Assembly (NCBI GenBank): GCA_963663405.2
Contig: CAXXSM010000149.1
Span: 64,001-128,000 of the forward strand
DNA length: 64,000 nt
Source of the DNA: a bacterium
GTDB lineage: Bacteria; Hinthialibacterota; Hinthialibacteria; Hinthialibacterales; Hinthialibacteraceae
Direction: 5' to 3'
Shown: in pieces, positions 1-64,000 of the stretch
Numbering within the stretch: position 1 is the stretch's first letter
How the letters are laid out: every line of letters begins with the position of its first letter
Translations under genes and position numbers: made by a program
Notes under the pieces: model-generated
Seen by the model: only the letters and a program-made list of their open reading frames with translations
Database searches by the model: none
Told to the model about the DNA's origin: nothing

Positions 1-100
1 AAAATGGTCTCCATAAATCGAAGCGCCGCTATTTTACTTTCTAACGTTTCTATAATCATTCATATTCTGTTATATACGCTTTTGGAAAAGAGAGAATTCG

Positions 101-1213
101 ATGAAGGCGGAAATCAAATGTTTTGCTTCTAGTATTGGTTTCGACGCTGTGGGGGTAGCGCGGCCTGCGCCCACGACGTGGGAGCGATATAGAGATTGGG
201 TGTCGAGGGGGTATCATGGTGAAATGGGGTATCTTGAAACTCGTTCGCTTGCCCGGCGCGATCTCTCCCGGTTCGCCAATCCACCCGGCAGTGTCATTGT
301 TTTCGCCAAACAATATTTCCCTCTTGAATACTCTCCAGTGGATCGAGATGGACCGTTTGATGGGTTTGTTTCCCAGTACGCATGGGGGGATGATTATCAT
401 GATATCGTCGCGGATGGTTTAAAGAAAATCTGTGAATTCATACACCAGCGGACGGATGGACGGGAGCGAGCGCGGTGGCTTGTGGACACGGCGCCGATCT
501 TGGAGCGGGATTTCGCCGCGCAGGCGGGAATTGGTTGGTTTGGGAAACACACTCATATACTTAGCCGAACCTTGGGAAACTGGTTTTTCTTGGGGGAGAT
601 CGTCACGACGTTACAGTTGGAGCCGGACGCTCCCGTCTCCTCGCGGTGTGGGACCTGTACGCGTTGTCTGGATGTTTGTCCCACTGGGGCGTTTGCCGCT
701 CCTTATGTTCTTGACGCCCGGCGATGTATCTCTTATCTCACGATTGAACATAAAGGCCCGATTCCCCGTGAACTGCGGCCAAAACTCGGCCGCCGGATTT
801 ATGGATGTGATGAATGCCTCTCTGTATGTCCATGGAACCGTTTCACCACGCCCATCAAGGACACAAGATTGCAGCCCCGCCAGGAATGGATGACACTGGA
901 TTTAATCGAATTGATGGGATTGACCGATGATGAATTCCGCCAACGCTTCAAAGGGAGTCCGATAAAACGGATCAAGCGCCGCGGCTTGCTGCGCAACGCG
1001 GCGGTCGCGCTGGGAAACACAAAAGATCCCCGTGCGGTTTCGGCGCTGATCAAATCCTTGGGAGATGGTGAACCATTGATCCGGAGTCACGCGGCGTGGG
1101 CGCTGGGCGCAATCAGGGGGGAGGAGGCGAGACGGGCGCTGCGAAGAGCGTTGGTCGATGAAACGGATCCGATGGTTCTAAGAGAAGTTGAATACGCATT
1201 GAAAATTGATTGA
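101..1213 (+). CDS. queG: tRNA epoxyqueuosine(34) reductase QueG
   Basis: GYHGEMGYL, SQYAWGDDYH, VDTAPILER, AGIGWFGK, 4Fe-4S motifs CGTCTRCLDVCP and YGCDECLSVCPWN, RCISYLTIE, C-terminal HEAT repeats (LLRNAAVALGN). Confidence 0.95.
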   Translation: MKAEIKCFASSIGFDAVGVARPAPTTWERYRDWVSRGYHGEMGYLETRSLARRDLSRFANPPGSVIVFAKQYFPLEYSPVDRDGPFDGFVSQYAWGDDYHDIVADGLKKICEFIHQRTDGRERARWLVDTAPILERDFAAQAGIGWFGKHTHILSRTLGNWFFLGEIVTTLQLEPDAPVSSRCGTCTRCLDVCPTGAFAAPYVLDARRCISYLTIEHKGPIPRELRPKLGRRIYGCDECLSVCPWNRFTTPIKDTRLQPRQEWMTLDLIELMGLTDDEFRQRFKGSPIKRIKRRGLLRNAAVALGNTKDPRAVSALIKSLGDGEPLIRSHAAWALGAIRGEEARRALRRALVDETDPMVLREVEYALKID

Positions 1214-1238
1214 CAAATTAATTGGGGTATAAGATAAT
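1210..1238 (+). promoter_or_regulatory. sigma70-type promoter of the toxin-antitoxin operon
   Basis: TTGACA (1210-1215), 17-bp spacer, GATAAT (1233-1238), 22 bp upstream of the toxin ATG. Confidence 0.6.
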
Positions 1239-1260
1239 CTGATTCCGAAAGGAAGTTATT

Positions 1261-1629
1261 ATGCCGGAAACCAAAGTTTATTTTTATAGAGAAAATGATA
1301 AAGTTGTTCCGGTATTTGATTGGTTGAAAGGGATTTACAAGAAAGACTTTAAGGCTTATACATATTGTATTGAACGTATTGATCTGTTGAAGGAATTTGG
1401 GCATCAATTGAGAAGGCCACATGCGGATTACCTACAAGATGGAATTTATGAACTAAGGATTAAGAGCCGAAGAACACAATACCGGATTCTATATTTTTTC
1501 CATGGGCAGAATGCTATAATATTGGCGCATGGTTTGATAAAAGAAGATAAAATACTTCTAGTAGATATCGAGCGAGCTAAAAGACGAAAAGCCATCTACG
1601 AAAGTAACCCGGATAATCACCGGTATTAG
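1261..1629 (+). CDS. type II toxin, RelE/ParE superfamily (Gp49/HigB-like)
   Basis: 122 aa; FGHQLRRPHADYLQDGIYELR..QYRILYFF..IILAHG; directly upstream of an HTH gene. Confidence 0.85.
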   Translation: MPETKVYFYRENDKVVPVFDWLKGIYKKDFKAYTYCIERIDLLKEFGHQLRRPHADYLQDGIYELRIKSRRTQYRILYFFHGQNAIILAHGLIKEDKILLVDIERAKRRKAIYESNPDNHRY

Positions 1630-1637
1630 GATAAAAA

Positions 1638-1946
1638 ATGATCGATCAAGGAAAAGACGCCGTTCAGGTTTTGAAAGAGTTCGCTGGGGATCATCCCGAT
1701 TTTGAACGGTTCTATCAGGAAGCGCGTATCAATTCCATTGTCGCGCAGATCGTGTATGATGCGCGAATGGACGCCGGTGTCACACAAGTGGAACTCGCCA
1801 GTCTTGCAGGAACATCTCCACAAGTAATATCCCAATTGGAGGACGCTGATTATGAAGGGGATACTTTCTATATGATCCAGAAAATCGCCACCGTGTTGAA
1901 TCGGCGAATCGATATGCGGTTAGTCCCAATTGATTCAAACGATTAA
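1638..1946 (+). CDS. XRE-family HTH antitoxin (HigA-like)
   Basis: ARMDAGVTQVELASLAGTSPQVISQLEDADYEG HTH; 8 bp downstream of the toxin (toxin-first order). Confidence 0.85.
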   Translation: MIDQGKDAVQVLKEFAGDHPDFERFYQEARINSIVAQIVYDARMDAGVTQVELASLAGTSPQVISQLEDADYEGDTFYMIQKIATVLNRRIDMRLVPIDSND

Positions 1947-2234
1947 GTTGTATTTATCTACTGCTGATTTCCTTTTACTTTTATCTACCGATTATTATTT
2001 CAATTTTCATCTCCACAATAAGCCTTTCCTTAAAGTCATTAAGATGCTCCAAGTTAGAATTGTTTTCTTCATTTACGCATTTTGATTTCAAATCATGATG
2101 GCTTTTATAAAAAGAGAATTGTTTGATTTCTTGTGGGTATCCAATCCATCCGAGTATAATCTCATCTTAAGAAGTCATCTAAAATCGTGTGATACGCAAT
2201 CAAACTGGAATGAATTTTCTTAAAGGAAAATAGT

Positions 2235-4457
2235 ATGAGTGGTCATATAACTCTGACCTATCAACAGCGTTTGGAGAGTTTACGGTCAATTAAACTGGAG
2301 CAAACGAGAGAAAAACAACGCCTCAAAGGCGCGATGGATATGGACGATCAGGGACAAGTTCTCCCACCGATGGATCAAGCGGAGATGATTGAGATTATCA
2401 GCGGTTCGGGCGTCAAAGTGAAAGAATTTGTATTAAAGGATTTTCGCGCACAAACAGATCATCCCAGTGGCGGCATCTTCGGTCCCAAATCATGTGGCGT
2501 CAATTTTAAGGCGTTGTTGGATGTTCATCCAACGTATATCCAACCACTCAACTCGATGGCGGGTGTATACCGGGTCTATTTTATCAGCCATCGTGATCCC
2601 GCTTGGAATCCAGAATTCGATTGTTTGCCCATCACGAAACGGTTGGAGCAATACGGCGTAATCGATCATGGGATCGGCGGCGTACAGCATTTTTGCCCGG
2701 ATCTGACTATCGGCTTGGAACTCGGTTGGGAAGGCTTGAAAAACAAAGTACAACATTACCACAAGTTAAATCCGGATAAGTCTGATTTTTATGATGGACT
2801 GGAGGCTATCCTGACCGGCGTTCAGCATTGGATCCAGCGTCATTCGGACGACGCGCGGCGGATGGCGGAAGAGGAAGAACACCCCCAACTTATCGAAAAC
2901 TTGTTGACGATCGCGGATATCTGCGAGCGGCTCGTTTATCTTCCCCCCAATTCCTTCCGGGAAGCATGCCAGTGGCTGGTGTTCTTCCAAGCTGTGGCCA
3001 AGATGTACAATGGAAGCGGTGAATGGGGTCAATTGGATGAATTGCTAAGACCGTATTATGAAAAAGATATGCGGCGGGGTGTCCTGACTGATGAAGAGGC
3101 TGTTTTTCATATCGCCTGTCTGCTCCTCAGCGAGACCGCTTACATTCAATTGGGGGGGCCGGACGCCCAGGGGAACGACCTGACCAGCCATGTATCGTTT
3201 CTGATCTTGGAAGCGATTCATCAATTGAAAATACCCGCGAATATCGCCTTGCGCGTCAGCGATGATATGAATCCTGATCTCTTCCGGCGCGGATTGGAAA
3301 TCCTCTGTGAGGACAAAATGGGATTCCCGAAATTCATTGGAGACAAGCCACTGATCGAGGGATGCTTAAAAAGCGGTTTTACAGTTGATGAAGCCCGGCG
3401 CCGTATTTATGCGGGTTGTCATTGGATGGCTGTTCCCGGACGGGAATACGGCTTGATGGATATGATCAAGCTGGATTTCGCATGGTTGTTTGATCGCGCT
3501 TTGAAAGAGATGATGGCTGATAATTCGATTGCGCCAAGTGTGGAGGAATTATGGAACCGGTTTGAGAAATTGATCCGGGGCGCCGTGGTTGCGATCGCCT
3601 TGGGGATTGATTTTCATATGGAACATATGCATCAAGTGTTCCCCGAATTGTTCCTGGATCTATTTTGTCACGGCCCTGTTGAAAAGGGAGAAGACATCAG
3701 TCATGGGGGAGTGGATATTTATAAAATCGGAGTCGACGGCGCGTCACTCGCCACAGTCGCCGACTCGTTCGCGGCGATAGAACAGCGTGTTGAAAAGGAC
3801 AGCCGGTTGACGTGGGAAGAATTGATGAACCATATCGAATCCGATTGGCAGGGAAAGGAAGGGGAACAAGCGCGGCGCCTAATGAAGACGATCCCCCGGT
3901 TTGGAAGAGGAGGCTCGTCCGCCGATGAATGGGCCGTTCGGATATCGAAAACCTTCAGCCGTATCGTGATTGAAAAGAAAACCCCCAATGGTTTTTCAAT
4001 GATTCCAGGACTGTTCTCCTGGGCGCGTGTAATTGATTATGGAAAACGATTAGGCGCAACGCCAGACGGACGGAAAGCGGGAGAGCCGGTTTCACATGGT
4101 CCCAATCCAGCGCCTGGCTTCAATTGTGGAAAACCGGGCACTCCAACCCAACTCTCCACGGCCGTCGCCTCGGTCCAACCGGGTTATGGGAATTCCGCTC
4201 CATTACAACTTGACTTGGATCCCTCCATTGCGGAAGATGACGAAGGAATTGAAAAAACCGGCGCTTTGATCCGCGCTCATTTTGACTTGGGTGGGACGAT
4301 GATTAATATCAATGTTATGAATAAGAAGCAGATTCTTGAAGCGTATGAAGAACCATCCCGCTATCCCGATTTGATAGTGCGTGTGACGGGATTCAGCGCC
4401 TATTTTGCCAGTTTATCGGATGAAATGCGGAAATATATTGTCGATCGGCTTGTTTAG
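2235..4457 (+). CDS. glycyl radical enzyme (PFL-like family), substrate unknown
   Basis: C-terminal YPDLIVRVTGFSAYF glycyl-radical loop; GATPDGRKAGEP; PPNSFREACQW; Cys loop AGCHW; adjacent activase. Confidence 0.9.
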   Translation: MSGHITLTYQQRLESLRSIKLEQTREKQRLKGAMDMDDQGQVLPPMDQAEMIEIISGSGVKVKEFVLKDFRAQTDHPSGGIFGPKSCGVNFKALLDVHPTYIQPLNSMAGVYRVYFISHRDPAWNPEFDCLPITKRLEQYGVIDHGIGGVQHFCPDLTIGLELGWEGLKNKVQHYHKLNPDKSDFYDGLEAILTGVQHWIQRHSDDARRMAEEEEHPQLIENLLTIADICERLVYLPPNSFREACQWLVFFQAVAKMYNGSGEWGQLDELLRPYYEKDMRRGVLTDEEAVFHIACLLLSETAYIQLGGPDAQGNDLTSHVSFLILEAIHQLKIPANIALRVSDDMNPDLFRRGLEILCEDKMGFPKFIGDKPLIEGCLKSGFTVDEARRRIYAGCHWMAVPGREYGLMDMIKLDFAWLFDRALKEMMADNSIAPSVEELWNRFEKLIRGAVVAIALGIDFHMEHMHQVFPELFLDLFCHGPVEKGEDISHGGVDIYKIGVDGASLATVADSFAAIEQRVEKDSRLTWEELMNHIESDWQGKEGEQARRLMKTIPRFGRGGSSADEWAVRISKTFSRIVIEKKTPNGFSMIPGLFSWARVIDYGKRLGATPDGRKAGEPVSHGPNPAPGFNCGKPGTPTQLSTAVASVQPGYGNSAPLQLDLDPSIAEDDEGIEKTGALIRAHFDLGGTMININVMNKKQILEAYEEPSRYPDLIVRVTGFSAYFASLSDEMRKYIVDRLV

Positions 4458-4484
4458 CGAATTGGATTGCGCAAAGGATTGGAT

Positions 4485-5387
4485 GTGAAAGGTCTTGTTT
4501 TTGATATTGAGCGATTTGCCGTTCATGACGGCCCGGGGATTCGGACGACGGTGTTTTTGAAAGGATGTCCTCTTCGATGTAAGTGGTGTCATAATCCTGA
4601 ATCGATCTCATTTGATCCCGAATTACTGCTGACAACGGAGTTATGCGTATCCTGTGGAGCGTGTGTTGAAATCTGCGGGCAAAACGCGCATGTCTTTGTT
4701 GACAACCGCCATATGATGAATCGGGAACGCTGTATTCTCTGCGGTGAATGCGTTCAACATTGTATAACCGGGGCGTTGGAGATTGCGGGAAATGAAAGGT
4801 CTGTTGAGGATGTTTTGGGTGAAATTCTTTGTGACCGGCCCTACTATCAACGATCGGGCGGTGGATTGACTGTGTCCGGGGGAGAACCGCTGGCGCATCA
4901 TGCGTTCACTATTGCCTTGTTGGAGGCCGCCCGTAAGGAGAGAATCCATTGCGCGCTGGATACGTCCGGCTTGGCTCCCTGGCCGATTTTCAAAGAGGTC
5001 TCAGAGCGTGCGGATTTGATACTCTATGATTTAAAGCACATCGATCGTGAACGGCATAAACAACTGACAGGCGTGTATAACGATATCATTTTGGAAAACT
5101 TGGAAAGATTGGATCAAGCAGATATTCCAATCTGGATTCGGATTCCATTAGTTCCCGGTCAAAACAATGATGATATTACTTTTCACGAACTCGGCGCTTT
5201 TCTCGCTCGCAGGAACAACATCCGGCGGGTGGAGATTGTGCGTTACAACCGCCTGGCGGAATCCAAGTACGAACGGTTGAATCAATCGTATTCTTTTCGT
5301 GGATTACGCATACCCTTGATGGAAGAGGCGGAATCGAGGAAAGAGATATTAATGCGATATGGGCTGAAATCAGTTGTATGCCGGTGA
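4485..5387 (+). CDS. glycyl-radical enzyme activating protein (radical SAM with ferredoxin insert)
   Basis: HDGPGIRTTVFLKGCPLRCKWCHNPE; CVSCGACVEIC and CILCGECVQHC; SGGEPL; GTG start after AAAGGA. Confidence 0.95.
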   Translation: MKGLVFDIERFAVHDGPGIRTTVFLKGCPLRCKWCHNPESISFDPELLLTTELCVSCGACVEICGQNAHVFVDNRHMMNRERCILCGECVQHCITGALEIAGNERSVEDVLGEILCDRPYYQRSGGGLTVSGGEPLAHHAFTIALLEAARKERIHCALDTSGLAPWPIFKEVSERADLILYDLKHIDRERHKQLTGVYNDIILENLERLDQADIPIWIRIPLVPGQNNDDITFHELGAFLARRNNIRRVEIVRYNRLAESKYERLNQSYSFRGLRIPLMEEAESRKEILMRYGLKSVVCR

Positions 5388-5614
5388 ATAAACGTTGAAT
5401 CATAAACATGTAAAAATATATGTATGGGTGTTATAACCTGATAGTCCATGAGTCCATTTTTTATAGAAAACTTGTAGTCTTTTTTATTAAGGTGGAGGTA
5501 AAAAAAAGCCTTGTAAGACGATTCTTTTGCCTGTCTTGATTATGCTTATTCTTACATTTACATTATTCTCAAAACTCATTATATTGTCTTTCTATAGACT
5601 TTGTGGAGGGAAAT

Positions 5615-6664
5615 ATGTTACAGCATAATTTGACTCGGCGGAAATTTATACGTACTGTGACTCTGAGCGCTGCGATGGCGAATTCAATTAATTCAAAAGC
5701 AGTATCGCAATCGGTACATGAATTGTTTTGGGGATGTTTATTGCATTTGAGTTTCAACATGTGGGAGAGTTTTATCTCGCCTCATCGTCCTTTTCGTGGT
5801 TATCGGCCGGACCTGGAACTCAGCGAGAGACTCTGGAACGATGCGTTGGATCGTATGGCTGAATGTGGTGTTAATACACTCGTTATCGATCTCGGTGACG
5901 CAGTGAAATATAAAAGTCATCCAGAAATAGCCGTCAATAACGCTTGGTCTGTAGAACGTTTAAAACAGGAATTATCCAGGATTCGCAGCATGGGGATGAA
6001 TCCAATCCCTAAACTGAACTTTTCAGCGACACATGATACTTGGCTTGGACCTTATGCCCGCATGGTTTCCACCAAACCATATTATGCTGTTTGCCGTGAT
6101 ATCATTATAGAAGTGGCGGAAATATTTGACGGGCCTTCGTTGTTTCACTTAGGTATGGATGAAGAGACTGCTGAACACCAACAGTATTATAAATATGTTG
6201 TAGTGCGCCAAGGTGAACAATGGTGGAATGACTTACATTTCTTGATTGATGAAGTCGTAAAAAACGGTTCCCGGCCTTGGGTATGGTCAGATTATGAATG
6301 GAACCATCCAGATGAATTTTTCAAGAATATGCCAAAATCAGTTCTGCAGAGCAATTGGTATTACGGTGAGAAATTTGACATAAAACATGAACATGTAAAA
6401 GCTTATCTTGATTTAGAAAAACATGGTTACGATCAAGTCCCTACGGCGAGCTTTCATACGACTAATTCGAAGAGTATCGAAAACACAGTTCAATTTTGCT
6501 CTCAATGCATAACTGAACAGCATTTAAAGGGATTTCTACAAACCATTTGGAAACCTGCGATTGAAGAGTATCGAGACCGTTATCTTGAAGGAATTGAGTT
6601 ATTAGGGAGGGCGAAGAAAGAGTATGAAAGACGAACTAAGTATGACAATGAATCGAAGGGATGA
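5615..6664 (+). CDS. Tat-exported TIM-barrel glycoside hydrolase-like protein (GH20-like)
   Basis: TRRKFI twin-arginine signal; FHLGMDEE resembles the GH20 H-x-G-x-D-E catalytic motif. Confidence 0.6.
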   Translation: MLQHNLTRRKFIRTVTLSAAMANSINSKAVSQSVHELFWGCLLHLSFNMWESFISPHRPFRGYRPDLELSERLWNDALDRMAECGVNTLVIDLGDAVKYKSHPEIAVNNAWSVERLKQELSRIRSMGMNPIPKLNFSATHDTWLGPYARMVSTKPYYAVCRDIIIEVAEIFDGPSLFHLGMDEETAEHQQYYKYVVVRQGEQWWNDLHFLIDEVVKNGSRPWVWSDYEWNHPDEFFKNMPKSVLQSNWYYGEKFDIKHEHVKAYLDLEKHGYDQVPTASFHTTNSKSIENTVQFCSQCITEQHLKGFLQTIWKPAIEEYRDRYLEGIELLGRAKKEYERRTKYDNESKG

Positions 6665-6839
6665 AACACATAATATATCTTTCGAACTGTGTTTATTTAA
6701 ATATTTTATCACAAAATTAATTGAGTAATAATTTTTTACAGAATAATTTGTCTGTTTAATTTCCTTTGTTTGTATTTGAAAAACTGGAATCAATGGATTT
6801 GCGAGATCGGAGTTAAGAATGTCGTGAAAGGATAAAACA

Positions 6840-8840
6840 ATGAATTCTACTCTACGATTAAATGCTTTATTATTCTTTGTATTGATTGTTTTCGTTGAAA
6901 CCGCTTTTACTACGGATGATGATTTCATCCCTGGAATCGATTCATTGTACCGGCTTGATCGGTTGGGCGTGATGAAACAATCCATCCATGTGGCTTCTAT
7001 ATCGAGTTATGACCGTACAGGAGGCAACAATGATGGATTTGGTGGACAGTATTCCTTCGTACGCAAGGAAGAAGGAGGATTAGTTTTAGCGGACTTGAAA
7101 GGCCCTGGCGTTGTTTACCGGATATGGACTCCAACACCGACTGATGATGTGATGGAATTTTACTTTGATGGAGAAGAGATACCACGTATCACAGTAAAAT
7201 TCCGTGAACTTTTTTTGGGGAATCATCCCGCATTTCCACGTCCACTGGCTGGGCATGGAGCCGGTGGTTTCTACAGTTATGTACCATTGAGTTATGAAAA
7301 ATCCTGCAAAGTCTTTATTCGAGCAGAGAGAATCCAATTCTATCAAATCAATTACGCCACTTATCCTCCTGATATTGGGATTCAAACGTATACACAAAAT
7401 ACTGACGCCGAAGAGATCCAAAAAATTGAGAAGGCGAAAGGACTGTTTAATTCAGTGGGAAAAGATATCAGTTCTTATACTACCCCAAAAGAAGGAAGGA
7501 TCGAAACAAGTACAAGGAAAATAACACTGAAGCCAGGAAAAACAGAAACGGTTTTCAACATGGGACGGCCGGGTCGAATCGTTGGGATTCGAATGCGTCC
7601 AGCGAATACGTTTGTTGGAAAGGATCGCGCTATTATTCTTCGAGTGTTCTGGGATGAAAATAGTCAGCCCGCGATCAATTGTCCTGTGGGTGATTTCTTC
7701 GGCTATGCATGGGGGGAGCCTGCGATGAAATCACTGATGATCGGCACTACCGGTGACCTTAATTATTGTTACTTTCCCATGCCGTTCGATCAATCCGCTA
7801 AAATCGAATTAGAAGCCGAAACTGAATTGAACAAAGATGTCTCTTTTGAAGTGGACATTCTTTTTACTCCCATTGCCCGTAAGGAAAATGAAGGAAAATT
7901 CTATACTTTGTGGCGGAGAGAAAATCCAACGGTGAAAGGAATGCCATTTACTTTCATTAAGACAAAAGGGCGAGGGCATCTCGTTGGAGTTATACAGCAA
8001 TCACAGGGATTCGTGTCCGGCGTAACGCCATTCTTTGAGGGTGACGATCAGACTACGATTGACAATGAACTGGTAATTCATGGAACCGGATCCGAGGATT
8101 TTTATAACGGGGGGTGGTATGATGTGCCGGGCCGGTGGGAAACACAGCGGTCTTTTCCTCTCAGTGGCTGCCTGGGATACAAGAAACATCTCGGGAGAAC
8201 GGGGGGCTATCGTATTATGCTGGGAGACGCTTATGCGTACAACGAAAGTATATTGCAAACCATCGAGCACGCTCCAACCAATAACGATATCTTGAATGAC
8301 TACTGCGGTGTGACGTTTCTTTATTCATTGGAACGCCCCACATGCGATTTCAAACTCCCACCGGTCGAAGAAAGAAAAGTGTTGGATCCGGAAAAGATCG
8401 TTTTCGCTATTTGGTGGAACACACCCATTTATTCGTTCTCACTCAAAAATGCGATTCTGACGAAAGAGACCTGCCAAGATATCCATCAGAAAGAAACCCG
8501 GTATCTATCAATGAAAGCAAAGGATGAAGCGGTCTTTGGTCCTCATTCCATCAGTTTTACTTGTGAACTGCCTGCGGCGGGAACGTATAAAATCAGCCTT
8601 GACGCCGTGAAAGGACCGGATCAGGGAATCGTGCAACTATTTATGGATGAAGCGCCCATAGGTCCTGAACTGGATTTCTATAGCGATGAGATTCAAACCG
8701 CTCTTGGAGAATATGCGGGATTGCTTCAATTGGATCAAGGTCCGAACAATTTGATGTTCAAACTGATTGGCAAGAATGAAAAATCAGAAGGACTTGGTTT
8801 TAAACTAACCAATATTATTTGTGAAAAAGTAGAAAAATAG
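6840..8840 (+). CDS. secreted DUF2961 (GH172-like) glycoside hydrolase with C-terminal CBM-like domain
   Basis: signal peptide; SSYDRTGGNNDG, GPGVVYRIW, PVGDFFG, FFEGDD, HGTGSEDFYNGGWY. Confidence 0.8.
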   Translation: MNSTLRLNALLFFVLIVFVETAFTTDDDFIPGIDSLYRLDRLGVMKQSIHVASISSYDRTGGNNDGFGGQYSFVRKEEGGLVLADLKGPGVVYRIWTPTPTDDVMEFYFDGEEIPRITVKFRELFLGNHPAFPRPLAGHGAGGFYSYVPLSYEKSCKVFIRAERIQFYQINYATYPPDIGIQTYTQNTDAEEIQKIEKAKGLFNSVGKDISSYTTPKEGRIETSTRKITLKPGKTETVFNMGRPGRIVGIRMRPANTFVGKDRAIILRVFWDENSQPAINCPVGDFFGYAWGEPAMKSLMIGTTGDLNYCYFPMPFDQSAKIELEAETELNKDVSFEVDILFTPIARKENEGKFYTLWRRENPTVKGMPFTFIKTKGRGHLVGVIQQSQGFVSGVTPFFEGDDQTTIDNELVIHGTGSEDFYNGGWYDVPGRWETQRSFPLSGCLGYKKHLGRTGGYRIMLGDAYAYNESILQTIEHAPTNNDILNDYCGVTFLYSLERPTCDFKLPPVEERKVLDPEKIVFAIWWNTPIYSFSLKNAILTKETCQDIHQKETRYLSMKAKDEAVFGPHSISFTCELPAAGTYKISLDAVKGPDQGIVQLFMDEAPIGPELDFYSDEIQTALGEYAGLLQLDQGPNNLMFKLIGKNEKSEGLGFKLTNIICEKVEK

Positions 8841-8876
8841 ATTACAAAAAAAAACAAGAATCTCTGAAATCGTAGG

Positions 8877-10367
8877 TTATTGTACAGAAATGGGGAATTC
8901 ACGAATCGACTCGTTGAGTGTCCATCGTATACGATAGTCTCCAACAGGTACTGCGCTCGAATCCCATTCAAAAATTAAGATTCCACTATCATCTTCGGTG
9001 ATACTATCGGATTTTTGTTTGCGAATATCCAAAACTTTTTTCTGCCCGTCTCGAGAGTACAAGGCAATATCCACATTCCCTTTAACACGTGATTGGCTAA
9101 TCAAAAATGATTTTTTATCTTGCATAATATTGCTCGGAATTGCCGCCACCATAGATAAATAGCAATTGCTGTTAAAAGGGCGTTGCAATTCAGTGACCGG
9201 TAGCTGTTCATAATGACGATTGAATGTAATCGGAGTTTGATCATTTATATTAGCGAGTTCACGAATCGTAACGTCAAAATCAGCTAAGCCTCTCCATATT
9301 GTTCCAGCCAGTTTGGGAAATTCGCCTCCAGGCGCTTTCGTAATAGGGATTTTTCCTAACGACGCCATTTGGACAGCGTAATTGGAATTACGCCATTTAG
9401 GATTCTCTCGATCTCCATTCCACATGACCTTGAGATTTGTATTAATGATTCGTTGGATATCTTCCTTTGTAAATGTAAGTCCGGAATGATAGGCTTCGAC
9501 GATTTCATAAATCTCTCCCGCTTGATAATTGCGGTAGGGATGAACATTCACCCAATGGCGAAGCGTATTTGGAGAGGAAAAATCGATGTCCCAAACGCCA
9601 AATGGTTCCCAATAATTCCATACATAATGATCCTGATACAAACACATGCGGCTCTTCATAAAATTAAAAATCTTTAAAGCTCGTTCACGATATTTATCGA
9701 TTTTCGTGATTCGATAAATCCGCAGACAAGCGATGGCCATTGAATTTTGCTTATTGAATGGAAGCGTAAGATTTGATTTTATTGCAGGAAGAACTCGCCA
9801 TGCGCTAAGGTTATCTTTCGTCAAATAGTGATCCCACGAACGATATGCGCCGTATGGACCATCTTCATACCATGTTCCTCGCTGATCCCATTTTTCGATC
9901 AAGTGCTTTTGGGCAAATTTCAAATATGCTTTCGCTTTGGATGAGTAGGATTGCTGGATTGCAGGATCCTCATGGTTTAGAACCGTTTCACAAAATTCCA
10001 ACATGGGATTAATCAAGATTGCGTCGCCTATATGCGCGTCACAGATATAATTTTCATCATAAATATAAGGACCGACCCATCCTTTATATCCATCCGGCGC
10101 TTGACGCGTCTTTGCGAGCAGGGCGTCATAGTAACGAATCGCGGAGTCAAGAAAAGAGCGATCTAGAGTCGAGTTATACTCATCCATGAAAGCGTTCATG
10201 TTATAGGCCGCATGCCAACATAATCCCTCGCCGGTCAACGATCCATCAACCTTCAGTAAGGGAGTTCTCATCCGGCTCTGGAGTAATTCATCCGCATTTC
10301 TATTCGACCAACAAATCGATGAAAAACACAAGATGATGAGAAATGACAAGAGTAAAATTTGTTTCAC
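8877..10367 (-). CDS. secreted hypothetical protein, probable (alpha/alpha)-toroid carbohydrate-active fold plus C-terminal Ig-like domain
   Basis: signal peptide; helical aromatic-rich body (LRIYRITKIDKYRERALKI); C-terminal beta-rich IFEWDSSAVPVGDYRIRW. Confidence 0.55.
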   Translation of the reverse strand: MKQILLLSFLIILCFSSICWSNRNADELLQSRMRTPLLKVDGSLTGEGLCWHAAYNMNAFMDEYNSTLDRSFLDSAIRYYDALLAKTRQAPDGYKGWVGPYIYDENYICDAHIGDAILINPMLEFCETVLNHEDPAIQQSYSSKAKAYLKFAQKHLIEKWDQRGTWYEDGPYGAYRSWDHYLTKDNLSAWRVLPAIKSNLTLPFNKQNSMAIACLRIYRITKIDKYRERALKIFNFMKSRMCLYQDHYVWNYWEPFGVWDIDFSSPNTLRHWVNVHPYRNYQAGEIYEIVEAYHSGLTFTKEDIQRIINTNLKVMWNGDRENPKWRNSNYAVQMASLGKIPITKAPGGEFPKLAGTIWRGLADFDVTIRELANINDQTPITFNRHYEQLPVTELQRPFNSNCYLSMVAAIPSNIMQDKKSFLISQSRVKGNVDIALYSRDGQKKVLDIRKQKSDSITEDDSGILIFEWDSSAVPVGDYRIRWTLNESIREFPISVQ

Positions 10368-10627
10368 GATTTTTCCTTTCGATTAGAGTCAATCGCTTGA
10401 TTGTAGATAAGAATCCAAATAGTGATCTTGGTTATTGATTGTTTAAATATCCATTGAAGCGATTCCCGTATTTGTTGAAATCCTTCTTTATTTTACTAAT
10501 CGACTATGGTGTTATGAAGTGTACACGTATTTATCCTCTCTGGTTACTTACTTGTTTTAGCCTTTTTCAATCGTTTTCTCAATATTTCATACGATCATAT
10601 GCCTAAGTGTTTATACGAATCACATCC

Positions 10628-10656
10628 TTGACAATTTTTCTGAAGACACGCATTAT
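10628..10656 (+). promoter_or_regulatory. putative sigma70 promoter upstream of the prepilin gene
   Basis: TTGACA (10628-10633), 17 bp, CATTAT (10651-10656). Confidence 0.4.
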
Positions 10657-10698
10657 GATAATACGAAATAGAAATACGTAACACTTCCAGGATCGAAA

Positions 10699-11409
10699 AT
10701 GTTATGCCTCCAAAAAGGATTCACTCTAATAGAACTTCTTGTCGTTGTGGCCATCATCGGGATTTTAGCCGGAATTGTTGGCGCTAATATGATCGACGCA
10801 TTGCGCCGCGCCGATGACGCCGCCTGTAAAGAGAATCTTCATTCCCTCTTCACCGCTATGCAGGCGTACCGTCTGGATTACGGCCGTTTTCCGCTTGTGG
10901 ATGGTGTGGCGGATACGGTATCCCGTCCTGAAACAACGGCGTGGGGATGCGGCCCGGCGGCGAACGGTTATTGGACCGGCGTCCCCATGTCCTTAGTCGA
11001 ATTAGGGTATTGTTCTGAGTCCTGCCTTTATTGTCCCGCTCTTAAGCGGCAGAACAGCCATACTATCGAAGCGTATTCAAATTGTGGGAATTCTTCCTTT
11101 TCGGGCAAGGAAGTCCCACAGTGGCGTTATTTGCGTTACGCGTACGATCGGGCTGCGATTGATTCCGGCGGGCCAGACAGCGAAAGCGAGGCGATTGGTC
11201 TCTTCAACATCGATCGAAACACCAATGACGTCTGGCTGGCGCGATGTATGCATGTCAATGTAGGGAAATACTACCGGGATCGCGACATCCGCTTTCCTCA
11301 TCGTATCGAAATTGACGAAGAAAGGCCCGATCTCGCCCATTTCGGCGAATACGAAGTCACCATCAACGGCAATATCCGCGAACATGCGGTTCAATTAAAA
11401 AGGAGATAA
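10699..11409 (+). CDS. prepilin-type N-terminal cleavage/methylation protein (pseudopilin-like)
   Basis: KG|FTLIELLVVVAIIGILAGI class III signal; AMQAYRLDYGRFP GspG-like helix; Cys-rich variable domain. Confidence 0.9.
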   Translation: MLCLQKGFTLIELLVVVAIIGILAGIVGANMIDALRRADDAACKENLHSLFTAMQAYRLDYGRFPLVDGVADTVSRPETTAWGCGPAANGYWTGVPMSLVELGYCSESCLYCPALKRQNSHTIEAYSNCGNSSFSGKEVPQWRYLRYAYDRAAIDSGGPDSESEAIGLFNIDRNTNDVWLARCMHVNVGKYYRDRDIRFPHRIEIDEERPDLAHFGEYEVTINGNIREHAVQLKRR

Positions 11410-11414
11410 GAAGA

Positions 11415-12737
11415 ATGAGACGATTTTGTGTTGGACTGTTTTCCGTTTTGATATTGATTTGTGCGATGCTCCAAAGCGCTTGGCCGCAACTGGCCGTTCC
11501 AGAATTTGGAGACGCCGTACAGATCACGGATACAGATCTTGCCTCCCTATTAGCGCGAAGTCCTGAAGGTTCTTTCATGTTCGACAGTCATGGAAGGTTG
11601 CATCTGGTTTACACGGAGAAAAATGCGGAGGGCACCAGTTTAGGGAATCCGGGTTTAATGCTGTATTGTAATTTTTTGGATGGGGAATGGTCCGAACCGT
11701 TAGCCATCCGTTCGGATGCAGGAGAAGGAATTCCATTCTGCAATGGAGGAGAACCAGCGCTTTGGGTTCAGGACGATCAAACCGTTCATTTTGTTTTTCA
11801 TGATTACCGGTACAGCACTAGCAGCAGCGGGACGAATCAAGTTGAAGTCTATTACCGTAAGTTACTTCCCTCAGGTGAATTCGAGTCCGATGAAATGCGA
11901 ATCACCGATAATGAGAAGAATTCATGGCGGCCCAAAATCGCGCTCAATCAAGACAACCAAATCGCTCTTGTATGGTATGATTATTCTCAAAGTTCCCTAG
12001 GCGATTTGATGCTTGCTTTGTCCGATTCGAATCAGCAATTTCCAACAGCCACGGATTATGCCAGCCAAGTCGTCGCGAACGCCAATCCAAATGGTGAGGG
12101 AGTTCAAATGACGAATGCTGTGTTTGATCATGAAGGTCGCCTTCATGTAGTGTGGACCGCGGCGGAACTGGATGGTTTTACGTATGTGAATGAACGCTTG
12201 ATATACGGCGTTTTAAACGATCCAGCGAGCCGAACTTTAGACCAAAGGATCGAAGTCAGTTCTCGCGGAACCCTTTCCACTGATCCGGCAAAGATTCAGG
12301 TCGACGATGATACCGTATGGATTGTATGGACAGATATGAAAACACAAATACCCAATATTTTTCTGGCTTCGAAAAAAATTGATCAATCAGAATTCAGCGA
12401 TCCTATACAGATCTCAAACAATGACCTTCCTGATGAGGTTGGTTTTGCTGATTTAGCCATCTCTCCGGATGGAATAATCTATACGGTCTGGACCGATTTC
12501 AGAACCGGTGAAGGTGATATCTATCTTCGAATGTATGATCCCGTTTCCATGATCCTTTCAGAGATCACTCAGATCACGACCGATGATTTCAATGTAGATG
12601 AAAAACCTGGAATCGCCATCAGTCCTAATGGACAGATCGCGATTCTTTGGGAGAGCAATGTGGAGGGGAGAACCAATTTGATGATGCTCCTAATGGAGTC
12701 CGATACTTCCGTCGGGGATTGGATGCGGTTCGATTAG
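11415..12737 (+). CDS. secreted acidic beta-propeller-like protein with C-terminal W-motif
   Basis: signal peptide; repeated (I/L)x(V/L)VWxD blades (LHLVYTE, VHFVFHD, ALVWYD, HVVWT, WIVWTD, YTVWTD, AILWE); ends DTSVGDWMRFD. Confidence 0.75.
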   Translation: MRRFCVGLFSVLILICAMLQSAWPQLAVPEFGDAVQITDTDLASLLARSPEGSFMFDSHGRLHLVYTEKNAEGTSLGNPGLMLYCNFLDGEWSEPLAIRSDAGEGIPFCNGGEPALWVQDDQTVHFVFHDYRYSTSSSGTNQVEVYYRKLLPSGEFESDEMRITDNEKNSWRPKIALNQDNQIALVWYDYSQSSLGDLMLALSDSNQQFPTATDYASQVVANANPNGEGVQMTNAVFDHEGRLHVVWTAAELDGFTYVNERLIYGVLNDPASRTLDQRIEVSSRGTLSTDPAKIQVDDDTVWIVWTDMKTQIPNIFLASKKIDQSEFSDPIQISNNDLPDEVGFADLAISPDGIIYTVWTDFRTGEGDIYLRMYDPVSMILSEITQITTDDFNVDEKPGIAISPNGQIAILWESNVEGRTNLMMLLMESDTSVGDWMRFD

Positions 12738-12762
12738 TGTGATATAGTACTGAAACTATGGA

Positions 12763-12790
12763 GGGCGGGTTATCTAAAACCCGCCCATTT
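12763..12790 (+). terminator. hairpin, possible intrinsic terminator or processing site
   Basis: GGGCGGGTT-atctaa-AACCCGCCC followed by ATTT. Confidence 0.5.
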
Positions 12791-12798
12791 TATGAAAA

Positions 12799-13347
12799 AT
12801 GATTGAACAATTACAACAAACGGTTTATATCCTCACCAATTCATTATTATGGCCCGTAGTGATTGCGTTGCTGTTCGGTATGGCGCACACTTTGTATTTG
12901 CTGGGCAATCTGTGCGCCGAAGCCTTTCAGCGGCGCGGAAAAGCGGTCGCCGTTGTGAATCCTGATGAGCCGGCGGATCAAATGAAACGGCGCCAGGGAT
13001 TTCTCGAATGGAAAAAACTTTCGACCCTTGATCCGTCCGCGAATCGCTGGCTTTTGCTGGATCGAACGGAAGCGGAACTCAGCCGCCGGGTCGATACCGC
13101 GAGAATCTGGGTGCGTCTCGGTCCCGCTTTGGGATTGGCTGGTACCCTGATCCCGCTGGGAAGCGCGTTGACCGCATTAGCGGCCAATGATTTGCAAATA
13201 CTCTCGCAACGGTTGATTCTAGCGTTTGGAACCACCGTGTTGGGATTGGTCGCAGGAAGTATCGCGTGGATTGTCTCTACGACGCTGGAACGTTGGTACC
13301 GCCTCGATCTGGCGGAAATTCGTCACAGTTTGGAGTCCGAAGAATGA
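12799..13347 (+). CDS. MotA/TolQ/ExbB proton channel family protein (HmuU-like)
   Basis: RLGPALGLAGTLIPLGSAL..LILAFGTTVLGL; three TM segments; next to DUF2149 and CobN. Confidence 0.9.
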   Translation: MIEQLQQTVYILTNSLLWPVVIALLFGMAHTLYLLGNLCAEAFQRRGKAVAVVNPDEPADQMKRRQGFLEWKKLSTLDPSANRWLLLDRTEAELSRRVDTARIWVRLGPALGLAGTLIPLGSALTALAANDLQILSQRLILAFGTTVLGLVAGSIAWIVSTTLERWYRLDLAEIRHSLESEE

Positions 13348-13701
13348 AATCGAAGCCTACGCATTCCGGTCTTGGTTTGTTGAGCGGCAACTCGCCGCGA
13401 TGACGATCCACTTTCCGGTTTGGCCAATCTATTTGACATCGGCATCGTGTTCGCGTTGGGATTCATGGTTTCGTTGATCAGCGCCTTGAATCTGCTCGAA
13501 ATGTTTAATCCTGACTCGAAAGTTACGATTACCACTGAACGGGAAGATGGATTGGAGATCACTGTGCGTGAAGGAAAAAAAACAACCGTGCGCCGATTGA
13601 CGAAGCAAGTCGGCAGCGGTGACGGTATCCGTTTGGGGACGGCGTACCGCTTGGAAGACGGTACGGTTGTGTATGTGCCTGATGGCGAAGAGATCCAATG
13701 A
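13344..13701 (+). CDS. DUF2149 protein (HmuV-like); apparent frameshift near 13384-13398
   Basis: DDDPLSGLANLFDIGIVFALG and GIRLGTAYRLEDGTVVYVP; the ATG at 13344 overlaps the exbB stop but is in a different frame from the conserved body. Confidence 0.8.
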
Positions 13702-16700
13702 AACGGTCTATTATCGGCTTCTTTTTTGTTTCTCTCTTCTTTCTTGTATTCCTCATACTCCTGTTTCAAGATAAAGAGATTCCTGGAGAGCGGATTCGAC
13801 TCTTGTTTCTGGTTTCTGATCCGGGAGCGGAACTCATCACGAAAGCCGTCGATTTGCTCTACCAAGAGTATCCACAATTCGCAAACAGCATCGATGTGCG
13901 TGTTCGCGCTCCCTCTACTACAGCGTTGGATCAACCTCTTCTTCCACACGACATGTTGATCGCCGAGGTGAAAGCCTCTCCCTGGATTATGGATCATGAA
14001 AGCGCTTTATCCGCATATCGTCCTTCTGACTCCTTATCCTCATTTCCCTATAAACGAATCGCTTTGGGACGTCTGGGCCCAGGATTAAGTGAAGAAATGC
14101 TGCCTTCATATGGAATGCGGCGAGATGACCTTTTGGATCGGTATTGGGATAATGGAGCGCCAAGCCAGGTAAAAGAAATGATCACTTATATTATGCGGTC
14201 CTACTTTGGTTATTCTCAACTTCAGGTGGATTCTCCGTCAGACATCATTAAACAGGGATTAATTGTCTTACAGGATCGAGGATATCGAATAGTGCAAAGT
14301 TGGAAGGAGTGGGAAGAAAGATCGAAGCCCAAGAATGATATCCCCAAAGTCGCTGTGTTGGAATACGCCACCCGTGTCCGGCGCGAGACCATTCAGATCC
14401 CACTTTCTATTGCAGCGGAAATTAGAAAACAAGGTATGCAGCCGGCGCTGGTGTTCGCCACAGAAGGCAGTCAAGCTGTTCGAGATTATTTGATTGATGA
14501 AAATGGGAATCCCCGAGTCGACGCTGTCATCTCCATGCATTTTAAATTCACAGACGAGAAGGCGGTCGAAGCGTTAAGCGCTCTCAATGTACCGGTCATC
14601 AACGCTATTCAAGTTTATGGACGAACGGTGGAAGAATGGCGGAATTCAACGCAGGGACTCAGTACGTCAGAAGTCGCATGGCAACTGGCTGTTCCGGAAT
14701 TGGCTGGGCTTTCTCCTCCAAACGTGGTTGGCGGAGTCGATAACAGTCGCAGCAGCATCTCCTACCAGGCGATTCCCGAACGTGTGACGCGAGCGGTTGG
14801 CCGCGCCCGGCAATGGATTGAACTGCAGCGCGCTCCTCCAGAAAAACGCCGAATCGCCATACTGTATTGGAACTATCCACCCGGAAAACAAAATGTCGGC
14901 GCCAGCTACTTGAATGTTGTCCGCAGCATCCCCGTCATGCTTCGTCATCTGCGTGAAGAAGGTTACGATACAGGAATTGTAGATTTAGACGATCCTCGCG
15001 AGATTGAACGGATGATTCTTCAGCGAGGCCGCAATATTGGGAATTGGGCTCCCGGTGAGCTCGATCGCTTGATTGATTCACAAAAAATCGATCTTGTCTC
15101 TGTCACTCAATACAAAAAATGGTTTACTGAACTCCCGCGTGATTTTCAGAAAACAATCATAGACTATTGGGGACCGCCAGAAGACGCTGAAATCATGGCG
15201 AAGACCATCGATGAGGAACAATATTTTATTCTTTCAACCATCCACGTAGGAAATATCGTCTTAATGCCACAACCTGACCGGGCGCGAACGCAAAACCTTG
15301 AGATGCTCTATCAATCGCAGGAACTGCCTCCTCACCATCAATATCTGGCGGCTTATTTATGGCTGCAACATGAATTTAAAGCCCAGGCTGTCGTTCACAC
15401 CGGAACGCATGGCACTCATGAATGGATGTCGGGGAAAGAATCCGGTTTATCCGGAAGCGATCCGGGGGAAGTTCTCGCAGGGACTTTGCCTATTTTGTAT
15501 CCATACATTGTGGATGATGTGGGGGAGGGGATTGTCGCTAAGCGGAGGGGGATGTCCACTGTCATCGACCATCTGACTCCAGCGTTAGGGGAAGGCGGAT
15601 TGTCTCCTGAATTACAAAAATTACTGACTTTGATTCAGGAATGGAGAAGCGCGCAAGGGAAGGATCCTGAATCCGCAAATCAATTCGCCGATGAAATCGA
15701 TCTTGATGTGAAGAAAAGAGGAATACACTTGGACTTGAAAGATCGGGGATGGTCTGAAGATGAAATGTCGAATGTGTCTTCATTTCCAAACCGGGCGTCA
15801 ACATTAGAAGATTATATCAACCAGATTCGAATTCAATCTATTCCTTATGGGTTGCATACATTTGGCGTCTCTCCCGATGGGGAAAAACTGGACAAGTTTA
15901 CTGACCTTATTGTGAAAGGGAACGGAGATGAATATCGAGAAACATATAGAAATAATTTAATTCAATGCGGAACGCAGGAGTTGGTAAGTTTGACAAAAGG
16001 TTTGAACGGCCAATATGTCCGTCCGGGACCGGGAAACGATCCCGTCCGGGATACTTTATCAATCCCGACAGGAAAAAACTTTTATACTTTCGATCCACGA
16101 ATCATTCCCACAGAACAATCGGACGAACTCGGAAAAAAAACTGGCGGAGGAGCTCGTCTCAAACCATCACGCGCAGCATGGAAAATACCCTGAAAAAATC
16201 GCCTTGCAGCTTTGGGGAGTGGAAACCATTCGGCACATGGGTGTGCAGGAAGCGCAAGGATTGGCTTTGATCGGCGTTGAGGTAGAGCGGGATGACCGAG
16301 GCCGGATCAAGGATTTGCATTTGATTCCACGAGAACAGTTAGGCCGCCCCCGCGTCGATGTCGTGTTTCATGCGACGAGTTTGTATAGGGATACATTCCC
16401 CGTGCTTTTCGAACTGATCGATAAAGCCGTCAACTTGGCCGCGTCGGCGCCGGAAGAAGATAATCCTATCCGAAACCACGCTCAAACTTTGGATGAACAA
16501 TTGATTGCGCAAGGCGTTCCTCCAGAACAGGCGCGAATCCGCAGTTTGGTTCGCATCTTTGCGGAACCGACCGGAAAGCACGACAGTAAAATTCACGCGA
16601 TGACCGCTTCCAGCGGAAGTTGGGATCAAGAAGAACAGGTCGGTAATAATTATATTCGACGCATGGGGCATGGTTATGGCGGTGGCGTCTGGGGGCAGCC

Positions 16701-17684
16701 CATGGAGCGTGAGTTTCGCAGCGCCTTGAGTGGAACGGAAGCGATCGTTCATACGCGCGCTTCGAAAATCTATTCGACCTTGGATAACGATGATTATTTT
16801 TCCTATGGTGGAAGTATCGCGTTGGGAGTGAGGACCGTCGACGGTGGTTCCAGCCCTCCATTTTTCGTTACGGATCTGCGAACGCCGGGCCAGGAAAAAC
16901 ACGAAACTCTCGAACGGTTTCTCGGTCAGGAATTCCGTTCGCGCTACCTCAATCCTGAATTCGCCAAAGCGATGATGGAGGAAGGATACGCCGGCGGCCG
17001 TCATGTGTGGAAAGCGGCGGAATATTTATGGGGGTGGCAAGTCGTCTATCCCGAAACTGTTGATGGCGCCAAATGGACAGAATTGTATGAAGTGTGGATG
17101 AAAGATCGCTACGATTTAAAGATGGGTAAATTCTTCGAAGAACACAATCCATACGCCAAACAAGGAATATCCGCCCGCATGTTGGAAACGATCCGAAAGG
17201 CTATTGGGACGCGCCGCAGGAGATCATTGATGATTTAACGAAAATCTATATTGAACAAGTCGCCAAACACGATGTGGCGTGCGATCATCTAACCTGCGAC
17301 AATCCTGATCTTCAAGATTTCATCCGCGAAAAAGCGGAAAAAATACCCTCTCTCGATCCCGCCACTATCGCCGCTTGGATTAAGAATGTGGAAACGGCGA
17401 CTGGAAAAACAATGGATGAAGCGTTGAAAAAACGAATCGCAGACCGGCAAAAGTGGCACAAGCCTCAAGAGATTCAAGAAATGGATCAACCAAAAGAAAA
17501 TGAAGCCAATGCTAACACACCCCAACCAGTGGAAGGATATGTTATGGAAGAAGAGGAATGCACAGCGTCTAAGGACAGCCCATCTCAGAACGATTCGTTT
17601 CGCTTGCTGGATGCTCTTGTTTGTTTCTGTTTGGTCTCTAGTTGGATTGCTGGCGCTTGCAAGTCTTACATACAAATGAAATAA
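13698..17684 (+). pseudogene. CobN/magnesium-chelatase family protein (HmuS/BtuS-like), split by two frameshifts (pseudogene or assembly error)
   Basis: PPHHQYLAAYLWL, HTGTHGTHEWMSGK, IVAKRRG, IPYGLHTFG, PTGKNFY, LWGVETIRH, LGRPRVDV, LDNDDYFSY, RSRYLNP, LWGWQ; shifts at the A8 run 16133-16140 and near 17197 (RKGYW); N- and C-terminal hydrophobic anchors. Confidence 0.85.
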
Positions 17685-17730
17685 TCAATTGACTGCGTTT
17701 TTTATATAATGATCAATACCTAACAATAAA

Positions 17731-18161
17731 TTATGATTTTGATATATTACTTAGATAGTTCCATGCCATAACATATTTTTTAATGCGGGCGATCTCTTTA
17801 TCGCCGAACTCATTCAGCCTTGAAATATCCATGTTGTCCAACAGATCGGCGCATTTGACTTTGTGTGCAACCGCATTCGTTTTCGTCCGCTCGATAAAAT
17901 TCTCATAAGACTCGTTTTCCGTCTTGTCACACAATCAAGCGCTTCCATAATTACATCTGAAAAGCCCATGGCTTTCAAATCTTGAAATGAGTATTCCGTA
18001 TCTTCGATCACATCATGTAGAACGGCCACCGTCATTTCGATTTCATTGGCTAGGCGAAACATAACGCGGAGAGGATGAAGAATATAGGGCTGACCAACTT
18101 TATCTACTTGGCCTGAATGGGCTTTGACTGCGAGTTGAATCGCTTTTTCAAGTAGTGACAT
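17731..18161 (-). pseudogene. HD-domain protein, small (p)ppGpp hydrolase-like; single frameshift near 17920
   Basis: AHSGQVDKVGQPYILHPLRV, AVLHDVIEDT, then KVKCADLLDNMD in another frame; adding one G restores TRRENESY. Confidence 0.8.
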
Positions 18162-18357
18162 AATCGTTTTCTCCTTTTGACATTGGTTGACTGATTATTT
18201 TTTTTTACTTCCACTACCATCGTATCCGGCCTTTGCTGGAACATGCGAGACAATGGCTAATATACAAATCCGGTTAGACATTGAATTACTGCCAAAAAAT
18301 GCTATTAGTAGTCAGTTGTCTAGGATAGAATATCACTTTGTCAGGAGTCGTAAACAG

Positions 18358-19304
18358 ATGGTCATCTCAAAGATTACATCGAATTCACCTTTACCTCAGC
18401 AATGCATTTCTCGCCGTACTCTCCTGAAGAATTCTGCAGCCGCGGCAGTAGTGATAGGGATAGCGGAATCGCCATCAGTGTGTACGGCCACTGAAAAATC
18501 TGAATCTGACACAACCACCCCCCAGTTTCCCTTCGGCAAGGTTATCGACTGTCATGCGCACTTGAATCATCGAAGCCGTTCAACCTGGAAGGAGGATGAC
18601 CGCAAGCTCATTGAGGCGGCGGACAAACTCGGAATCGATCAATTGTGTTGCTCGATCTTAACGCCAATAAGGCCGGCCACCGCTGACGGTTTTCGACAGT
18701 GCAACCAGTGGATGGCTGAAGACATGAAACGGTTCCGGGGCCGGGTGCTCGGGTATTGCTACGTCAATCCCGGTTATGGAAAGGAGGCGTTGGAGGAAAT
18801 CCGCCGCTGCGTGGAAGATCGAGGATTTATTGGTATTAAGCTCTACAACGAATATAACTGCGCTGAACCGGTGGTTTTTCCTATCGTGGAGCTGGCGATT
18901 GAGCTGGGTGTGCCAATCCTACACCACGCATTGCGTTTCCACTATACTTCCCTGAGGACCAACCGCGTTTAACCGATGGTGGACACCTCGCGGAACTGGC
19001 TGGCCGCTATCCCGAAGCTATGCTCATCTGCGCCCACATCTCCGGCGGTGGGGATTGGGAATGGACGGCCAAGGCCCTGCGTCACGCGCCTAACGTTATG
19101 CTTGATATGAGCGGCAGCGCTACAGACTATGGTTCGGTGGATATGGCGGTCGACGTGGCTGGTGTGGAGCGAATTGTGTTTGGCACGGATTCGTCCATGA
19201 CGGCTTGTGTGGGGAAGATTCGCGGAGCAAACCTGAGCCCACAGGACAAAGAGATGATTATGGGAGGGAATATGAAGAGACTCTTGCAAAGGAGGAAATC
19301 ATGA
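18358..19304 (+). pseudogene. Tat-signal amidohydrolase-2 family protein; frameshift near 18930-18950
   Basis: SRRTLLK Tat motif; IDCHAH, GFIGIKLY, PILHH; continues as LAELAGRYPEAMLICAH..IVFGTD in another frame. Confidence 0.75.
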
Positions 19305-20074
19305 TCATTGATGTGAATGCTTATCTAGGTCATTTTGCGTTCAGCCGGTTGTGTCACAACACAGCCGCGTCGCTGTTGGCGTTGATGGACACCAAGAAGA
19401 TAGACAAGGCGGTTGTTTCCAGCGCTAGCGCCATTACCTACCGCAACGCGCACGCTGGCAATGAAGAGGTGGCGGAAGAAGTCCGCAGCCATCGTGATCG
19501 ACTGATCCCATTCGCCGTGATAAATCCGTTCTATGCAGGATGGCAAGACGATCTGAAAATCTGTCACGAAGAATTTGGCATGAAGGGCCTGCGCCTTTAT
19601 CCCAACTGGCACAATTATCGGCTCTCCGATTCCTGCTGCCGGGAACTTGTTGACGCAGCGGCGCAGCGCGGCATGATCATCTCTATTCCAATACGTGTGG
19701 AGGATAATCGCGAGCGGAGCTGGCTGCTGAATGTGCTCGATGCGCCGCTGGAGGAGATTGTCGAATTGGTGAAAGCGCATCCGAACGCGCGTTTTATTCT
19801 GCTCAATGGCAGTGGCTATACAAGAAGTCCGCTGGGGCGAGAGAATAACGGCCTGCCGAACAATTATGCTATCGAACTATCCCGTTTGAGCGCTGTTTTG
19901 AGGAACGAGATTGGACAGCTCATCACAACGCTGGGTATGGAGCGGGTAATGTTTGGGACAGGAATGCCATTCAACTATCCGGATCCTGCTTTGGTGAAAC
20001 TCGAGGTGTTGGACATAAGCGAAGCGGATAAAGAAAAAATCCGCTCACAAAATGTGATGAACTGGCTGCGGTAG
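19301..20074 (+). CDS. amidohydrolase-2 family protein with degenerate metal ligands
   Basis: IIDVNAYLG, GLRLYPNWHNY, VMFGTGMP; ATGA overlap with the upstream gene, GGAGG RBS. Confidence 0.8.
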   Translation: MIIDVNAYLGHFAFSRLCHNTAASLLALMDTKKIDKAVVSSASAITYRNAHAGNEEVAEEVRSHRDRLIPFAVINPFYAGWQDDLKICHEEFGMKGLRLYPNWHNYRLSDSCCRELVDAAAQRGMIISIPIRVEDNRERSWLLNVLDAPLEEIVELVKAHPNARFILLNGSGYTRSPLGRENNGLPNNYAIELSRLSAVLRNEIGQLITTLGMERVMFGTGMPFNYPDPALVKLEVLDISEADKEKIRSQNVMNWLR

Positions 20075-20122
20075 TGACATAGATGAGATCAAACAGTGTA
20101 AGGTAAGGAGGATTCTTCAGTC

Positions 20123-21055
20123 ATGCGATTTATATTGATTGTTTCTCTGATGATGTCGATGTGTGCAGCGGGGCCGGCAGTTGGGGCTGATAAGCCGCTG
20201 GTTGTCGAGATATGGCCTGGGACAGCGCCGGATGAGATCGGCAATATCGGTGAGGAGATGATCCGTATGTCGCCAAAACTGGACCGCAAAAGGGTCGAGG
20301 TCACCGAGTCAACCAGGTTGGTGACCAATGTAACCAAGCCAACCCTTACCATCTATCGGCCGGCAAAAGACAAGGACACAGGGACTGCGGTACTGATCTG
20401 CCCCGGAGGAGGATACTGGGATCTCTATTGGCAACTCGAAGGCGAGGAAGTCGCGCAATGGCTGAACTCGATCGGTGTTACCGGTATTATCCTCAAATAC
20501 CGTGTGCCGCGGCGTCCTGATGAGCCCAAGAGCGAACCTGCCCGGCGCCCGCTTCAGGATGCGCAGCGGGCCGTAAGCCTAGTACGAAGCAAAGCCGGTC
20601 AGTGGGGTATTAATCCAAAACAAATCGGCATAGTAGGATTCTCCGCAGGCGGTCATTTGGCCATTGCGGCGGCGCTGAACTTTGAAAATCGAACTTACGA
20701 GCCTGTCGATGACGTTGACAAAATCAGTTGCCGGCCCGACTTCGCCATAGGGATTTATTCGGGCTTCTTGAAAGCGAAGGATAAAGACCAGATCGCTCCC
20801 GGCCTGCCTATTCCGGCTGGAGCCCCGCCGATCTTTCTCGCACATGGTGGAGACGACATTGTCAGTTCGCCGGAGAACAGCGTATTGATGTACCTAGCCC
20901 TGAAGAAAGCCAACATCCCAGCGGAACTGCACATTTACGCTACAGCCGCTCATGATTTCGGTGTACGCCCGAGTGAAAATCCATGCTCCACATGGATACA
21001 GGCGTGCGCCGCCTGGTTACGTTACCAGGGATTTCTAAAATCCCAGACACAATGA
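20123..21055 (+). CDS. secreted alpha/beta hydrolase (carbohydrate esterase, BD-FAE-like)
   Basis: ICPGGGY oxyanion loop, GFSAGGH nucleophile motif, HDFG; signal peptide. Confidence 0.85.
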   Translation: MRFILIVSLMMSMCAAGPAVGADKPLVVEIWPGTAPDEIGNIGEEMIRMSPKLDRKRVEVTESTRLVTNVTKPTLTIYRPAKDKDTGTAVLICPGGGYWDLYWQLEGEEVAQWLNSIGVTGIILKYRVPRRPDEPKSEPARRPLQDAQRAVSLVRSKAGQWGINPKQIGIVGFSAGGHLAIAAALNFENRTYEPVDDVDKISCRPDFAIGIYSGFLKAKDKDQIAPGLPIPAGAPPIFLAHGGDDIVSSPENSVLMYLALKKANIPAELHIYATAAHDFGVRPSENPCSTWIQACAAWLRYQGFLKSQTQ

Positions 21056-21235
21056 GTTAGAGGATTCTCTAAATCTGTGATCTCGTCCGATCCTTTTCAT
21101 TCACAATCTGACGTATACTGAAATGAAAAAAATGGATTGGAAATTTTAATAAAGGTCATATTTCCTAGATTAAATGGGTAATCTCGATTAAGATGCATCC
21201 ATAATTTCTAGATCAATAAGGAGAGACAACGAACA

Positions 21236-22102
21236 ATGAATAAAACAGGATCGATGAAACGCAGACATTTTTTAACAGCCATGGGAACGGCTGGTTTGGT
21301 TCAAATGGGTATTTCTTCGCGCGCATATGGCAGTGAATCCACTTCAAAACCAAAAAGCGCGCATGAGTTGAAAATAGGCTTGGCGTCCTATTCAACACGT
21401 AAATTTACACTGGATCAGACCATCGAAATGATGAAAGAACTGGATATTCAGTATGTCACATTAAAAAGTTTTCATTTGGAATTGAATTCTACGACGCAAG
21501 AACGAAAAGCCGTTGCGAAGAAACTTAAAGAGAATGGAATACATCTCATGGGTGGGGGGGTTATATACCTTAAGAATGATGAGGAACAAATTCTGAATGC
21601 GTTTCAATACGCTCGAGACGCTGGGATGCCCGTCATCGTCGGTTCACCTGATATTGACGCTCTGCCCATCGTTGACAAAATGGTGAAAGAATTTGACATC
21701 AAAGTTGCCATCCACAACCATGGACCAGGTGATAGCAAGTACCCCTCTCCTTTGGACGCTTATAAATATGTGAAAGATTATGATAAACGAATTGGACTAT
21801 GTATCGATATTGGTCATTCCGTTCGCTGGGGAGATGATGAGATCGAAGTGATCCACGCGGTGAAAGACCGGTTGTATGATTTTCATATCAAAGATACTAC
21901 CGCACGGAATAAAAATGGATCAACGATTGAACTGGGCCGGGGAATTATCAATATACCAGGCGTCATAAAAGCACTAATGGATATCCAATTTGAGGGTCAC
22001 GTAGCGCTCGAATACGAGAAAGACGCTGACAATCCCTTACCGGGTATGCGAGAATGTTTTGGGTATATCCGGGGTGTTATCGATACATTAAACATGAGTT
22101 AA
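21236..22102 (+). CDS. Tat-exported sugar phosphate isomerase/epimerase (xylose isomerase-like TIM barrel)
   Basis: KRRHFL Tat signal; AIHNHGP, CIDIGH, FHIKD, ALEYE. Confidence 0.85.
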   Translation: MNKTGSMKRRHFLTAMGTAGLVQMGISSRAYGSESTSKPKSAHELKIGLASYSTRKFTLDQTIEMMKELDIQYVTLKSFHLELNSTTQERKAVAKKLKENGIHLMGGGVIYLKNDEEQILNAFQYARDAGMPVIVGSPDIDALPIVDKMVKEFDIKVAIHNHGPGDSKYPSPLDAYKYVKDYDKRIGLCIDIGHSVRWGDDEIEVIHAVKDRLYDFHIKDTTARNKNGSTIELGRGIINIPGVIKALMDIQFEGHVALEYEKDADNPLPGMRECFGYIRGVIDTLNMS

Positions 22103-22106
22103 TAGA

Positions 22107-22327
22107 TAAGCCAGTGGAAGTGATCAATTCCTCCCCCAAGAACCAGCGCAAGCGCCGGGCTGTTTGGGGAGTAGGAGGGGGTTGACCCTTCAATGTTCAA
22201 CCCCCTTCTAAATCCTCCCAATAACCGGCGCTCGCGCAGGAGCATTAAGGAGGGGGAAAATAATTTTTTTCATTCCTTTTATTGATAATTATTACTACAT
22301 CACTTTATATGGCTGGTATGATACAAA
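22107..22327. repeat. palindromic dispersed element (MITE/REP-like), copy 1
   Basis: nested hairpins (TTCCTCCCCC..GGAGGGGGAA, AGGGGGTTGA..TCAACCCCCT); imperfect terminal IRs AGCCAGTGGAAGTGAT / ATCACTTTATATGGCT; homologous to 41292-41493. Confidence 0.75.
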
Positions 22328-22489
22328 ATGAGTTAATAGGATTTGCGTTTTTGAGTTCAATGAATTTCAATCGTTTCCATATACAATTTCATTGAAAGAA
22401 ACTTAATGATAAGAAATTCAAAAACAACTTTCGACTGAAATTCATTGCTATTCTGGTACATTTTTAAGGTAAATAATGGAGTACTAAAA

Positions 22490-24058
22490 ATGTATAAAAA
22501 ATATATCGTATTACTATTACTCATAGGTTCAACCATGAATGCAAATCCGGGGTTTTCACAAAATAGCAATCTTGGTGATTTTGGCGGGCATAATGATGTC
22601 GGAAAAGTCAAGAGTCCAGGATCCGTACAATATGATCCTTATACTCAAGAATACACGATTCAAGCATCCGGTACGAACATGTGGTTCGATCAGGATGAGT
22701 TTCATTTTATATGGAAACACATGCAAGGTGATTTTATTCTACGCGCAAGAATGAAATTTGTTGGACAAGGTGTTGATGCGCATAGAAAAATGGGTTGGAT
22801 CATTCGTAACTCTCTGGATACTGATTCCGCTCATGTCAACGCATCCATTCATGGTGATGGTTTAACTTCACTGCAATTCCGTAAGTCAAAGGGAGGAGAA
22901 ACAGAAGAAACAAAATTCAAGGTGATCGCGCCGGATATTGTTCAACTAGAGCGGCAAAGCAACACCTATATTATGTCCGTTGCTAAATTCGGTGAACCAT
23001 TCATTTCAAATCATATTACACTTGATTTGAATGATGATGTCTATATCGGATTATACGTTTGTTCTCACAATCCCGATGTATCTGAGAAAGCATTATTCAA
23101 GAATGTTCGATTGATTGTTCCCGCCAAGAAAGACTTTCAACCATATAGAGATTATATCGGTAGCCGGGTAGAGGTGATGGAGATCCAGTCAGGCTATCGT
23201 AAAGTTTTGTATACAAATTCCAAATCTATCCAAGCGCCAAATTGGACGCTTGATGGAAAATCCCTTATCTACAACAGTGAAGGGCTTCTTTATCAATTTG
23301 ATCTCGCAACGAAAATACCTACAGTGATAAATACCGGATTTGCGAATATAATTAATAACGATCATGTTCTATCATTTGACGGTAAATATCTTGGTATTAG
23401 TCATCATACCAGTGATGCGGATGGTCCCTCCATCAGTTATACAATGCCCATGCAAGACGGAAAACTCGAGCGTGTAATTATTGGCCCCTCTATCATTTAT
23501 ACAATGCCCGTACAAGGCGGAAAACTCAAGCGTGTAACTGATATTGGCCCCTCCTATCTTCACGGATGGTCTCCTGATGGGAAACATTTGATCTATACAG
23601 GAAATCGGGATGGGCAATACGATATTTACAGAATTCCTGTTGAAGGTGGTAAAGAGATTCAACTGACAAATACGATTGGGCTTGATGACGGTTCGGAATA
23701 TTCTCCGGATGGTAAATTCATCTATTTTAATTCAAACCGGACTGGCGCTATGCAAATTTGGCGTATGAAACCGGATGGATCTGAACCAACCCAAATCACC
23801 TTTGATGAATATAATGATTGGTTTCCGCATATTTCTCCTAATGGTAAATGGATCGTATTCTTATCATTTCCCAAAGATATAAGATCGGACGATCATCCAT
23901 TTTATAAACATGTGTATCTGCGTTTGATCCCCATTTCGGGAGGAAGACCAAAAATTATCGCTTACATTTACGGAGGGCAAGGGACAATCAACGTACCCAG
24001 CTGGTCACCGGATAGTACACATGTTTCATTCGTTAGCAATACAATGATTGTAGAATAA
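22490..24058 (+). CDS. secreted TolB-like (PD40) beta-propeller protein with N-terminal ConA-like domain
   Basis: signal peptide; QAPNWTLDG, HGWSPDG, SEYSPDG, FPHISPNG, NVPSWSPD. Confidence 0.85.
   Translation: MYKKYIVLLLLIGSTMNANPGFSQNSNLGDFGGHNDVGKVKSPGSVQYDPYTQEYTIQASGTNMWFDQDEFHFIWKHMQGDFILRARMKFVGQGVDAHRKMGWIIRNSLDTDSAHVNASIHGDGLTSLQFRKSKGGETEETKFKVIAPDIVQLERQSNTYIMSVAKFGEPFISNHITLDLNDDVYIGLYVCSHNPDVSEKALFKNVRLIVPAKKDFQPYRDYIGSRVEVMEIQSGYRKVLYTNSKSIQAPNWTLDGKSLIYNSEGLLYQFDLATKIPTVINTGFANIINNDHVLSFDGKYLGISHHTSDADGPSISYTMPMQDGKLERVIIGPSIIYTMPVQGGKLKRVTDIGPSYLHGWSPDGKHLIYTGNRDGQYDIYRIPVEGGKEIQLTNTIGLDDGSEYSPDGKFIYFNSNRTGAMQIWRMKPDGSEPTQITFDEYNDWFPHISPNGKWIVFLSFPKDIRSDDHPFYKHVYLRLIPISGGRPKIIAYIYGGQGTINVPSWSPDSTHVSFVSNTMIVE
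23422..23554 (+). repeat. in-frame tandem duplication with a 60-bp period inside the TolB-like gene
   Basis: GPSISYTMPMQDGKLERVII / GPSIIYTMPVQGGKLKRVTDI / GPS; DNA units start at 23422, 23482 and 23545. Confidence 0.9.
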
Positions 24059-24202
24059 TCAAGAATGAAATTAAAACAATTTGTTGTAAACAACGGTTAG
24101 TATTTGTTGAGAATGTATTCTTATCTTTCATGACACAATCAAGACAATATGGCGCAAAGTCCTATAACATTTAAATAACTTGTTCGGTCCCAGTATTCAA
24201 AG

Positions 24203-25147
24203 ATGAAAAAAAATAACGAGAAATCAAAGCCACACTATACAAGAATAGTCCGCATCATTGCCGTTATTGCTGTTGCTCTTTTTCTCGTTCTTTATGGAGA
24301 TTCGATGAGCTTCTTTAAGAGAATGTTTGGTATTCAAACATCAAAAAGTTTAAGTTCTGCACTAGAGGATATTAATCGCCTGCGGAAGCCTGCGATTCAC
24401 CTGGTACCGTCAGGCAATGAATCTTTATCAAAGCTGGGAGGACTTCCGTTAATATCGACTTCATTTGTATGGCCAATTTGGAACAATCAACCTCTTGCCT
24501 TTCTTGGGCAAATAGACCTATCAAGTGTTCCTCGTAATATCGAACTATCAAAATTGCTTCCCCCTAATGGCCTCCTATATATTTTCTATGACAAAGAACA
24601 AGGGACTTGGGGATTCGATCCAAACGATAAAGGCAGTTGGAAGGTTCTATATGAATCCAATACAACGGATTTAAAAGCGTCCACCTTGCCAGATGGTTTA
24701 AGCAATGAAGACCTGTATCCAGAAAAACACCTTTCTTTTAAGGACATTCTCACCTATCCAGATGGCCTTGATGATGAAATCAATGATCTAAATCTTAGTG
24801 AATCAGATTTTGATAAATATGTAGATCTCCAATCAGAGCCATTTGCTGGCATGCCTACTCATCAGCTATTTGGTCATCCTTTACCTATTCAAAGTAATGA
24901 TATGGACCTTGAAGCCCAACTCGTGTCAAATGGAATCTACTGCGGTGGCCCCGAAGGTTACAACAGTGAAAAAGCAAAAAAACTGGAGAGTGGCCGCAGC
25001 CAATGGATTATGCTTTTACAGATTGATTCTGATGATGATATTGGAATGATGTGGGGGGATGCCGGTAAATTATATTTTTGGATCAAGAAGTCAGATCTTA
25101 TTGAAGGAGTGTTTGATAATGTTTGGATGGTCCTTCAATGTGGATGA
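24203..25147 (+). CDS. YwqG / DUF1963 family protein
   Basis: SKLGGLP, PLAFLGQI, HQLFGHP..IQ, LLQIDSD..MMWGDAGKLYFWI..FDNVWMVLQC. Confidence 0.85.
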   Translation: MKKNNEKSKPHYTRIVRIIAVIAVALFLVLYGDSMSFFKRMFGIQTSKSLSSALEDINRLRKPAIHLVPSGNESLSKLGGLPLISTSFVWPIWNNQPLAFLGQIDLSSVPRNIELSKLLPPNGLLYIFYDKEQGTWGFDPNDKGSWKVLYESNTTDLKASTLPDGLSNEDLYPEKHLSFKDILTYPDGLDDEINDLNLSESDFDKYVDLQSEPFAGMPTHQLFGHPLPIQSNDMDLEAQLVSNGIYCGGPEGYNSEKAKKLESGRSQWIMLLQIDSDDDIGMMWGDAGKLYFWIKKSDLIEGVFDNVWMVLQCG

Positions 25148-25171
25148 ACTTATATCCTGATAAGTAAATGG

Positions 25172-25233
25172 GCCTAACCAGCCGCTTCTTGGGACCACTC
25201 GAACGCTCGCGGTCCCAGAGCTTATTGTTAGCC
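25172..25233 (+). other. integron attC-like recombination site (solitary)
   Basis: GCCTAAC (R'') ... GTTAGCC (R'); inner arms GCTTCTTGGGACC / GGTCCCAGAGC pair with two extrahelical bases; 62 bp, 24 bp after a stop codon. Confidence 0.65.
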
Positions 25234-25320
25234 ACGTAGTATCATCTCCAAGGAGATGCTGTGGATCTTAGGAATGTCATTGAAAGAGACGCTTGGTCAG
25301 GTAACAAAAGGATACTAGAG

Positions 25321-26826
25321 ATGAACCACAGGCTGGATCTACTTTGTCTAACTCTGTTTCTTGGAATGTCTGCCTCGGTTTGCCATGCGGAAGCGGAGCC
25401 TGTGCAGCCGGCCCATATTGTTTCTCTCAGTCAGGCGCACAAAGGCAATTTGGTGATTGATATCCTTCTCCTGGACAGCTATGGACGCCTGCCGGAAGAG
25501 AGGCGCGCATTCTACCTGAGTGCACGGGAAATCCTCGATGGTTCTCCTGCCGTCACACTCACCGATCCCAAAATCATCGATGCAGCCAAGAAGGCCGGAC
25601 TTCCTTTGATCAGCGGACCGATGCTGGGTGATGTATCGGAGAGAGGCGTCACGGTCTGGTTTCGTCCGGTCCATGCTGAAAGATTGACCGTGCAAGTCAC
25701 TGACATGGAAGGAAATAAAAAGAAGGATTTCCGTGTCGATGGCGCCCGGCCTGGAGCGGCTGTCCGAGTCAGGCTTACCGGTTTGCCAGCAAACACCCAA
25801 CACACCTACCGAATCGTAAACAACACAGGCGATGTTTTGGGCAGCGGATCTTTTCGTACTGCCCCAAGACCGAATACCAATGAGACGATCCGCATCGCCT
25901 TCGGCTCCTGCTTCCATAAGATCGGCGTTCACAACCCGAACTTAATGCGGTTGATTACAAAGCGCGGCAATCAAGCCATGCTTCTTCTTGGTGACATAGC
26001 GGCGGACGATCGGGAGGCCCAAACCAATCTGCATTACGCCGATTACCTTCTGCGGGATGTTTCAAAACCGTGGCGGATGTTTTCAGCCAACATTCCCGTC
26101 TATGCCTGCTGGGACGATCATGACTACCTGAATAATGACAAATCAGGGCTTCAGCATGGTGAGATTACAGACAAGGAGCGAAATACGCTGCGTCAGCTCT
26201 GGCAGGAAAACTGGAACAATCCGAGCACGGTTGAAGAAGACCGCGGGATCTATTTCAACACTGTCATTGGCGATGTTGAAATTATCATGCTCGATACCCG
26301 CTCCTGCCGGAATTGGCGGATACGCGGGCAGCACGATTCCTACCTTGGCGATGCGCAAATGCAATGGCTCCTCAAAACTCTCAAGGCGTCCAACGCCCGG
26401 TTCATCATACTGACTAGCGGTACTATGTGGAGTGATTTCATGTCCAAAGCAAAGGATTCATGGGGCACCTGGGACATTCCGGGGCGTGAGGAGATCTACA
26501 ACTTTATCGAAGAGAACCAGATTAGCGGTGTGTTGCTTCTCAGTGGGGACCGTCACGGCGCGCGCGGTTTCAAAATTGAACGCCCATCCGGTTTTACACT
26601 GTATGAGTTCGAAGCCGCCACCCTCGGCGGCGTCCCCGGACCGGGCCCCTTTGCCCCGGACAAATCGGCGCAGTTGTTCGGATACGGCGGCGGTTTGATC
26701 GCCTTTGGTGAGTTCACCTTCGACATGAGCAAACCTGATCCTGAAGTGACATTCCGCCTAATTAATGAGGAAGAAAAGGAACTCGAGAAGCATACCTTTT
26801 ACTATTCTGAGCTTAAACCTCGATAA
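25321..26826 (+). CDS. PhoD-like alkaline phosphatase D family metallophosphoesterase
   Basis: signal peptide; FGSC, LLGD, WDDHD, MLDTRS, LSGDRH. Confidence 0.85.
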   Translation: MNHRLDLLCLTLFLGMSASVCHAEAEPVQPAHIVSLSQAHKGNLVIDILLLDSYGRLPEERRAFYLSAREILDGSPAVTLTDPKIIDAAKKAGLPLISGPMLGDVSERGVTVWFRPVHAERLTVQVTDMEGNKKKDFRVDGARPGAAVRVRLTGLPANTQHTYRIVNNTGDVLGSGSFRTAPRPNTNETIRIAFGSCFHKIGVHNPNLMRLITKRGNQAMLLLGDIAADDREAQTNLHYADYLLRDVSKPWRMFSANIPVYACWDDHDYLNNDKSGLQHGEITDKERNTLRQLWQENWNNPSTVEEDRGIYFNTVIGDVEIIMLDTRSCRNWRIRGQHDSYLGDAQMQWLLKTLKASNARFIILTSGTMWSDFMSKAKDSWGTWDIPGREEIYNFIEENQISGVLLLSGDRHGARGFKIERPSGFTLYEFEAATLGGVPGPGPFAPDKSAQLFGYGGGLIAFGEFTFDMSKPDPEVTFRLINEEEKELEKHTFYYSELKPR

Positions 26827-27010
26827 GAGAAAAGAAAATGACTTACCTGAAATTAAGCTCATTACACTGCATCGCGATAATAATATCAAAACCTGCCACT
26901 GAGACGCTCGCGAGTTTTAATCTCACCTGAAATTCGGCTGATTTCATCACTGGGATCTATGATGTGGTTGTTCAGTTGGGAACTGGCTGCGTAGCGCGGA
27001 GCACGATATA

Positions 27011-27868
27011 CTACAAAGAGCATTCCGTTACTGGATATCCACATATTCCTGGACGGCAGACAAATAGACTGCCGGCTAAAGGATAGATATCAACATCTTC
27101 CTGGATAGATGCGGTTGTAATGTAAAGATGGTCATAGTTTTTCCCCCCAAACCAACAAGCGGTTGTTTTGGGGACAGGCAAAGTAATTTTTTCCAATGAT
27201 TGGCCTGTGTCTGGATCAATGCAATGTACACAGGAACCATTAAAAACAGCGACCCAGAGATGTCCCTGCCGGTCGATCGTCATTCCGTCCGGGACACCTG
27301 GTTCTCCCTCAGGCAGACGGGCGATTTGCCGGCGGTGGCTAATCGCCGCCAAATCTGGATCCCAATCAAACGCGTCGATGGCGCCGGCAGGAGAGTCGAT
27401 ATAATAAAAAAGCCCTTTGTTTTCATCCCAACACAAACCATTCGATACTCGTATTCCTGTTAACATTTCAGTGACTTCAAAACTGGAATCAATTCGATAT
27501 AAACTTGCTATGGGTTTGTCTCGGCCGATCGTTCCTACCCATAGCCGTCCTTGCGGATCGCATTTTCCATCATTAAAACGATTGACAATGGGCCTATTCG
27601 AGGGCCAAGGAAGTGGTTCAGTTACTTCAGTCATAGGATCAAAAACGCAAAGCCCAGTTTCTTGAGCAAGAATAAAGCCACCTTTGGCTCGAGGGACGAC
27701 TGTCCCCGTCTTTTCATGCAAAATGAATGATTGCTTATTATCGATTTCTGGTGTGTAGATGTGCAATCGTGGAGCGTTGATATCAAGCCAATACAAACTC
27801 TTTTTCCACCAAATCGGCCCCTCGCCCAATTCGGATCGGATATTCCACACAAGTTCTGCTTGAATCAC
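27011..27868 (-). CDS. SMP-30/gluconolactonase/LRE family sugar lactonase
   Basis: LGEGPIW, RFNDGKCDPQGRLWVGT, SNGLCW, PDGMTIDRQGHLWVA, LYITTA. Confidence 0.92.
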   Translation of the reverse strand: MIQAELVWNIRSELGEGPIWWKKSLYWLDINAPRLHIYTPEIDNKQSFILHEKTGTVVPRAKGGFILAQETGLCVFDPMTEVTEPLPWPSNRPIVNRFNDGKCDPQGRLWVGTIGRDKPIASLYRIDSSFEVTEMLTGIRVSNGLCWDENKGLFYYIDSPAGAIDAFDWDPDLAAISHRRQIARLPEGEPGVPDGMTIDRQGHLWVAVFNGSCVHCIDPDTGQSLEKITLPVPKTTACWFGGKNYDHLYITTASIQEDVDIYPLAGSLFVCRPGICGYPVTECSL

Positions 27869-27904
27869 TATTCCAAGTTCCTTTCGATTTATTAAACTAT
27901 AGTT

Positions 27905-28690
27905 TTATACTGCGCAGTCGGGCGGGAGCAACTGACTATCAATCCCTCCTGAAACAAGAATTGATGAACCTGTTATATTTCCGGCTTTTCCAGAGGCCAG
28001 AAAGGCTGCAGTTTCTCCAATATCTTCTTGGCTGGATTCTTTACCCAAGGGAACATTTTTCCGCCGTCGTCGTTTAATCTCTTCCGATAGCGCATCCCAT
28101 CGTTCTGTATAAATATATCCAGGCATTACACAGTTGACTCGAATATTGTATTCCGCTAATTCGATTGCGATTGCTCTTGTTAAACTTTCGACTCCACCTT
28201 TCGACGCGATGTAGGCGGCGCGATCACTCAATGCGCGCTTAGAGGTATTTGAACCGATATTGACGATTGCGCCTCCGCCCCGAGGGATCATTTGCCGGGC
28301 GGCGTGCTGAGCGCACAGAGCATACCCTCGAAGATTAACCGCAAGCACTTCGTCAAAAAAAGTCATTGGCATATCCAGAAAGCGATAGCCTAATCCAAGA
28401 TGACAGGCGTTATTCACTAGCACATCTAAACCCCCTACTTGATCCTCTATGTATGAAAACGCCTTTGATACCTCTTGATCGCTTGTTACATTGGCTGGGG
28501 CGGGCAAATATCGTTCACCTTCGGTGTTTGCGTTATGGTTTAGTGTGTTTACAACTTGCGTAATTCTTTCATTGGATAGACCGTTGATAAAGACCGTCGC
28601 CCCATATTTCCCAAAGACTTTTGCAATGCCTAGGCCGGTGTTGAGTTCAGAACCTGTTATCAAAACATTCTTATTTTTAAACATAATCAT
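27905..28690 (-). CDS. SDR family oxidoreductase
   Basis: LITGSELNTGLG, LVNNA, YIASK, IRVNCVMPG. Confidence 0.9.
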   Translation of the reverse strand: MIMFKNKNVLITGSELNTGLGIAKVFGKYGATVFINGLSNERITQVVNTLNHNANTEGERYLPAPANVTSDQEVSKAFSYIEDQVGGLDVLVNNACHLGLGYRFLDMPMTFFDEVLAVNLRGYALCAQHAARQMIPRGGGAIVNIGSNTSKRALSDRAAYIASKGGVESLTRAIAIELAEYNIRVNCVMPGYIYTERWDALSEEIKRRRRKNVPLGKESSQEDIGETAAFLASGKAGNITGSSILVSGGIDSQLLPPDCAV

Positions 28691-28786
28691 CTCACTTTAT
28701 GAATACATATCTTTACGTTTTTTTTCTTTACAGAAAAGTAATTCATCTTTCAAAAGGAATTGCGAGTTGCGTAATGTGCAGTTTCC

Positions 28787-30034
28787 TTATTCTGTTTCCT
28801 CTGCGATACGATCCTTATTAAAGAAGAAAACTAATCCGATAAGAACAGCCAGACCGCCAATTATGTAGGATGCGGAATAGTAAGCAAATCCATAGGATAA
28901 TCCTTTTCCCGGTTCAAGGATTTCGCGAAGAGAACCCATCAGCCATGGTGAGAATGATCCTAGCAAAAATGCCAACATGACCATGACTCCTACCGCTGAG
29001 CCACGGTATTTCGGTTCGATCACATCAAACAATGAAGCGTGTGTGTTTGATTCATAAAGCCCTCGGAACAATCCAAACACCGCCATTGCGGCATAACAGG
29101 TGAAAGCCGATTGCGCTAATCCCATATATAAAATAGCCGGGGCGCCAAGAATCATGGCCATAGTTTGCATTGTCATTCGGGCGCCTGGGTATTTTTTGAC
29201 CCAAGAGTCTGACATTACACCACCGATCAAAACACCCACAAGAGCGGTAATATGATGAAAAAACATGGAGTATCCCCCCGCTTCAACAAGGGAAAGTTCA
29301 AACTTTTCACGCAGATACTCTGGAGCCCATACGACGTATGCGTTATTAACAAACACGATCGCTGTGAATCCAACAGTTAACAAGATCGCCGTTGGTTTTT
29401 GAAATAGCAGCCCTAGCATAGTGAATGGATTCTGCCATTCGTTAGGCGCTTCTAGCTGTTTCATCTCACTCCCATCTTTCAATCGGAAAATGAAAATAAG
29501 ACCAAGTAGTATGCCCGCTGCGCCATACACATAGAACGAAGAACGCCATCCCCACTGATCGGCGATATATCCACCGAGGAAACCACTCACCATTACTCCA
29601 ATGTACAAGGCCGCTTGGTGGATGGACATCGCTAATGCGCGTGTGGTCTTATGGAAAGCAGCCATAAGAGCATAGGCCGCTGGAGCGTAGAACGATTCTC
29701 CGCCTGCGGTTGCTACACTTCTGAGCGCAGTTAAACTTACAATACCCCGGCTAAGCCCTGTTAACAGGGTGGATGTACTCCAGAAAATCAACGCTCCGGT
29801 TATGACCCACTTCTTCCGTAGCATATCGCTTAAATAACCGGCAATTGGCATTAACACAGCCAACGTGAAGAAGAGTACAGTTCCCACGAAACCAAGCTGT
29901 GAGTCGCTAAGATTCAACTCGGTACGAATTTGAGGTAACACTACTCCATATATGGCGCGATCGCCTTGATGAAAAAAGAACGCCAAGCAAAGCAACGCGA
30001 GAAGTTCCCACTTATAATTTCGATTTGTCACCAT
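28787..30034 (-). CDS. MFS transporter (sugar-acid/ACS-like), paralog 1
   Basis: multiple TM helices; FFHQGDRAIY, GYLSDMLRKK, ATAGGESFYAPA. Confidence 0.9.
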   Translation of the reverse strand: MVTNRNYKWELLALLCLAFFFHQGDRAIYGVVLPQIRTELNLSDSQLGFVGTVLFFTLAVLMPIAGYLSDMLRKKWVITGALIFWSTSTLLTGLSRGIVSLTALRSVATAGGESFYAPAAYALMAAFHKTTRALAMSIHQAALYIGVMVSGFLGGYIADQWGWRSSFYVYGAAGILLGLIFIFRLKDGSEMKQLEAPNEWQNPFTMLGLLFQKPTAILLTVGFTAIVFVNNAYVVWAPEYLREKFELSLVEAGGYSMFFHHITALVGVLIGGVMSDSWVKKYPGARMTMQTMAMILGAPAILYMGLAQSAFTCYAAMAVFGLFRGLYESNTHASLFDVIEPKYRGSAVGVMVMLAFLLGSFSPWLMGSLREILEPGKGLSYGFAYYSASYIIGGLAVLIGLVFFFNKDRIAEETE

Positions 30035-30154
30035 AACTCCTTTTCGCGCGCCATAAATAAGGACGTGATATTAACATATCAATAAAGAGAGTTAATCCTT
30101 GTTTCTCCTCACATTGAATTGATGGTATAACGAGTTGACATACAGCGTCAATGC

Positions 30155-32986
30155 CTAATAAAATCCACATGAAATTTTCGACTGTTTTGTATTCCAAGAA
30201 GCAAGAATGATTTCCACTTTATGCTGATTTTCTTCACGCCAATGGATATCTATATCGATCGTTTTAACTTCCCCAGGATCCAACCAGAAATAATTATCCG
30301 TCGCGTAAAAACACCTTTTCGAATGAATCACATCAATTGTTGTATTGAAAGATGGATATTCCCCTGTATTTACAATTTGAATCCTGGCGCGGCTTCTTGT
30401 TGGAGATTGCCGCTCAAATTCTATTAATTTTAACGATAGCGTTGTTTGCGTGTTCGCTATATCTCGTTTCAACCATGGGCCATTTTCTAAAATAGGCCAA
30501 TCCTTGGGAGATTGACGAAAGGATTTTCGAGTTTGCTCATTATCCAACATGGATAAACTGCGAGGCCAGTATACCGAGCGTGATATTAATTTGTTATCCG
30601 AATCATGTAACTCCGCTTTGATCAAAAAGAATTCATCCACCATCGTATCCGGAATCTGGAATGATCCGGTTTCTATTAAATTCAAAACTGATGGCCCTGC
30701 CGATATTTTCTTAATTGATTGCTTACATTGCCATAAGGTTTCAAATTGAATATTCATAACATCTAGCGATACTGTTAGATTCTCAAGAGTTTGATCAATG
30801 GAATGCGTTATACTGATTGGCATTGGCACCTTTTCCCCTTTGGCCCAAAGCAGATGGGGGAATTTCACGATTATATGGATTGGTTCGTAAGTTCGCTTCA
30901 AAAAGTAATAAGGAGCAGAGGGTTGCCCATACCCATCCACCAAATGAATTCCCGCAACCACAGGCCAGGGACGTTTGAATACCCAAGGCATCAATCCAGT
31001 TGTTATCGGAAAATTCGCTTGCATGCGATCCGACAACACTTGGTAGAACTCTCCCGCGCCGATCTGAGAGGCTTCGGCGATCTGCTCTAGCTCGGGATGG
31101 GTCATATCATCGATATGAGAAGCTCGGCTCAGCATTCTTGGGACACGCGCCGGGTTGAATTCCACAAAATGGTGAATGAATTCCGGATGCGACTCTTTGA
31201 ATTCATCGCTGTACATATTACCCAAATCATTGAGTTCAGAATTATTGATGATGTCACGAAGACTCCTCGCCTCCGTGATACTATGCATTCCTGTTTCCGC
31301 AATGTAGGGAACAAATCTGTATAGTCGCTCATACCAGGTGGGATCCATATCGGGGTACGTGTGAATACTGCCTTTATCTGGGCTGGTACGCCGAAATGGC
31401 CGGGTTGGATCAAAATCGGCTAAAGAACGTTCTAATATACCGATACTTGCCGCATTTCCTTTTGAATAGGGATTAAACTCGTTCCCACCACAATAAAGCG
31501 CTAACGAAGGATGATTGCGTAATCGAAAGATATTCCACATGACTTGGGCTTCCCATACATCTTGGGGATAGTCAGGGGAATCCCAATTGGCGATGGGGAA
31601 ATCCTGCCACACCATGATTCCATTGCGATTACATAGTTCGTAAAATTCTTGCGTTTCCAGCAAACCGGCCCCCCAGATACGGAACATTTGAATTCCTGCA
31701 TTTTTAGCTACGTCGATCAGCCATTCATATCGTTCCCTGGGAAGATCGAGTAAAACATCGGCGGGCATCCAATTCATCCCTTTGACAAACAGCGATTTGC
31801 CATTGATTACAAATTGCCAATCCGCCCAACGGTCTTCAGTTTGTGGACCTGCGCTAGGCTTCATTTCCAATGTGCGAACGCCATAGTCAAAATGTAGGTG
31901 GTCAATTGATTTTTGATTTTGCCATAATGTCAATTCAACACAATATAGATTTTGTTGTCCCATACCGTTGGGCCACCAGAGTTTGGGCGCTGTAAGAGTA
32001 AATTCTTGTTCAATCCAATTTCGCCCAAAGTCGACATTCAAAGGAAAGGTTTGTTCAAATGCGGTTTTAGTGGAATCTTTTTCAACAAAACAGATTTGAA
32101 GTGATACACTAGGATTTAGTTTTTTAATAGTCCAAGCGTTTTTAAATTGATGTTTCATGCCGCTGCCCCAACTGTGTAATTGATGTTGCAAGGATTGCGT
32201 GTTCGCAAGGACTTCTATGTTAAGCCGTATAACCGCTTTGTCATTGGATAATGCTTGTGTAGTAAGAAAAGGCCTTTCGATATGGATTTTGGGCACAATT
32301 TCAATGCGCGCGCCTTGCCACATCCCTACGGTATACCATGGTTCGGCGCCGGAGCCTCCCGTGAATTCCCATGGCTTAATAATTTTTCCGGGTGTTCTTG
32401 AGTGATTTGGACTCTCTTTTTTCCCGGATTGTATTTCTATGATAATTTCATTTTTCTGCCCATATTGTATAGTCTCACTAATCTCAATTGCAGGACCCCC
32501 AAACATCCCTTCATGCCGGCCGAGATAGGATCCGTTGATCCAAACTTTGGAAAGGTAATCAACACCATCAAAACAAAGAAATAGATAGTTGCCTTTTGAT
32601 TCTTCTGGGATCGTCACTTTTTTACGATAGTACCACGTAACGTCTTCCACCCACTCATATTTTTTAGAATTGAGATGTTTATAAAAATCCGGTAATTTCC
32701 CAGAGCGGTATAAAGCCCAATGAACTGTACCGGGTCTTTCTGCAATTATCCAATCCTCCACATTCTTTAAATCATTTAATGTATGAATTGGCGAATCCAA
32801 ATGTCCAAGTTCCCAATCAGTTTCCAGCGAAATATGCTGATTCCCAATACGTGGTGTTATAAAAAAGGGTTGACATAGCATATCATTGGATTCGTTGGTT
32901 TGTTCTGCGTCAATTAGGTTGACAAATGCAACCGTAATGATAAGAAGAAAGATGAATACTTTATACATACAATTTGACACAAACAT
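30155..32986 (-). CDS. secreted glycoside hydrolase family 2 (beta-mannosidase-like)
   Basis: FDGVDY, LWWPNGMGQQNLY, KGMNWMP, RIWGAG, GIMVWQDF, LRNHPSLALYCGGNE; ATG after AAGGAGG. Confidence 0.9.
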   Translation of the reverse strand: MFVSNCMYKVFIFLLIITVAFVNLIDAEQTNESNDMLCQPFFITPRIGNQHISLETDWELGHLDSPIHTLNDLKNVEDWIIAERPGTVHWALYRSGKLPDFYKHLNSKKYEWVEDVTWYYRKKVTIPEESKGNYLFLCFDGVDYLSKVWINGSYLGRHEGMFGGPAIEISETIQYGQKNEIIIEIQSGKKESPNHSRTPGKIIKPWEFTGGSGAEPWYTVGMWQGARIEIVPKIHIERPFLTTQALSNDKAVIRLNIEVLANTQSLQHQLHSWGSGMKHQFKNAWTIKKLNPSVSLQICFVEKDSTKTAFEQTFPLNVDFGRNWIEQEFTLTAPKLWWPNGMGQQNLYCVELTLWQNQKSIDHLHFDYGVRTLEMKPSAGPQTEDRWADWQFVINGKSLFVKGMNWMPADVLLDLPRERYEWLIDVAKNAGIQMFRIWGAGLLETQEFYELCNRNGIMVWQDFPIANWDSPDYPQDVWEAQVMWNIFRLRNHPSLALYCGGNEFNPYSKGNAASIGILERSLADFDPTRPFRRTSPDKGSIHTYPDMDPTWYERLYRFVPYIAETGMHSITEARSLRDIINNSELNDLGNMYSDEFKESHPEFIHHFVEFNPARVPRMLSRASHIDDMTHPELEQIAEASQIGAGEFYQVLSDRMQANFPITTGLMPWVFKRPWPVVAGIHLVDGYGQPSAPYYFLKRTYEPIHIIVKFPHLLWAKGEKVPMPISITHSIDQTLENLTVSLDVMNIQFETLWQCKQSIKKISAGPSVLNLIETGSFQIPDTMVDEFFLIKAELHDSDNKLISRSVYWPRSLSMLDNEQTRKSFRQSPKDWPILENGPWLKRDIANTQTTLSLKLIEFERQSPTRSRARIQIVNTGEYPSFNTTIDVIHSKRCFYATDNYFWLDPGEVKTIDIDIHWREENQHKVEIILASWNTKQSKISCGFY

Positions 32987-33159
32987 GAAATTCCTCCTTT
33001 TCTTTAATTTTAGTTTCAATTTCTTAACGCAACGCCAGTGACAATTGAATACTCTATCTAGAATAACCTAGGTGGGATTTTGAAATCAAGTGTCTTTCTT
33101 GGACAAGAATTCTATCACTTCAGCTGGCTGATCAATTACGTATTATTCAAACGATCACA

Positions 33160-34587
33160 TTACCGTTTCCCGACAAAATAACCGAAAGGTCCCATGTCAA
33201 ACGTTAGTTTGTTATTTGAAGCGTTAAACTTTGCGGCGTCTGAAAGAATTGGATGGAATTTCCCTGATAAGTCAATTTGGATGTTGTTTGGACGATTTGT
33301 TAAACTGATAACGATCAAAATTTCCTCCCCTTCTGCACAACGTAGAAACGAAATCACCGAGTCAGGTTGATCATTGTCAAGCCAGATCACTTCACCGGAA
33401 TTAAGGACTATCTCATTTCGACGCAGTTGACAAAGTTTCTGATAGAATGCGAACCTTATCTTTGCCTTCGGAAGACAAGCGGCTTCCCAACGCACTGGCC
33501 AAAATGTAAAGATTGTTTGTGGTGAAGTGTCGCCAATCTCCTGTCCGTTGTAAAGCATCGGCACGCCGTCAAGCATAAAATTCAGTACAGAGACAGCGGC
33601 CGCGCCTCGTTCGCTGAAGATCACCTCAGCGCGCATCCGATTGTTAACAATATCGTGATTCTCCGTATAGCGAATAAAACGAGCGCCACGCGGACGTTCG
33701 CTACGCATCTTATCCCAGGTTGTTTGTAATATGGATGCTGGTTCGCCGCGCAAAAATACGTCATGGATGGCGTTTAGCCATGTGAAACTGTAACTAATAT
33801 CAAAAGCTTTAATTTGATCTCTTTGCCGTTCACCCTCAGCGAGCAGCACTAGATCGGATCGGATCTTGACAAGCCGTTCACGGGCGCCCTCCCAGAAATC
33901 CAGCGGGATTCCACTCGAAACATCGCAGCGGAAACCATCCACATCAAAATCAATAATCCAATATTGCATGTTTGCCCAAAGGTATTCGCGAAGCTCTTGA
34001 TTGTTGAAATCGAGGACAGGAAAATTCCATTTGCCTTTCACGACATTCCCATCCGAATCTTGCTTGAGATATTCTGGATGCTTTTCCACCAAAACCGATG
34101 TCGGTCCGCAATGCAAGTAGACAAGATCCATTAGTACGCGCATTTCCAACTGATGAGCTTTATCGATAAATTTCCGTAAATCTTCTTTTGTTCCATATTC
34201 GGGATCGATACTGTAGTAGTCTTTGATGCGATACGGATTTCGTGGATTGTTTGTCCCGGATGCTTTTTGACGCGTACTCCAGAATTCCTTGCGCATGTCA
34301 TCATCCTGAAGATTAACCGGGCAAAGGTAGATGATGTTGGCCCCGAGTTCAGAAATCGTATCTAGGTAGTCAGTCGCAGCCTTAAACGGTTCCTCTGGCG
34401 AAAATGAGCGCAGAAAAACCTGGTACATAACGCCTTGGTTCAACCATTCCGGAGTAGATTTCGCATGGAGTGAGTTTAAATCCGTGGTTGATTCAGCGTA
34501 CAAACTGGATTGAATTGAAGTTTGAAAAATACCTGCCAAAATAACGATTAGAGTGATAAAAAATGGTCTGAGTTTCATCATCAACAC
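33160..34587 (-). CDS. secreted alpha-amylase family (GH13) glycoside hydrolase
   Basis: DLVYLH, DGFRCDV (nucleophile), LAEGE (acid/base), ENHD, PMLYNGQE. Confidence 0.9.
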   Translation of the reverse strand: MLMMKLRPFFITLIVILAGIFQTSIQSSLYAESTTDLNSLHAKSTPEWLNQGVMYQVFLRSFSPEEPFKAATDYLDTISELGANIIYLCPVNLQDDDMRKEFWSTRQKASGTNNPRNPYRIKDYYSIDPEYGTKEDLRKFIDKAHQLEMRVLMDLVYLHCGPTSVLVEKHPEYLKQDSDGNVVKGKWNFPVLDFNNQELREYLWANMQYWIIDFDVDGFRCDVSSGIPLDFWEGARERLVKIRSDLVLLAEGERQRDQIKAFDISYSFTWLNAIHDVFLRGEPASILQTTWDKMRSERPRGARFIRYTENHDIVNNRMRAEVIFSERGAAAVSVLNFMLDGVPMLYNGQEIGDTSPQTIFTFWPVRWEAACLPKAKIRFAFYQKLCQLRRNEIVLNSGEVIWLDNDQPDSVISFLRCAEGEEILIVISLTNRPNNIQIDLSGKFHPILSDAAKFNASNNKLTFDMGPFGYFVGKR

Positions 34588-34657
34588 TTTTATCTCCTTT
34601 CAATGAGTTAAATAATTAAGTAGGCTGGGAATTCTGTCTCGTTTTCCAAGACATTGA

Positions 34658-36619
34658 CCTGAGTTTTCCAATCCGCCCCTATCCCCCTAAATAACACATT
34701 GATTTACAATCAGTTATGAGATTAGTTAGTGTATGGTAACCGCCTTTCTATGGAACCAAGATCGAACAGGTCCCAGAGTTGTTGTTGAACCGAACTCCGG
34801 TGTGACACATTCATGTCGACATTCTTGAGATCGTAAATCATCAGAATCTCTTTCAAATCGATCAATTCTTCTTTCAGCACGGCGGCGCTCATCTGGAGGC
34901 CAGCACGGGCGGTTTTCTGCAGCATGACTTGAATGAGAACCAACGCCATCACACAACAAAATCCAAACGCCCGGATTTTCGTATCCGTCCAATGCCGCCC
35001 CGGCCGCCAGCGGATTAATTCCGGATCTTTGAGCAGTTTGAAATCGTATTCAATACGTTCTTTGCTCAAGTATTGCGTGAGAATCCAATGACTTTCCGCC
35101 TTCGGATCCGAACAGAAAAGTAAGTTTTTTCCCCATCGTTTTCGTTGGCTGTCGACGGCCTCCGTTTCAGCAAAAACTAACTTTCCTTTTTTATACGCCA
35201 CCGTGATGTACTTGCCAAACCGGCTCTCCTCGATCCGGCGGCGAATTTTCTTGGGAATCCTTTTCGGACGGCGTTTGTAAGAATCCCATAGATTGACGAT
35301 CTCCCGCTTGAGCTTATCGATCCCATTCTGAAGGGTATGTTCTTGTTTCCGGGCTAAGTCTGGATTGTAGGTTAGTACCAGCGCGCAATCCACGCCAAAC
35401 ACAGTCCGTTGACAACGGTGAAAACGGTGCGTTGTTGTGGCTCCCTCGTAGTTCTTTAAGGGGAGATCGAGCAGATCTTGATAGTGCGAAGGGACCAAAC
35501 TGCCTACCCAGTGAAGTTTTCCGTGCAACGAGGTAAAATTGTCTTGGCTGTTATTGCCTTTATCCAAGACCAGAACCATGGTTTCGACCGTCTTGAAACT
35601 GGCTTGGAGACGGGCGATGAGATCGTCGATCAACCCGGCAAACGTTTTACTGTCATGCGCGTTGCCCCGGTAGAGAGTGTGGAACAGAGGAATCCCCCAT
35701 TCCTTCTCCACACACATCGCCAGTCCGACTTGTTTCAGGTGATGATGAGAGTCTTTATTGTGACCGGTCTTCGGCAAGAGAGCGCGGACCGGTTCTTCAA
35801 TGTATGTAAAAAAGTTTGTCGTGTCGTAGAAGAACACCTGTTTCGAGAGGTCGAATTGCTGCTGCAGATTGTCGATCAGGCTTTCTTCGATGGTTCGGAA
35901 AGTCGAATCCTCCAAGCCAACAAACAGGTCCTTGGCCAGTTCGGGATCTTCCTTCCGCCGTTCCCGCAACTCCTTTTCGCTGATGATGTCATCCGTGACG
36001 TACCAGAAGGTTTTGCTGTTGAATTTTTTGGGATCGAAATCGAGCAAGTCCGGCAAGATCGTCCCCGCCGCCCAATCGCCCATTTTTTGTTTGCTGGTCG
36101 CATGCTGCAATCGGTTGATGATGGGGAGGAGGAAGTAAAGCCAACGCGGCGCTCCGAAACGTTCACCGGGGATATGTTCTTTGAGAAGAGAAACGAGTCC
36201 GGTTTCGACCGCGGTTTGATAGACGGCCGCGACAAAGCCAAATTCTCGATGGCGCGTCTCCAGCGGTCCGTTTCGTTGTTTCAGCCGTTGGTAGATGGAT
36301 TCCGCCGTGCCGAGATATTCCGTGCGGGTGCGGACCCGGCTTTTCCCCGAGCCTCGCGTTTTCCCCCGCTGGTTCGGATCGATTTTCTCCCGCCAGGAGA
36401 TTTGGTAGTAATAGTAGGTGTTTCCATGAATGGTTTTCGCATAGAGATGACTGGCCATAATAGTCCCTCAACCGTAGAATGTAACATTACATAAGGTATT
36501 ATATACAATAATATCAATACAATCAATAACATTTTTGTAACACTACACTATTGGAGAGGATAACTCGAGTAAATTGAGCGTGTTGGACGATTTAATTATT
36601 TGTAAATAGAAAACTCAGG
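34658..36619 (-). mobile_element. IS1634-family insertion sequence, complete
   Basis: 11-bp perfect TIRs CCTGAGTTTTC (34658-34668) / GAAAACTCAGG (36609-36619); 5-bp direct repeat ATTGA at 34653-34657 and 36620-36624. Confidence 0.92.
34722..36458 (-). CDS. IS1634-family DDE transposase
   Basis: FFYDTTNFFTY, GHNKD..LKQVGL, GNAHDS, VLDKGNNS, Y..KERIEYDFKLLK, RPGRHWTDTKIRA. Confidence 0.92.
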   Translation of the reverse strand: MASHLYAKTIHGNTYYYYQISWREKIDPNQRGKTRGSGKSRVRTRTEYLGTAESIYQRLKQRNGPLETRHREFGFVAAVYQTAVETGLVSLLKEHIPGERFGAPRWLYFLLPIINRLQHATSKQKMGDWAAGTILPDLLDFDPKKFNSKTFWYVTDDIISEKELRERRKEDPELAKDLFVGLEDSTFRTIEESLIDNLQQQFDLSKQVFFYDTTNFFTYIEEPVRALLPKTGHNKDSHHHLKQVGLAMCVEKEWGIPLFHTLYRGNAHDSKTFAGLIDDLIARLQASFKTVETMVLVLDKGNNSQDNFTSLHGKLHWVGSLVPSHYQDLLDLPLKNYEGATTTHRFHRCQRTVFGVDCALVLTYNPDLARKQEHTLQNGIDKLKREIVNLWDSYKRRPKRIPKKIRRRIEESRFGKYITVAYKKGKLVFAETEAVDSQRKRWGKNLLFCSDPKAESHWILTQYLSKERIEYDFKLLKDPELIRWRPGRHWTDTKIRAFGFCCVMALVLIQVMLQKTARAGLQMSAAVLKEELIDLKEILMIYDLKNVDMNVSHRSSVQQQLWDLFDLGSIERRLPYTN

Positions 36620-36697
36620 ATTGAAATCCCAGCCCGTTTACGAAAGCAAATGATTTTCAATACGTAATGACTATCAAATCAATATTACAGGATTGAA

Positions 36698-39388
36698 TTA
36701 ATAAAGCGGCCAATTGCCAATGGGAGTATCTAACTGCATCAATTCGATGACAGCCCATCCCGTTTCGTCGTTTTTATAGGCGTCTGTGATCACGCCGTAA
36801 GCGTTCATGTGCCAATAAGCATAAAATCCATCAGAGGGATCGATCATTTTGAAATCAAAACCGATTATATTGCGGTCGGGTGGATCCAGCGCGACTGATT
36901 TATCTACGATGAATTCCACTACATAACCAGACATATCATCTTTGATGCGCGCTCCATAGTTCATATAGACGCCATTTGTCGTGTAATAAAAACCATCTCC
37001 TTCGATCGGAGTCGCTCCGTTGGGAACGGAACCATCGCCATAGTAGCCATGTCCATCAACGATAACTCCAATCCCAAATCCATACTGGTCTGCTTCTTTT
37101 CGGGTTAAACGTGAAAAATTGCCATCTAAATAAAGAACTGCTGAATCATTATTCCATCCTGTGCTTTGGTCGACAATAATATTAGGATCCAATACATCGG
37201 ATGCGATATAAATGAAATCCTGGTCATGAAGTAGATAGAGAACCGTATGCTGTACTTCAGGTGGATTTGTGTTGCCTGTGAGATGAACGCCAGGAGGTTC
37301 GCCGAATGGATTGTTCGCCGGATCTGGCACATAATTATCAAACATCTCTGTGTAAGCTTGGTCATATTCTCCATCACTGATTAAACCATCAAGAGTAATA
37401 TTGGCGTTTTCAACGAATGGCACACTGAAGATTATTGGTTGAATTTCATAATCACCAGCAATAGGGATTTCATCACCTGATGAATCAACGCTTGTTCCAT
37501 CGAACAATAAGCAAACTTTTTCAAAGCCACTAGCAGCCATATATTCAACATCATAGGACATTTGAGCGCTGCCGCTAAGATCGGATAGGGTCCATTCAAT
37601 CAAATCATCGGTTATAGAGAATTCACCATTGGTGACTGAAATATTCGTTGGAGTCACACCATCAGGTATGATTTCTTTAATGACTCCATTTATGGGAGAA
37701 TCTCCTGAAGAAACAGCATTGAGAATAATGTTTTCAATCACGCCATTTTCTGATGAATCATAATATGATACTGGAATTTCACGTGAAACATATAGATCAT
37801 ATTGAATGATTTCTACATCCGTGAAATCAGCAAAGCTGACATAATCCGGACCATTCCATGAAGTGACGCCAAGACCTACATAAACAGGATCTACTAAATT
37901 AAGTATATGGGTTTTAGCCAATTCTGTTTTTTCACCAGTTGAATAGTCCATGTAATAAACAGATACTACATCCCCTACTCGAAGGATTTCGATATCCCCG
38001 CCATGAACATCCACGGAAACATTTCCTACATTGTCCGCTTCTGTATCCGCCACTTTTTTTCTGGATTGCATTCGTAAATTATTGTTAGAAAGAAGTTGAG
38101 CGGAAGTATATACAGCGTCTGGCTCTAAGGAATCCCGGATAAACAATCCGGCGCGGGCATTGGCGCCGTCTCCAGATGCGAAATCTAAAAGTACATTGGC
38201 TTTCAACCGGAAGGGACCATTCATCTCATTAAATAGAAAATACATGTTGTCCGTACTCTCGATGCTTCCCCCTCCTGCGCTTAACTCATATCTACCATTT
38301 TCATATATGGGATCCAATCCTTGCAAGTCGGCGTTCCCAAGGAGTATTTGATGTTCAAAATCTCCCAAACCACCGGGTAACACGGCTTTTGTAAAATCGC
38401 CTAATATGGGAAGTTCACCGATTGTTCCGTATATACTCACCTGTTGATTGGAAATTATATCGACATTTTGAGGAATTAATTCGTAACTGACAGTAGTCAT
38501 TGAATCTGTCAAATTCCAAGTAATGGATGAGTCTGATAGAACACCACCATCACTTATATTCGATGTATCCCACCCATCGGGGATCATTTCTGTCAAAGTA
38601 GAGGAGGCTGGATTCGCAATATCGATGGATATTAGCGAAGGTTTTCCATTTTGGAATACTTCATCTTCGATCGTGCGCCATGCGATTGGAGATTGGAATT
38701 CATCGATAATGACATCCGTAATTTCTCCCACAGCTAAGAAATCGTCTTGTGAGTGACTGGTTATAGCGAATCCATAGGCTAATGTTTCTTCCATAGGCAA
38801 TACCATGGAATGACCTAACATCCAATTTTGACCATCGGTGGAAAATTCTGCAAATAACCAATCTTTTTCCGCCACCCGAGTAAGACGAAGCCACATCGAA
38901 CCACCATCAAGTGGAACAATATTTCCATCCTGATCTTGGAAGCGAGTGCGATCCACGCCAGGTGTTCCATCTAATTCCATACGCCATTGTGCGCTGGAGT
39001 ACTCCCATGTGCCTTTAGCCAAGGCGCCATAATACACTCCACCCGGTTCTTGGGGATGCTGTCGAATGATCGGACCGAATTTTGTCCAAGCTTCCGCTCC
39101 AGGATCGTTCCAAGTTACTTTTCCTGAAATGAAGTAACTCCCACTTCTTTCAGTGTAAGCAAAGAATCCTTCATCCTGGTTGTTCCAAATGTCACGGCCA
39201 TTTCCATAAATTGTGTAAATCGCGTCACGGCCAGAACCTTCAACAGTGATTTCTCCATCCGTTTTGTTTGTGTTTTCTTCCAATGTCCAATCTGCGGATT
39301 GGTCGAATAATCCAACGGCTCCGGAATTTTGGATAAAAATGAATAGTGCCAATAAAACAGTAGTGAAAAACAGTGATAGATATTTCAT
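36698..39388 (-). CDS. large secreted acidic multidomain protein (2 ConA-like + 2 Ig-like + CBM9-like) with C-terminal W-motif
   Basis: signal peptide; paired TLTEMIPDGW..ITWNL / VIKEIIPDGV..IEWTL; ITLDGLISDGEY..FIYIASDVLD..GYVVEF..IGFDF; ends DTPIGNWPLY. Confidence 0.75.
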   Translation of the reverse strand: MKYLSLFFTTVLLALFIFIQNSGAVGLFDQSADWTLEENTNKTDGEITVEGSGRDAIYTIYGNGRDIWNNQDEGFFAYTERSGSYFISGKVTWNDPGAEAWTKFGPIIRQHPQEPGGVYYGALAKGTWEYSSAQWRMELDGTPGVDRTRFQDQDGNIVPLDGGSMWLRLTRVAEKDWLFAEFSTDGQNWMLGHSMVLPMEETLAYGFAITSHSQDDFLAVGEITDVIIDEFQSPIAWRTIEDEVFQNGKPSLISIDIANPASSTLTEMIPDGWDTSNISDGGVLSDSSITWNLTDSMTTVSYELIPQNVDIISNQQVSIYGTIGELPILGDFTKAVLPGGLGDFEHQILLGNADLQGLDPIYENGRYELSAGGGSIESTDNMYFLFNEMNGPFRLKANVLLDFASGDGANARAGLFIRDSLEPDAVYTSAQLLSNNNLRMQSRKKVADTEADNVGNVSVDVHGGDIEILRVGDVVSVYYMDYSTGEKTELAKTHILNLVDPVYVGLGVTSWNGPDYVSFADFTDVEIIQYDLYVSREIPVSYYDSSENGVIENIILNAVSSGDSPINGVIKEIIPDGVTPTNISVTNGEFSITDDLIEWTLSDLSGSAQMSYDVEYMAASGFEKVCLLFDGTSVDSSGDEIPIAGDYEIQPIIFSVPFVENANITLDGLISDGEYDQAYTEMFDNYVPDPANNPFGEPPGVHLTGNTNPPEVQHTVLYLLHDQDFIYIASDVLDPNIIVDQSTGWNNDSAVLYLDGNFSRLTRKEADQYGFGIGVIVDGHGYYGDGSVPNGATPIEGDGFYYTTNGVYMNYGARIKDDMSGYVVEFIVDKSVALDPPDRNIIGFDFKMIDPSDGFYAYWHMNAYGVITDAYKNDETGWAVIELMQLDTPIGNWPLY

Positions 39389-39440
39389 CAGTAATCATTC
39401 CTCCTTAGTGGTCATGATTATACGAAGAACTGAATATAAG

Positions 39441-39546
39441 ATTATCAGACAAATTAGAGAAAGATTAACCGTTTGTCAATAGGATATTGAAACATTTTTA
39501 GAATTTTTTGATTTTCATCTTGATTTTTATTTTGTCTGATAATATG
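39441..39546. promoter_or_regulatory. two copies of a TTGTCTGATAAT operator-like motif in the divergent intergenic region
   Basis: ATTATCAGACAAA (39441-39453, minus) and TTTGTCTGATAATATG (39531-39546, plus); third copy at 40403. Confidence 0.7.
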
Positions 39547-39581
39547 ATAAATAGAATATCTCATAAAGAGGTGATTTTCAA

Positions 39582-40235
39582 ATGGGGATTATTAAAAATG
39601 GATTCACGTTAATTGAATTGTTAATCGTCGTTGCGATTATAGGTATTTTGGCGGCCATTGCTGTTCCCAATTTTATGAATGCGCAGGTTCGGGCCAAAAT
39701 AGCCAGATCTCAAGCGGATATGCGTTCGATCGGAACGGCGATTGAGTCATTTCGCATTGATAATGGCGCTTTATTGGTGGATTTTTATGATGAACAAGAT
39801 ACTGCGGCAATACAACGTTTACAAAAATGGGGATTATGTTCTGTTAACAATTTTGATGACGCCGTTAGGAATCAACGTTGCATATATGCTAATTTAACTT
39901 CTCCTGTAGCTTTTATTTCTGCAATACCTGATGATCCTTTTTTTGGTAAAATTAGCAACAATGTGACGGATCGTTTAATAGAGGCGTTTGCGGGTACTTA
40001 TATTTATTATGATAATGAAGCAGCCATCCCTGGAGATGACCATTATGTTCCGCTGTTGAGCGGTGATAATGGTAAGCCCTTCAATGTTAATCCTTTAGGA
40101 TTGAATCAATGGGTATTGTTGGGAATTGGTCCTGATTCGAGTATTGGCGACACAGATCTCAACAGAAGGGGAATCCCTTACGATGCGACAAATGGTCTTC
40201 GAAGTGAAGGCGATTTGATGACGAGAAGCGGGTGA
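39582..40235 (+). CDS. prepilin-type N-terminal cleavage/methylation protein (GspG-like pseudopilin)
   Basis: NG|FTLIELLIVVAIIGILAAIAVPNF; LTSPVAFI..DPF; YDATNGLRSEGDL. Confidence 0.92.
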   Translation: MGIIKNGFTLIELLIVVAIIGILAAIAVPNFMNAQVRAKIARSQADMRSIGTAIESFRIDNGALLVDFYDEQDTAAIQRLQKWGLCSVNNFDDAVRNQRCIYANLTSPVAFISAIPDDPFFGKISNNVTDRLIEAFAGTYIYYDNEAAIPGDDHYVPLLSGDNGKPFNVNPLGLNQWVLLGIGPDSSIGDTDLNRRGIPYDATNGLRSEGDLMTRSG

Positions 40236-40402
40236 TCAGATTCACTCAATTCATTGAATAATGAACATTCCATTGGTTTCTTCGAGTGTTTATATGTAAA
40301 TGAGTTCCTAAAGGCTTTCTCGTTCAAATTCGTTCCCGCAACTCATTTTCATTTGCAGGTTGTGATCTCGATCATGTTGGTTTATATGGATATAATACAT
40401 GA

Positions 40403-40417
40403 TTGTCTGATAATATG
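40403..40417 (+). promoter_or_regulatory. operator-like motif upstream of the FadR regulator (autoregulation)
   Basis: TTGTCTGATAATATG, identical to 39532-39546. Confidence 0.7.
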
Positions 40418-40450
40418 TTATTTACTGACACGTTTAGAAGAAGGTAAAAA

Positions 40451-41209
40451 ATGTTCCAAGAATTGAAAAGAGAGAATCTGTCTAAGACTCTTGTTCGCGC
40501 ATTAAGCAAGTATATTTTAGAGAAAAATCTAAAACCGGGAGACAGGCTACCTACTGAGAAAGAATTATCCACGAGTTTTCAAGTTGGAAGAAGCGTAGTG
40601 CGTGAAGCATTGAAAGCATTGGAGATTATTGGATTAATCGTGTGCCGACCAGGTGTGGGAGCGGTTCTTTCGTCTGAGGGAGTCGATCCTTTCTTGCTGC
40701 CATTCGTTTTTGGATTTGTTCTTGAAGAATCCAAATTGAAAAGTTTATGCGAATTGCGATTAATCTTTGAACAAGGCGCCGCGCGATTGGCATGTGTTAA
40801 TTGCACTCTGGAAGAACAATCCAAATTAAAGGAAATCGCAGAAAATTTGGATGAAATCAAAGAAGTAACGTATGAAAATCCAACCGACGAAAACCAAAGG
40901 AAACTTTGTGAGTTGGAGATCAGTTTTCACCAGAAATTGGTACTTGCGTCGAAAAATTCTGTTCTAATGAAATTTGGCGCGCTATGGGAGATATTCTTCC
41001 TACATGCGTTGGAAACAGGTGATCTTGTTCGAGCGTCAAAAGCGGGACAGGAAAACCTTGTTACAAAGGTGAAACATACCGAAATCGTTGATGCGATATT
41101 AAAGAAGGAAGAAGATAAAGCCTCGGAACTGATCAAAATCCATCTGGTATACTGGCTGAAAAATTTAGCCTCTGTATCGAAAGAATCTTTGATTAAACTG
41201 ACTGGGTGA
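40451..41209 (+). CDS. GntR/FadR-family transcriptional regulator
   Basis: LKPGDRLPTEKELSTSFQVGRSVVREALKALE wHTH; FCD domain (ELRLIFE, FHQKL, HTEIVDAI). Confidence 0.92.
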   Translation: MFQELKRENLSKTLVRALSKYILEKNLKPGDRLPTEKELSTSFQVGRSVVREALKALEIIGLIVCRPGVGAVLSSEGVDPFLLPFVFGFVLEESKLKSLCELRLIFEQGAARLACVNCTLEEQSKLKEIAENLDEIKEVTYENPTDENQRKLCELEISFHQKLVLASKNSVLMKFGALWEIFFLHALETGDLVRASKAGQENLVTKVKHTEIVDAILKKEEDKASELIKIHLVYWLKNLASVSKESLIKLTG

Positions 41210-41291
41210 CAATTTGTTATTACTGATGTATTAAACGATTCATTTTTTGATCTTAAACATATCTGGAATAGAGTTGTTTATTAGTAATTGG

Positions 41292-41493
41292 TAAGCCATC
41301 TGAAGTGATAGATTCCTCTCCCAAGCCTGGGGGAGGTTAGCTGAGGGTTGATTCATCGATGTTCAACCCCCCTCTAACTCCCTCCAATAACAGGCGCTCG
41401 CGCCGGAGCATTAAGGGGGGAGAATTAGCTCAGCGACGCCTCGTAAATTGATTGTTGATATCTAATTATTTCATGTGACTGATATGATACAAA
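41292..41493. repeat. palindromic dispersed element (MITE/REP-like), copy 2
   Basis: shares TAAGCCA..GAAGTGAT..ATTCCTC, ATGTTCAACCCCC, AATAAC.GGCGCTCGCGC.GGAGCATTAAGG and terminal TATGATACAAA with 22107-22327. Confidence 0.75.
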
Positions 41494-41521
41494 GTAACAA
41501 TCCAAATAAAAGAAGGTCATA

Positions 41522-42229
41522 ATGTCGAATACAAACTATAAACACGCTCCTTTAGAACTGGACTATGATGTAGTAAGCATAAATGAGAGATTCAGAAAAT
41601 TATATACGGGTTTGGTTTACGATGCTTGCGAACACTTTGGTTTACCGTGCACGGCAATGGAGAGTGGAATCTATCCTTTGATTCATACAATGAAAGTCGC
41701 AGGACCTGCATTCACGGTTCATTGTATATCCACGCCCAACCGAAATGAGGAGCTTCATGATATACGTCTTGGAATGTTGAAAAGCATGACGCCGGGTTGT
41801 ATCCAAATTCGGGACACACAAAACAACCAGAATTGCGGCCAGTTTGGTGAAATCAGCGCGACTGCCGCCCGTGCCGCTGGATGCGCTGGAGCTGTGATTG
41901 ATGGCAGTACGCGGGATAGCAATCACCTGATTGATATGGATTTTCCCACCTTTTGCCGGTTTCGAAATCCAGTCGAAGCGTTCGGACGGTTTATGGCTGT
42001 TGACTATCAGATTCCTATTTATGTTAAAGGAATTGACGGCCAGTTGATCGTTCACCCAGGAGATTACATCATTGGTGATAACGATGGGGTTGTTATTATT
42101 CCAAAGGATCACACTCTTCAAGTGTTGGAACAGGCCGAAACCTGGAAACAATCTGAATCCCAAAGCCGTGAAGCCATGGGAAATGGGATTGATCCCTTCG
42201 AAGTTTATGCAAAGTACGGGCGTTTTTAA
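41522..42229 (+). CDS. RraA / HMG-aldolase family protein
   Basis: VAGPAFTV, FGEISATAA, GAVIDGSTRD, VHPGDYIIGDNDGVVIIP. Confidence 0.9.
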   Translation: MSNTNYKHAPLELDYDVVSINERFRKLYTGLVYDACEHFGLPCTAMESGIYPLIHTMKVAGPAFTVHCISTPNRNEELHDIRLGMLKSMTPGCIQIRDTQNNQNCGQFGEISATAARAAGCAGAVIDGSTRDSNHLIDMDFPTFCRFRNPVEAFGRFMAVDYQIPIYVKGIDGQLIVHPGDYIIGDNDGVVIIPKDHTLQVLEQAETWKQSESQSREAMGNGIDPFEVYAKYGRF

Positions 42230-42315
42230 CACATATACTTGCTCTTTCTTTTTTATCAAAAGAGAAAAGTATCTATCGACTTACAAGTAAGAATTTTATG
42301 GGGGGAACTTACAAA

Positions 42316-43566
42316 ATGACAAAGAAACATTTAATTCCCTATCAATGGGAAATGATAATTCTATTATGGTTTGCCTATTTTTTTAATCAAGGCGATCGTC
42401 AAATTTATAATGTGGTTTTGCCGTTAATCAAAACGGATTTACTATTGAGTGATGTACAATTGGGATTGGTTGTCACGATATTCACTCTCTGTTATGCCGT
42501 CCTGGTTCCTATTGCTGGCTATATTGGTGATGTTTATCGTCGAAAATGGGTTGTTTTTGTAAGTTTGCTCGTTTGGAGCACTGCCACCTTGTTTACTGGA
42601 ATCAGCACTGGAATCGTGCTCTTAATACTTTTCCGCGGTATAGCGACAGGAGGAGGAGAAGCGTTTTATTATCCGGCCGCCAACTCTCTAATCGGACAAT
42701 ATCATCATAAAACCCGGGCTCTCGCGATGTCCATACATCAAACTTCCCTTTATGCGGGAATTGTGGCCAGTGGATTTATCGCAGGATATATCGGAGAACA
42801 TTTTGGCTGGCGCATGGCGTTTTATCTCTTTGGGGTATTGGGAATACTTTTGGCTGGCGTCATTTATTTCAGACTAGAAGACACACCGCAACTCAATCAC
42901 GACCAAACAAACAGCGACTTGGACAACGAGCGGATTCCCATTTCATCGGTTCTAAAAAGCATTGCCTGCAAACCGACCGCGTTTATGCTGTGTATGGCTT
43001 TTGGTGGGATGGTCTTCGTTAACATCGGTTTCATGACCTGGATGCCGACATATCTTCATGAAGATTTTTCCCGTTCTCTAACCATGGCGGGTTTCGATTC
43101 CACTTTCTACCATTATTTATTTGCTTTTTTCGGTGTCTTGTTAGGCGGACAATTCTCCGATTACTTTGCCCAAAAACGACGGACCATCCGCTTGGAAACC
43201 GAATGTTTAGGTTTGTTATTAGGCGCGCCGTTTATCTATCTGATGGGCGCCACAGAAAACATGTTTCTATGTTATTTCGCCATGGCCGCATTCGGATTGT
43301 TTCGTGGAATCTATGATTCCAATCTTTTTGCCGCGTTGTTCGATGTGATAGAACCGAGAGTAAGGGCGTCTGCGGTTGGGATTATGATTGCTTTTGCCTT
43401 TATTGTAGGAGCGTTCGCTCCATTGATCCTTGGGTGGGTCAAAGAGAACTGGGGCTTGGCGATTGGAATATCCTCTTTGGGATATGTGTATTTCATCTCA
43501 GCATTAGTAATTTTATTCGCTCAGTTTTTCTTCTTCAAAAAAGATTATTACGAAGAGAAGGATTAA
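42316..43566 (+). CDS. MFS transporter, paralog 2
   Basis: FFNQGDRQIY, GYIGDVYRRK, ATGGGEAFYYPA; start could be 42298. Confidence 0.9.
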   Translation: MTKKHLIPYQWEMIILLWFAYFFNQGDRQIYNVVLPLIKTDLLLSDVQLGLVVTIFTLCYAVLVPIAGYIGDVYRRKWVVFVSLLVWSTATLFTGISTGIVLLILFRGIATGGGEAFYYPAANSLIGQYHHKTRALAMSIHQTSLYAGIVASGFIAGYIGEHFGWRMAFYLFGVLGILLAGVIYFRLEDTPQLNHDQTNSDLDNERIPISSVLKSIACKPTAFMLCMAFGGMVFVNIGFMTWMPTYLHEDFSRSLTMAGFDSTFYHYLFAFFGVLLGGQFSDYFAQKRRTIRLETECLGLLLGAPFIYLMGATENMFLCYFAMAAFGLFRGIYDSNLFAALFDVIEPRVRASAVGIMIAFAFIVGAFAPLILGWVKENWGLAIGISSLGYVYFISALVILFAQFFFFKKDYYEEKD

Positions 43567-43596
43567 TCTAAAAAAACAAGAATAGGAGATAGAAAA

Positions 43597-44964
43597 ATGA
43601 AATTGCTTTTTGTATTCAGGCCAATTTGGATTTTCGTTTTTGTATCAATCGTCATGTCTTCGTTTTCACTTCCTTGCTCCGCTGAATTATCCGAGCAATA
43701 TAAGGCTCTCTGGAACGATCTAGAGTTAAATCAAACAATAGAAAATAATATCGACGCCTATAGGAAGGGGCATCTTGCCTTGAAATTTGTTACGGAGGAT
43801 GGGCGCCCCGTTACAGACGCTAAGATAAAGGCTATACAGACAGGTCACGAATTCCTGTTCGGTTGTAATCTTTTCTTTTTAAAGGGATTCGATTCAGATG
43901 AGATGAATAAGAAATATGAAGAGGCATTCGTCAATTTATTCAACTTTGCCACAATGCCTTTTTACTGGTCAGATTTGGAGCCTGAACCAGGCAAAATTCG
44001 TTTCCAGAAAAATTCTCCTCCCATTTTTCGCCGTCCACCTCCCGATCTGCTGCTTGAGTTCGGATTCAAGCATAATTTAACATTAAAAGGCCATCCGTTG
44101 ATTTGGCACGCCTGGTATCCCGATTGGCTTCCTAACGATCAGGCCCAAGTAGAACGATATGCTCAAAAACGCTTTTCAGAAATCGCGGCGCGTTATAGCC
44201 AACATATTAAAATTTGGGATGTGGTGAATGAATCATTAGTTCGGCCGATGAATGTAACGTTACCTCGGGATTATGTTCCTTGGTCATTTAAGCAAGCCGA
44301 AAAAGTATTTCCGGATGACAACGTTTTAATGATCAACGAAGTAACATCTGTAAGCCATCAGTACAATAAATCGGAAACCAAGTATTATCTTCAAATTAAA
44401 AACCTGATCGCGCAAAACATACGGCTCAATGGGATTGGCTTTCAATTTCATATTTTCTCCGAAAATGGTATGAAAAATGTCGCCGCTGGGAAAGATTTCA
44501 CTCCGAAAAACATGATGCAAGTGTATGACCTCTATCGTGAATTCGATTTACCTCTCTACATAACCGAAATCACGATACCCAGTTTAGGAGAAACGGGCGA
44601 TGAAGAGCAGGCGGAAGTCGTAAAGAACTTCTATCGTTTATGGTTTAGCACGCCCAATATGGCGGGTATAACGTGGTGGAATCTTGGCGATGGAACGGCG
44701 GTTCCAAACGAAAATAAATGGTTGGGCGGTCTGATGGACAAAGATCTGAATCCTAAAAATTCCTATCAAGTCTTGGATCAATTAATCAATCATGAATGGA
44801 AAACCGAATATGAAGGACAAACCAACGATAAAGGGCGTGCGATTTTCTGTGGTTTTTATGGATCCTACTCCATCACCGTGGAAACCAGCGAAGGCGCACA
44901 AGAATTTATAATCAACCACTCCAAAGGAAAAAGCGGACATCATACAATTATCATTGAGGATTGA
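43597..44964 (+). CDS. secreted glycoside hydrolase family 10 (endo-xylanase-like)
   Basis: KGHPLIWH, WDVVNE (acid/base), GIGFQFH, LYITE (nucleophile), GITWWN. Confidence 0.9.
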   Translation: MKLLFVFRPIWIFVFVSIVMSSFSLPCSAELSEQYKALWNDLELNQTIENNIDAYRKGHLALKFVTEDGRPVTDAKIKAIQTGHEFLFGCNLFFLKGFDSDEMNKKYEEAFVNLFNFATMPFYWSDLEPEPGKIRFQKNSPPIFRRPPPDLLLEFGFKHNLTLKGHPLIWHAWYPDWLPNDQAQVERYAQKRFSEIAARYSQHIKIWDVVNESLVRPMNVTLPRDYVPWSFKQAEKVFPDDNVLMINEVTSVSHQYNKSETKYYLQIKNLIAQNIRLNGIGFQFHIFSENGMKNVAAGKDFTPKNMMQVYDLYREFDLPLYITEITIPSLGETGDEEQAEVVKNFYRLWFSTPNMAGITWWNLGDGTAVPNENKWLGGLMDKDLNPKNSYQVLDQLINHEWKTEYEGQTNDKGRAIFCGFYGSYSITVETSEGAQEFIINHSKGKSGHHTIIIED

Positions 44965-44966
44965 TC

Positions 44967-46157
44967 ATGAAAATTGTCGATTTACGTGTCAGAACGGTGG
45001 CTATCCCTACCAATGCAATGCTGCGTCACAATACCGGTGTCCATCCGGGATATCTGATGCGCACCATTTTAGAATTGATAACAGACGAAGGAATTGTTGG
45101 ATTGGGGGAAGTGGGCGGAGGCGATCAACGGAGCGCTTTACTTCGTTTAAAGCCTCGCCTGGTTGGTATGAATCCTTTTCATCTGGAAGAAATTAAACTG
45201 AAAGTTCTTCGCAGTATATACTATCTTTCCAATGCGCGTCTCTATGGAGCGATCGAGATTGCCTGTTTAGATATACAAGGCAAAGCGTGCGGGATACCTA
45301 TGCATCAATTGATCGGAGGGAAACTGCGCGATGAAATCCCTATGATCGCGTACCTTTTCTGGAGATACGATCGTCCTGGCGGCGGGGATGACACATGCGC
45401 GGAAGATTTGGCTGACTATTGTGTTGAATTGCATGAAACGCTGGGCGTTACGGCTATGAAATTAAAAGCCGGTGTCCTTGATCCGATGGAGGAAGCGAGG
45501 GTACTTGAACTTTGCCATGAGCGATTGGGAGACACATTTGGACTGCGCATAGATCCGAATGGAGTATGGTCCGTCGCCACCGCCACGCAAGTGGGCCGCC
45601 GGCTGGAAGGTCTCAATTTACAGTACTACGAAGATCCCGCTTGGGGCTTAGAAGGAATGCGCTCTGTTCGCGAGCAGGTTCGCATTCCATTGGCTACGAA
45701 TATGTATCCTAACAAGTTTGATGATTTAGGACCCGCCATCCGATTGAACGGAATCGATATCATTCTGACTGATTTACATTATTGGGAAGGGCCTCGCGGA
45801 GTGAAAGATTTATGCGCAGTGTGCCGTACATTTAATCTTGGCGTCGCGATGCATTCGGGCGCGGAATTTGGAGTGGAACTCGCGGCGATGCTTCATACCG
45901 CCTCAACGATTCCGACCATGAACATGCCTGGTGACGCGCATTACCATTATTTGGAAGATGATATCATCGCAGGCGGAAAAATGCCTTATGTCAATGGATC
46001 GATTCGAGTGCCGGAAGGCGCTGGACTTGGTGTGGAATTGGATGAAGAAAAAATGGAAAAGTATGAGCGTTTTTATGAAGAAAAAGGTGATTATTACGCC
46101 CGGTTTCATCAAGACCCAAGACGCCCTGAATGGTATCCTGCTGTGGGAGGCTTATGA
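44967..46157 (+). CDS. enolase-superfamily acid-sugar dehydratase (glucarate dehydratase-like)
   Basis: KLKAGV, RIDPNGVWS, YYEDP, PLATNM, MHS..FGV are GlucD-subgroup motifs. Confidence 0.8.
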   Translation: MKIVDLRVRTVAIPTNAMLRHNTGVHPGYLMRTILELITDEGIVGLGEVGGGDQRSALLRLKPRLVGMNPFHLEEIKLKVLRSIYYLSNARLYGAIEIACLDIQGKACGIPMHQLIGGKLRDEIPMIAYLFWRYDRPGGGDDTCAEDLADYCVELHETLGVTAMKLKAGVLDPMEEARVLELCHERLGDTFGLRIDPNGVWSVATATQVGRRLEGLNLQYYEDPAWGLEGMRSVREQVRIPLATNMYPNKFDDLGPAIRLNGIDIILTDLHYWEGPRGVKDLCAVCRTFNLGVAMHSGAEFGVELAAMLHTASTIPTMNMPGDAHYHYLEDDIIAGGKMPYVNGSIRVPEGAGLGVELDEEKMEKYERFYEEKGDYYARFHQDPRRPEWYPAVGGL

Positions 46158-46160
46158 TAA

Positions 46161-46916
46161 ATGAGTTCTCTCTCAAACAAAATCGCGTTAGTGACCGGAG
46201 GGAGCCGGGGCATTGGAGCCGCGATTGCTTTGGAACTGGCTGAAGCCGGGGCGGATGTGGTTGTCAATTACAATCACTCCGAAGACAAAGCGCTTACGGT
46301 AGCGCGTCAGATAGAAGATAAGGGCAAAAAGGCTCTTGCCTTGCAAGCCGATATCAGCCAAGTCTCCTGTATACACGATCTATTTGATCAAATTGAAAAC
46401 CAATTGGGAACTGTGGATATTCTTGTCAACAACGCTGGATTGGAGATTCGGCGTTCCTTTCAGGAATTCGACGAGTCAACGTATGAGAAGATCATGAACA
46501 CGAATCTCAAAGGAGCGTTTTTCTGCGCCCAACGCGCGATCGGTGGCATGAAAACAAAACAATGGGGACGTGTCATTAATATTTCATCCGTTCACGAATT
46601 AACGCCGACACGTTTTTGCAGTGTATACAGTATGACAAAATCGGGAATGATCCTGATGATGCGGGAAATGGCTGTCGAGTTCAGCCAATATGGAATTACA
46701 ATCAATAATATCGCGCCGGGCGCGATACGAACGGATATCAACCGTGAAGTTCTTTCCGATCCTGCTTATGAACTCAAAGTGATTAACAAAATCCCGTCAC
46801 GTTTCATTGGCGAGCCGGAAGATGTGGCTAAAACAGCCGTATTCTTAGCTTCGGACAACGCGCGATATATCACAGGCGCATCTATTTTTATCGATGGGGG
46901 AATGCAATTGTTATAG
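46161..46916 (+). CDS. SDR family oxidoreductase (glucose 1-dehydrogenase-like)
   Basis: TGGSRGIG, NNAG, ISSVHE, YSMTK, IAPGAIRTDIN. Confidence 0.9.
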   Translation: MSSLSNKIALVTGGSRGIGAAIALELAEAGADVVVNYNHSEDKALTVARQIEDKGKKALALQADISQVSCIHDLFDQIENQLGTVDILVNNAGLEIRRSFQEFDESTYEKIMNTNLKGAFFCAQRAIGGMKTKQWGRVINISSVHELTPTRFCSVYSMTKSGMILMMREMAVEFSQYGITINNIAPGAIRTDINREVLSDPAYELKVINKIPSRFIGEPEDVAKTAVFLASDNARYITGASIFIDGGMQLL

Positions 46917-49097
46917 GCTCAATGAATCCGATTGAAACAGAAAAACAGCAACCTGATTTGGTTGTGTTACTATTTTTTGATTGGCTTGTAGTTGTTTATA
47001 ATCCGTTTCTTCTAGATTCGGAATGAGTATTTTTTGCATGGAATAATGTTTCGCTGATACAATACATGTTTTACTTGTTGTTGAATGATTCCAGCATACA
47101 ACTGCCATTTCATCATTCAAGACAAACGCTCGCGCTTCAATTTCTTTATCACTGATTTGAAAACCTTGATTATCGATAAATTGACCTTTCAAAAGGATCG
47201 GATAATCTCGGCGAATTTGACATAGCTGATTCATGTAATTGGTATACTGATCAATATTACCTGACAGAAGAAATTCTTTGTTGACCGGGGGACCGGTAAT
47301 CTCCTGATAATCTTCGGTACTGGGACGTTTTCCTTCTTTCAATAATAGAACATCTGGAATATAACGGCTTTCTACATCAAAACGCATTCCATTGATAAAA
47401 GCGAATTTGGCATGGTCGACATCCATTATGGGAGATGGATATCGATTCGTGATTATAATTTCGGGGAAGGTATATCGAAACAACGCTGGAAACGCAATGG
47501 AATTATACATATAGCCTCTTCCCGAACCGTGGGTGAAATCGACGAAATGTCCAAAGGCGTCCGTTACCCCCTCCGATAGAACCGCAAAATCAGGATCGAC
47601 CGTTCGAAAGTGTTCTTGAATCCGTTGAAAATTGTGCAAAATACCCGGACCTGTAGCCAAAGCGGGTGAGTTGTGATTATGAGTAGGATCGAAACAGAAA
47701 GGCGCAGAACCCATTCCAATCTGATCGTACATAACGCCGTCACTTCCCAATCCATGAATGTATTCCGCCAATTCCAGCATTTTATTCGACCATTCCTGCG
47801 TCGTCTGACACATGAGGGCGTGCTTATAACCCGAATGATTCTTATATTTCTTCCAATGTTGCGTATAATGTTCGCCATTCCATTGCATGGCGGCGTATTT
47901 TTTGCCAATCGTTTGATAATAATCGGCGGTTGTATCGACCAGTTGACCGTTGGTGTAGAGCACTACTTTTCCACCATTTCGATGCACGGCTTCAATACTG
48001 GCCCGAATATCGACGGCGTTTCCCATGTTTGGATCGGGGCTGTAATCCGGATATAAATGATCGTGCCCACCGATTCCCCAACCAAATAAAGAGAGGAAAT
48101 CGAGACCTTCTTTTTTGGCTATGGGAAGAATCTGCGGGATTTCCGGATAACGCCACATCAAATTACCGTTCTGCTGTTTCAATATAACCAAAAACCAACC
48201 GTTGGTTTTTTGAATCCAATCGGGAACGCTCTGCTGACGCATCCAGGTTTTCGCCCATCGCCGGTATCGGTCGGCGCTGGTATGCCAGTCTCCAACGTGA
48301 GGCGAGATTACATAATTCGCTGAATTCCATTGTTCTCCACAGCCAATGAATGGGTATTTAGTCATTCCGAATGTTAACGTCTTCGAGTCCGGTTCGGGTA
48401 CCACACTCATGCCCGTGGTTTGTAAGGATTGGTCCAAGGACGCAAAATACAGCCCTTGCGTATCATTCCCATATTCAAACCACTGCATTGACATCCCACA
48501 TGGATATTGGCCTTTAAACGTGTTTTTTAGTTCGGCCGGATTTAAATATCGTTCGCCTGGTCGATTGGGCCAGTACAGAAAGTTTTTTGACGCGTCCATG
48601 TTGCCAATTCCACCAATCATAGGAAAATCGAAGGAATTGATTTGAAACTCACTGTTATTGGCCAGATAGGCGGAACAATGGAGTTCATCTCCAGACAATT
48701 CAAAAGTACATGTGATTGTTATGTTCAAGGACTTTCCATCAAGAGGAATGGAATTGGCCTGAAACTGAATCACATTATATTTTTGAGAGATATCGAAAGA
48801 ACATTGATTGGAGAAAACATCATGTGGCTTTCTATCTTGATCTTCCAAGCCCAATCTCCATAGGACATCGCCTGCATTTTTGATGATCTTCGTATCCGTA
48901 ATTCTGTTTTCCAATTGAGCGATCGCTCCGTTATCGTCAAAAGAGATCGCGATCCGTTCATTGCTCAAATTGAATGAAGAAGCGCCTGCGTTTGCGCCTA
49001 TCGAAAGAACGCATAGTAACAATACCAGAATGGAAAAAACGTTGCTATCGATTGTACGATTCAATGTCAGTTTTTTAGGTTGCTTCATGAGATACAT
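46911..49097 (-). CDS. secreted DUF6259-like putative glycoside hydrolase
   Basis: signal peptide; SMQW, HVGDWH..ADRYRRW, FGW..GGHDHLYPDY, LYTNGQL, DGVMYDQIG, LSEG..D, LFRYTFPE. Confidence 0.7.
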   Translation of the reverse strand: MYLMKQPKKLTLNRTIDSNVFSILVLLLCVLSIGANAGASSFNLSNERIAISFDDNGAIAQLENRITDTKIIKNAGDVLWRLGLEDQDRKPHDVFSNQCSFDISQKYNVIQFQANSIPLDGKSLNITITCTFELSGDELHCSAYLANNSEFQINSFDFPMIGGIGNMDASKNFLYWPNRPGERYLNPAELKNTFKGQYPCGMSMQWFEYGNDTQGLYFASLDQSLQTTGMSVVPEPDSKTLTFGMTKYPFIGCGEQWNSANYVISPHVGDWHTSADRYRRWAKTWMRQQSVPDWIQKTNGWFLVILKQQNGNLMWRYPEIPQILPIAKKEGLDFLSLFGWGIGGHDHLYPDYSPDPNMGNAVDIRASIEAVHRNGGKVVLYTNGQLVDTTADYYQTIGKKYAAMQWNGEHYTQHWKKYKNHSGYKHALMCQTTQEWSNKMLELAEYIHGLGSDGVMYDQIGMGSAPFCFDPTHNHNSPALATGPGILHNFQRIQEHFRTVDPDFAVLSEGVTDAFGHFVDFTHGSGRGYMYNSIAFPALFRYTFPEIIITNRYPSPIMDVDHAKFAFINGMRFDVESRYIPDVLLLKEGKRPSTEDYQEITGPPVNKEFLLSGNIDQYTNYMNQLCQIRRDYPILLKGQFIDNQGFQISDKEIEARAFVLNDEMAVVCWNHSTTSKTCIVSAKHYSMQKILIPNLEETDYKQLQANQKIVTQPNQVAVFLFQSDSLSL

Positions 49098-49263
49098 GTT
49101 TGATCCTCTTATTAGTGTAAAATGGCAGTCTAATGAAAAGTATAGATACAAGATACGAAGTATTACCATCCAAGTTGGGAACATTAGAGGGGGATCGTCG
49201 GAACAATCCTATCTAATCGGCTCAACTTGGAGGAGGAATTGTTAACAAATCCAAAACAAAGGC

Positions 49264-51294
49264 TCAATACAAACTCCATTCACGAACGGGTGTTTCTTCG
49301 GTATAGATTTTGACGTTATCGATGAAATAATCACCACCGCTATTGGTGACATTCACTAAAAAGAGATTGTCAATACTGGATAATTGGTTGGTCTGCCAGA
49401 ACATCGCATCCGTTTCATATTGAACTAAAGTTGAAAAGGTGAGATCCCCTTCGTCTCCCTGCCAGAATTCATACGTGTTGGTTTTTGGATCAGCGATGAT
49501 TCGAATGGGGTACCAATGTTCGACTCCACTGTCCGGATCAGACGCTAGAATGGGAGTGGTTCTTAATTCTCCCGCATCTTCCACTCCATCCTTGTTGGTA
49601 TCTCCAATAAAGTTCCATTGAGCGCCATCGTAATAATTCGCCACGCCCGGTTCCAATTGTCCCCAAACCACATGCCCTCCTAACGTGGAATCTTGACGAA
49701 TGATCACTTGACAGGCTCGCGCTCCAGCGGCGCCGGTAACGGTTGACGCCATCAGAAAATCAATCGTTACGGGTTCGGTTTGACTGCCGAAATCGATAGA
49801 CAAGTTATCGACGCCGCTTCTAACCTTCAATGATTTATCGCCCACGGCGATAATCTCTTCTAATTCTCCTCCACCCGCGACCCGCTCGCTAGCTTCCGCT
49901 CCCCAAGCCCCTTCAAAATCCTGCTCGATAACGGTCTGACCGGATTTCGTAACAATGGATACGTTATCAACAAAGAAGTCACCCATCCCTCGTTCTTTGT
50001 TTTGAAATTGAATTCCATCAATGGAATCCAATAATCGCCAAAACCATAAATCGTCCCCATATTGAGTGAGATTTTCAAAATTCAAGTCGTTGGCAGGTCC
50101 CATAAAAAAATCAAAACTATGATTCGCAATATCAAGGTCCAATTGAACCGGGTACCATTTGGCCGATGTGGGATCTTCTGGATCCGTTATTTCAATAAGC
50201 GGTGGCCATGTTTCATCCCCGTCTTCCACAAGATTTTGATTGGTATCCCCGATTTGACGCCACGCTGTGCCATCGTAAAAGTTACTCGATCCCGGTTCGG
50301 TCTCTCCCCAACAAATGAACGTGACGATATTGGAGCCGGTATTCCCACCGTTCAACGTCCACACTTGCGCCGCGCGCTGATTTTTATAACCGCCCAAGGT
50401 TGTAAATGAAATTAGAAAACGAAACGTGAAATTTTCCAGGATTGGATCGAAATACGCGTAAGCGCCATCGATATCTTTGAGAAGCATCAATGAATGCTCA
50501 CCGATCGCAATCAATGAATCGTCACGTTCGGGAATGCCTTCAAAATCATTTTCGAATACCACGGCGCCGTCATGAGATATTTCCAAATTGTCTATAAAAT
50601 CACCGCTTGATGATGGATTAAAATAGAAACGATTGATTTCGGGAGGGAAATCCACGGTATAGAGGTCTTCGCCGTATAATTTCAGTGTGGAAAAAGACAT
50701 ATCGTTGGGGGCGCCTTGCCAATAATCGAAAATGGCTTCATCAATATTAATAACCAATTGTATAGGAATCCATTGCGCTTGATCGGGTTGATCCGGATCG
50801 GAGACCGGAAGAGCGGGAGGCCATTCCTCGCCATCATTTTCTATACCATCGAAGTTCGTATCCCCAATTTGCACCCAGCCGTCTAAATCCTGATACGCCG
50901 GTAATCCTTCGATCACATTACTCCATCGAATATCCGAAGCCACAATCGCGGTTTCTCCGGAAATTCCCTGGAGATAGACTCTTCCACCAGGGGAGTCTGG
51001 ATTCGAGGCGACAGTCGACGAAATCAAAAAACGTATGGTAATCGAACCGGAGACGGGAATAAAATCCTGACTATAATAGGTATTTCTCGAATATTCATCG
51101 ATCGCCAAGGCCGTCGGCGCGCGTTCCAATTCCGGTAGGGATTGAAATCCGGCTTGCGGACCTAACGAACTTAGATCATCGAAATCCTCTTCATATAAAA
51201 TATCAGTCTGCCCTGCGATCGCGCCGATGCTTGACAAAACACAACATACAAAAACGATACCCCATCTTTTTGTCTTGGTATACTTTTTCATCAT
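49264..51294 (-). CDS. secreted acidic protein with three tandem beta-sandwich repeats and C-terminal W-motif
   Basis: signal peptide; three IGDTN..E-D/GE repeats; ends ETPVREWSLY. Confidence 0.75.
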   Translation of the reverse strand: MMKKYTKTKRWGIVFVCCVLSSIGAIAGQTDILYEEDFDDLSSLGPQAGFQSLPELERAPTALAIDEYSRNTYYSQDFIPVSGSITIRFLISSTVASNPDSPGGRVYLQGISGETAIVASDIRWSNVIEGLPAYQDLDGWVQIGDTNFDGIENDGEEWPPALPVSDPDQPDQAQWIPIQLVINIDEAIFDYWQGAPNDMSFSTLKLYGEDLYTVDFPPEINRFYFNPSSSGDFIDNLEISHDGAVVFENDFEGIPERDDSLIAIGEHSLMLLKDIDGAYAYFDPILENFTFRFLISFTTLGGYKNQRAAQVWTLNGGNTGSNIVTFICWGETEPGSSNFYDGTAWRQIGDTNQNLVEDGDETWPPLIEITDPEDPTSAKWYPVQLDLDIANHSFDFFMGPANDLNFENLTQYGDDLWFWRLLDSIDGIQFQNKERGMGDFFVDNVSIVTKSGQTVIEQDFEGAWGAEASERVAGGGELEEIIAVGDKSLKVRSGVDNLSIDFGSQTEPVTIDFLMASTVTGAAGARACQVIIRQDSTLGGHVVWGQLEPGVANYYDGAQWNFIGDTNKDGVEDAGELRTTPILASDPDSGVEHWYPIRIIADPKTNTYEFWQGDEGDLTFSTLVQYETDAMFWQTNQLSSIDNLFLVNVTNSGGDYFIDNVKIYTEETPVREWSLY

Positions 51295-51416
51295 TTTTTC
51301 TCCCTAATCAAATTTGATTATAGAATTCCTAGAAGTGTTCTTTTTTATAATTTTCTAATAATGTTTTTGAATAGAATCTAACGGCGCCCAAGCCTTCCTC
51401 GAGAAGATTTGTGGAA

Positions 51417-52001
51417 TCAAGGACCAAAGCGATAAATATCCCCATCGCTGTTCAATCCATTGCTAGAGTCGAACCATTTCATAAAGTCGGATCCCCCCGC
51501 TCCCGGATCGGCTTCATAATCCCGATCCGGCGCAGCGCCCATCAGCACCCATCGCCCCCGCCGCTCTTGTTCTTCCGGCATATAAGCGAACCGGCGCGAT
51601 GAGAGTTTGATATTGTCCGTGGTTTCAGGATCCCATAGTGGATACGCGTTCGACATGTACGTATCATCGATATTGGTTCGAAACGGGTCCAAAGGAACAC
51701 TGTTCATATAACTGACCGGTGAGGTCATTTTTGCCAGTCTTCCATAACGCCAATCCCGTGTGCTCGAAGGAGCCGCCGGGGGATACATATTGTTGTCCAA
51801 TCGATACATTTCCAGCGCGCTCCCCAACGATCGCAGATCGGCTTCACAACGAGCGATAAGCGCCCGAACCCGCGCATTGATAAAATTGGGCACAGCAATG
51901 GCGGCCAGAATGCCAATGATCGCGACGACGATAAGCAATTCAATTAAGGTAAAACCGCGAAAAGGAGTTTTTTGATTGTTTGTCGATTTTTTTTCATTCA
52001 T
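51417..52001 (-). CDS. prepilin-type N-terminal cleavage/methylation protein (GspG-like pseudopilin)
   Basis: RG|FTLIELLIVVAIIGILAAIAVPNF; MTSPVSYM..DPF; FDSSNGLNSDGDI. Confidence 0.92.
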   Translation of the reverse strand: MNEKKSTNNQKTPFRGFTLIELLIVVAIIGILAAIAVPNFINARVRALIARCEADLRSLGSALEMYRLDNNMYPPAAPSSTRDWRYGRLAKMTSPVSYMNSVPLDPFRTNIDDTYMSNAYPLWDPETTDNIKLSSRRFAYMPEEQERRGRWVLMGAAPDRDYEADPGAGGSDFMKWFDSSNGLNSDGDIYRFGP

Positions 52002-52186
52002 CGTCCGTTTCCTTTAGGTTCCACAATCGCAACAGAAAGGCATAACATCAAAAAAAATTTTTTTTGATTGACGAAACGGAAAAAAGTAAAGGAGGGAAGT
52101 CCAATCTACAATATACAGATCCTATTGGAATGAGGTTATGCCATATAGAGAGATCGTTTCCAATTCCATCCACTTTCCCCCATCTC

Positions 52187-52202
52187 ATATTGTATACAAT
52201 AT
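52187..52202. promoter_or_regulatory. GntR-type operator palindrome
   Basis: perfect 16-bp palindrome ATATTGTATACAATAT overlapping a minus-strand TTGACT-17-TATTGT promoter. Confidence 0.75.
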
Positions 52203-52348
52203 ATAAAAATAAGAGGGAAGTCAACAGGAAAAATTAAATTTTTGTTTGATTCATAAGTTTAATGTTATTAGGATATTTTTATAAGTTCAAATAAATCAAG
52301 GAAGTATTTCTCTATCATTTTTTTATCTGCCCATAGATTTTTTTTGAT

Positions 52349-52364
52349 ATTTTGTATATAATAT
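52349..52364. promoter_or_regulatory. second GntR-type operator copy
   Basis: ATTTTGTATATAATAT (2 mismatches to 52187-52202), followed by the same ATAAAA; just upstream of the MFS gene. Confidence 0.65.
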
Positions 52365-52391
52365 ATAAAAGTATCTTGATCTCAAACTGAA

Positions 52392-53675
52392 TTGCTGGAG
52401 AATATTCCTTTGAATACATATAATGATTCCTTGAATTCCAATTCCCGTTTTTATAAATGGGAATTGGTTTTCTGGTTGTGGCTGGCCTTTTTCTTCAACC
52501 AGGCGGATCGCCAAGTTTACAGTGTGGTCTTGCCTCAATTGCGAGACGATCTGCAGCTGACCGACGAACAATTAGGATTAATCGCTTCGGTCTTTATATG
52601 GACCTTGGCGATTATGGTTCCATTTGCAGGATACGCTGGGGATCGATTTCGTAAGAAATGGATCGTGACAGGCAGTATCCTGTTTTGGAGTGTGGCGACT
52701 CTTTTTACGGGATTCAGCGCTGGTTTCGTGTCCCTCATGGTGTTTCGAAGTATCGCGACAGGGGGAGGCGAGGCTTTTTACGCGCCGGCCGCCAGTGCCT
52801 ATATCGGTGAGTTTCATCGTAAAAGCAGAGCGACGGCCTTATCCATCCATCAAACTTCCTTATATGTTGGAGTCGTGGCAAGTGGTTTTTTATCCGGTTA
52901 TATCGCAGATCATTGGGGGTGGAAATCAGCCTTCTACGGCTTTGGCGCGGCAGGGATTCTATTGAGCGTCATTTTGCTGTTCCGCTTGAAAGACGCGCCA
53001 ACCGGAATTGGCGATGTTACGGATACATCCAATCGCGGTAATGTCACTTTCAAGAACGCTTTATCCAAATTTTTTCAAAAACCGACCGCCCTGTTTCTCA
53101 CGATGGCTTTTGCTGGGATGGTCTTCGTTAACATTGGTTATTTAACTTGGATGCCGACATTCTTGCACGAGCGATTCAACTTGTCTCTTGCGGAAGCTGG
53201 ATTCGCATCAATGTTCTATCATCACCTGTTCGCTTTCATCGGGGTTATGCTTGGAGGACAATTATCGGACCGATGGAGTCCGGCCTATCCAAAAGCGCGT
53301 CTGGGAATCCAAGCGGTGGGGTTGCTATTGGGAGCGCCTTTCATTTATTGTATGGGGCAGGGAAACACTCAATTTTATATCTATATCGCCCTAGCGGCTT
53401 TTGGATTTTTTCGTGGATTATATGATTCAAATATTTACGCTTCGCTTTACGAGGTGATCGAGCCAAAATATCGTTCTTCAACCTCGGGAATTATGATATT
53501 ATTTGCGTTCCTTACCGGCGCGTTTTCACCGTTGCTTTTAGGGATACTGAAACCGAACTTGGGGCTTTCTTTCGCACTGTCCAGTCTGTTTTTGTTTTAC
53601 ATTTTCGCCTCACTCTCAATCGTTGTGGCGTTGCTATTTTTCTTTGATCGAGACCGGATAGAACAACTATGTTAA
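52392..53675 (+). CDS. MFS transporter, paralog 3
   Basis: FFNQADRQVY, GYAGDRFRKK, ATGGGEAFYAPA; start could be TTG 52410. Confidence 0.9.
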   Translation: MLENIPLNTYNDSLNSNSRFYKWELVFWLWLAFFFNQADRQVYSVVLPQLRDDLQLTDEQLGLIASVFIWTLAIMVPFAGYAGDRFRKKWIVTGSILFWSVATLFTGFSAGFVSLMVFRSIATGGGEAFYAPAASAYIGEFHRKSRATALSIHQTSLYVGVVASGFLSGYIADHWGWKSAFYGFGAAGILLSVILLFRLKDAPTGIGDVTDTSNRGNVTFKNALSKFFQKPTALFLTMAFAGMVFVNIGYLTWMPTFLHERFNLSLAEAGFASMFYHHLFAFIGVMLGGQLSDRWSPAYPKARLGIQAVGLLLGAPFIYCMGQGNTQFYIYIALAAFGFFRGLYDSNIYASLYEVIEPKYRSSTSGIMILFAFLTGAFSPLLLGILKPNLGLSFALSSLFLFYIFASLSIVVALLFFFDRDRIEQLC

Positions 53676-53702
53676 TTTTCGAATAGTAAGGACAAAATTG
53701 TT

Positions 53703-54422
53703 ATGACCAGTACTGTTAAAAACGCTGAAATCAATCCGGAAATCCTCTCTTTCGGAGAGCCCGTTTACGCGCGCGTGTGCGAACATATTCGGCAGGATAT
53801 TCTCTCCGGCAAATTGGAAGCCGGATTTCGATTGAAGATCCATGGATTGTGCCAGCGATACAATGTCAGCCAAATGCCAATCCGGGAAGCCTTGCAGCAA
53901 TTGCAAGGGGAAGGTCTGATTGTTATCGAACCCAATCGCGGCGCTTACGTTCGCCGGGTGGACGAACATTTCATCAAGAATATGTATGACATTCGTGGAG
54001 CGATCGACGCGTTGCTGGCCCGTTTGGGAATACCGAATCTAACCGATGAATCTCTTGAAAAGATCCTGGAAATTCAAGAACGTTACGAAGAATTCGCGCA
54101 TGCGAAAGACACAAACGTTTTTCTGACAATTAACAAGCAATTTCATCACGAGTTCTATATGCTCGCCGATAATCCGGAAGCGCTTCAAATCATGGAACGT
54201 CAATGGGGATTGATTGATACCCTGCGAGCCAAATACGGATTCGGCCCCACCCGTTTGATCGAAATCATGAGCGAACACAGAGAGTTACTGGAAGCCTACG
54301 AACACCGGAATATCGCTTTGGCCGAAAGGATCGCGCGGGATCATTGCGAAAAAGCGAAAATCGACCTGCTTCAGCAAATACGAGACAAGAAAGGCTTCGA
54401 TAAAAAGGAGGATCGACCATGA
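53703..54422 (+). CDS. GntR-family regulator with FCD domain
   Basis: IRQDILSGKL..YNVSQMPIREALQQLQGEGLI..PNRGAYV; NKQFH, EHRELLEA. Confidence 0.92.
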   Translation: MTSTVKNAEINPEILSFGEPVYARVCEHIRQDILSGKLEAGFRLKIHGLCQRYNVSQMPIREALQQLQGEGLIVIEPNRGAYVRRVDEHFIKNMYDIRGAIDALLARLGIPNLTDESLEKILEIQERYEEFAHAKDTNVFLTINKQFHHEFYMLADNPEALQIMERQWGLIDTLRAKYGFGPTRLIEIMSEHRELLEAYEHRNIALAERIARDHCEKAKIDLLQQIRDKKGFDKKEDRP

Positions 54423-55171
54423 CCGATCTTTCGGGACAAGTGGCATTGGTAACCGGAGCGTCCCGCGGATTGGGAAAAGGGATCGCGCTGGTATTGGCCG
54501 AAGAGGGCGCGAACATCGTGGTTAATTATCGATCCTCGAAAAAAGAAGCGGAAGAAACAGCCGAAATGATCCGCTCCTTAGGACGTGAAGCGCTTCCGAT
54601 TCAAGCCGATGTCAGTAACGCCGAAGACGTCGCAAAAATGTTTATTGAAATTCAATCCTGTTTCCAAAAAATTGATATCCTAGTCAATAACGCTGGCACA
54701 ACTCAAGCGAAAGATATTTTTGAAATAAACGAGCAAGATTGGGATTTTATTCTCGATACCAATATGAAAAGTTGTTATCTTTGTTCAAAAGAAGCGTTCA
54801 AAATGATGAAACATCGCAAGCGGGGAAGAATCATCAATATCAGTTCCGTCGTAGGCGAGCAGGGAGCGCTGTACGGTCACGTCCATTACGCAACCACCAA
54901 AAGCGGGATGCTGGGCTTCACCAAAACCTTGGCGCGAACCGGCGCGCCATTCGGAATCACCGTCAACGCAATCGCGCCGGGGATCATTGAAACGGAATTG
55001 CTAATTCAAACCCATGGCCGGGAAAAAGTGGATCAACTTTCTAAACAAGTTCCCTTAGGATTGGGAACTCCACGAGACGTCGGATGCGCCGCCGCCTTTC
55101 TCTGTGGAGAAGGCGCGCGTTATATAACCGGAGCGACAATCGATGTGAACGGCGGAATGTATATGCGGTAA
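54419..55171 (+). CDS. SDR family oxidoreductase
   Basis: TGASRGLG, NNAG, YATTK, VNAIAPG, IDVNGG. Confidence 0.9.
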   Translation: MTDLSGQVALVTGASRGLGKGIALVLAEEGANIVVNYRSSKKEAEETAEMIRSLGREALPIQADVSNAEDVAKMFIEIQSCFQKIDILVNNAGTTQAKDIFEINEQDWDFILDTNMKSCYLCSKEAFKMMKHRKRGRIINISSVVGEQGALYGHVHYATTKSGMLGFTKTLARTGAPFGITVNAIAPGIIETELLIQTHGREKVDQLSKQVPLGLGTPRDVGCAAAFLCGEGARYITGATIDVNGGMYMR

Positions 55172-55201
55172 TTATCCAAGTTATAAAGGAATTATGAAGT
55201 A

Positions 55202-56371
55202 ATGAAAATCACGGATATCAAAACATTTATTTGTCATGCCTATCGAACCAATTGGGTGTTTGTCAAAGTTTACACCGATTCTGGATTGTATGGAGTTGGT
55301 GAAGCTACGTTAGAAATGCGTGAACTGACTGTGATGGAAGCAATCAGTGAAATTAAAAGGGGATTGGTTGGGAAAGATCCTGAGAATATAGAAGGTCTTT
55401 GGCTTACAATTTACCGCGATACCTATTGGCGGGGCGGGCCGGTCCTCATGTCGGCTTTGGCGGGTGTTGAAATGGCGTTGTGGGATATAAAGGGCAAGAG
55501 TTTAGGCGTACCGGTTTATCAATTATTGGGTGGGAAAGTACGGGATAAAGCCCCATGTTACGCGAATGGTTGGTTTGCTGGAGCGCGTACTCCGCAAAAA
55601 TTTGCCCAAAAAGCGAAAGAGACGATACAACTCGGTTTTCAAGCCTTGAAATGGGATCCATTTGGTTCCGCTTATCTTAATTTATCCGCAAGAGAATTTC
55701 AGGAAGCCCTTCGCTGTATCGCCGCTATACGGGAAGCCGTTGGCAGCGAGGTGGATTTGATTATCGAAGGACATGGACGTTTTAATCTCCCTACAGCAAA
55801 ACGTTTGGGACATGCCATGAAGGAGTTTCAAATCCTTTGGTTTGAAGAACCATTATGCCCGGAGAGTCATGAAAGTTTAGCCGACTTGCGTCAACAGATA
55901 CCGATTCCGGTCGCCGCGGGAGAGCGGATTTACAGCCGATGGGATTTTTATGATTTTCTTACCAAAAAAAGCGCAGATATTATCCAACCGGACGTCTCGC
56001 ATGTGGGGGGAATTATGGAAATGAAGAAAATCGCCGCGATGGCGGAATGTTGTCAAATCCCTTTATGTCCCCATAATCCAAGCGGCCCTGTCGCTCATGC
56101 GGCGACTCTGCATCTTGCCGCATGTATAACCAATTTCTATTTGTTGGAAACCATGAGCGCCGATGTGGATTACCGGAATCAAATTTGTACTGAAAATCTA
56201 CTCTTTGAAGATGGAATGATCCATATCAGTAATGAACCCGGATTAGGAATTGACATTAATGAAGACGCCATACTGAACTACCCATATAAACCTTGCGAAT
56301 TGAGACATTACAATGGAGATTTAACCGAAATTCGTCCACGCAGCGCGAAGATGTATATGCAGAGAATTTGA
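55202..56371 (+). CDS. dgoD: galactonate dehydratase-like (mandelate racemase subgroup)
   Basis: GVGEATLE, YWRGGPVLMSALAGVEMALWDIKGK, YANGW, LKWDPFG, EGHGRF, WFEEP, AAGER, QPDVSHVGG, PHNPSGP. Confidence 0.75.
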   Translation: MKITDIKTFICHAYRTNWVFVKVYTDSGLYGVGEATLEMRELTVMEAISEIKRGLVGKDPENIEGLWLTIYRDTYWRGGPVLMSALAGVEMALWDIKGKSLGVPVYQLLGGKVRDKAPCYANGWFAGARTPQKFAQKAKETIQLGFQALKWDPFGSAYLNLSAREFQEALRCIAAIREAVGSEVDLIIEGHGRFNLPTAKRLGHAMKEFQILWFEEPLCPESHESLADLRQQIPIPVAAGERIYSRWDFYDFLTKKSADIIQPDVSHVGGIMEMKKIAAMAECCQIPLCPHNPSGPVAHAATLHLAACITNFYLLETMSADVDYRNQICTENLLFEDGMIHISNEPGLGIDINEDAILNYPYKPCELRHYNGDLTEIRPRSAKMYMQRI

Positions 56372-56430
56372 TGTAAATACAATTATGACTGAATGTATAA
56401 ATTACCATTCATTGATTGAAAGGAAAATGC

Positions 56431-58056
56431 ATGATGTTATCAATTAAACAAATAACTTGCTTACTGATATTTTCTTGTTTTACTATGATCGCTACTCTGT
56501 CTGTGACAAGTGGTGACTTGATAGCAACTGATGAAAATGTAAAGAAAAACATTTCTCCAATTGCGCTGATTCAAGAGAATAATCCTGCGCAAGGAAAAGA
56601 GATTGACTCATCGTCTAATAGTCAAGTTAAAGTTACCAGCATATCCCGAACAATTGACGCTTCTAAATATTCTAATCGATTTCCCGATCTAGCCGCGTAC
56701 CGGAATACTTCAATACAAAAAGCGCCTGCGCCTGCGCTTGCTGAATTAAGCGCGAACGAGTTTGGCATAGCGAAAATCACCCGGTGTTGGTTAAACCTCG
56801 ATGAAATGTGGGATTATCGAACGCGAGAATATAACTACAACTATACAATTGGAGTTCACAAGTACGATGATGTCTCGGAGAAACACGAGGAATCTTGGGG
56901 ATGGGTCACAGAGACCAATGTGCCATTTTATGATTACTTGAGCGCATTCAGTAAGTATAGTGATGAAATCATGTTGACCATCCGGCGATATGAACGGGAT
57001 ATTTTGGATGGGAAACTTGACGTTACGATGAATGACTGGAAAAGAATTTTTAAAAACGCTGTAATTCATTATAAAGGAATTTGTTCCAATCTTCGTTATA
57101 TTGAAGTATGCAACGAATATGCTATTAAAGGTTTTATCGGATGCACGGCGGATGAATACTATCAGTTTTACAAACTCGCATATGAAGCCGTTAATGAAGC
57201 CAACGCAGAGATGAACTTAAAGGACGATAACCGAATTCTGGTGGGAGGTCCTGTGGTGACCGGCGACATTATTAAGAAACTAAATCTCTTTTTTGAAAAT
57301 TATAGCAGGGACACATCGGCAAATAAGAAAATGGATTTTGTTTCGTGGCATGAATATAGCAAAAGCTATGACGCAATCGCTCATCGAGAAAAACAGGTTC
57401 GAGAGATGATGGATCAACATGGTCTCAAAGAAGACATCCCCTTATTTATCAGCGAACACGATCCCTATCATCCTCCGGCGGGGAGTAGAGAGTACAATCT
57501 TATCAATGGCGCGGGATTAGTTAAGTCACTTTATTTTACGAATTATTTCAGTCCCGGAATTAAAATCATGCCTTGGGTACAATATCACAACGCTGAGATT
57601 CAAACACGGTTCATGTGGTTTGGTGGTCCCAACGAACCGGATACTAAAACTAAAGAATTGCGAATGCTGCCGGCTGGTTGCTCAATGAAGTTTCTTAGCA
57701 TGCACAAAGATTGGGAAATAGAAGTTGACAATGCGCTCGATAAAGATGAGATTGTGTTGGCTTCGATCCAAAATGACGGAATCGTCGTTCATGTGGTCAA
57801 TTATGACAAGCCGCGAGCTGTACAAATCCGGCTGGACAATATCCCAAAATCGTTTTTAAATTTGAAGGATGGAAAAATAAAAGCAGTCAAATATCTCATC
57901 GATCAGCAGCACTGTAACTGCGTGGCCAATCCCGACTATTCTGGCGGAATTGAAAAGGTAGGAGATGAGTGGATAGAATTGAACGGAGGTTCAATCACAC
58001 TCTCACACTCCAAACTTACAAAAAACGGAATACTGTTGTGGGAATTGATCCCATGA
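56431..58056 (+). CDS. secreted clan GH-A glycoside hydrolase (GH39-like)
   Basis: signal peptide; YIEVCNEY (acid/base), VGGP, DFVSWHEY, LFISE (nucleophile). Confidence 0.7.
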   Translation: MMLSIKQITCLLIFSCFTMIATLSVTSGDLIATDENVKKNISPIALIQENNPAQGKEIDSSSNSQVKVTSISRTIDASKYSNRFPDLAAYRNTSIQKAPAPALAELSANEFGIAKITRCWLNLDEMWDYRTREYNYNYTIGVHKYDDVSEKHEESWGWVTETNVPFYDYLSAFSKYSDEIMLTIRRYERDILDGKLDVTMNDWKRIFKNAVIHYKGICSNLRYIEVCNEYAIKGFIGCTADEYYQFYKLAYEAVNEANAEMNLKDDNRILVGGPVVTGDIIKKLNLFFENYSRDTSANKKMDFVSWHEYSKSYDAIAHREKQVREMMDQHGLKEDIPLFISEHDPYHPPAGSREYNLINGAGLVKSLYFTNYFSPGIKIMPWVQYHNAEIQTRFMWFGGPNEPDTKTKELRMLPAGCSMKFLSMHKDWEIEVDNALDKDEIVLASIQNDGIVVHVVNYDKPRAVQIRLDNIPKSFLNLKDGKIKAVKYLIDQQHCNCVANPDYSGGIEKVGDEWIELNGGSITLSHSKLTKNGILLWELIP

Positions 58057-58169
58057 CCTGCGATCGAATAGGTAAAATGTGCAATTCTCAAAAATCAGTA
58101 ATAATAATTCAGTCGTGTGAAGTGAGAGCAGGAGGAACGGGAAGGGAATTGATTTCGCATCTCTGCCTA

Positions 58170-58260
58170 ATGGATCTTTTTGTCGGTTAGAATGAGCTTC
58201 ATTGGGAGTTCTTCCCTCAAATCGATAATGTGGCCGCCATTCGTTGTACCATTTCAAATT
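58170..58260 (-). pseudogene. remnant of an IS3/IS481-type integrase core C-terminus
   Basis: WYNEWRPH...GRTPNE matches the rve_3 YN..RPH..L...TP signature; no intact ORF or IRs. Confidence 0.55.
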
Positions 58261-59029
58261 CGATCGTGTAAAAGTCGAATCTCAACTTCCCAATTCGCAT
58301 CTCGACCGATGAAATTTTGATTAGTCCTGGACAATCACATGATGATTCATAATCCACACTTTTTAAATTCCTGCATTTTTTCCCGAAATTCCTGATATTC
58401 CCTATCCAGCGTATATAATCCCACAATTTAATTGTAAAAAATGTTGAAAATGGAAACAACGATGGACACATCGAATTAAACAAAATTAAATCCAATTTTC
58501 GTTCAAGGAATTCAAATATCAACTTCAAGATTTTCCAACCCTAATTTCCCCATTTTTGAGGATGCTTCGCTTTTCCTTCTCCGATATATTAAAACACGAA
58601 TGATTTGAATCAAAACGAAATTGCTTTGTTTAAATCATCTAATTTGAAAAGGAGAAGGGTAATGATGAGTCTAATCAAACGAACATTTCTTATTCTGATG
58701 ATTGTTGTTGCATTGAATGACTTTAGTTTGGGGAATATGGAGATTCAGTGGAAAACAGCCTGTTCAACGTGGAATAATCACATCAGCATGATATCACATT
58801 CCATCAACAAAAAACTGATGAAAGGGATGAAAGATCTTGAAGATCAAATTATCTATCATTGCTACAACAACATTTCAATTTACCCAAATCAGTAAAAAGG
58901 AATTCATGGTTGCATACAAGAAATACGAAAAGAAAGGGGGTGAATTCTTGTCTAAGGTAATAACAAATGTTTATTGAAGAGAATTTGAAATTTGTTGAGA
59001 TGCTTAAAATCATTAAAAGGAGAAAAACG

Positions 59030-59584
59030 ATGTCAAACAACAATCAAGGTATGATCGAACGGTTGGCGCGAGTGGAACGGAAAAACCGTCAACTAGGTAA
59101 AGGACTCGGGATCGCTCTGATCGTGTTGTGTTCGTTGGCGTTCATGGCCATGTCCGACGCGCAAACCGAGAAAGTCCTCAAAGTCAAAGGCATTGCGATT
59201 GTCGATGAAGCGGGAGAAACCGTGGCCTATTTTGGTGTCGACAAAGAGGGAGTCACATCTCTTTCATTTCTCGAAAAGGATGGATTCAGGCAGGAATTGA
59301 GCAATAGAGGAATCGGTATTTATTCTGAAAACCATACCATTGGAATTGGATTTAGCGATGCGGGATTTGGGATTGGCGTTTACGATAAGAATAATGTTGG
59401 CCGAGTCGCTTTAGGCGGTTCACTGACGAGAGAAGTGTATGGAGTAGCCGTCAGCGACAAGAACGACAAAAGGCGAGTCGCTTTGGGGCAAGGGAGCGAT
59501 GAGGTTTTTGGATTCAGCGTGATGGATGCGGAAGGGAAGCCGCACTATTCCGTTCCCGAAAATTTTGACTTGTCTAAAAAATAA
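59030..59584 (+). CDS. hypothetical membrane-anchored protein with Gly-rich beta repeats
   Basis: ERLARVERKNRQL + TM helix; repeated D(K)N...RVALG; AGGAG RBS. Confidence 0.7.
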   Translation: MSNNNQGMIERLARVERKNRQLGKGLGIALIVLCSLAFMAMSDAQTEKVLKVKGIAIVDEAGETVAYFGVDKEGVTSLSFLEKDGFRQELSNRGIGIYSENHTIGIGFSDAGFGIGVYDKNNVGRVALGGSLTREVYGVAVSDKNDKRRVALGQGSDEVFGFSVMDAEGKPHYSVPENFDLSKK

Positions 59585-59596
59585 TGATTCACTGCG

Positions 59597-59635
59597 GTGT
59601 AAGGTGGGATTTCATTCGAACATCCCACCTTACAC
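59597..59635. repeat. 14-bp perfect inverted repeat (REP-like or terminator)
   Basis: GTGTAAGGTGGGAT-11 nt-ATCCCACCTTACAC. Confidence 0.7.
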
Positions 59636-59671
59636 ACTACATCACACACGATTTTTAAAGGAGATTCAATC

Positions 59672-61069
59672 ATGAAAAACAGAACCAAAGTTATTACGCT
59701 TTTATCCATTTTGTCTTTCAGCGTCACCTCTGTGTCACTCACGCAGGAGTCAAATAGTACAAATACCATCGGCATTTTTGAGGATCATCATGATTGGGTG
59801 GCTGGCATGGCTCCCGGTGAGGCCGCATACGATCCAAATACGGGCGAGTATATGATACAAGGATCGAGCGCTCTCTATATTGATGAAGAAAATCGTGAAA
59901 TTGGTATGGGTGGACACGTCGCCTGTTCATGGATTTGTAATGATAGCAATTTTGAGTTAGAAGCCCATGTCACAGCGGAATTTGTGTCCAGTGGGAGTAT
60001 TTTTTCCAGCGCGGTTCTTTTTGTCAGTGAATATGATCCACCGGAAACGATTGATTTATACAACTGTGGCGCGGCGTTTGGAATTGGAGTTACTTCCAAA
60101 TTCAACAGTCTTATCTGTTATTACCAGGAAAAGAGAGGCCCCTATGATATGTCGGTTATTGATGATGAAGTGTATCACGAGGGGCGTCTCAAGTTAGTTA
60201 AAGATGGAAACACTATACAAGCCTTCTTCTTTGATCCATTTTTGGAAGAATGGGTGTTATACGGCGAACACGAAATGGAATTTAATACTCCTGAATTGAC
60301 TGTTGGTTTAGTCGCTAGTTCAGGGAATTCTGTCAATTTATACACTATTGGACGTTTTACTGAGGTAAAGTTGACGATCGATGACACCCCCGGTGGATCG
60401 GATATTCCATCATCGGTTTCAGAACCAGTCGGTATGTTCGAAAACCATCGGGATGTGTTTCCCGGCCTCATGGCCGCCGGTGAAACCAGTTATGATCCAG
60501 ACACTGACGAATATGTAATTATTGGATCATCTTACAATAATAATTATGGGCATATCGCCTATTCAACATTCAATAGTCAGGATGATTTCATATTCGAAGG
60601 TGAAATCCTTTCAGAGCATATCGACAGTGACGATGAATGGGGTGGAGCCAGCTTATACATTCAAGAAGGGGATCCTGCCAGCACGCTCGATGACATCGAG
60701 AATTACAGCGCTTTTTATTGTGTCGGCATAGCTGCCAAAACTCAACTCATTTCAGTGTGGTATCAAGAGATTCAAGGGCCTTACGCTGTTTCGTATCCGG
60801 CGAATATCGGCTTGGAATGCAATCACGATGGACGTATAAAAATTGTAAAAGAGGGTGAGATTTTCAGTTCCTATTTTTTTGATCCGGATTTGGATGATTG
60901 GATTTTGCGAGATGAACGGATTCTTCTATTTTCGGAACCCACGATGGTGATTGGTATTTTTGTAGGTTCTAGTATCGACAATAAATACTCAAAGGGAACA
61001 TTTAGAAATTTAAAACTCACTGTTAATGGTATACAAAGCGGTGTTGAAGATTGGACAATGTATAGATAA
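59672..61069 (+). CDS. secreted acidic protein with two ConA-like domains and C-terminal W-motif
   Basis: signal peptide; IGIFEDHHDW..GEAAYDPNTGEY / VGMFENHRDV..GETSYDPDTDEY; ends QSGVEDWTMYR. Confidence 0.75.
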   Translation: MKNRTKVITLLSILSFSVTSVSLTQESNSTNTIGIFEDHHDWVAGMAPGEAAYDPNTGEYMIQGSSALYIDEENREIGMGGHVACSWICNDSNFELEAHVTAEFVSSGSIFSSAVLFVSEYDPPETIDLYNCGAAFGIGVTSKFNSLICYYQEKRGPYDMSVIDDEVYHEGRLKLVKDGNTIQAFFFDPFLEEWVLYGEHEMEFNTPELTVGLVASSGNSVNLYTIGRFTEVKLTIDDTPGGSDIPSSVSEPVGMFENHRDVFPGLMAAGETSYDPDTDEYVIIGSSYNNNYGHIAYSTFNSQDDFIFEGEILSEHIDSDDEWGGASLYIQEGDPASTLDDIENYSAFYCVGIAAKTQLISVWYQEIQGPYAVSYPANIGLECNHDGRIKIVKEGEIFSSYFFDPDLDDWILRDERILLFSEPTMVIGIFVGSSIDNKYSKGTFRNLKLTVNGIQSGVEDWTMYR

Positions 61070-61087
61070 ACAAGGTAATATCATCTA

Positions 61088-61135
61088 ACCATCGTGTATC
61101 AATTTATGTTACAATTGTAAACGATACACGATGGT
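61088..61135. terminator. 13-bp inverted repeat hairpin between genes
   Basis: ACCATCGTGTATC ... GATACACGATGGT. Confidence 0.55.
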
Positions 61136-61158
61136 CAGAAAAATAATCAGGACATAAA

Positions 61159-64000
61159 ATGATGAAACCAGTATTCCGAATCATTGTAATGTTGTTGACC
61201 TATCTGATATCTTCCCCATATGCAATCTTTTCACAAGATACAGGTAACTGGAATGTATGGACAACGGCGGATGGATTGACGCATACCGCAGTACGAGTTA
61301 TCCGTGTGGGTGATTCGGGCCGTGTGTATATCTCTCCACTCACAGATATTGGAATTAATGTCTATGATGGATATTCCATGATTCAACTTCCAGATCTTCC
61401 AAATGAACTTGCCGTTCTCGAAGGCGCTGAAGGAGAACTCTGGGCTCCTTATCTAATGAATCAGAAAATAGCCGGTGTTCAACAATACAAATATCCATCA
61501 GAAAATATCGCTGGGGGAGAATGGATTGCGCATGAAATTCGGGAAGCTTCTGAAGCCGATTTTTACGATCACCAGTGTAACCGGAATTGGAGCGATTTTC
61601 GTTATCATAAATATGGGAAACTGCTGCCGCTCAAACAAAACCGGATCCTTCTTCTTCTCCCAGACAAATTAATTGAATTTAATTCAGAAACCAAAACGAC
61701 GAAAACCGTATTGCGGGTTGAAGATACGGTTTTAGATCGATTCAACGAGATGGCTCCATCAATGAATGGCAATATTTGGATTGTCGGCCATTACAATATA
61801 ATAAAAGTCGACCGTCTGGCCATTGAAGAATCGACACAACCAACATGCGCGCCATATCTCAATACGCCATTAGATGAAAACTATTTTTTCTTTCGATACG
61901 CCGGTCAATTTTGCCAGTTACCGTTCGAGAATGTCGCTAACGAACTTTTCATGCCCACCACATCTAAAAAAGACCAAGCGTTGTTTGTGGCTCATTTAAA
62001 AAATCATTCTGTCCAGTGGATTAAACCTCAATTTGCCAAGCATGTGCTCGATGGTGTAAGTGGGAACAATGGCAGTTATTGGGTAACCGAATGGGGGCAA
62101 ACCGGCGAGGGCTATCATTTGTTGCAATACAACCATTTCAATGAAGTGATCCAACATCGAGAAGATAAAGGTTGGATTAATGCGGTAGAGCCGAATGAAA
62201 TTTTTTGGGTATGTAATAACGCGGGAATGGAACGTCATGCCCCTTCGCTTTGGCAACCCCTTCCGGCAATGAACAACCACGCGTTAGCTCATACGATCGA
62301 TAAGCAAGGACGGCTGTGGATCGCTTCATTATTAAAACTTTACTGCTATGAAAATGGCATATGGAAAGAGCCGTTTGAATTTCCGAACGATTTCTTTGAT
62401 CCCAAATTGTTTCGTGGAACCTCTTTTCATATACACGATATCGCCTGTTTGCAGGATGGCCGTTTACTCATTCCGACATTTTGTAATATTTTCCTGCTCT
62501 TCGATCCTTCCACTGAGCAGTTTGAAATCATACCTCATCCCGATAAAACACGAAAAATCGGTGAATTTGTTCATCCACGTATGGATGGAACCGCATGGAT
62601 TATCTCTCATGCGTCAGAACAAACCACGATTTTTTCCTTTCAATTAGAAATCTTTGATGGGAAAGAAGCCCGTCCCTTTCTACAAGGCAAAGAAGATTGG
62701 AACATCGGCAGATTATTCGTAATACTCGAATCCAAAAACGGAGATATTTGGTTAGGTGGTAGTCGAGGCGCCGGACTGTATAAATCCGGAGAATACCGGC
62801 TGTTGGATCAAACTTCCGGTTTCCCCGGCAGTGGTGGTCTCGCGATCGCCGAATTACAAAATGGCAATATCTGGATCGCGGACGATACCAGCGTTTATGA
62901 ATTTGATGGTGAGCAATGGACTATAGTCCTCGATGGATTGCAATACGTCGAAAATATATTTCAAAGCAGCGACGGTAGTATTTGGGTAACGACAACAACG
63001 GGTGTTTATCGTTTTTACAACAATTGCTGGATTAAATATACAGAAGAAAATGGTCTTCGCAATTCCATCACCCATTTTACGTTTGAATATCCGCAAGGTC
63101 AAATTTGGATTTCTCAACGATCTGATGGTTTGTGCCAGTTTCATCCTGAAAACGATCCTGATCCACCGGTCGGACTCATTTTGGACAAAAAAAACTTGCG
63201 TCAAATCGCTCCCGGTGGTGACACATTGATTGTCTATTCAGGTATGGATAAATGGAAATACACAAAAACTGAAGAATTGTTGTATCGCTATCGTATCGAC
63301 GCAAGCGACTGGTGTGATTATACGCATGACACTCTCGCCTTTTTCCGTTCGCTCCATTCAGGCAGGCATCGCTTTGAATTGCAAGTCATGGATCAAAATT
63401 TTAACCTCTCAAAATCGATTTTTTGGGATTTCGAAGTCTTATGGCCGTGGTACAAACAATCCATATTTTGGATTTTGTTCTCATTTACTGGAACGATTAT
63501 ACTCCTCCTCCTTGGTTTTCATCTCTTCCATCATTTCAACCTTGAACGCCTTGTCGCTCAACGCACAGAACACCTTTCAAAAGCGAATGAACAACTCCAT
63601 GACAACCAAACTAAACTCCGCACGCTCTCGCAGGAACTCTCGATTGCAGAAGAACGTGAGCGGCGGCAGATTGCAACTGACTTACATGATCAAATCGGTC
63701 AATCGCTGGCGTTGTGTAAAATCCAAACTCAATCCATCCACGCTTTATCCACCGGAACCGGTCTGGAAGACAACTTAATCCAGCTGCGCGATTCCATTCA
63801 TCAAACCATTCAAGACACTCGCTCTCTGACGTTCGAAATCAGCCCTCCTGTTCTGTACGAAATTGGCCTGTCAGCCGCAGTTACGTGGCTTGCACGAAAT
63901 TTGCAGGAAAAATTCGGCTTGGAAATTGTTGTGCAAGAAGACGATCCCTTCGATCAGCTCAACGAAGATCTTCGTTCATTCCTGTTTCGAGCCATTCGCG
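61159..64000 (+). CDS. sensor histidine kinase: periplasmic Reg_prop beta-propeller + Y_Y_Y-like domain + TM + HisKA_3 (runs off the window end)
   Basis: open frame from ATG 61159; WTTADGL, DKQGRLWI, SKNGDIWLG, YTEENGL, YRYRID, PWYKQS + TM, ERRQIATDLHDQIGQSLAL, EISPPVLYEIGL; absent from the ORF track because it has no stop. Confidence 0.88.
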   Translation, partial: MMKPVFRIIVMLLTYLISSPYAIFSQDTGNWNVWTTADGLTHTAVRVIRVGDSGRVYISPLTDIGINVYDGYSMIQLPDLPNELAVLEGAEGELWAPYLMNQKIAGVQQYKYPSENIAGGEWIAHEIREASEADFYDHQCNRNWSDFRYHKYGKLLPLKQNRILLLLPDKLIEFNSETKTTKTVLRVEDTVLDRFNEMAPSMNGNIWIVGHYNIIKVDRLAIEESTQPTCAPYLNTPLDENYFFFRYAGQFCQLPFENVANELFMPTTSKKDQALFVAHLKNHSVQWIKPQFAKHVLDGVSGNNGSYWVTEWGQTGEGYHLLQYNHFNEVIQHREDKGWINAVEPNEIFWVCNNAGMERHAPSLWQPLPAMNNHALAHTIDKQGRLWIASLLKLYCYENGIWKEPFEFPNDFFDPKLFRGTSFHIHDIACLQDGRLLIPTFCNIFLLFDPSTEQFEIIPHPDKTRKIGEFVHPRMDGTAWIISHASEQTTIFSFQLEIFDGKEARPFLQGKEDWNIGRLFVILESKNGDIWLGGSRGAGLYKSGEYRLLDQTSGFPGSGGLAIAELQNGNIWIADDTSVYEFDGEQWTIVLDGLQYVENIFQSSDGSIWVTTTTGVYRFYNNCWIKYTEENGLRNSITHFTFEYPQGQIWISQRSDGLCQFHPENDPDPPVGLILDKKNLRQIAPGGDTLIVYSGMDKWKYTKTEELLYRYRIDASDWCDYTHDTLAFFRSLHSGRHRFELQVMDQNFNLSKSIFWDFEVLWPWYKQSIFWILFSFTGTIILLLLGFHLFHHFNLERLVAQRTEHLSKANEQLHDNQTKLRTLSQELSIAEERERRQIATDLHDQIGQSLALCKIQTQSIHALSTGTGLEDNLIQLRDSIHQTIQDTRSLTFEISPPVLYEIGLSAAVTWLARNLQEKFGLEIVVQEDDPFDQLNEDLRSFLFRAIR

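What the first reader, a model, noticed from the sequence alone, without database searches (positions are those of the whole stretch)
11415..61069. Shared C-terminal W-motif on four unrelated secreted proteins: candidate undescribed protein-sorting signal
Seen: four secreted, very acidic proteins with different architectures end in the same pattern: DTSVGDWMRFD (12702-12737), DTPIGNWPLY (36698-36730), ETPVREWSLY (49264-49296) and QSGVEDWTMYR (61034-61069). The consensus is [TS]-[PSG]-[VI]-x-[DEN]-W-x-x-[YF]-x(0,1)-stop. None of the cytoplasmic enzymes or catalytic GHs here end this way. Known: PEP-CTERM, LPXTG and GlyGly-CTERM include a TM helix, the T9SS CTD is a whole domain, and the OMP beta-signal ends a barrel; this 10-aa tag has none of these. 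Inference: a lineage-specific export or surface-attachment tag, possibly read by a T2SS/pilus machine or docking on a surface scaffold.
Basis: partly seen in the sequence, partly recalled or inferred. Interest (0 to 1): 0.9.

Follow-up and report, generated by a model that had tools for sequence, protein, structure and literature searches.

The report
Nine-residue export tag with candidate sortase
About two hundred unrelated exported proteins of this uncultured bacterium end in the same nine-residue tail, whose first half looks like the cutting site of a known cell-surface anchoring enzyme, and relatives of that enzyme are kept throughout the two phyla that use the tail, which makes them a plausible but unproven reader.

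Summary
Confirmed, and larger than reported. 214 of 6,063 ORFs of this Hinthialibacterota (OLB16) genome end in [TSV]-[SAP]-V-x-[DN]-W-x-L-[YFH], against 1.6 expected. Carriers are mostly Sec-type and lysine/arginine-poor, and 107 unrelated domains precede the tail. It lies outside the fold in an AlphaFold model. It occurs in 35/35 OLB16 genomes and in most of 75 Sumerlaeota genomes. No Pfam or NCBIfam model covers it.

New here is a candidate reader. The tail's first five positions match PorU (T9SS sortase) cleavage sites. PorU-like C25 peptidases with catalytic His/Cys occur in 35/35 OLB16 and 73/75 Sumerlaeota genomes. The T9SS signal domain and SprA were not found in the few genomes tested, and canonical PorV in none of 35. 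One paralogue tracks the Thr/Ser form of the tail (46/48 versus 5/27 genomes, phylogenetically confounded).

Best reading (0.45): a T9SS-independent, PorU-type cut-and-anchor signal. Cleavage, the anchor and the export route are all inferred. The pilin link is not supported.

The parts
11415..12737 (+). Tagged cargo 1: signal peptide, BNR/sialidase-like beta-propeller, tail (440 aa)
   Evidence: BNR_4 below cut-off. AF2 model pLDDT 85; last strand ends at residue 427, residues 430-440 below 50. Fold matches are glycoside-hydrolase/lyase propellers.
12705..12737 (+). Tail TSVGDWMRFD plus stop
   Evidence: score 16.2. The Trp is invariant in 19 aligned sequences.
36698..39388 (-). Tagged cargo 2: signal peptide, beta-sandwich repeats (DUF1349-like), C-terminal CBM9-like domain, tail (896 aa)
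   Evidence: DUF1349 and CBM9_1 hits, both below cut-off; Lys+Arg 4.7%
36698..36727 (-). Tail TPIGNWPLY plus stop
   Evidence: score 20.2
49264..51294 (-). Tagged cargo 3: signal peptide, internally repeated protein of no known family, tail (676 aa)
   Evidence: No Pfam hit; internal repeat at 33% identity; Atlas hits are hypothetical proteins
49264..49293 (-). Tail TPVREWSLY plus stop
   Evidence: score 20.1
59672..61069 (+). Tagged cargo 4: signal peptide, two tandem copies of one domain, tail (465 aa)
   Evidence: No Pfam or NCBIfam hit; internal repeat at 35% identity, paralogues elsewhere in the genome
61037..61069 (+). Tail SGVEDWTMYR plus stop
   Evidence: score 16.1
10699..11409 (+). 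Prepilin-type gene upstream of cargo 1 (context only; link to the tail not supported)
   Evidence: adjacency test
39582..40235 (+). Prepilin-type gene divergent from cargo 2 (context only)
51417..52001 (-). Prepilin-type gene upstream of cargo 3 (context only)

Best explanation
The tail is an ultrashort C-terminal sorting signal processed by a PorU-like C25 cysteine peptidase/transpeptidase that works without a type IX secretion system. Shown: cargo carry an N-terminal signal peptide and a terminal nine-residue tail outside the fold; two exported PorU-like C25 paralogues (C25-A, G000 C61:17775-21656; C25-B, G000 C89:70234-75689) are conserved across the phylum. Inferred: cargo cross the inner membrane by Sec. 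The W-x-L-[YFH]-COOH half is the recognition element, replacing the 70-80 residue T9SS domain. The enzyme cuts after the first residue, as in T/S-V-x-D-W, forms an acyl-enzyme and transfers the protein to an amine of an envelope glycan or lipid, or releases it. The outer-membrane route is unknown; a T2SS is the likeliest.
For: (1) Site match. In 17 mapped PorU sites (PMC4560394 Table 2; my counts): P1 Thr 9, P1' G/S/A 16, P2' V/L/I 14, P4' D/E/N/Q 12, P5' V/I 15. In 214 tails: P1 Thr 46%/Ser 26%, P1' G/S/A 110, P2' V/L/I 189, P4' D/E/N/Q 132, P5' Trp 93%. (2) Linkers before T9SS-type domains score higher on the tail's first five positions than protein bodies (mean 5.3, n=26, two not true signal domains, versus 2.8, n=389; p=7e-5). 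(3) C25 peptidases occur in 35 of 35 OLB16 and 73 of 75 Sumerlaeota genomes, and in 0 of 14 control genomes. (4) C25-A and -B hit the PorU model (186 and 222 bits). C25-A aligns to the PorU structure 6ZA2; His812, Cys851 and Arg888 are invariant in 8 orthologues, and Arg888 aligns with the PorU arginine that PMC4560394 reports absent from gingipains. (5) The OLB16 and Sumerlaeota enzymes group apart from 14 C25 domains of other phyla (support 0.88), and 46 C25-bearing genomes of other phyla show the tail pattern only at control level (0-6 matches). (6) In Sumerlaeota, 46 of 48 genomes with the C25-B orthologue have 3 or more Thr/Ser-form tails, against 5 of 27 without it. Several genomes lacking it have a duplicated other paralogue and tails starting with Asn. 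The five genomes with no enzyme of this group have 0-3 Thr/Ser matches.
Against: No cleavage, conjugation or binding is shown. Both enzymes score far below the PorU cut-off of 420 bits. C25 peptidases are widespread (12,148 representatives at E<=0.001), so their presence alone is weak evidence. 39 of 214 tails have Pro at P1' and none of the 17 PorU sites does, though Pro occurs in some T9SS-type linkers. The linker match may reflect generic Thr/Ser/Val-rich linkers; my null was protein bodies, not other linkers. The Sumerlaeota co-occurrence is a few clade-level events, and the C25-B alignment was built from tail-rich genomes. G035 (24 tails) and G157 (8) lack the C25-B orthologue; G090 has it with 0 Thr/Ser tails. 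The PorU arginine is missing in C25-B and in most Sumerlaeota enzymes. C25 and cargo genes are not consistently linked. The C25 proteins carry no tail themselves (0 of 150 representatives), so how they would reach the surface is unexplained.
Confidence: 0.45

Rival explanations
1. The tail is an uncleaved recognition signal for a type II secretion or pseudopilus machine, read by a secretin, GspC or a pseudopilin tip.
For: Nine secretin matches, three T2SS-like clusters and 111 prepilin-like genes. The tail is nearly absent from Tat (2 of 227) and lipoprotein (4 of 109) candidates. Cargo include proteins of 2,600-3,300 aa. Tagged genes neighbour pilins more often than all untagged signal-peptide genes (18/214 versus 52/1460, p=0.003).
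Against: The pilin excess disappears against matched controls (p=0.13 and 0.27) and has no fixed orientation. It does not explain the protease-site-like first half. Known T2SS signals are mostly conformational (recalled). This can coexist with the best explanation as its export step.
Confidence: 0.2
2. The tail is a non-covalent docking peptide that binds a surface scaffold or a membrane-anchored TPR receptor, working like a minimal dockerin or a peroxisomal PTS1.
For: Short hydrophobic motif with a free carboxyl end (offset 0 in most tails). Distant relatives of cargo 1 end in dockerin-like, PEF-CTERM-like or T9SS-type modules (the first two labels are my reading of the sequences). A membrane-anchored TPR gene of about 350 aa follows the C25-B orthologue in 14 of the 17 Sumerlaeota loci printed. 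The genome has cohesin- and dockerin-bearing proteins.
Against: No clear orthologue of that TPR protein was singled out in G000; only generic TPR hits. The relatives of cargo 1 are only 23-27% identical over part of the protein, so the positional swap is loose. No repeated receptor domain was identified.
Confidence: 0.2
3. The tail is a periplasmic quality-control signal, a degron or stress signal read by a PDZ protease (Tsp/DegS type) when cargo mislocalise.
For: Ends in an aromatic residue; 11 PDZ matches in the genome.
Against: PDZ matches also occur in all 14 control genomes. The motif is nine residues long, beyond the last three or four that PDZ domains usually read (recalled). It is confined to one compositional class of exported proteins.
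Confidence: 0.08
4. The tail is a DNA-level or structural artefact: a repeat, a cassette site, or the last strand of a shared domain.
For: Some tails belong to paralogue families (largest pre-tail cluster 18).
Against: All synonymous codons are used and the 60 bases after the stop hold at most 0.14 bits per position. 107 pre-tail families; untagged sulfatase and FGE paralogues end where the tail begins. The tail is unstructured in the model.
Confidence: 0.02

Closest known systems
T9SS type A C-terminal domain (TIGR04183) with its sortase PorU (NF033707, PF01364, PDB 6ZA2)
   Same: Sec signal plus C-terminal signal on unrelated cargo; a X/(GSA)(VLI)-x-[DN] site at the start of the signal; conserved C25 peptidases with His/Cys, and in C25-A the PorU-type Arg.
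   Different: The signal is 9 residues ending W-x-L-[YFH], not a folded domain (shortest T9SS signals 43-55 aa, PMC11969387). No TIGR04183 in G000 or G035, no PF19572 PorV in 35 genomes, no SprA over cut-off in 4 genomes. Two large paralogues (about 1,250-1,900 aa) with CARDB domains and no sorting signal of their own.
YLP-box putative sorting motif (NCBIfam NF050076 sort_motif_YLP, NF053834 ultrashort_CTERM)
   Same: An ultrashort (10-11 position) putative sorting motif.
   Different: Different sequence: its matches here read [IV]-[YF]-L-P-L-V and none is a tail of this family.
Tripartite sorting signals (LPXTG/sortase, PEP-CTERM/exosortase, GlyGly-CTERM/rhombosortase, MYXO-CTERM/myxosortase)
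   Same: Many unrelated exported proteins share one C-terminal signal, probably served by one or two enzymes.
   Different: No transmembrane helix and no basic cluster: the protein stops at the motif.
Outer-membrane-protein beta-signal read by BamA
   Same: C-terminal aromatic residue.
   Different: Cargo are soluble propellers, sandwiches and enzymes rather than barrels; the tail is outside the fold in the one model obtained.

Membership tests
T9SS type A CTD / PorU system | N-terminal Sec signal peptide on cargo | tested here: met
   170 of 214 by a hydropathy heuristic, not SignalP; many of the rest look like truncated starts
T9SS type A CTD / PorU system | Folded C-terminal domain (TIGR04183) | tested here: not met
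   0 in G000 and G035; 58-150 matches in four positive-control genomes
T9SS type A CTD / PorU system | X/(GSA)(VLI) cleavage-site motif at the start of the signal | tested here: met
   Both positions match in 96 of 214 tails, P2' alone in 189; linker comparison p=7e-5. Sequence match only; Pro at P1' in 39.
T9SS type A CTD / PorU system | PorU sortase (NF033707 over cut-off, catalytic His/Cys, conserved Arg) | tested here: inconclusive
   186 and 222 bits against cut-off 420; His/Cys kept in both paralogues, Arg in C25-A only
T9SS type A CTD / PorU system | SprA/Sov translocon | tested here: not met
   None over cut-off in G000, G003, G012, G149; 867 bits in control G048. Only 4 genomes tested.
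T9SS type A CTD / PorU system | PorV shuttle barrel | tested here: inconclusive
   PF19572 0 of 35, control rang. Two divergent PorV/PorQ-like barrels in G000 (61 and 36 bits, cut-off 90), relatives in 26 of 35 OLB16, NF033709 in 0 of 5 Sumerlaeota.
T9SS type A CTD / PorU system | PorKLMN motor and ring | not tested
T9SS type A CTD / PorU system | Cleavage and amide linkage of cargo to an envelope glycan | not testable with these tools
   Needs proteomics or biochemistry
Tripartite sorting signals | Motif, transmembrane helix, basic tail | tested here: not met
   Tails are 9-11 residues and stop at or just after the aromatic residue; no model hit on 54 tails
YLP-box (NF050076/NF053834) | Match to the YLP profile at the C-terminus | tested here: not met
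   No hit on 4 window tails or 54 other tails; the model does hit unrelated LPLV sites
BAM beta-signal | Last strand of a transmembrane beta-barrel | tested here: not met
   Cargo 1 is a propeller with a low-confidence tail; 71 tagged proteins gave no barrel family in NCBIfam
T2SS substrate signal | T2SS genes present | tested here: met
   Secretins, GspC/GspM-like genes and pseudopilin clusters
T2SS substrate signal | Genetic or physical link of cargo to the machine | tested here: inconclusive
   Pilin adjacency 19/214 versus 23/408, p=0.13

The most novel reading that the evidence does not exclude
Hinthialibacterota and Sumerlaeota run a stand-alone PorU-type sortase pathway. A pair of C25 transpeptidases reads a nine-residue tail, which amounts to the T9SS cleavage site fused directly to a W-x-L-Y recognition end, and covalently anchors hundreds of proteins that leave by a non-T9SS route (probably T2SS). 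The residue before the cut shifted from Thr/Ser to Asn in the lineage that lost one paralogue and duplicated the other. PorU chemistry would then be a module separable from, and possibly older than, type IX secretion.
Probability: 0.33. Interest if true: 0.9.

Novelty: new variant of a known kind. Interest (0 to 1): 0.76.

Why it matters
The tail marks about 3.5% of the ORFs examined in this genome and recurs across two uncultured phyla, so it gives an immediate predictor of their surface or secreted proteome. If the C25 paralogues are the readers, this is a sortase system in a two-membrane bacterium whose signal has neither a membrane anchor nor a folded domain. It would also be PorU-type processing outside type IX secretion, which bears on how that system was assembled. 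A nine-residue substrate would make the enzyme easy to assay with synthetic peptides and a candidate protein-ligation tool. The question moves from 'reader unknown' to one peptide-cleavage experiment.

Tried and rejected
Complex prediction of C25-A residues 330-1290 with a 30-residue tail alignment: no verdict (score 0.10, mark 0.32); not used for or against. C25-B and the TPR protein were not modelled with the tail. Single-sequence folding of cargo 4 failed (pLDDT 31). The ESM Atlas search of cargo 3 gave only hypothetical proteins. The first T9SS-domain and SprA searches had silent controls and were repeated with working controls. The pilin link was significant against a loose control but not against matched ones. 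Two homologue searches meant to show a clean swap of tail for T9SS domain returned almost only same-lineage proteins (25 of 26 and 6 of 7 with the tail); the one T9SS-bearing hit covers 26% of the query. I first read Sumerlaeota G084-G101 as tail-less; several proved to use an Asn-initial form. A divergent PorV/PorQ-like barrel does not co-distribute tightly. The YLP-box models do not fit. A DNA repeat or cassette origin was rejected. Expression and the frameshift in G000 C25-B were not checked against reads.
Full report
OBSERVATION. The four peptides are at the stated coordinates and end at stops. The window lies in G000 (8.44 Mb, 82% complete). Close homologues of its proteins are titled 'Candidatus Omnitrophota bacterium' and 'Candidatus Hinthialibacter sp.'. 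I therefore place it in Hinthialibacterota, which PMC9324843 equates with OLB16 (passages seen). I called ORFs with a simple script: 7,264 kept after removing overlaps, 6,063 of at least 120 aa. W-x-x-[YF] ends 130 of them exactly and 32 one residue earlier, against 2-18 at offsets 3-30. In that loosely chosen set Thr/Ser/Val five before the Trp and Val/Ile three before it appeared unselected. An iterated matrix gives [TSV]-[SAP]-V-x-[DN]-W-x-L-[YFH] and scores 214 termini at 7 bits or more, against 1.6 expected from internal pseudo-termini. The four window proteins score 16.1-20.2 and the next of 44 scores -2.5.

WHO CARRIES IT. A hydropathy heuristic (not SignalP) finds a signal peptide in 170 of 214 tagged against 2,093 of 5,849 other ORFs (odds ratio 6.9, p=2e-37). 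Only 2 of 227 Tat-like and 4 of 109 lipoprotein-like candidates are tagged, and on inspection one of the two Tat calls and most lipoprotein calls look false. Tagged proteins have 5.8% Lys+Arg against 9.9% for other signal-peptide proteins; 132 of 276 low-Lys/Arg exported proteins carry the tail, and several more have decayed versions. The 100 residues before the tail fall into 107 BLAST clusters, and whole proteins into 80. Untagged sulfatase and FGE-domain paralogues end where the tail starts. Among 71 of the 214 scanned against NCBIfam are esterases, a sulfatase, a subtilase, LRR proteins, SnoaL-like proteins and propellers; most have no family.

IT IS A SEPARATE PROTEIN ELEMENT. Synonymous codons vary freely and the DNA after the stop is not conserved. 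An AlphaFold model of cargo 1 with 19 sequences (pLDDT 85) ends its last strand at residue 427 and leaves 430-440 below pLDDT 50, yet the tail Trp is invariant in that alignment. The tail is kept in 16 of 20, 25 of 26 and 6 of 7 homologues from three searches; the misses are truncated, decayed, or in one case a distant protein with a T9SS-type domain. No Pfam or NCBIfam model recurs on 54 tails. The YLP-box models, a lead from e1-7878094, match a different motif.

RANGE. A codon pattern for the tail matches 35 of 35 genomes of the phylum: 69 in G000, 24-82 in its family, 4-44 in the others, against 0-6 for the reversed pattern (the pattern lets TGG pass as a stop). In 75 genomes of the phylum of a Sumerlaeota-titled locus, 51 have three or more Thr/Ser-form matches. 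An Asn-initial form ends real ORFs in G091, G094, G095, G096, G099 and G101. Of 50 genomes chosen for holding C25 homologues, G000 (56), G035 (22), G038 (15) and G039 (13) stand out; the last two group with OLB16 on the tree. The other 46 have 0-6 matches, like their controls (six loci were dropped to meet the limit).

NOT A T9SS. TIGR04183 has no match in G000 or G035 but 58-150 in four control genomes. PorV (PF19572) is absent from 35 of 35 with a ringing control. SprA passes its cut-off only in the control of five genomes. The motor genes were not tested.

THE CANDIDATE READER. The tail's first half resembles the site where PorU, the T9SS sortase, cuts. PMC4560394 gives the site as X/(GSA)(VLI) and lists 17 mapped sites (passages and part 1 of section 31 seen). 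By my count they have Thr at P1 in 9, G/S/A at P1' in 16, V/L/I at P2' in 14, D/E/N/Q at P4' in 12 and V/I at P5' in 15. The 214 tails in the same register have Thr or Ser at P1 in 72%, G/S/A in 110, V/L/I in 189, D/E/N/Q in 132 and Trp at P5' in 93%. Linkers before 26 T9SS-type domains (two not true domains) score 5.3 on those five positions against 2.8 for 389 body windows (p=7e-5). Against this, 39 tails have Pro at P1', unseen in the 17 sites; PMC11969387 reports wider P1' tolerance in another species but names no Pro (passages seen). The null was not matched for linker composition.

Peptidase_C25 is present in 35 of 35 OLB16 genomes and 73 of 75 Sumerlaeota genomes, and in none of 14 controls. 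In OLB16 there are two conserved exported paralogues: C25-A of about 1,250-1,400 aa and C25-B of about 1,600-1,900 aa. In G000 they are C61:17775-21656 and C89:70234-75689, the latter in two frames in this assembly. Both hit the PorU model below its cut-off (186 and 222 of 420 bits). C25-A aligns with the PorU structure; His812, Cys851 and Arg888 are invariant in 8 orthologues. The Arg aligns with the one PMC4560394 reports conserved in PorU and absent from gingipains. C25-B keeps His and Cys but not the Arg. On a FastTree of 123 catalytic domains (14 of 55 outside sequences kept, midpoint root), the large OLB16 and Sumerlaeota enzymes group apart from other phyla (0.88), and C25-B pairs with a Sumerlaeota type of about 1,820 aa (0.97). 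That type is found in 48 of 75 genomes; 46 of these have three or more Thr/Ser tails, against 5 of the other 27. In G091-G101, where it was not found, the other paralogue is duplicated in most genomes and tails start with Asn. The five genomes with no hit to this group have 0-3 Thr/Ser matches. These are few independent events, most genomes are incomplete, and G035, G157 and G090 break the pattern. C25 enzymes are also common elsewhere. C25 genes neighbour glycosyltransferases in G003, G028 and G001, which fits a glycan anchor but is not general.

MECHANISM. Shown: a terminal, unstructured, selected motif on exported proteins; no T9SS signal domain, canonical PorV or SprA where tested; conserved PorU-like enzymes; a matching site. 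Inferred: Sec export, recognition of the W-x-L-aromatic end, cleavage after the first residue, transfer to an envelope amine or release. Unknown: compartment, outer-membrane route and anchor. The genome has three T2SS-like clusters, a Tad cluster and 111 prepilin-like genes, so T2SS export is plausible, but pilin adjacency is no better than for matched controls (19/214 versus 23/408, p=0.13). A docking model remains open: a membrane-anchored TPR gene follows the 1,820-aa enzyme in most Sumerlaeota loci, and distant relatives of cargo 1 end in other anchoring modules. I give 0.45 to C25 processing, 0.2 each to T2SS recognition and docking, 0.08 to a quality-control signal; I put the chance that the tail is some sorting or recognition signal at about 0.9.

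WHAT IS IN PRINT. Ten searches listed no paper on this tail or on PorU-like enzymes in these phyla; most results were seen as listings only. Term look-ups in PMC9324843 and PMC8092238 found no 'C-terminal'; in bioRxiv 2023.06.07.544157 no C25 or YLP, and one non-relevant string match for PorU; the passages of PMC7323717 treat PorU within Bacteroidetes only. No supplements were read; those of PMC9324843 and PMC4560394 (S9 Fig) may bear on annotation and on the Arg. Subscription journals are largely outside the library. Those notes are not independent support.

VERDICT. A real and apparently undescribed sorting signal that works, most likely, like the PorU step of type IX secretion but is not a member of that system. 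Novelty: new variant of a known kind. Interest 0.76.

Noticed in passing
window 13698-17238: CobN/magnesium chelatase split over two overlapping frames (831 and 407 aa); G000 has many such breaks, probably assembly errors.
   Followed up: no
window 34722-36458: IS1634-family transposase next to cargo 2.
   Followed up: no
window 2235-5387: Glycyl-radical enzyme (PFL-like) with its radical-SAM activase.
   Followed up: no
window 40451-46916 and 52392-58056: Two similar sugar-acid gene sets (GntR regulator, MFS transporter, enolase-family dehydratase, SDR, glycoside hydrolase), each beside a prepilin-type gene.
   Followed up: no
G000 C125:21540-22661 (L339:11541-12662) and C35:15992-17102: Two divergent PorV/PorQ-like barrels, each after an exported protein with a Pro/Thr linker; the C125 neighbour also has cohesin and dockerin domains. 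Relatives in 26 of 35 OLB16 genomes.
   Followed up: partly
L179-L195 (Sumerlaeota) and L035, L037: A membrane-anchored TPR gene of about 350-400 aa directly after the C25 gene; a possible tail receptor or partner.
   Followed up: partly
G000, untagged exported proteins: Other recurring C-terminal modules: a helical domain on about ten listed proteins that earlier notes call a thioester domain, an unnamed beta-rich domain on about ten more, and dockerin-like ends.
   Followed up: no
L196:3072-8444 (G150) and L197:3625-8808 (G089): A different kind of C25 protein (BACON, beta-helix or fn3 domains) that itself ends in a tail-like peptide, so probably cargo rather than reader.
   Followed up: partly
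G000 C18:25076-35127 and C38:18629-28524: Secretin genes in clusters of unnamed exported proteins that do not look like T2SS, Tad or type IV pilus loci.
   Followed up: no
G000 C16:19401, C115:15134, C143:30507, C150:490: A longer tail variant with two extra residues before the Trp on related repeat proteins, two of them behind an N-terminal membrane domain.
   Followed up: no
L021:11662-13281, L025:11838-13478, L031:6842-8497: A 540-550 aa multi-pass membrane protein with no Pfam hit, convergent with C25-A in three genomes.
   Followed up: partly

Follow-up and report, generated by a model that had tools for sequence, protein, structure and literature searches.

Two adjacent loci for sugar-acid utilization in the 64-kb stretch of DNA analysed here (hereinafter the window), from an uncultured bacterium, are each headed by a gene for a pseudopilin and one for a secreted protein with a short C-terminal tag centred on a tryptophan. 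This raises the question of whether the two gene products form a functional unit and, if so, whether that unit takes the place that SusC/SusD holds in the polysaccharide utilization loci (PULs) of Bacteroidota. The preliminary description had inferred both, from two loci sharing one layout. That layout is borne out, with every ORF lying where it had been placed and a pilin gene beside a tagged gene in both loci (Table 1).

Table 1. Features of the window, with positions counted from its first nucleotide
Feature	Position	Strand	Remarks
Pilin of the third pair	10699-11409	+	partner is the BNR_4-like protein
BNR_4-like secreted protein of the third pair	11415-12737	+	440 aa; 5 bases after the pilin; ends TSVGDWMRFD, a degenerate tag
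Locus A	36698-46916
W-A	36698-39388	-	896 aa; secreted, without catalytic domain; C-terminus TPIGNWPLY
TTGTCTGATAAT, copy 1	39441-39452	-	divergent W-A/pilin A promoter region
TTGTCTGATAAT, copy 2	39532-39543	+	divergent W-A/pilin A promoter region
Pilin A	39582-40235	+	217 aa; GspG-type prepilin paralogue
TTGTCTGATAAT, copy 3	40403-40414	+	37 bases upstream of gntR
GntR+FCD (FadR-type) regulator	40451-41209	+
RraA-like aldolase	41522-42229	+
ACS-type MFS transporter	42298-43566	+
GH10	43597-44964	+
Enolase-family acid-sugar dehydratase	44961-46157	+
SDR sugar dehydrogenase	46161-46916	+
Locus B	46911-58056
DUF6259 protein	46911-49184	-	757 aa; Pfam DUF6259, 114.5 bits
W-B	49264-51294	-	676 aa; secreted, non-catalytic; C-terminus TPVREWSLY
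Pilin B	51417-52001	-	194 aa; GspG-type prepilin paralogue; N_methyl and T2SSG
Two 25-nt repeats	52187-52211, 52349-52373		divergent pilin B/MFS promoter region; palindrome TTGTATACAA or TTGTATATAA
ACS-type MFS transporter	52392-53675	+	divergent from pilin B
GntR+FCD regulator	53703-54422	+
SDR	54419-55171	+
Galactonate dehydratase	55202-56371	+	NF010624, 369 bits (cut-off 311)
GH39-like protein	56416-58056	+	27.2 bits (cut-off 26)
Secreted protein	59672-61069	+	465 aa; ends GVEDWTMYR, the tag plus one extra residue; without adjacent pilin

Predicted folds of the paired proteins

W-A combines ConA-like (DUF1349-type) and Ig-like beta-sandwiches with a weak CBM9-like C-terminal region. Its Pfam scores for DUF1349 (22.9 bits) and CBM9_1 (21.4 bits) are both under the cut-off, and Foldseek searches with its structure model (pLDDT 72.9) recovered the DUF1349 structures 3o12 and 3mep (TMt 0.72). 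W-B, for which no Pfam or NCBIfam family was matched, is modelled as three LamG/LNS-type lectin-fold repeats (pLDDT 66.6), with Foldseek matches to laminin LG, neurexin LNS and galectin (best E 8.9e-11); only three homologues were found among 5.8 billion proteins, and all three keep the tail. The models thus agree with the earlier view of both proteins as lectin-like cargo. No homology was detected between W-A and W-B, the tail being their sole common part. Their pilin partners are 36% identical to each other. Pilin A scores 32.6 bits against N_methyl (cut-off 21.2) and is over the cut-off of TIGR02532, with 52.7 bits against TIGR01710, under the cut-off of 88.85. Pilin B scores 23 bits against T2SSG (cut-off 21) and has sequence matches to the GspG structures 3g20 and 5wda; it lies directly upstream of W-B, with a gap of 122 bases, in a minus-strand string of pilin B, W-B and, last, the DUF6259 gene. 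A sequence search with the DUF6259 protein gave no relative with a solved structure.

Operator-like repeats

Operator-like repeats had been noticed next to the pilin promoter regions, and they are indeed present, though they differ between the loci. The 12-mer TTGTCTGATAAT has exactly four copies in the 8.44 Mb genome, three of which are in locus A and precede W-A, pilin A and gntR, so that these genes have one operator in common. In the genome of a second genus (G015), the motif recurs at the equivalent three places, within spacer sequence that is different. In locus B, the palindrome TTGTATACAA is found at 52190, with a near copy at 52352; both lie within the 25-nt repeats. No clean copy of the operator lies upstream of the RraA-MFS-GH10 operon of locus A; hence, the case for connecting the pair with the catabolic genes rests on position.

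A lineage-restricted C-terminal tag and an expanded pilin family

The tag is a modular tail restricted to this lineage. It has the nine-residue consensus [TS]-[PS]-[VI]-x-[DN]-W-x-[LV]-[YHF], of which W-A and W-B have the form TP[VI]xxWxLY. It is found at the C-terminal end or one residue from it, and conservation is limited to positions -9 to -1. Ends of the form W..Y occur in 99 of 6851 ORFs of at least 150 aa, as against 1-32 for any other last residue, and a hydrophobic N-terminus is seen in 83 of 101 tagged ORFs versus 53% of all ORFs. With the tail removed beforehand, the approximately 142 strictly tagged ORFs of the genome fall into 67 mutually unrelated sequence clusters, with 45 singletons. 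The tail has a pLDDT below 50 in the models of both W-A and W-B. The strict DNA pattern of the tag has 16-46 matches per genome in one family of the phylum and 3-36 in the rest of the phylum, which comprises 35 genomes in all, but stays close to background in 26 genomes from other phyla (0-2 each); reversed-pattern controls gave 0-8 matches per genome. No Pfam or NCBIfam model matches the tag and no paper on it or its tagged partner proteins was found in the literature searched; it is apparently undescribed so far.

The genome further codes for 149 pilin paralogues, mostly solitary, whose prepilin leader ends in G|FTLIELL with Glu5 and is followed by a hydrophobic N-terminal helix. A search for the core type II secretion and type IV pilus genes, as the preliminary description had advised, recovered seven matches to GspE-type ATPases, GspF platforms, eight to secretins and two to prepilin peptidases, with the pilin genes lying far from these core secretion loci.

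Tagged genes and pilin genes are paired beyond chance

With two gene classes of this size, adjacency might be a mere outcome of abundance (149 and 142 of 7253 ORFs), an explanation that we find scarcely credible. In 5000 label shuffles over these ORFs, which are our own crude gene calls on a genome that is 82% complete, 5.7±2.4 tagged genes were expected to adjoin a pilin gene and the maximum was 16; the observed number is 21 of 142, an approximately 3.7-fold excess. This excess over random expectation, which the preliminary description had proposed to check, is confined to tagged genes: a pilin adjoins 93 of the 2304 other secreted-like genes (4.0%) and 150 of the 4658 genes left over (3.2%). 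An excess is seen again in a genome of a different genus (G010), where 6 of 32 evaluable tagged genes are directly beside a pilin, as against a density-based expectation of about 0.06 pilin motifs on the same strand in the 200 bases downstream. Synteny in orthologues likewise speaks against chance. The upstream pilin is kept with the W-B orthologues of two other genera out of two (G015 and G003), and the divergent pilin and gntR are kept with the W-A orthologue of G015 (76% identical). Among distant W-A homologues (27-36% identity), on the other hand, a pilin was found in only 1 of 10 loci within the fetched flanks of about 1.5 kb. The pairing is non-random, and it is conserved in the orthologues.

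Pairing of genes might nevertheless arise with no functional bond between their products. In that case, the tail would be a general retention or sorting signal read by a non-pilin receptor or protease, the two kinds of envelope gene would be co-located in the same regulated accessory islands, and the pilin paralogues would serve other roles. We consider this unlikely, albeit deserving of serious weight. It is consistent with a regional co-enrichment, the pilin frequency being still about 3.1% at gene distances 3-15 from tagged genes against a genome background of 2.05%, and with the large unpaired fraction of both classes (121 of 142 tagged genes, 85%; 128 of 149 pilin genes, 86%). The paired pilins also form no clade but turn up all over the pilin tree, with 20 state changes versus 19.9 in 200 shuffles. 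Moreover, pilin counts do not follow tag counts in two other families of the phylum, and tag-poor relatives are rich in pilin motifs (4 tag and 182 pilin matches in one genome, 12 and 179 in another), which indicates that the pilin expansion is independent of the tag. Nevertheless, co-location in islands does not readily account for the sharp rise to 7.5% at gene distance 1 (4.0% at distance 2), an excess that other secreted-like genes do not display. Nor does it account for the shared orientation of the two genes in 18 pairs out of 21, where they are separated by 7-542 bases and sometimes by only 7-15. The retention of the pair in orthologues across three genera, its recurrence in G010 and the operator common to W-A and pilin A argue in the same direction.

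Gene neighborhoods, transport and the SusC/SusD question

The preliminary inference in its strong form makes the pair an equivalent of SusCD, in which a retractile pseudopilin fibre with its tagged lectin would bind polysaccharide and draw it up to a secretin, or on through it into the periplasm, and would thereby take over from TonB-dependent import. Several observations are compatible with it, namely the placing of pairs in two regulated catabolic loci, the predicted lectin folds of W-A and W-B, and the secretin and ATPase matches noted above. Pfam scans of the window ORFs found neither a TonB-dependent receptor nor an ABC binding protein, just as had been claimed. In the 8.4 Mb genome, there are no SusD matches and only two good TonB_dep_Rec matches, both on other contigs, although at 82% completeness these counts are lower bounds. 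No operator-like site lies near the two receptors. Pili-like fibres of Planctomycetes have further been reported to bind a polysaccharide, dextran (PMC5394234).

We nonetheless regard a SusCD equivalent as improbable. The loci code for no transporters other than inner-membrane MFS carriers of the sugar-acid type, as would be expected if polymers were cut down to monomers outside the cell or in the periplasm instead of being imported as such. In addition, most other pairs are without CAZyme, GntR or MFS neighbors: among the 122 neighbors of the 21 pairs, none outside the two loci of the window belongs to GntR, FCD or MFS. Regulators, BNR and FGE-sulfatase proteins are met most often among these neighbors, a composition not clearly unlike that of the random-neighbor control (Response_reg 6 versus 3, Sigma70_r4_2 4 versus <2, BNR_2 4 versus <2). 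The phrase "in place of SusC/SusD" describes an analogy of position, and the comparison with SusCD is only partly supported.

A proposed pseudopilin and tagged lectin module

We tentatively posit, with confidence somewhat short of even, a regulon-specific module of pseudopilin and tagged lectin that is exported or displayed by type-4-filament machinery. Each locus would serve the breakdown of a sugar or sugar acid under the control of a repressor. Its parts are a GntR/FCD regulator and the operator belonging to it, an MFS importer of the ACS type, one dehydrogenase for sugars and one dehydratase for acid sugars, together with an aldolase and a glycosidase. Each locus would also have acquired one copy of a two-gene module common in the lineage, which joins a GspG-type pseudopilin paralogue to a Sec-exported, non-catalytic protein of multiple lectin folds with the nine-residue tag. 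The tag might act as a sorting or docking signal, whereby the lectin leaves the periplasm through a secretin, via a type II secretion or type IV pilus-like machine into which the co-expressed pseudopilin would be built. Whether set free or retained on the fibre or the surface of the cell, the lectin would bind the polymer degraded by the locus, and the breakdown products would enter via the MFS carrier. Of the substrate-specific, PUL-like capture module envisaged at the outset, this retains what is favored by the non-random conserved pairing, the predicted lectin folds and the locus A operator; the unpaired majority of genes and the mixed contexts elsewhere tell against its general form. The pair could represent a novel means by which proteins that bind sugars are exported or displayed.

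Comparison with known systems

The pilins resemble GspG pseudopilins and type IV pilins in their prepilin leader, Glu5, hydrophobic helix and GspG-like globular part (T2SSG in pilin B), and the genome has the accompanying prepilin peptidases, GspE/GspF-type genes and secretins. Unlike these, they score below the GspG equivalog cut-off, number about 149 per genome, mostly stand alone at a distance from gsp and pil operons, and in one case out of seven adjoin a tail-tagged secreted protein. The tag recalls the signals of the PEP-CTERM/exosortase, GlyGly-CTERM/rhombosortase, LPXTG/sortase and type IX CTD systems, likewise short lineage-restricted C-terminal signatures on many unrelated secreted proteins. 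Those are distinguished by a transmembrane helix and basic tail or by a domain of about 80 residues, features absent from the tag, which has nine conserved residues and no matching NCBIfam model.

As in the Planctomycetes and the wider PVC group, in which pilin-like (DUF1559) families are expanded, many pilin-like paralogues accompany few classical glycan importers; however, profile scans of the pilins gave no DUF1559 (SBP_bac_10) and no H-X9-DG match. With the SusC/SusD PULs, the loci share a regulated catabolic gene set headed by a candidate surface glycan binder and an envelope component. Regulators of types resembling those of PULs also occur near the pairs, namely GntR, LacI, Reg_prop/Y_Y_Y sensor kinases and ECF sigma factors. 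The loci differ from these PULs in having no SusC-type TonB receptor in the window and no SusD in the genome, in a binding protein that is no lipoprotein of SusD fold, and in import by MFS carriers.

Finally, the coding of a secreted non-pilin protein together with a pilin gene has a parallel in type IVb pilus-dependent secretion, of TcpF with the minor pilin TcpB in Vibrio cholerae and of CofJ with CofB in ETEC. There, a short flexible terminal peptide, through which the secreted protein is recognized, is reported to hook onto the pilin (PMC9565799, PMC6048534, PMC10120004). In these systems, the signal is N-terminal and is received by a large minor pilin that belongs to a dedicated pilus operon and sits at the tip. 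The candidate signal here is C-terminal, with small, GspG-like pilins and scattered pairs, and binding of the tag to the pilin is putative.

Two adjacent sugar-acid loci with pilin and tagged-protein genes

The genome is metagenome-assembled (8.44 Mb in 170 contigs; completeness 82%, contamination 2.4%), and all genome-wide counts reported here derive from a crude greedy set of 7253 ORFs of at least 80 aa, made with no gene caller. Within the window, two adjacent catabolic loci, A and B, each couple a gene for a prepilin-like protein (pilin A, pilin B) with one for a secreted protein (W-A, W-B), and the ORFs named in the preliminary description were recovered at exactly the positions it gave (see table). 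The dehydratase of locus B scores above the NCBIfam equivalog cut-off for galactonate dehydratase (369 bits against 311), the short-chain dehydrogenase (SDR) of locus A passes the glucose 1-dehydrogenase subfamily model of the same collection, and the closest NCBIfam subfamily of both MFS carriers is the D-galactonate transporter, albeit with scores below its cut-off. Judged by these assignments, both loci are predicted routes for sugars oxidised to sugar acids. Elsewhere in the window, Pfam assigns further sugar-acid and glycosidase functions among the remaining ORFs, namely GH2, GH13, gluconolactonase and amidohydrolase_2. Searches by sequence for solved relatives of the DUF6259 and GH39-like proteins returned none that was informative.

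Features of the window and of two related regions (window coordinates unless a genome and contig are named)
Feature	Coordinates	Strand	Remarks
W-A gene	36698-39388	-	Locus A; 896 aa
Pilin A gene	39582-40235	+	Locus A; divergent from W-A
Locus A genes after pilin A		+	GntR+FCD regulator, RraA-like aldolase, MFS carrier, GH10, enolase-superfamily dehydratase, SDR
12-mer TTGTCTGATAAT			Two copies in the 193-base W-A/pilin A spacer, one 37 bases before gntR
Inverted repeat	41328-41386		G+C-rich; 24-nt arms, 75% complementary; between gntR and the RraA-like gene
DUF6259 gene	46911-49184	-	Locus B; 79 bases from W-B
W-B gene	49264-51294	-	Locus B; 676 aa; 122 bases from pilin B
Pilin B gene	51417-52001	-	Locus B
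Locus B genes divergent from pilin B		+	MFS carrier, GntR+FCD regulator, SDR, dehydratase, GH39-like protein
Two 25-nt repeats			Perfect palindrome TTGTATACAA and a near copy; 390-base divergent pilin B/MFS spacer, locus B
578-aa ORF	34722-36458		Between the GH13 gene and W-A; overlapped by a 338-aa antisense ORF
Epoxyqueuosine reductase-like gene	101-1213
Gp49/HigB-like toxin gene	1261-1629		Small
102-aa ORF	1638-1946		Follows the toxin gene
Glycyl-radical enzyme gene and activase gene	2235-5387		PFL-like plus Gly_radical, then its radical-SAM activase
MotA/ExbB-like proton-channel gene and 93-aa ORF	12799-13701		Directly after a third pilin pair, with a BNR-like partner
CobN/Mg-chelatase, first ORF	13698-16193		Profile positions 2-611
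CobN/Mg-chelatase, second ORF	16015-17238		Profile positions 725-1081
Regulatory genes flanking a further pair	61159-63999		Reg_prop/Y_Y_Y-type sensor histidine kinase and LuxR-type response regulator
Tagged 873-aa protein gene	G000:C130:124423-127044		Genome of the window; beside a pilin gene; cohesin and dockerin domains both present
W-B pair and W-A pair	G015:C40:2373-12528		Related genome; about 2.5 kb apart, on one strand

The inverted repeat of locus A could be either a terminator or some repeat element splitting the locus into two transcription units. In a scan of positions 36500-56400, promoter-like sites were not above those in shuffled sequence, and the majority of terminator-like matches fell inside ORFs. 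The 578-aa ORF beside locus A lacks a Pfam family and is basic, with a transposase-like composition; it may represent a mobile element. Farther away, the two overlapping ORFs of the CobN/Mg-chelatase gene probably reflect a frameshift, and the HigB-like gene and the ORF that follows it are likely to constitute a toxin-antitoxin pair. A glycyl-radical enzyme with its activase and an epoxyqueuosine reductase-like protein are also encoded in the window.

A modular C-terminal tag on unrelated secreted proteins

W-A and W-B display no sequence relationship to each other and are alike in their C-terminal ends, TPIGNWPLY and TPVREWSLY, a nine-residue motif that we term the W-tail. Conservation is limited to positions -9 to -1 (T/S/V, P/S, V/I, x, N/D, W, x, L/V, Y), and the last tyrosine is replaceable by H or F. 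Among the 6851 ORFs that reach 150 aa or more, the end is W..Y in 99 and W..H or W..F in 32 each, with every other last residue in this position accounting for 1-21. Genome-wide, 142 ORFs match the strict pattern [VIAT]..W.[LVIM][YHFR] at their end, and the tag is carried by about 2% of predicted proteins. In about 30 further proteins the motif is extended by a single residue, often E, D, K or Q; hence, the aromatic residue need not strictly carry the free carboxylate itself. A hydrophobic N-terminus is present in 83 of the 101 ORFs of the whole gene set that end in W..Y, against 53% of all ORFs.

Upon removal of the last 15 residues, BLAST groups the 142 tagged proteins into 67 clusters, of which 45 are singletons, indicating that the tail is a modular tag rather than the terminus of a single domain family. 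It has a pLDDT below 50 in the predicted models of both W-A and W-B. Curated C-terminal sorting models gave no NCBIfam family for either protein at E <=0.01, and no Pfam model matches the W-tail. Further, a keyword-level search of open-access text found no paper on the tag or on pairs of pilin and tagged genes.

We mapped the distribution of the tag with a strict DNA pattern for V-x-x-W-x-L-Y-stop in a collection where the phylum comprises 35 species-level genomes of one class and six families. The 20 genomes of the family to which the window belongs have 16-46 matches each; the figures are 4-19 for two sister families and 3-36 for the rest of the phylum, as against 0-2 in 26 genomes of other phyla, and reversed-pattern controls yielded 0-8 per genome.

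Tagged genes adjoin pilin genes more often than expected

The preliminary description had named chance adjacency of abundant pilin and tagged genes as an outcome that would undo its proposal. We found that 21 of the 142 tagged genes adjoin a pilin gene, as opposed to 5.7±2.4 (maximum 16) in 5000 permutations of the pilin labels over 7253 genes, which for practical purposes excludes pure chance. With a relaxed tag ([VI]..W plus 3-5 residues), 27 of 217 genes are adjacent against 8.8±2.9 expected; in a control with the W shifted 8-10 residues from the end the count is 3 of 35 against 1.4. A pilin gene adjoins 93 of the 2304 other ORFs with a hydrophobic N-terminus (4.0%) and 150 of the 4658 ORFs that remain (3.2%), and the excess is specific to tagged genes. 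Eighteen of the 21 pairs are co-directional, 11 in the order tagged-then-pilin and 7 in the reverse, with the smallest gaps being 7 and 15 bases. Contig C149, of which the window covers bases 64001-128000, alone has five pairs, at 38580, 61666, 100698, 113264 and 129160 in contig coordinates.

The linkage recurs in related genomes. In G010, a genome of another genus assembled in 8 contigs, there are 43 strict tag matches and 142 pilin-motif matches, and 32 of the former lie within the part of the genome covered by the listed pilin matches. Among eight regions read there because tag and pilin were no more than about 3 kb apart, the pilin is directly beside the tagged gene in six and separated from it by one gene in two; by motif density, a downstream stretch of 200 bases should hold about 0.06 pilin motifs on the same strand. 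A set of 5.8 billion proteins contains only three homologues of W-B, and in both readable orthologous loci, those of the relatives G015 and G003, a pilin gene lies directly upstream. The W-A orthologue of G015 (76%) retains the divergent pilin gene and gntR. Within G015 the two pairs lie close together, and a GntR-like gene follows W-B where the window has DUF6259, an arrangement by which the two modules appear to have shifted relative to the catabolic operons.

The pilin share by gene distance from a tagged gene is 7.5% at one, 4.0% at two and about 3.1% at 3-15, as compared to 2.05% overall; thus, the excess is partly regional, yet has a clear peak at distance one. It is this regional component that bears on a serious rival, which we nevertheless consider unlikely: that tag and pilins are independent of each other and merely reside in the same regulated envelope islands. 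Of relevance here, 85% of the tagged genes stand without a pilin neighbour and 86% of the pilins without a tagged one, and the pilins next to tagged genes are dispersed in the pilin phylogeny (20 state changes, where shuffles give 19.9). The paralogous family of W-A is large, with 13-27 matches per genome in the window's family and 1-19 in two sister families, and its distant members have a pilin in their flanks of about 1.5 kb at one of ten loci. The relative G023 has 182 pilin motifs but 4 tags, and some other relatives are likewise pilin-rich and tag-poor. Tag and pilin counts across the 35 genomes correlate (Spearman 0.47 overall, 0.62 within the window's family), to which we give no weight because genome size and relatedness confound them. 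A complex prediction for W-B (residues 27-676) with pilin B (44-194), run from separate shallow alignments and without controls, scored 0.00 and gave no verdict; it speaks in neither direction on binding.

The pilins and the secretion machinery

Both pilins pass the N-terminal methylation models PF07963 (32.6 and 34.4 bits, cut-off 21.2) and TIGR02532 (37.6 and 34.6 bits, cut-off 16.3). Pilin B and pilin A score 63.6 and 52.7 bits against the GspG equivalog TIGR01710, short of its cut-off of 88.85, and the Pfam T2SSG model is passed by pilin B only (23 bits against 21). The likeness to GspG extends into the globular part, as seen in the T2SSG match of pilin B and in matches to the GspG structures 3g20 and 5wda. 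By these profile matches, both belong to the type 4 filament pilin superfamily and resemble GspG without being GspG equivalogs. They share 36% identity and are solitary in their catabolic loci, outside any gsp or secretion operon.

The core secretion loci are on contigs C29, C118, C133 and C109, the first three of which encode GspK/I/J-like tip proteins. Assembly genes include two matches of Peptidase_A24 (prepilin peptidase), seven of T2SSE (GspE/PilB-type ATPase), eight of Secretin above cut-off and 13 of T2SSF (GspF platform) in four loci; T2SSC (GspC) had no match in the genome. With either pilin as query, phmmer recovered 149 pilin paralogues in the genome, most of them solitary, and a C-terminal NG..[ST].GD motif is present in 98 of the 138 paralogues of 150-300 aa. 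The leader-motif DNA pattern has 38-238 matches per genome across the phylum against 6-55 outside it.

Predicted folds of W-A, W-B and other tagged partners

W-B matches no Pfam family. Its model, computed from four sequences (pLDDT 66.6), comprises three beta-sandwich domains, and Foldseek against the PDB retrieved laminin LG1-3 (best E 8.9e-11), neurexin LNS and tandem galectins, all at probability 1.00; a different arrangement of the three domains keeps the global TM scores low. W-B is thus predicted to possess a LamG/concanavalin A-like lectin fold, with carbohydrate binding as a putative function. The model of W-A (nine sequences, 895 residues, pLDDT 72.9) has concanavalin A-like sandwiches of the DUF1349 type (3o12, 3mep, TMt 0.72) alternating with Ig-like domains; a C-terminal CBM9_1 match of 21.4 bits, against a cut-off of 23.4, falls in a region that has stretches of pLDDT below 50 between residues 684 and 895. 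No catalytic domain is recognisable in W-A or W-B.

Ten of the other 19 paired tagged proteins lack a Pfam family; the remainder match LamG_3, beta-helix/pectinesterase-like, CBM9 (two), cohesin plus dockerin, 3-keto-disaccharide hydrolase-like, FG-GAP, Kelch or DUF6250. The label "lectin-like" in the preliminary description is fair for W-A, W-B and some other partners. The cohesin and dockerin domains combined in the 873-aa partner suggest that certain tagged proteins might build larger complexes at the surface.

Operators and genomic neighbourhoods

The regulators of both loci combine a GntR winged helix with an FCD domain. The 12-mer TTGTCTGATAAT has exactly four copies in the genome, three of them in locus A, and the orthologous locus of G015 has one-mismatch versions at the same three places. 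This retention despite differing surrounding spacers provides good evidence, at the level of sequence, that it represents a real operator common to W-A, pilin A and the regulator. No clean copy precedes the RraA-MFS-GH10 operon of locus A. The short G015 and G003 flanks that could be compared show no counterpart of the locus B palindrome.

To place the pairs in context, we collected the three nearest ORFs on each side of the 21 pairs (122 proteins with 188 families, tallied from the 25 commonest) and, as control, the neighbours of 20 random genes (120 proteins, two neighbourhoods overlapping). The pairs have Response_reg 6, BNR_2, HATPase_c and the ECF-type Sigma70_r4_2 at 4 each, and FGE-sulfatase and Reg_prop at 3 each; the control has Response_reg 3, HATPase_c 2, and fewer than 2 each of Sigma70_r4_2, BNR_2, Reg_prop and FGE-sulfatase. 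Glycoside hydrolases occurring once do not appear in such tallies. Among ten same-strand immediate neighbours are a LacI regulator with an HpcH/HpaI aldolase, a Reg_prop/Y_Y_Y sensor kinase, a LuxR-type response regulator, a GFO/IDH/MocA oxidoreductase and a rotamase. Dedicated regulators and some glycan-related genes thus tend to lie beside the pairs, in numbers too small to call. Sensor kinases and response regulators of these types also flank further pairs on contig C149, at the end of the window and beyond it. GntR, FCD, MFS_1 and SDR occur twice each among the neighbours, all from the two loci of the window; hence, the earlier claim that such pairs head carbohydrate loci holds for these two loci, but the layout of pair, GntR, MFS and dehydratase is particular to the window.

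That description had also proposed that a pseudopilin and a lectin stand in for SusC/SusD. It had recognised no TonB-dependent receptor or ABC binding protein in the 64 kb, and our Pfam scans of the window ORFs likewise gave none; TonB_dep_Rec has no match on contig C149, and SusD (PF07980) has none in the genome at its 82% completeness. Polysaccharide utilization loci (PULs) of the SusC/SusD type have an adjacent SusC-type TonB-dependent transporter and SusD-family lipoprotein. Loci A and B are without either, and by gene content they are not PULs in the SusCD sense. Co-regulated TonB receptors elsewhere would have spoken against the proposal, but no comparable operator-like site was found near the genome's two TonB receptor genes. 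In its strong version, by which retraction of the filament drives glycan capture and uptake in place of SusCD, the proposal is in our estimate improbable, with the scarcity of TonB receptors as its sole specific support. A MotA/ExbB-like proton-channel gene and a small ORF directly follow a third pair, whose partner is BNR-like, in this window that has no TonB receptor.

A tentative function and its relationship to known systems

We view each locus as a repressor-controlled sugar-acid route that appears to have taken up a module typical of the lineage, consisting of a single pseudopilin paralogue and a single tagged lectin. Starting from the genes, tag, linkage and operator observed here, and from the predicted folds, we tentatively posit a model of export and display that we hold to be possible, if somewhat short of probable, in its combination of export, tail recognition, a role for the pilin and glycan binding. 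The tagged protein would be carried across the inner membrane by Sec, with the tail serving as its recognition element; a type II secretion or type IV pilus-like machine incorporating the co-expressed pseudopilin would then move it through a secretin. Released or displayed, it would bind the polymer attacked by the glycosidases of the locus, with the resulting monomers or sugar acids being imported by the MFS carrier. A more far-reaching version appears doubtful to us: the W-tail would be a new, phylum-restricted signal for export and docking that type-4-filament machinery reads, and the approximately 40-240 scattered paralogous pseudopilins per genome would be interchangeable, regulon-specific adaptors, each placing its own set of tagged lectins or enzymes on a pseudopilus or pilus. 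The whole would amount to a programmable system of secretion and display, substituting for glycan capture of the SusCD type where TonB receptors are almost lacking.

Substrate recognition by type II secretion and related machines is a long-standing question, and we know of no linear signal for most of their substrates. Large expansions of pilin-like genes are present in several poorly studied phyla and have no accepted function. The lineage studied here combines a linear C-terminal signature on about 2% of its proteins with over 100 pseudopilin paralogues per genome, and the linkage of the two is statistically solid and conserved in evolution, with two cases under a recognisable repressor-operator pair for which a sugar acid is the guessable inducer. 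A handful of recombinant proteins and one synthetic peptide would make the question testable; should the link prove real, the glycan-degrading capacity of genomes without SusCD/TonB systems would have to be read differently.

The nearest ecological precedent is the binding of dextran to pili-like fibres of Planctomycetes (PMC5394234). The nearest mechanistic one is offered by TcpF/TcpB and CofJ/CofB of type IVb pili, where a secreted protein is encoded beside a pilin and is itself recognised via a short flexible N-terminal peptide (PMC9565799; see also PMC6048534 and PMC10120004). For the W proteins, the observations comprise gene adjacency and a low-confidence, flexible tail, and their candidate signal is C-terminal. 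Known C-terminal sorting signals, in turn, have a transmembrane segment or a folded domain; the W-tail differs from them in being without either, and resembles them only in that it is short, terminal, attached to unrelated proteins and restricted to a lineage.
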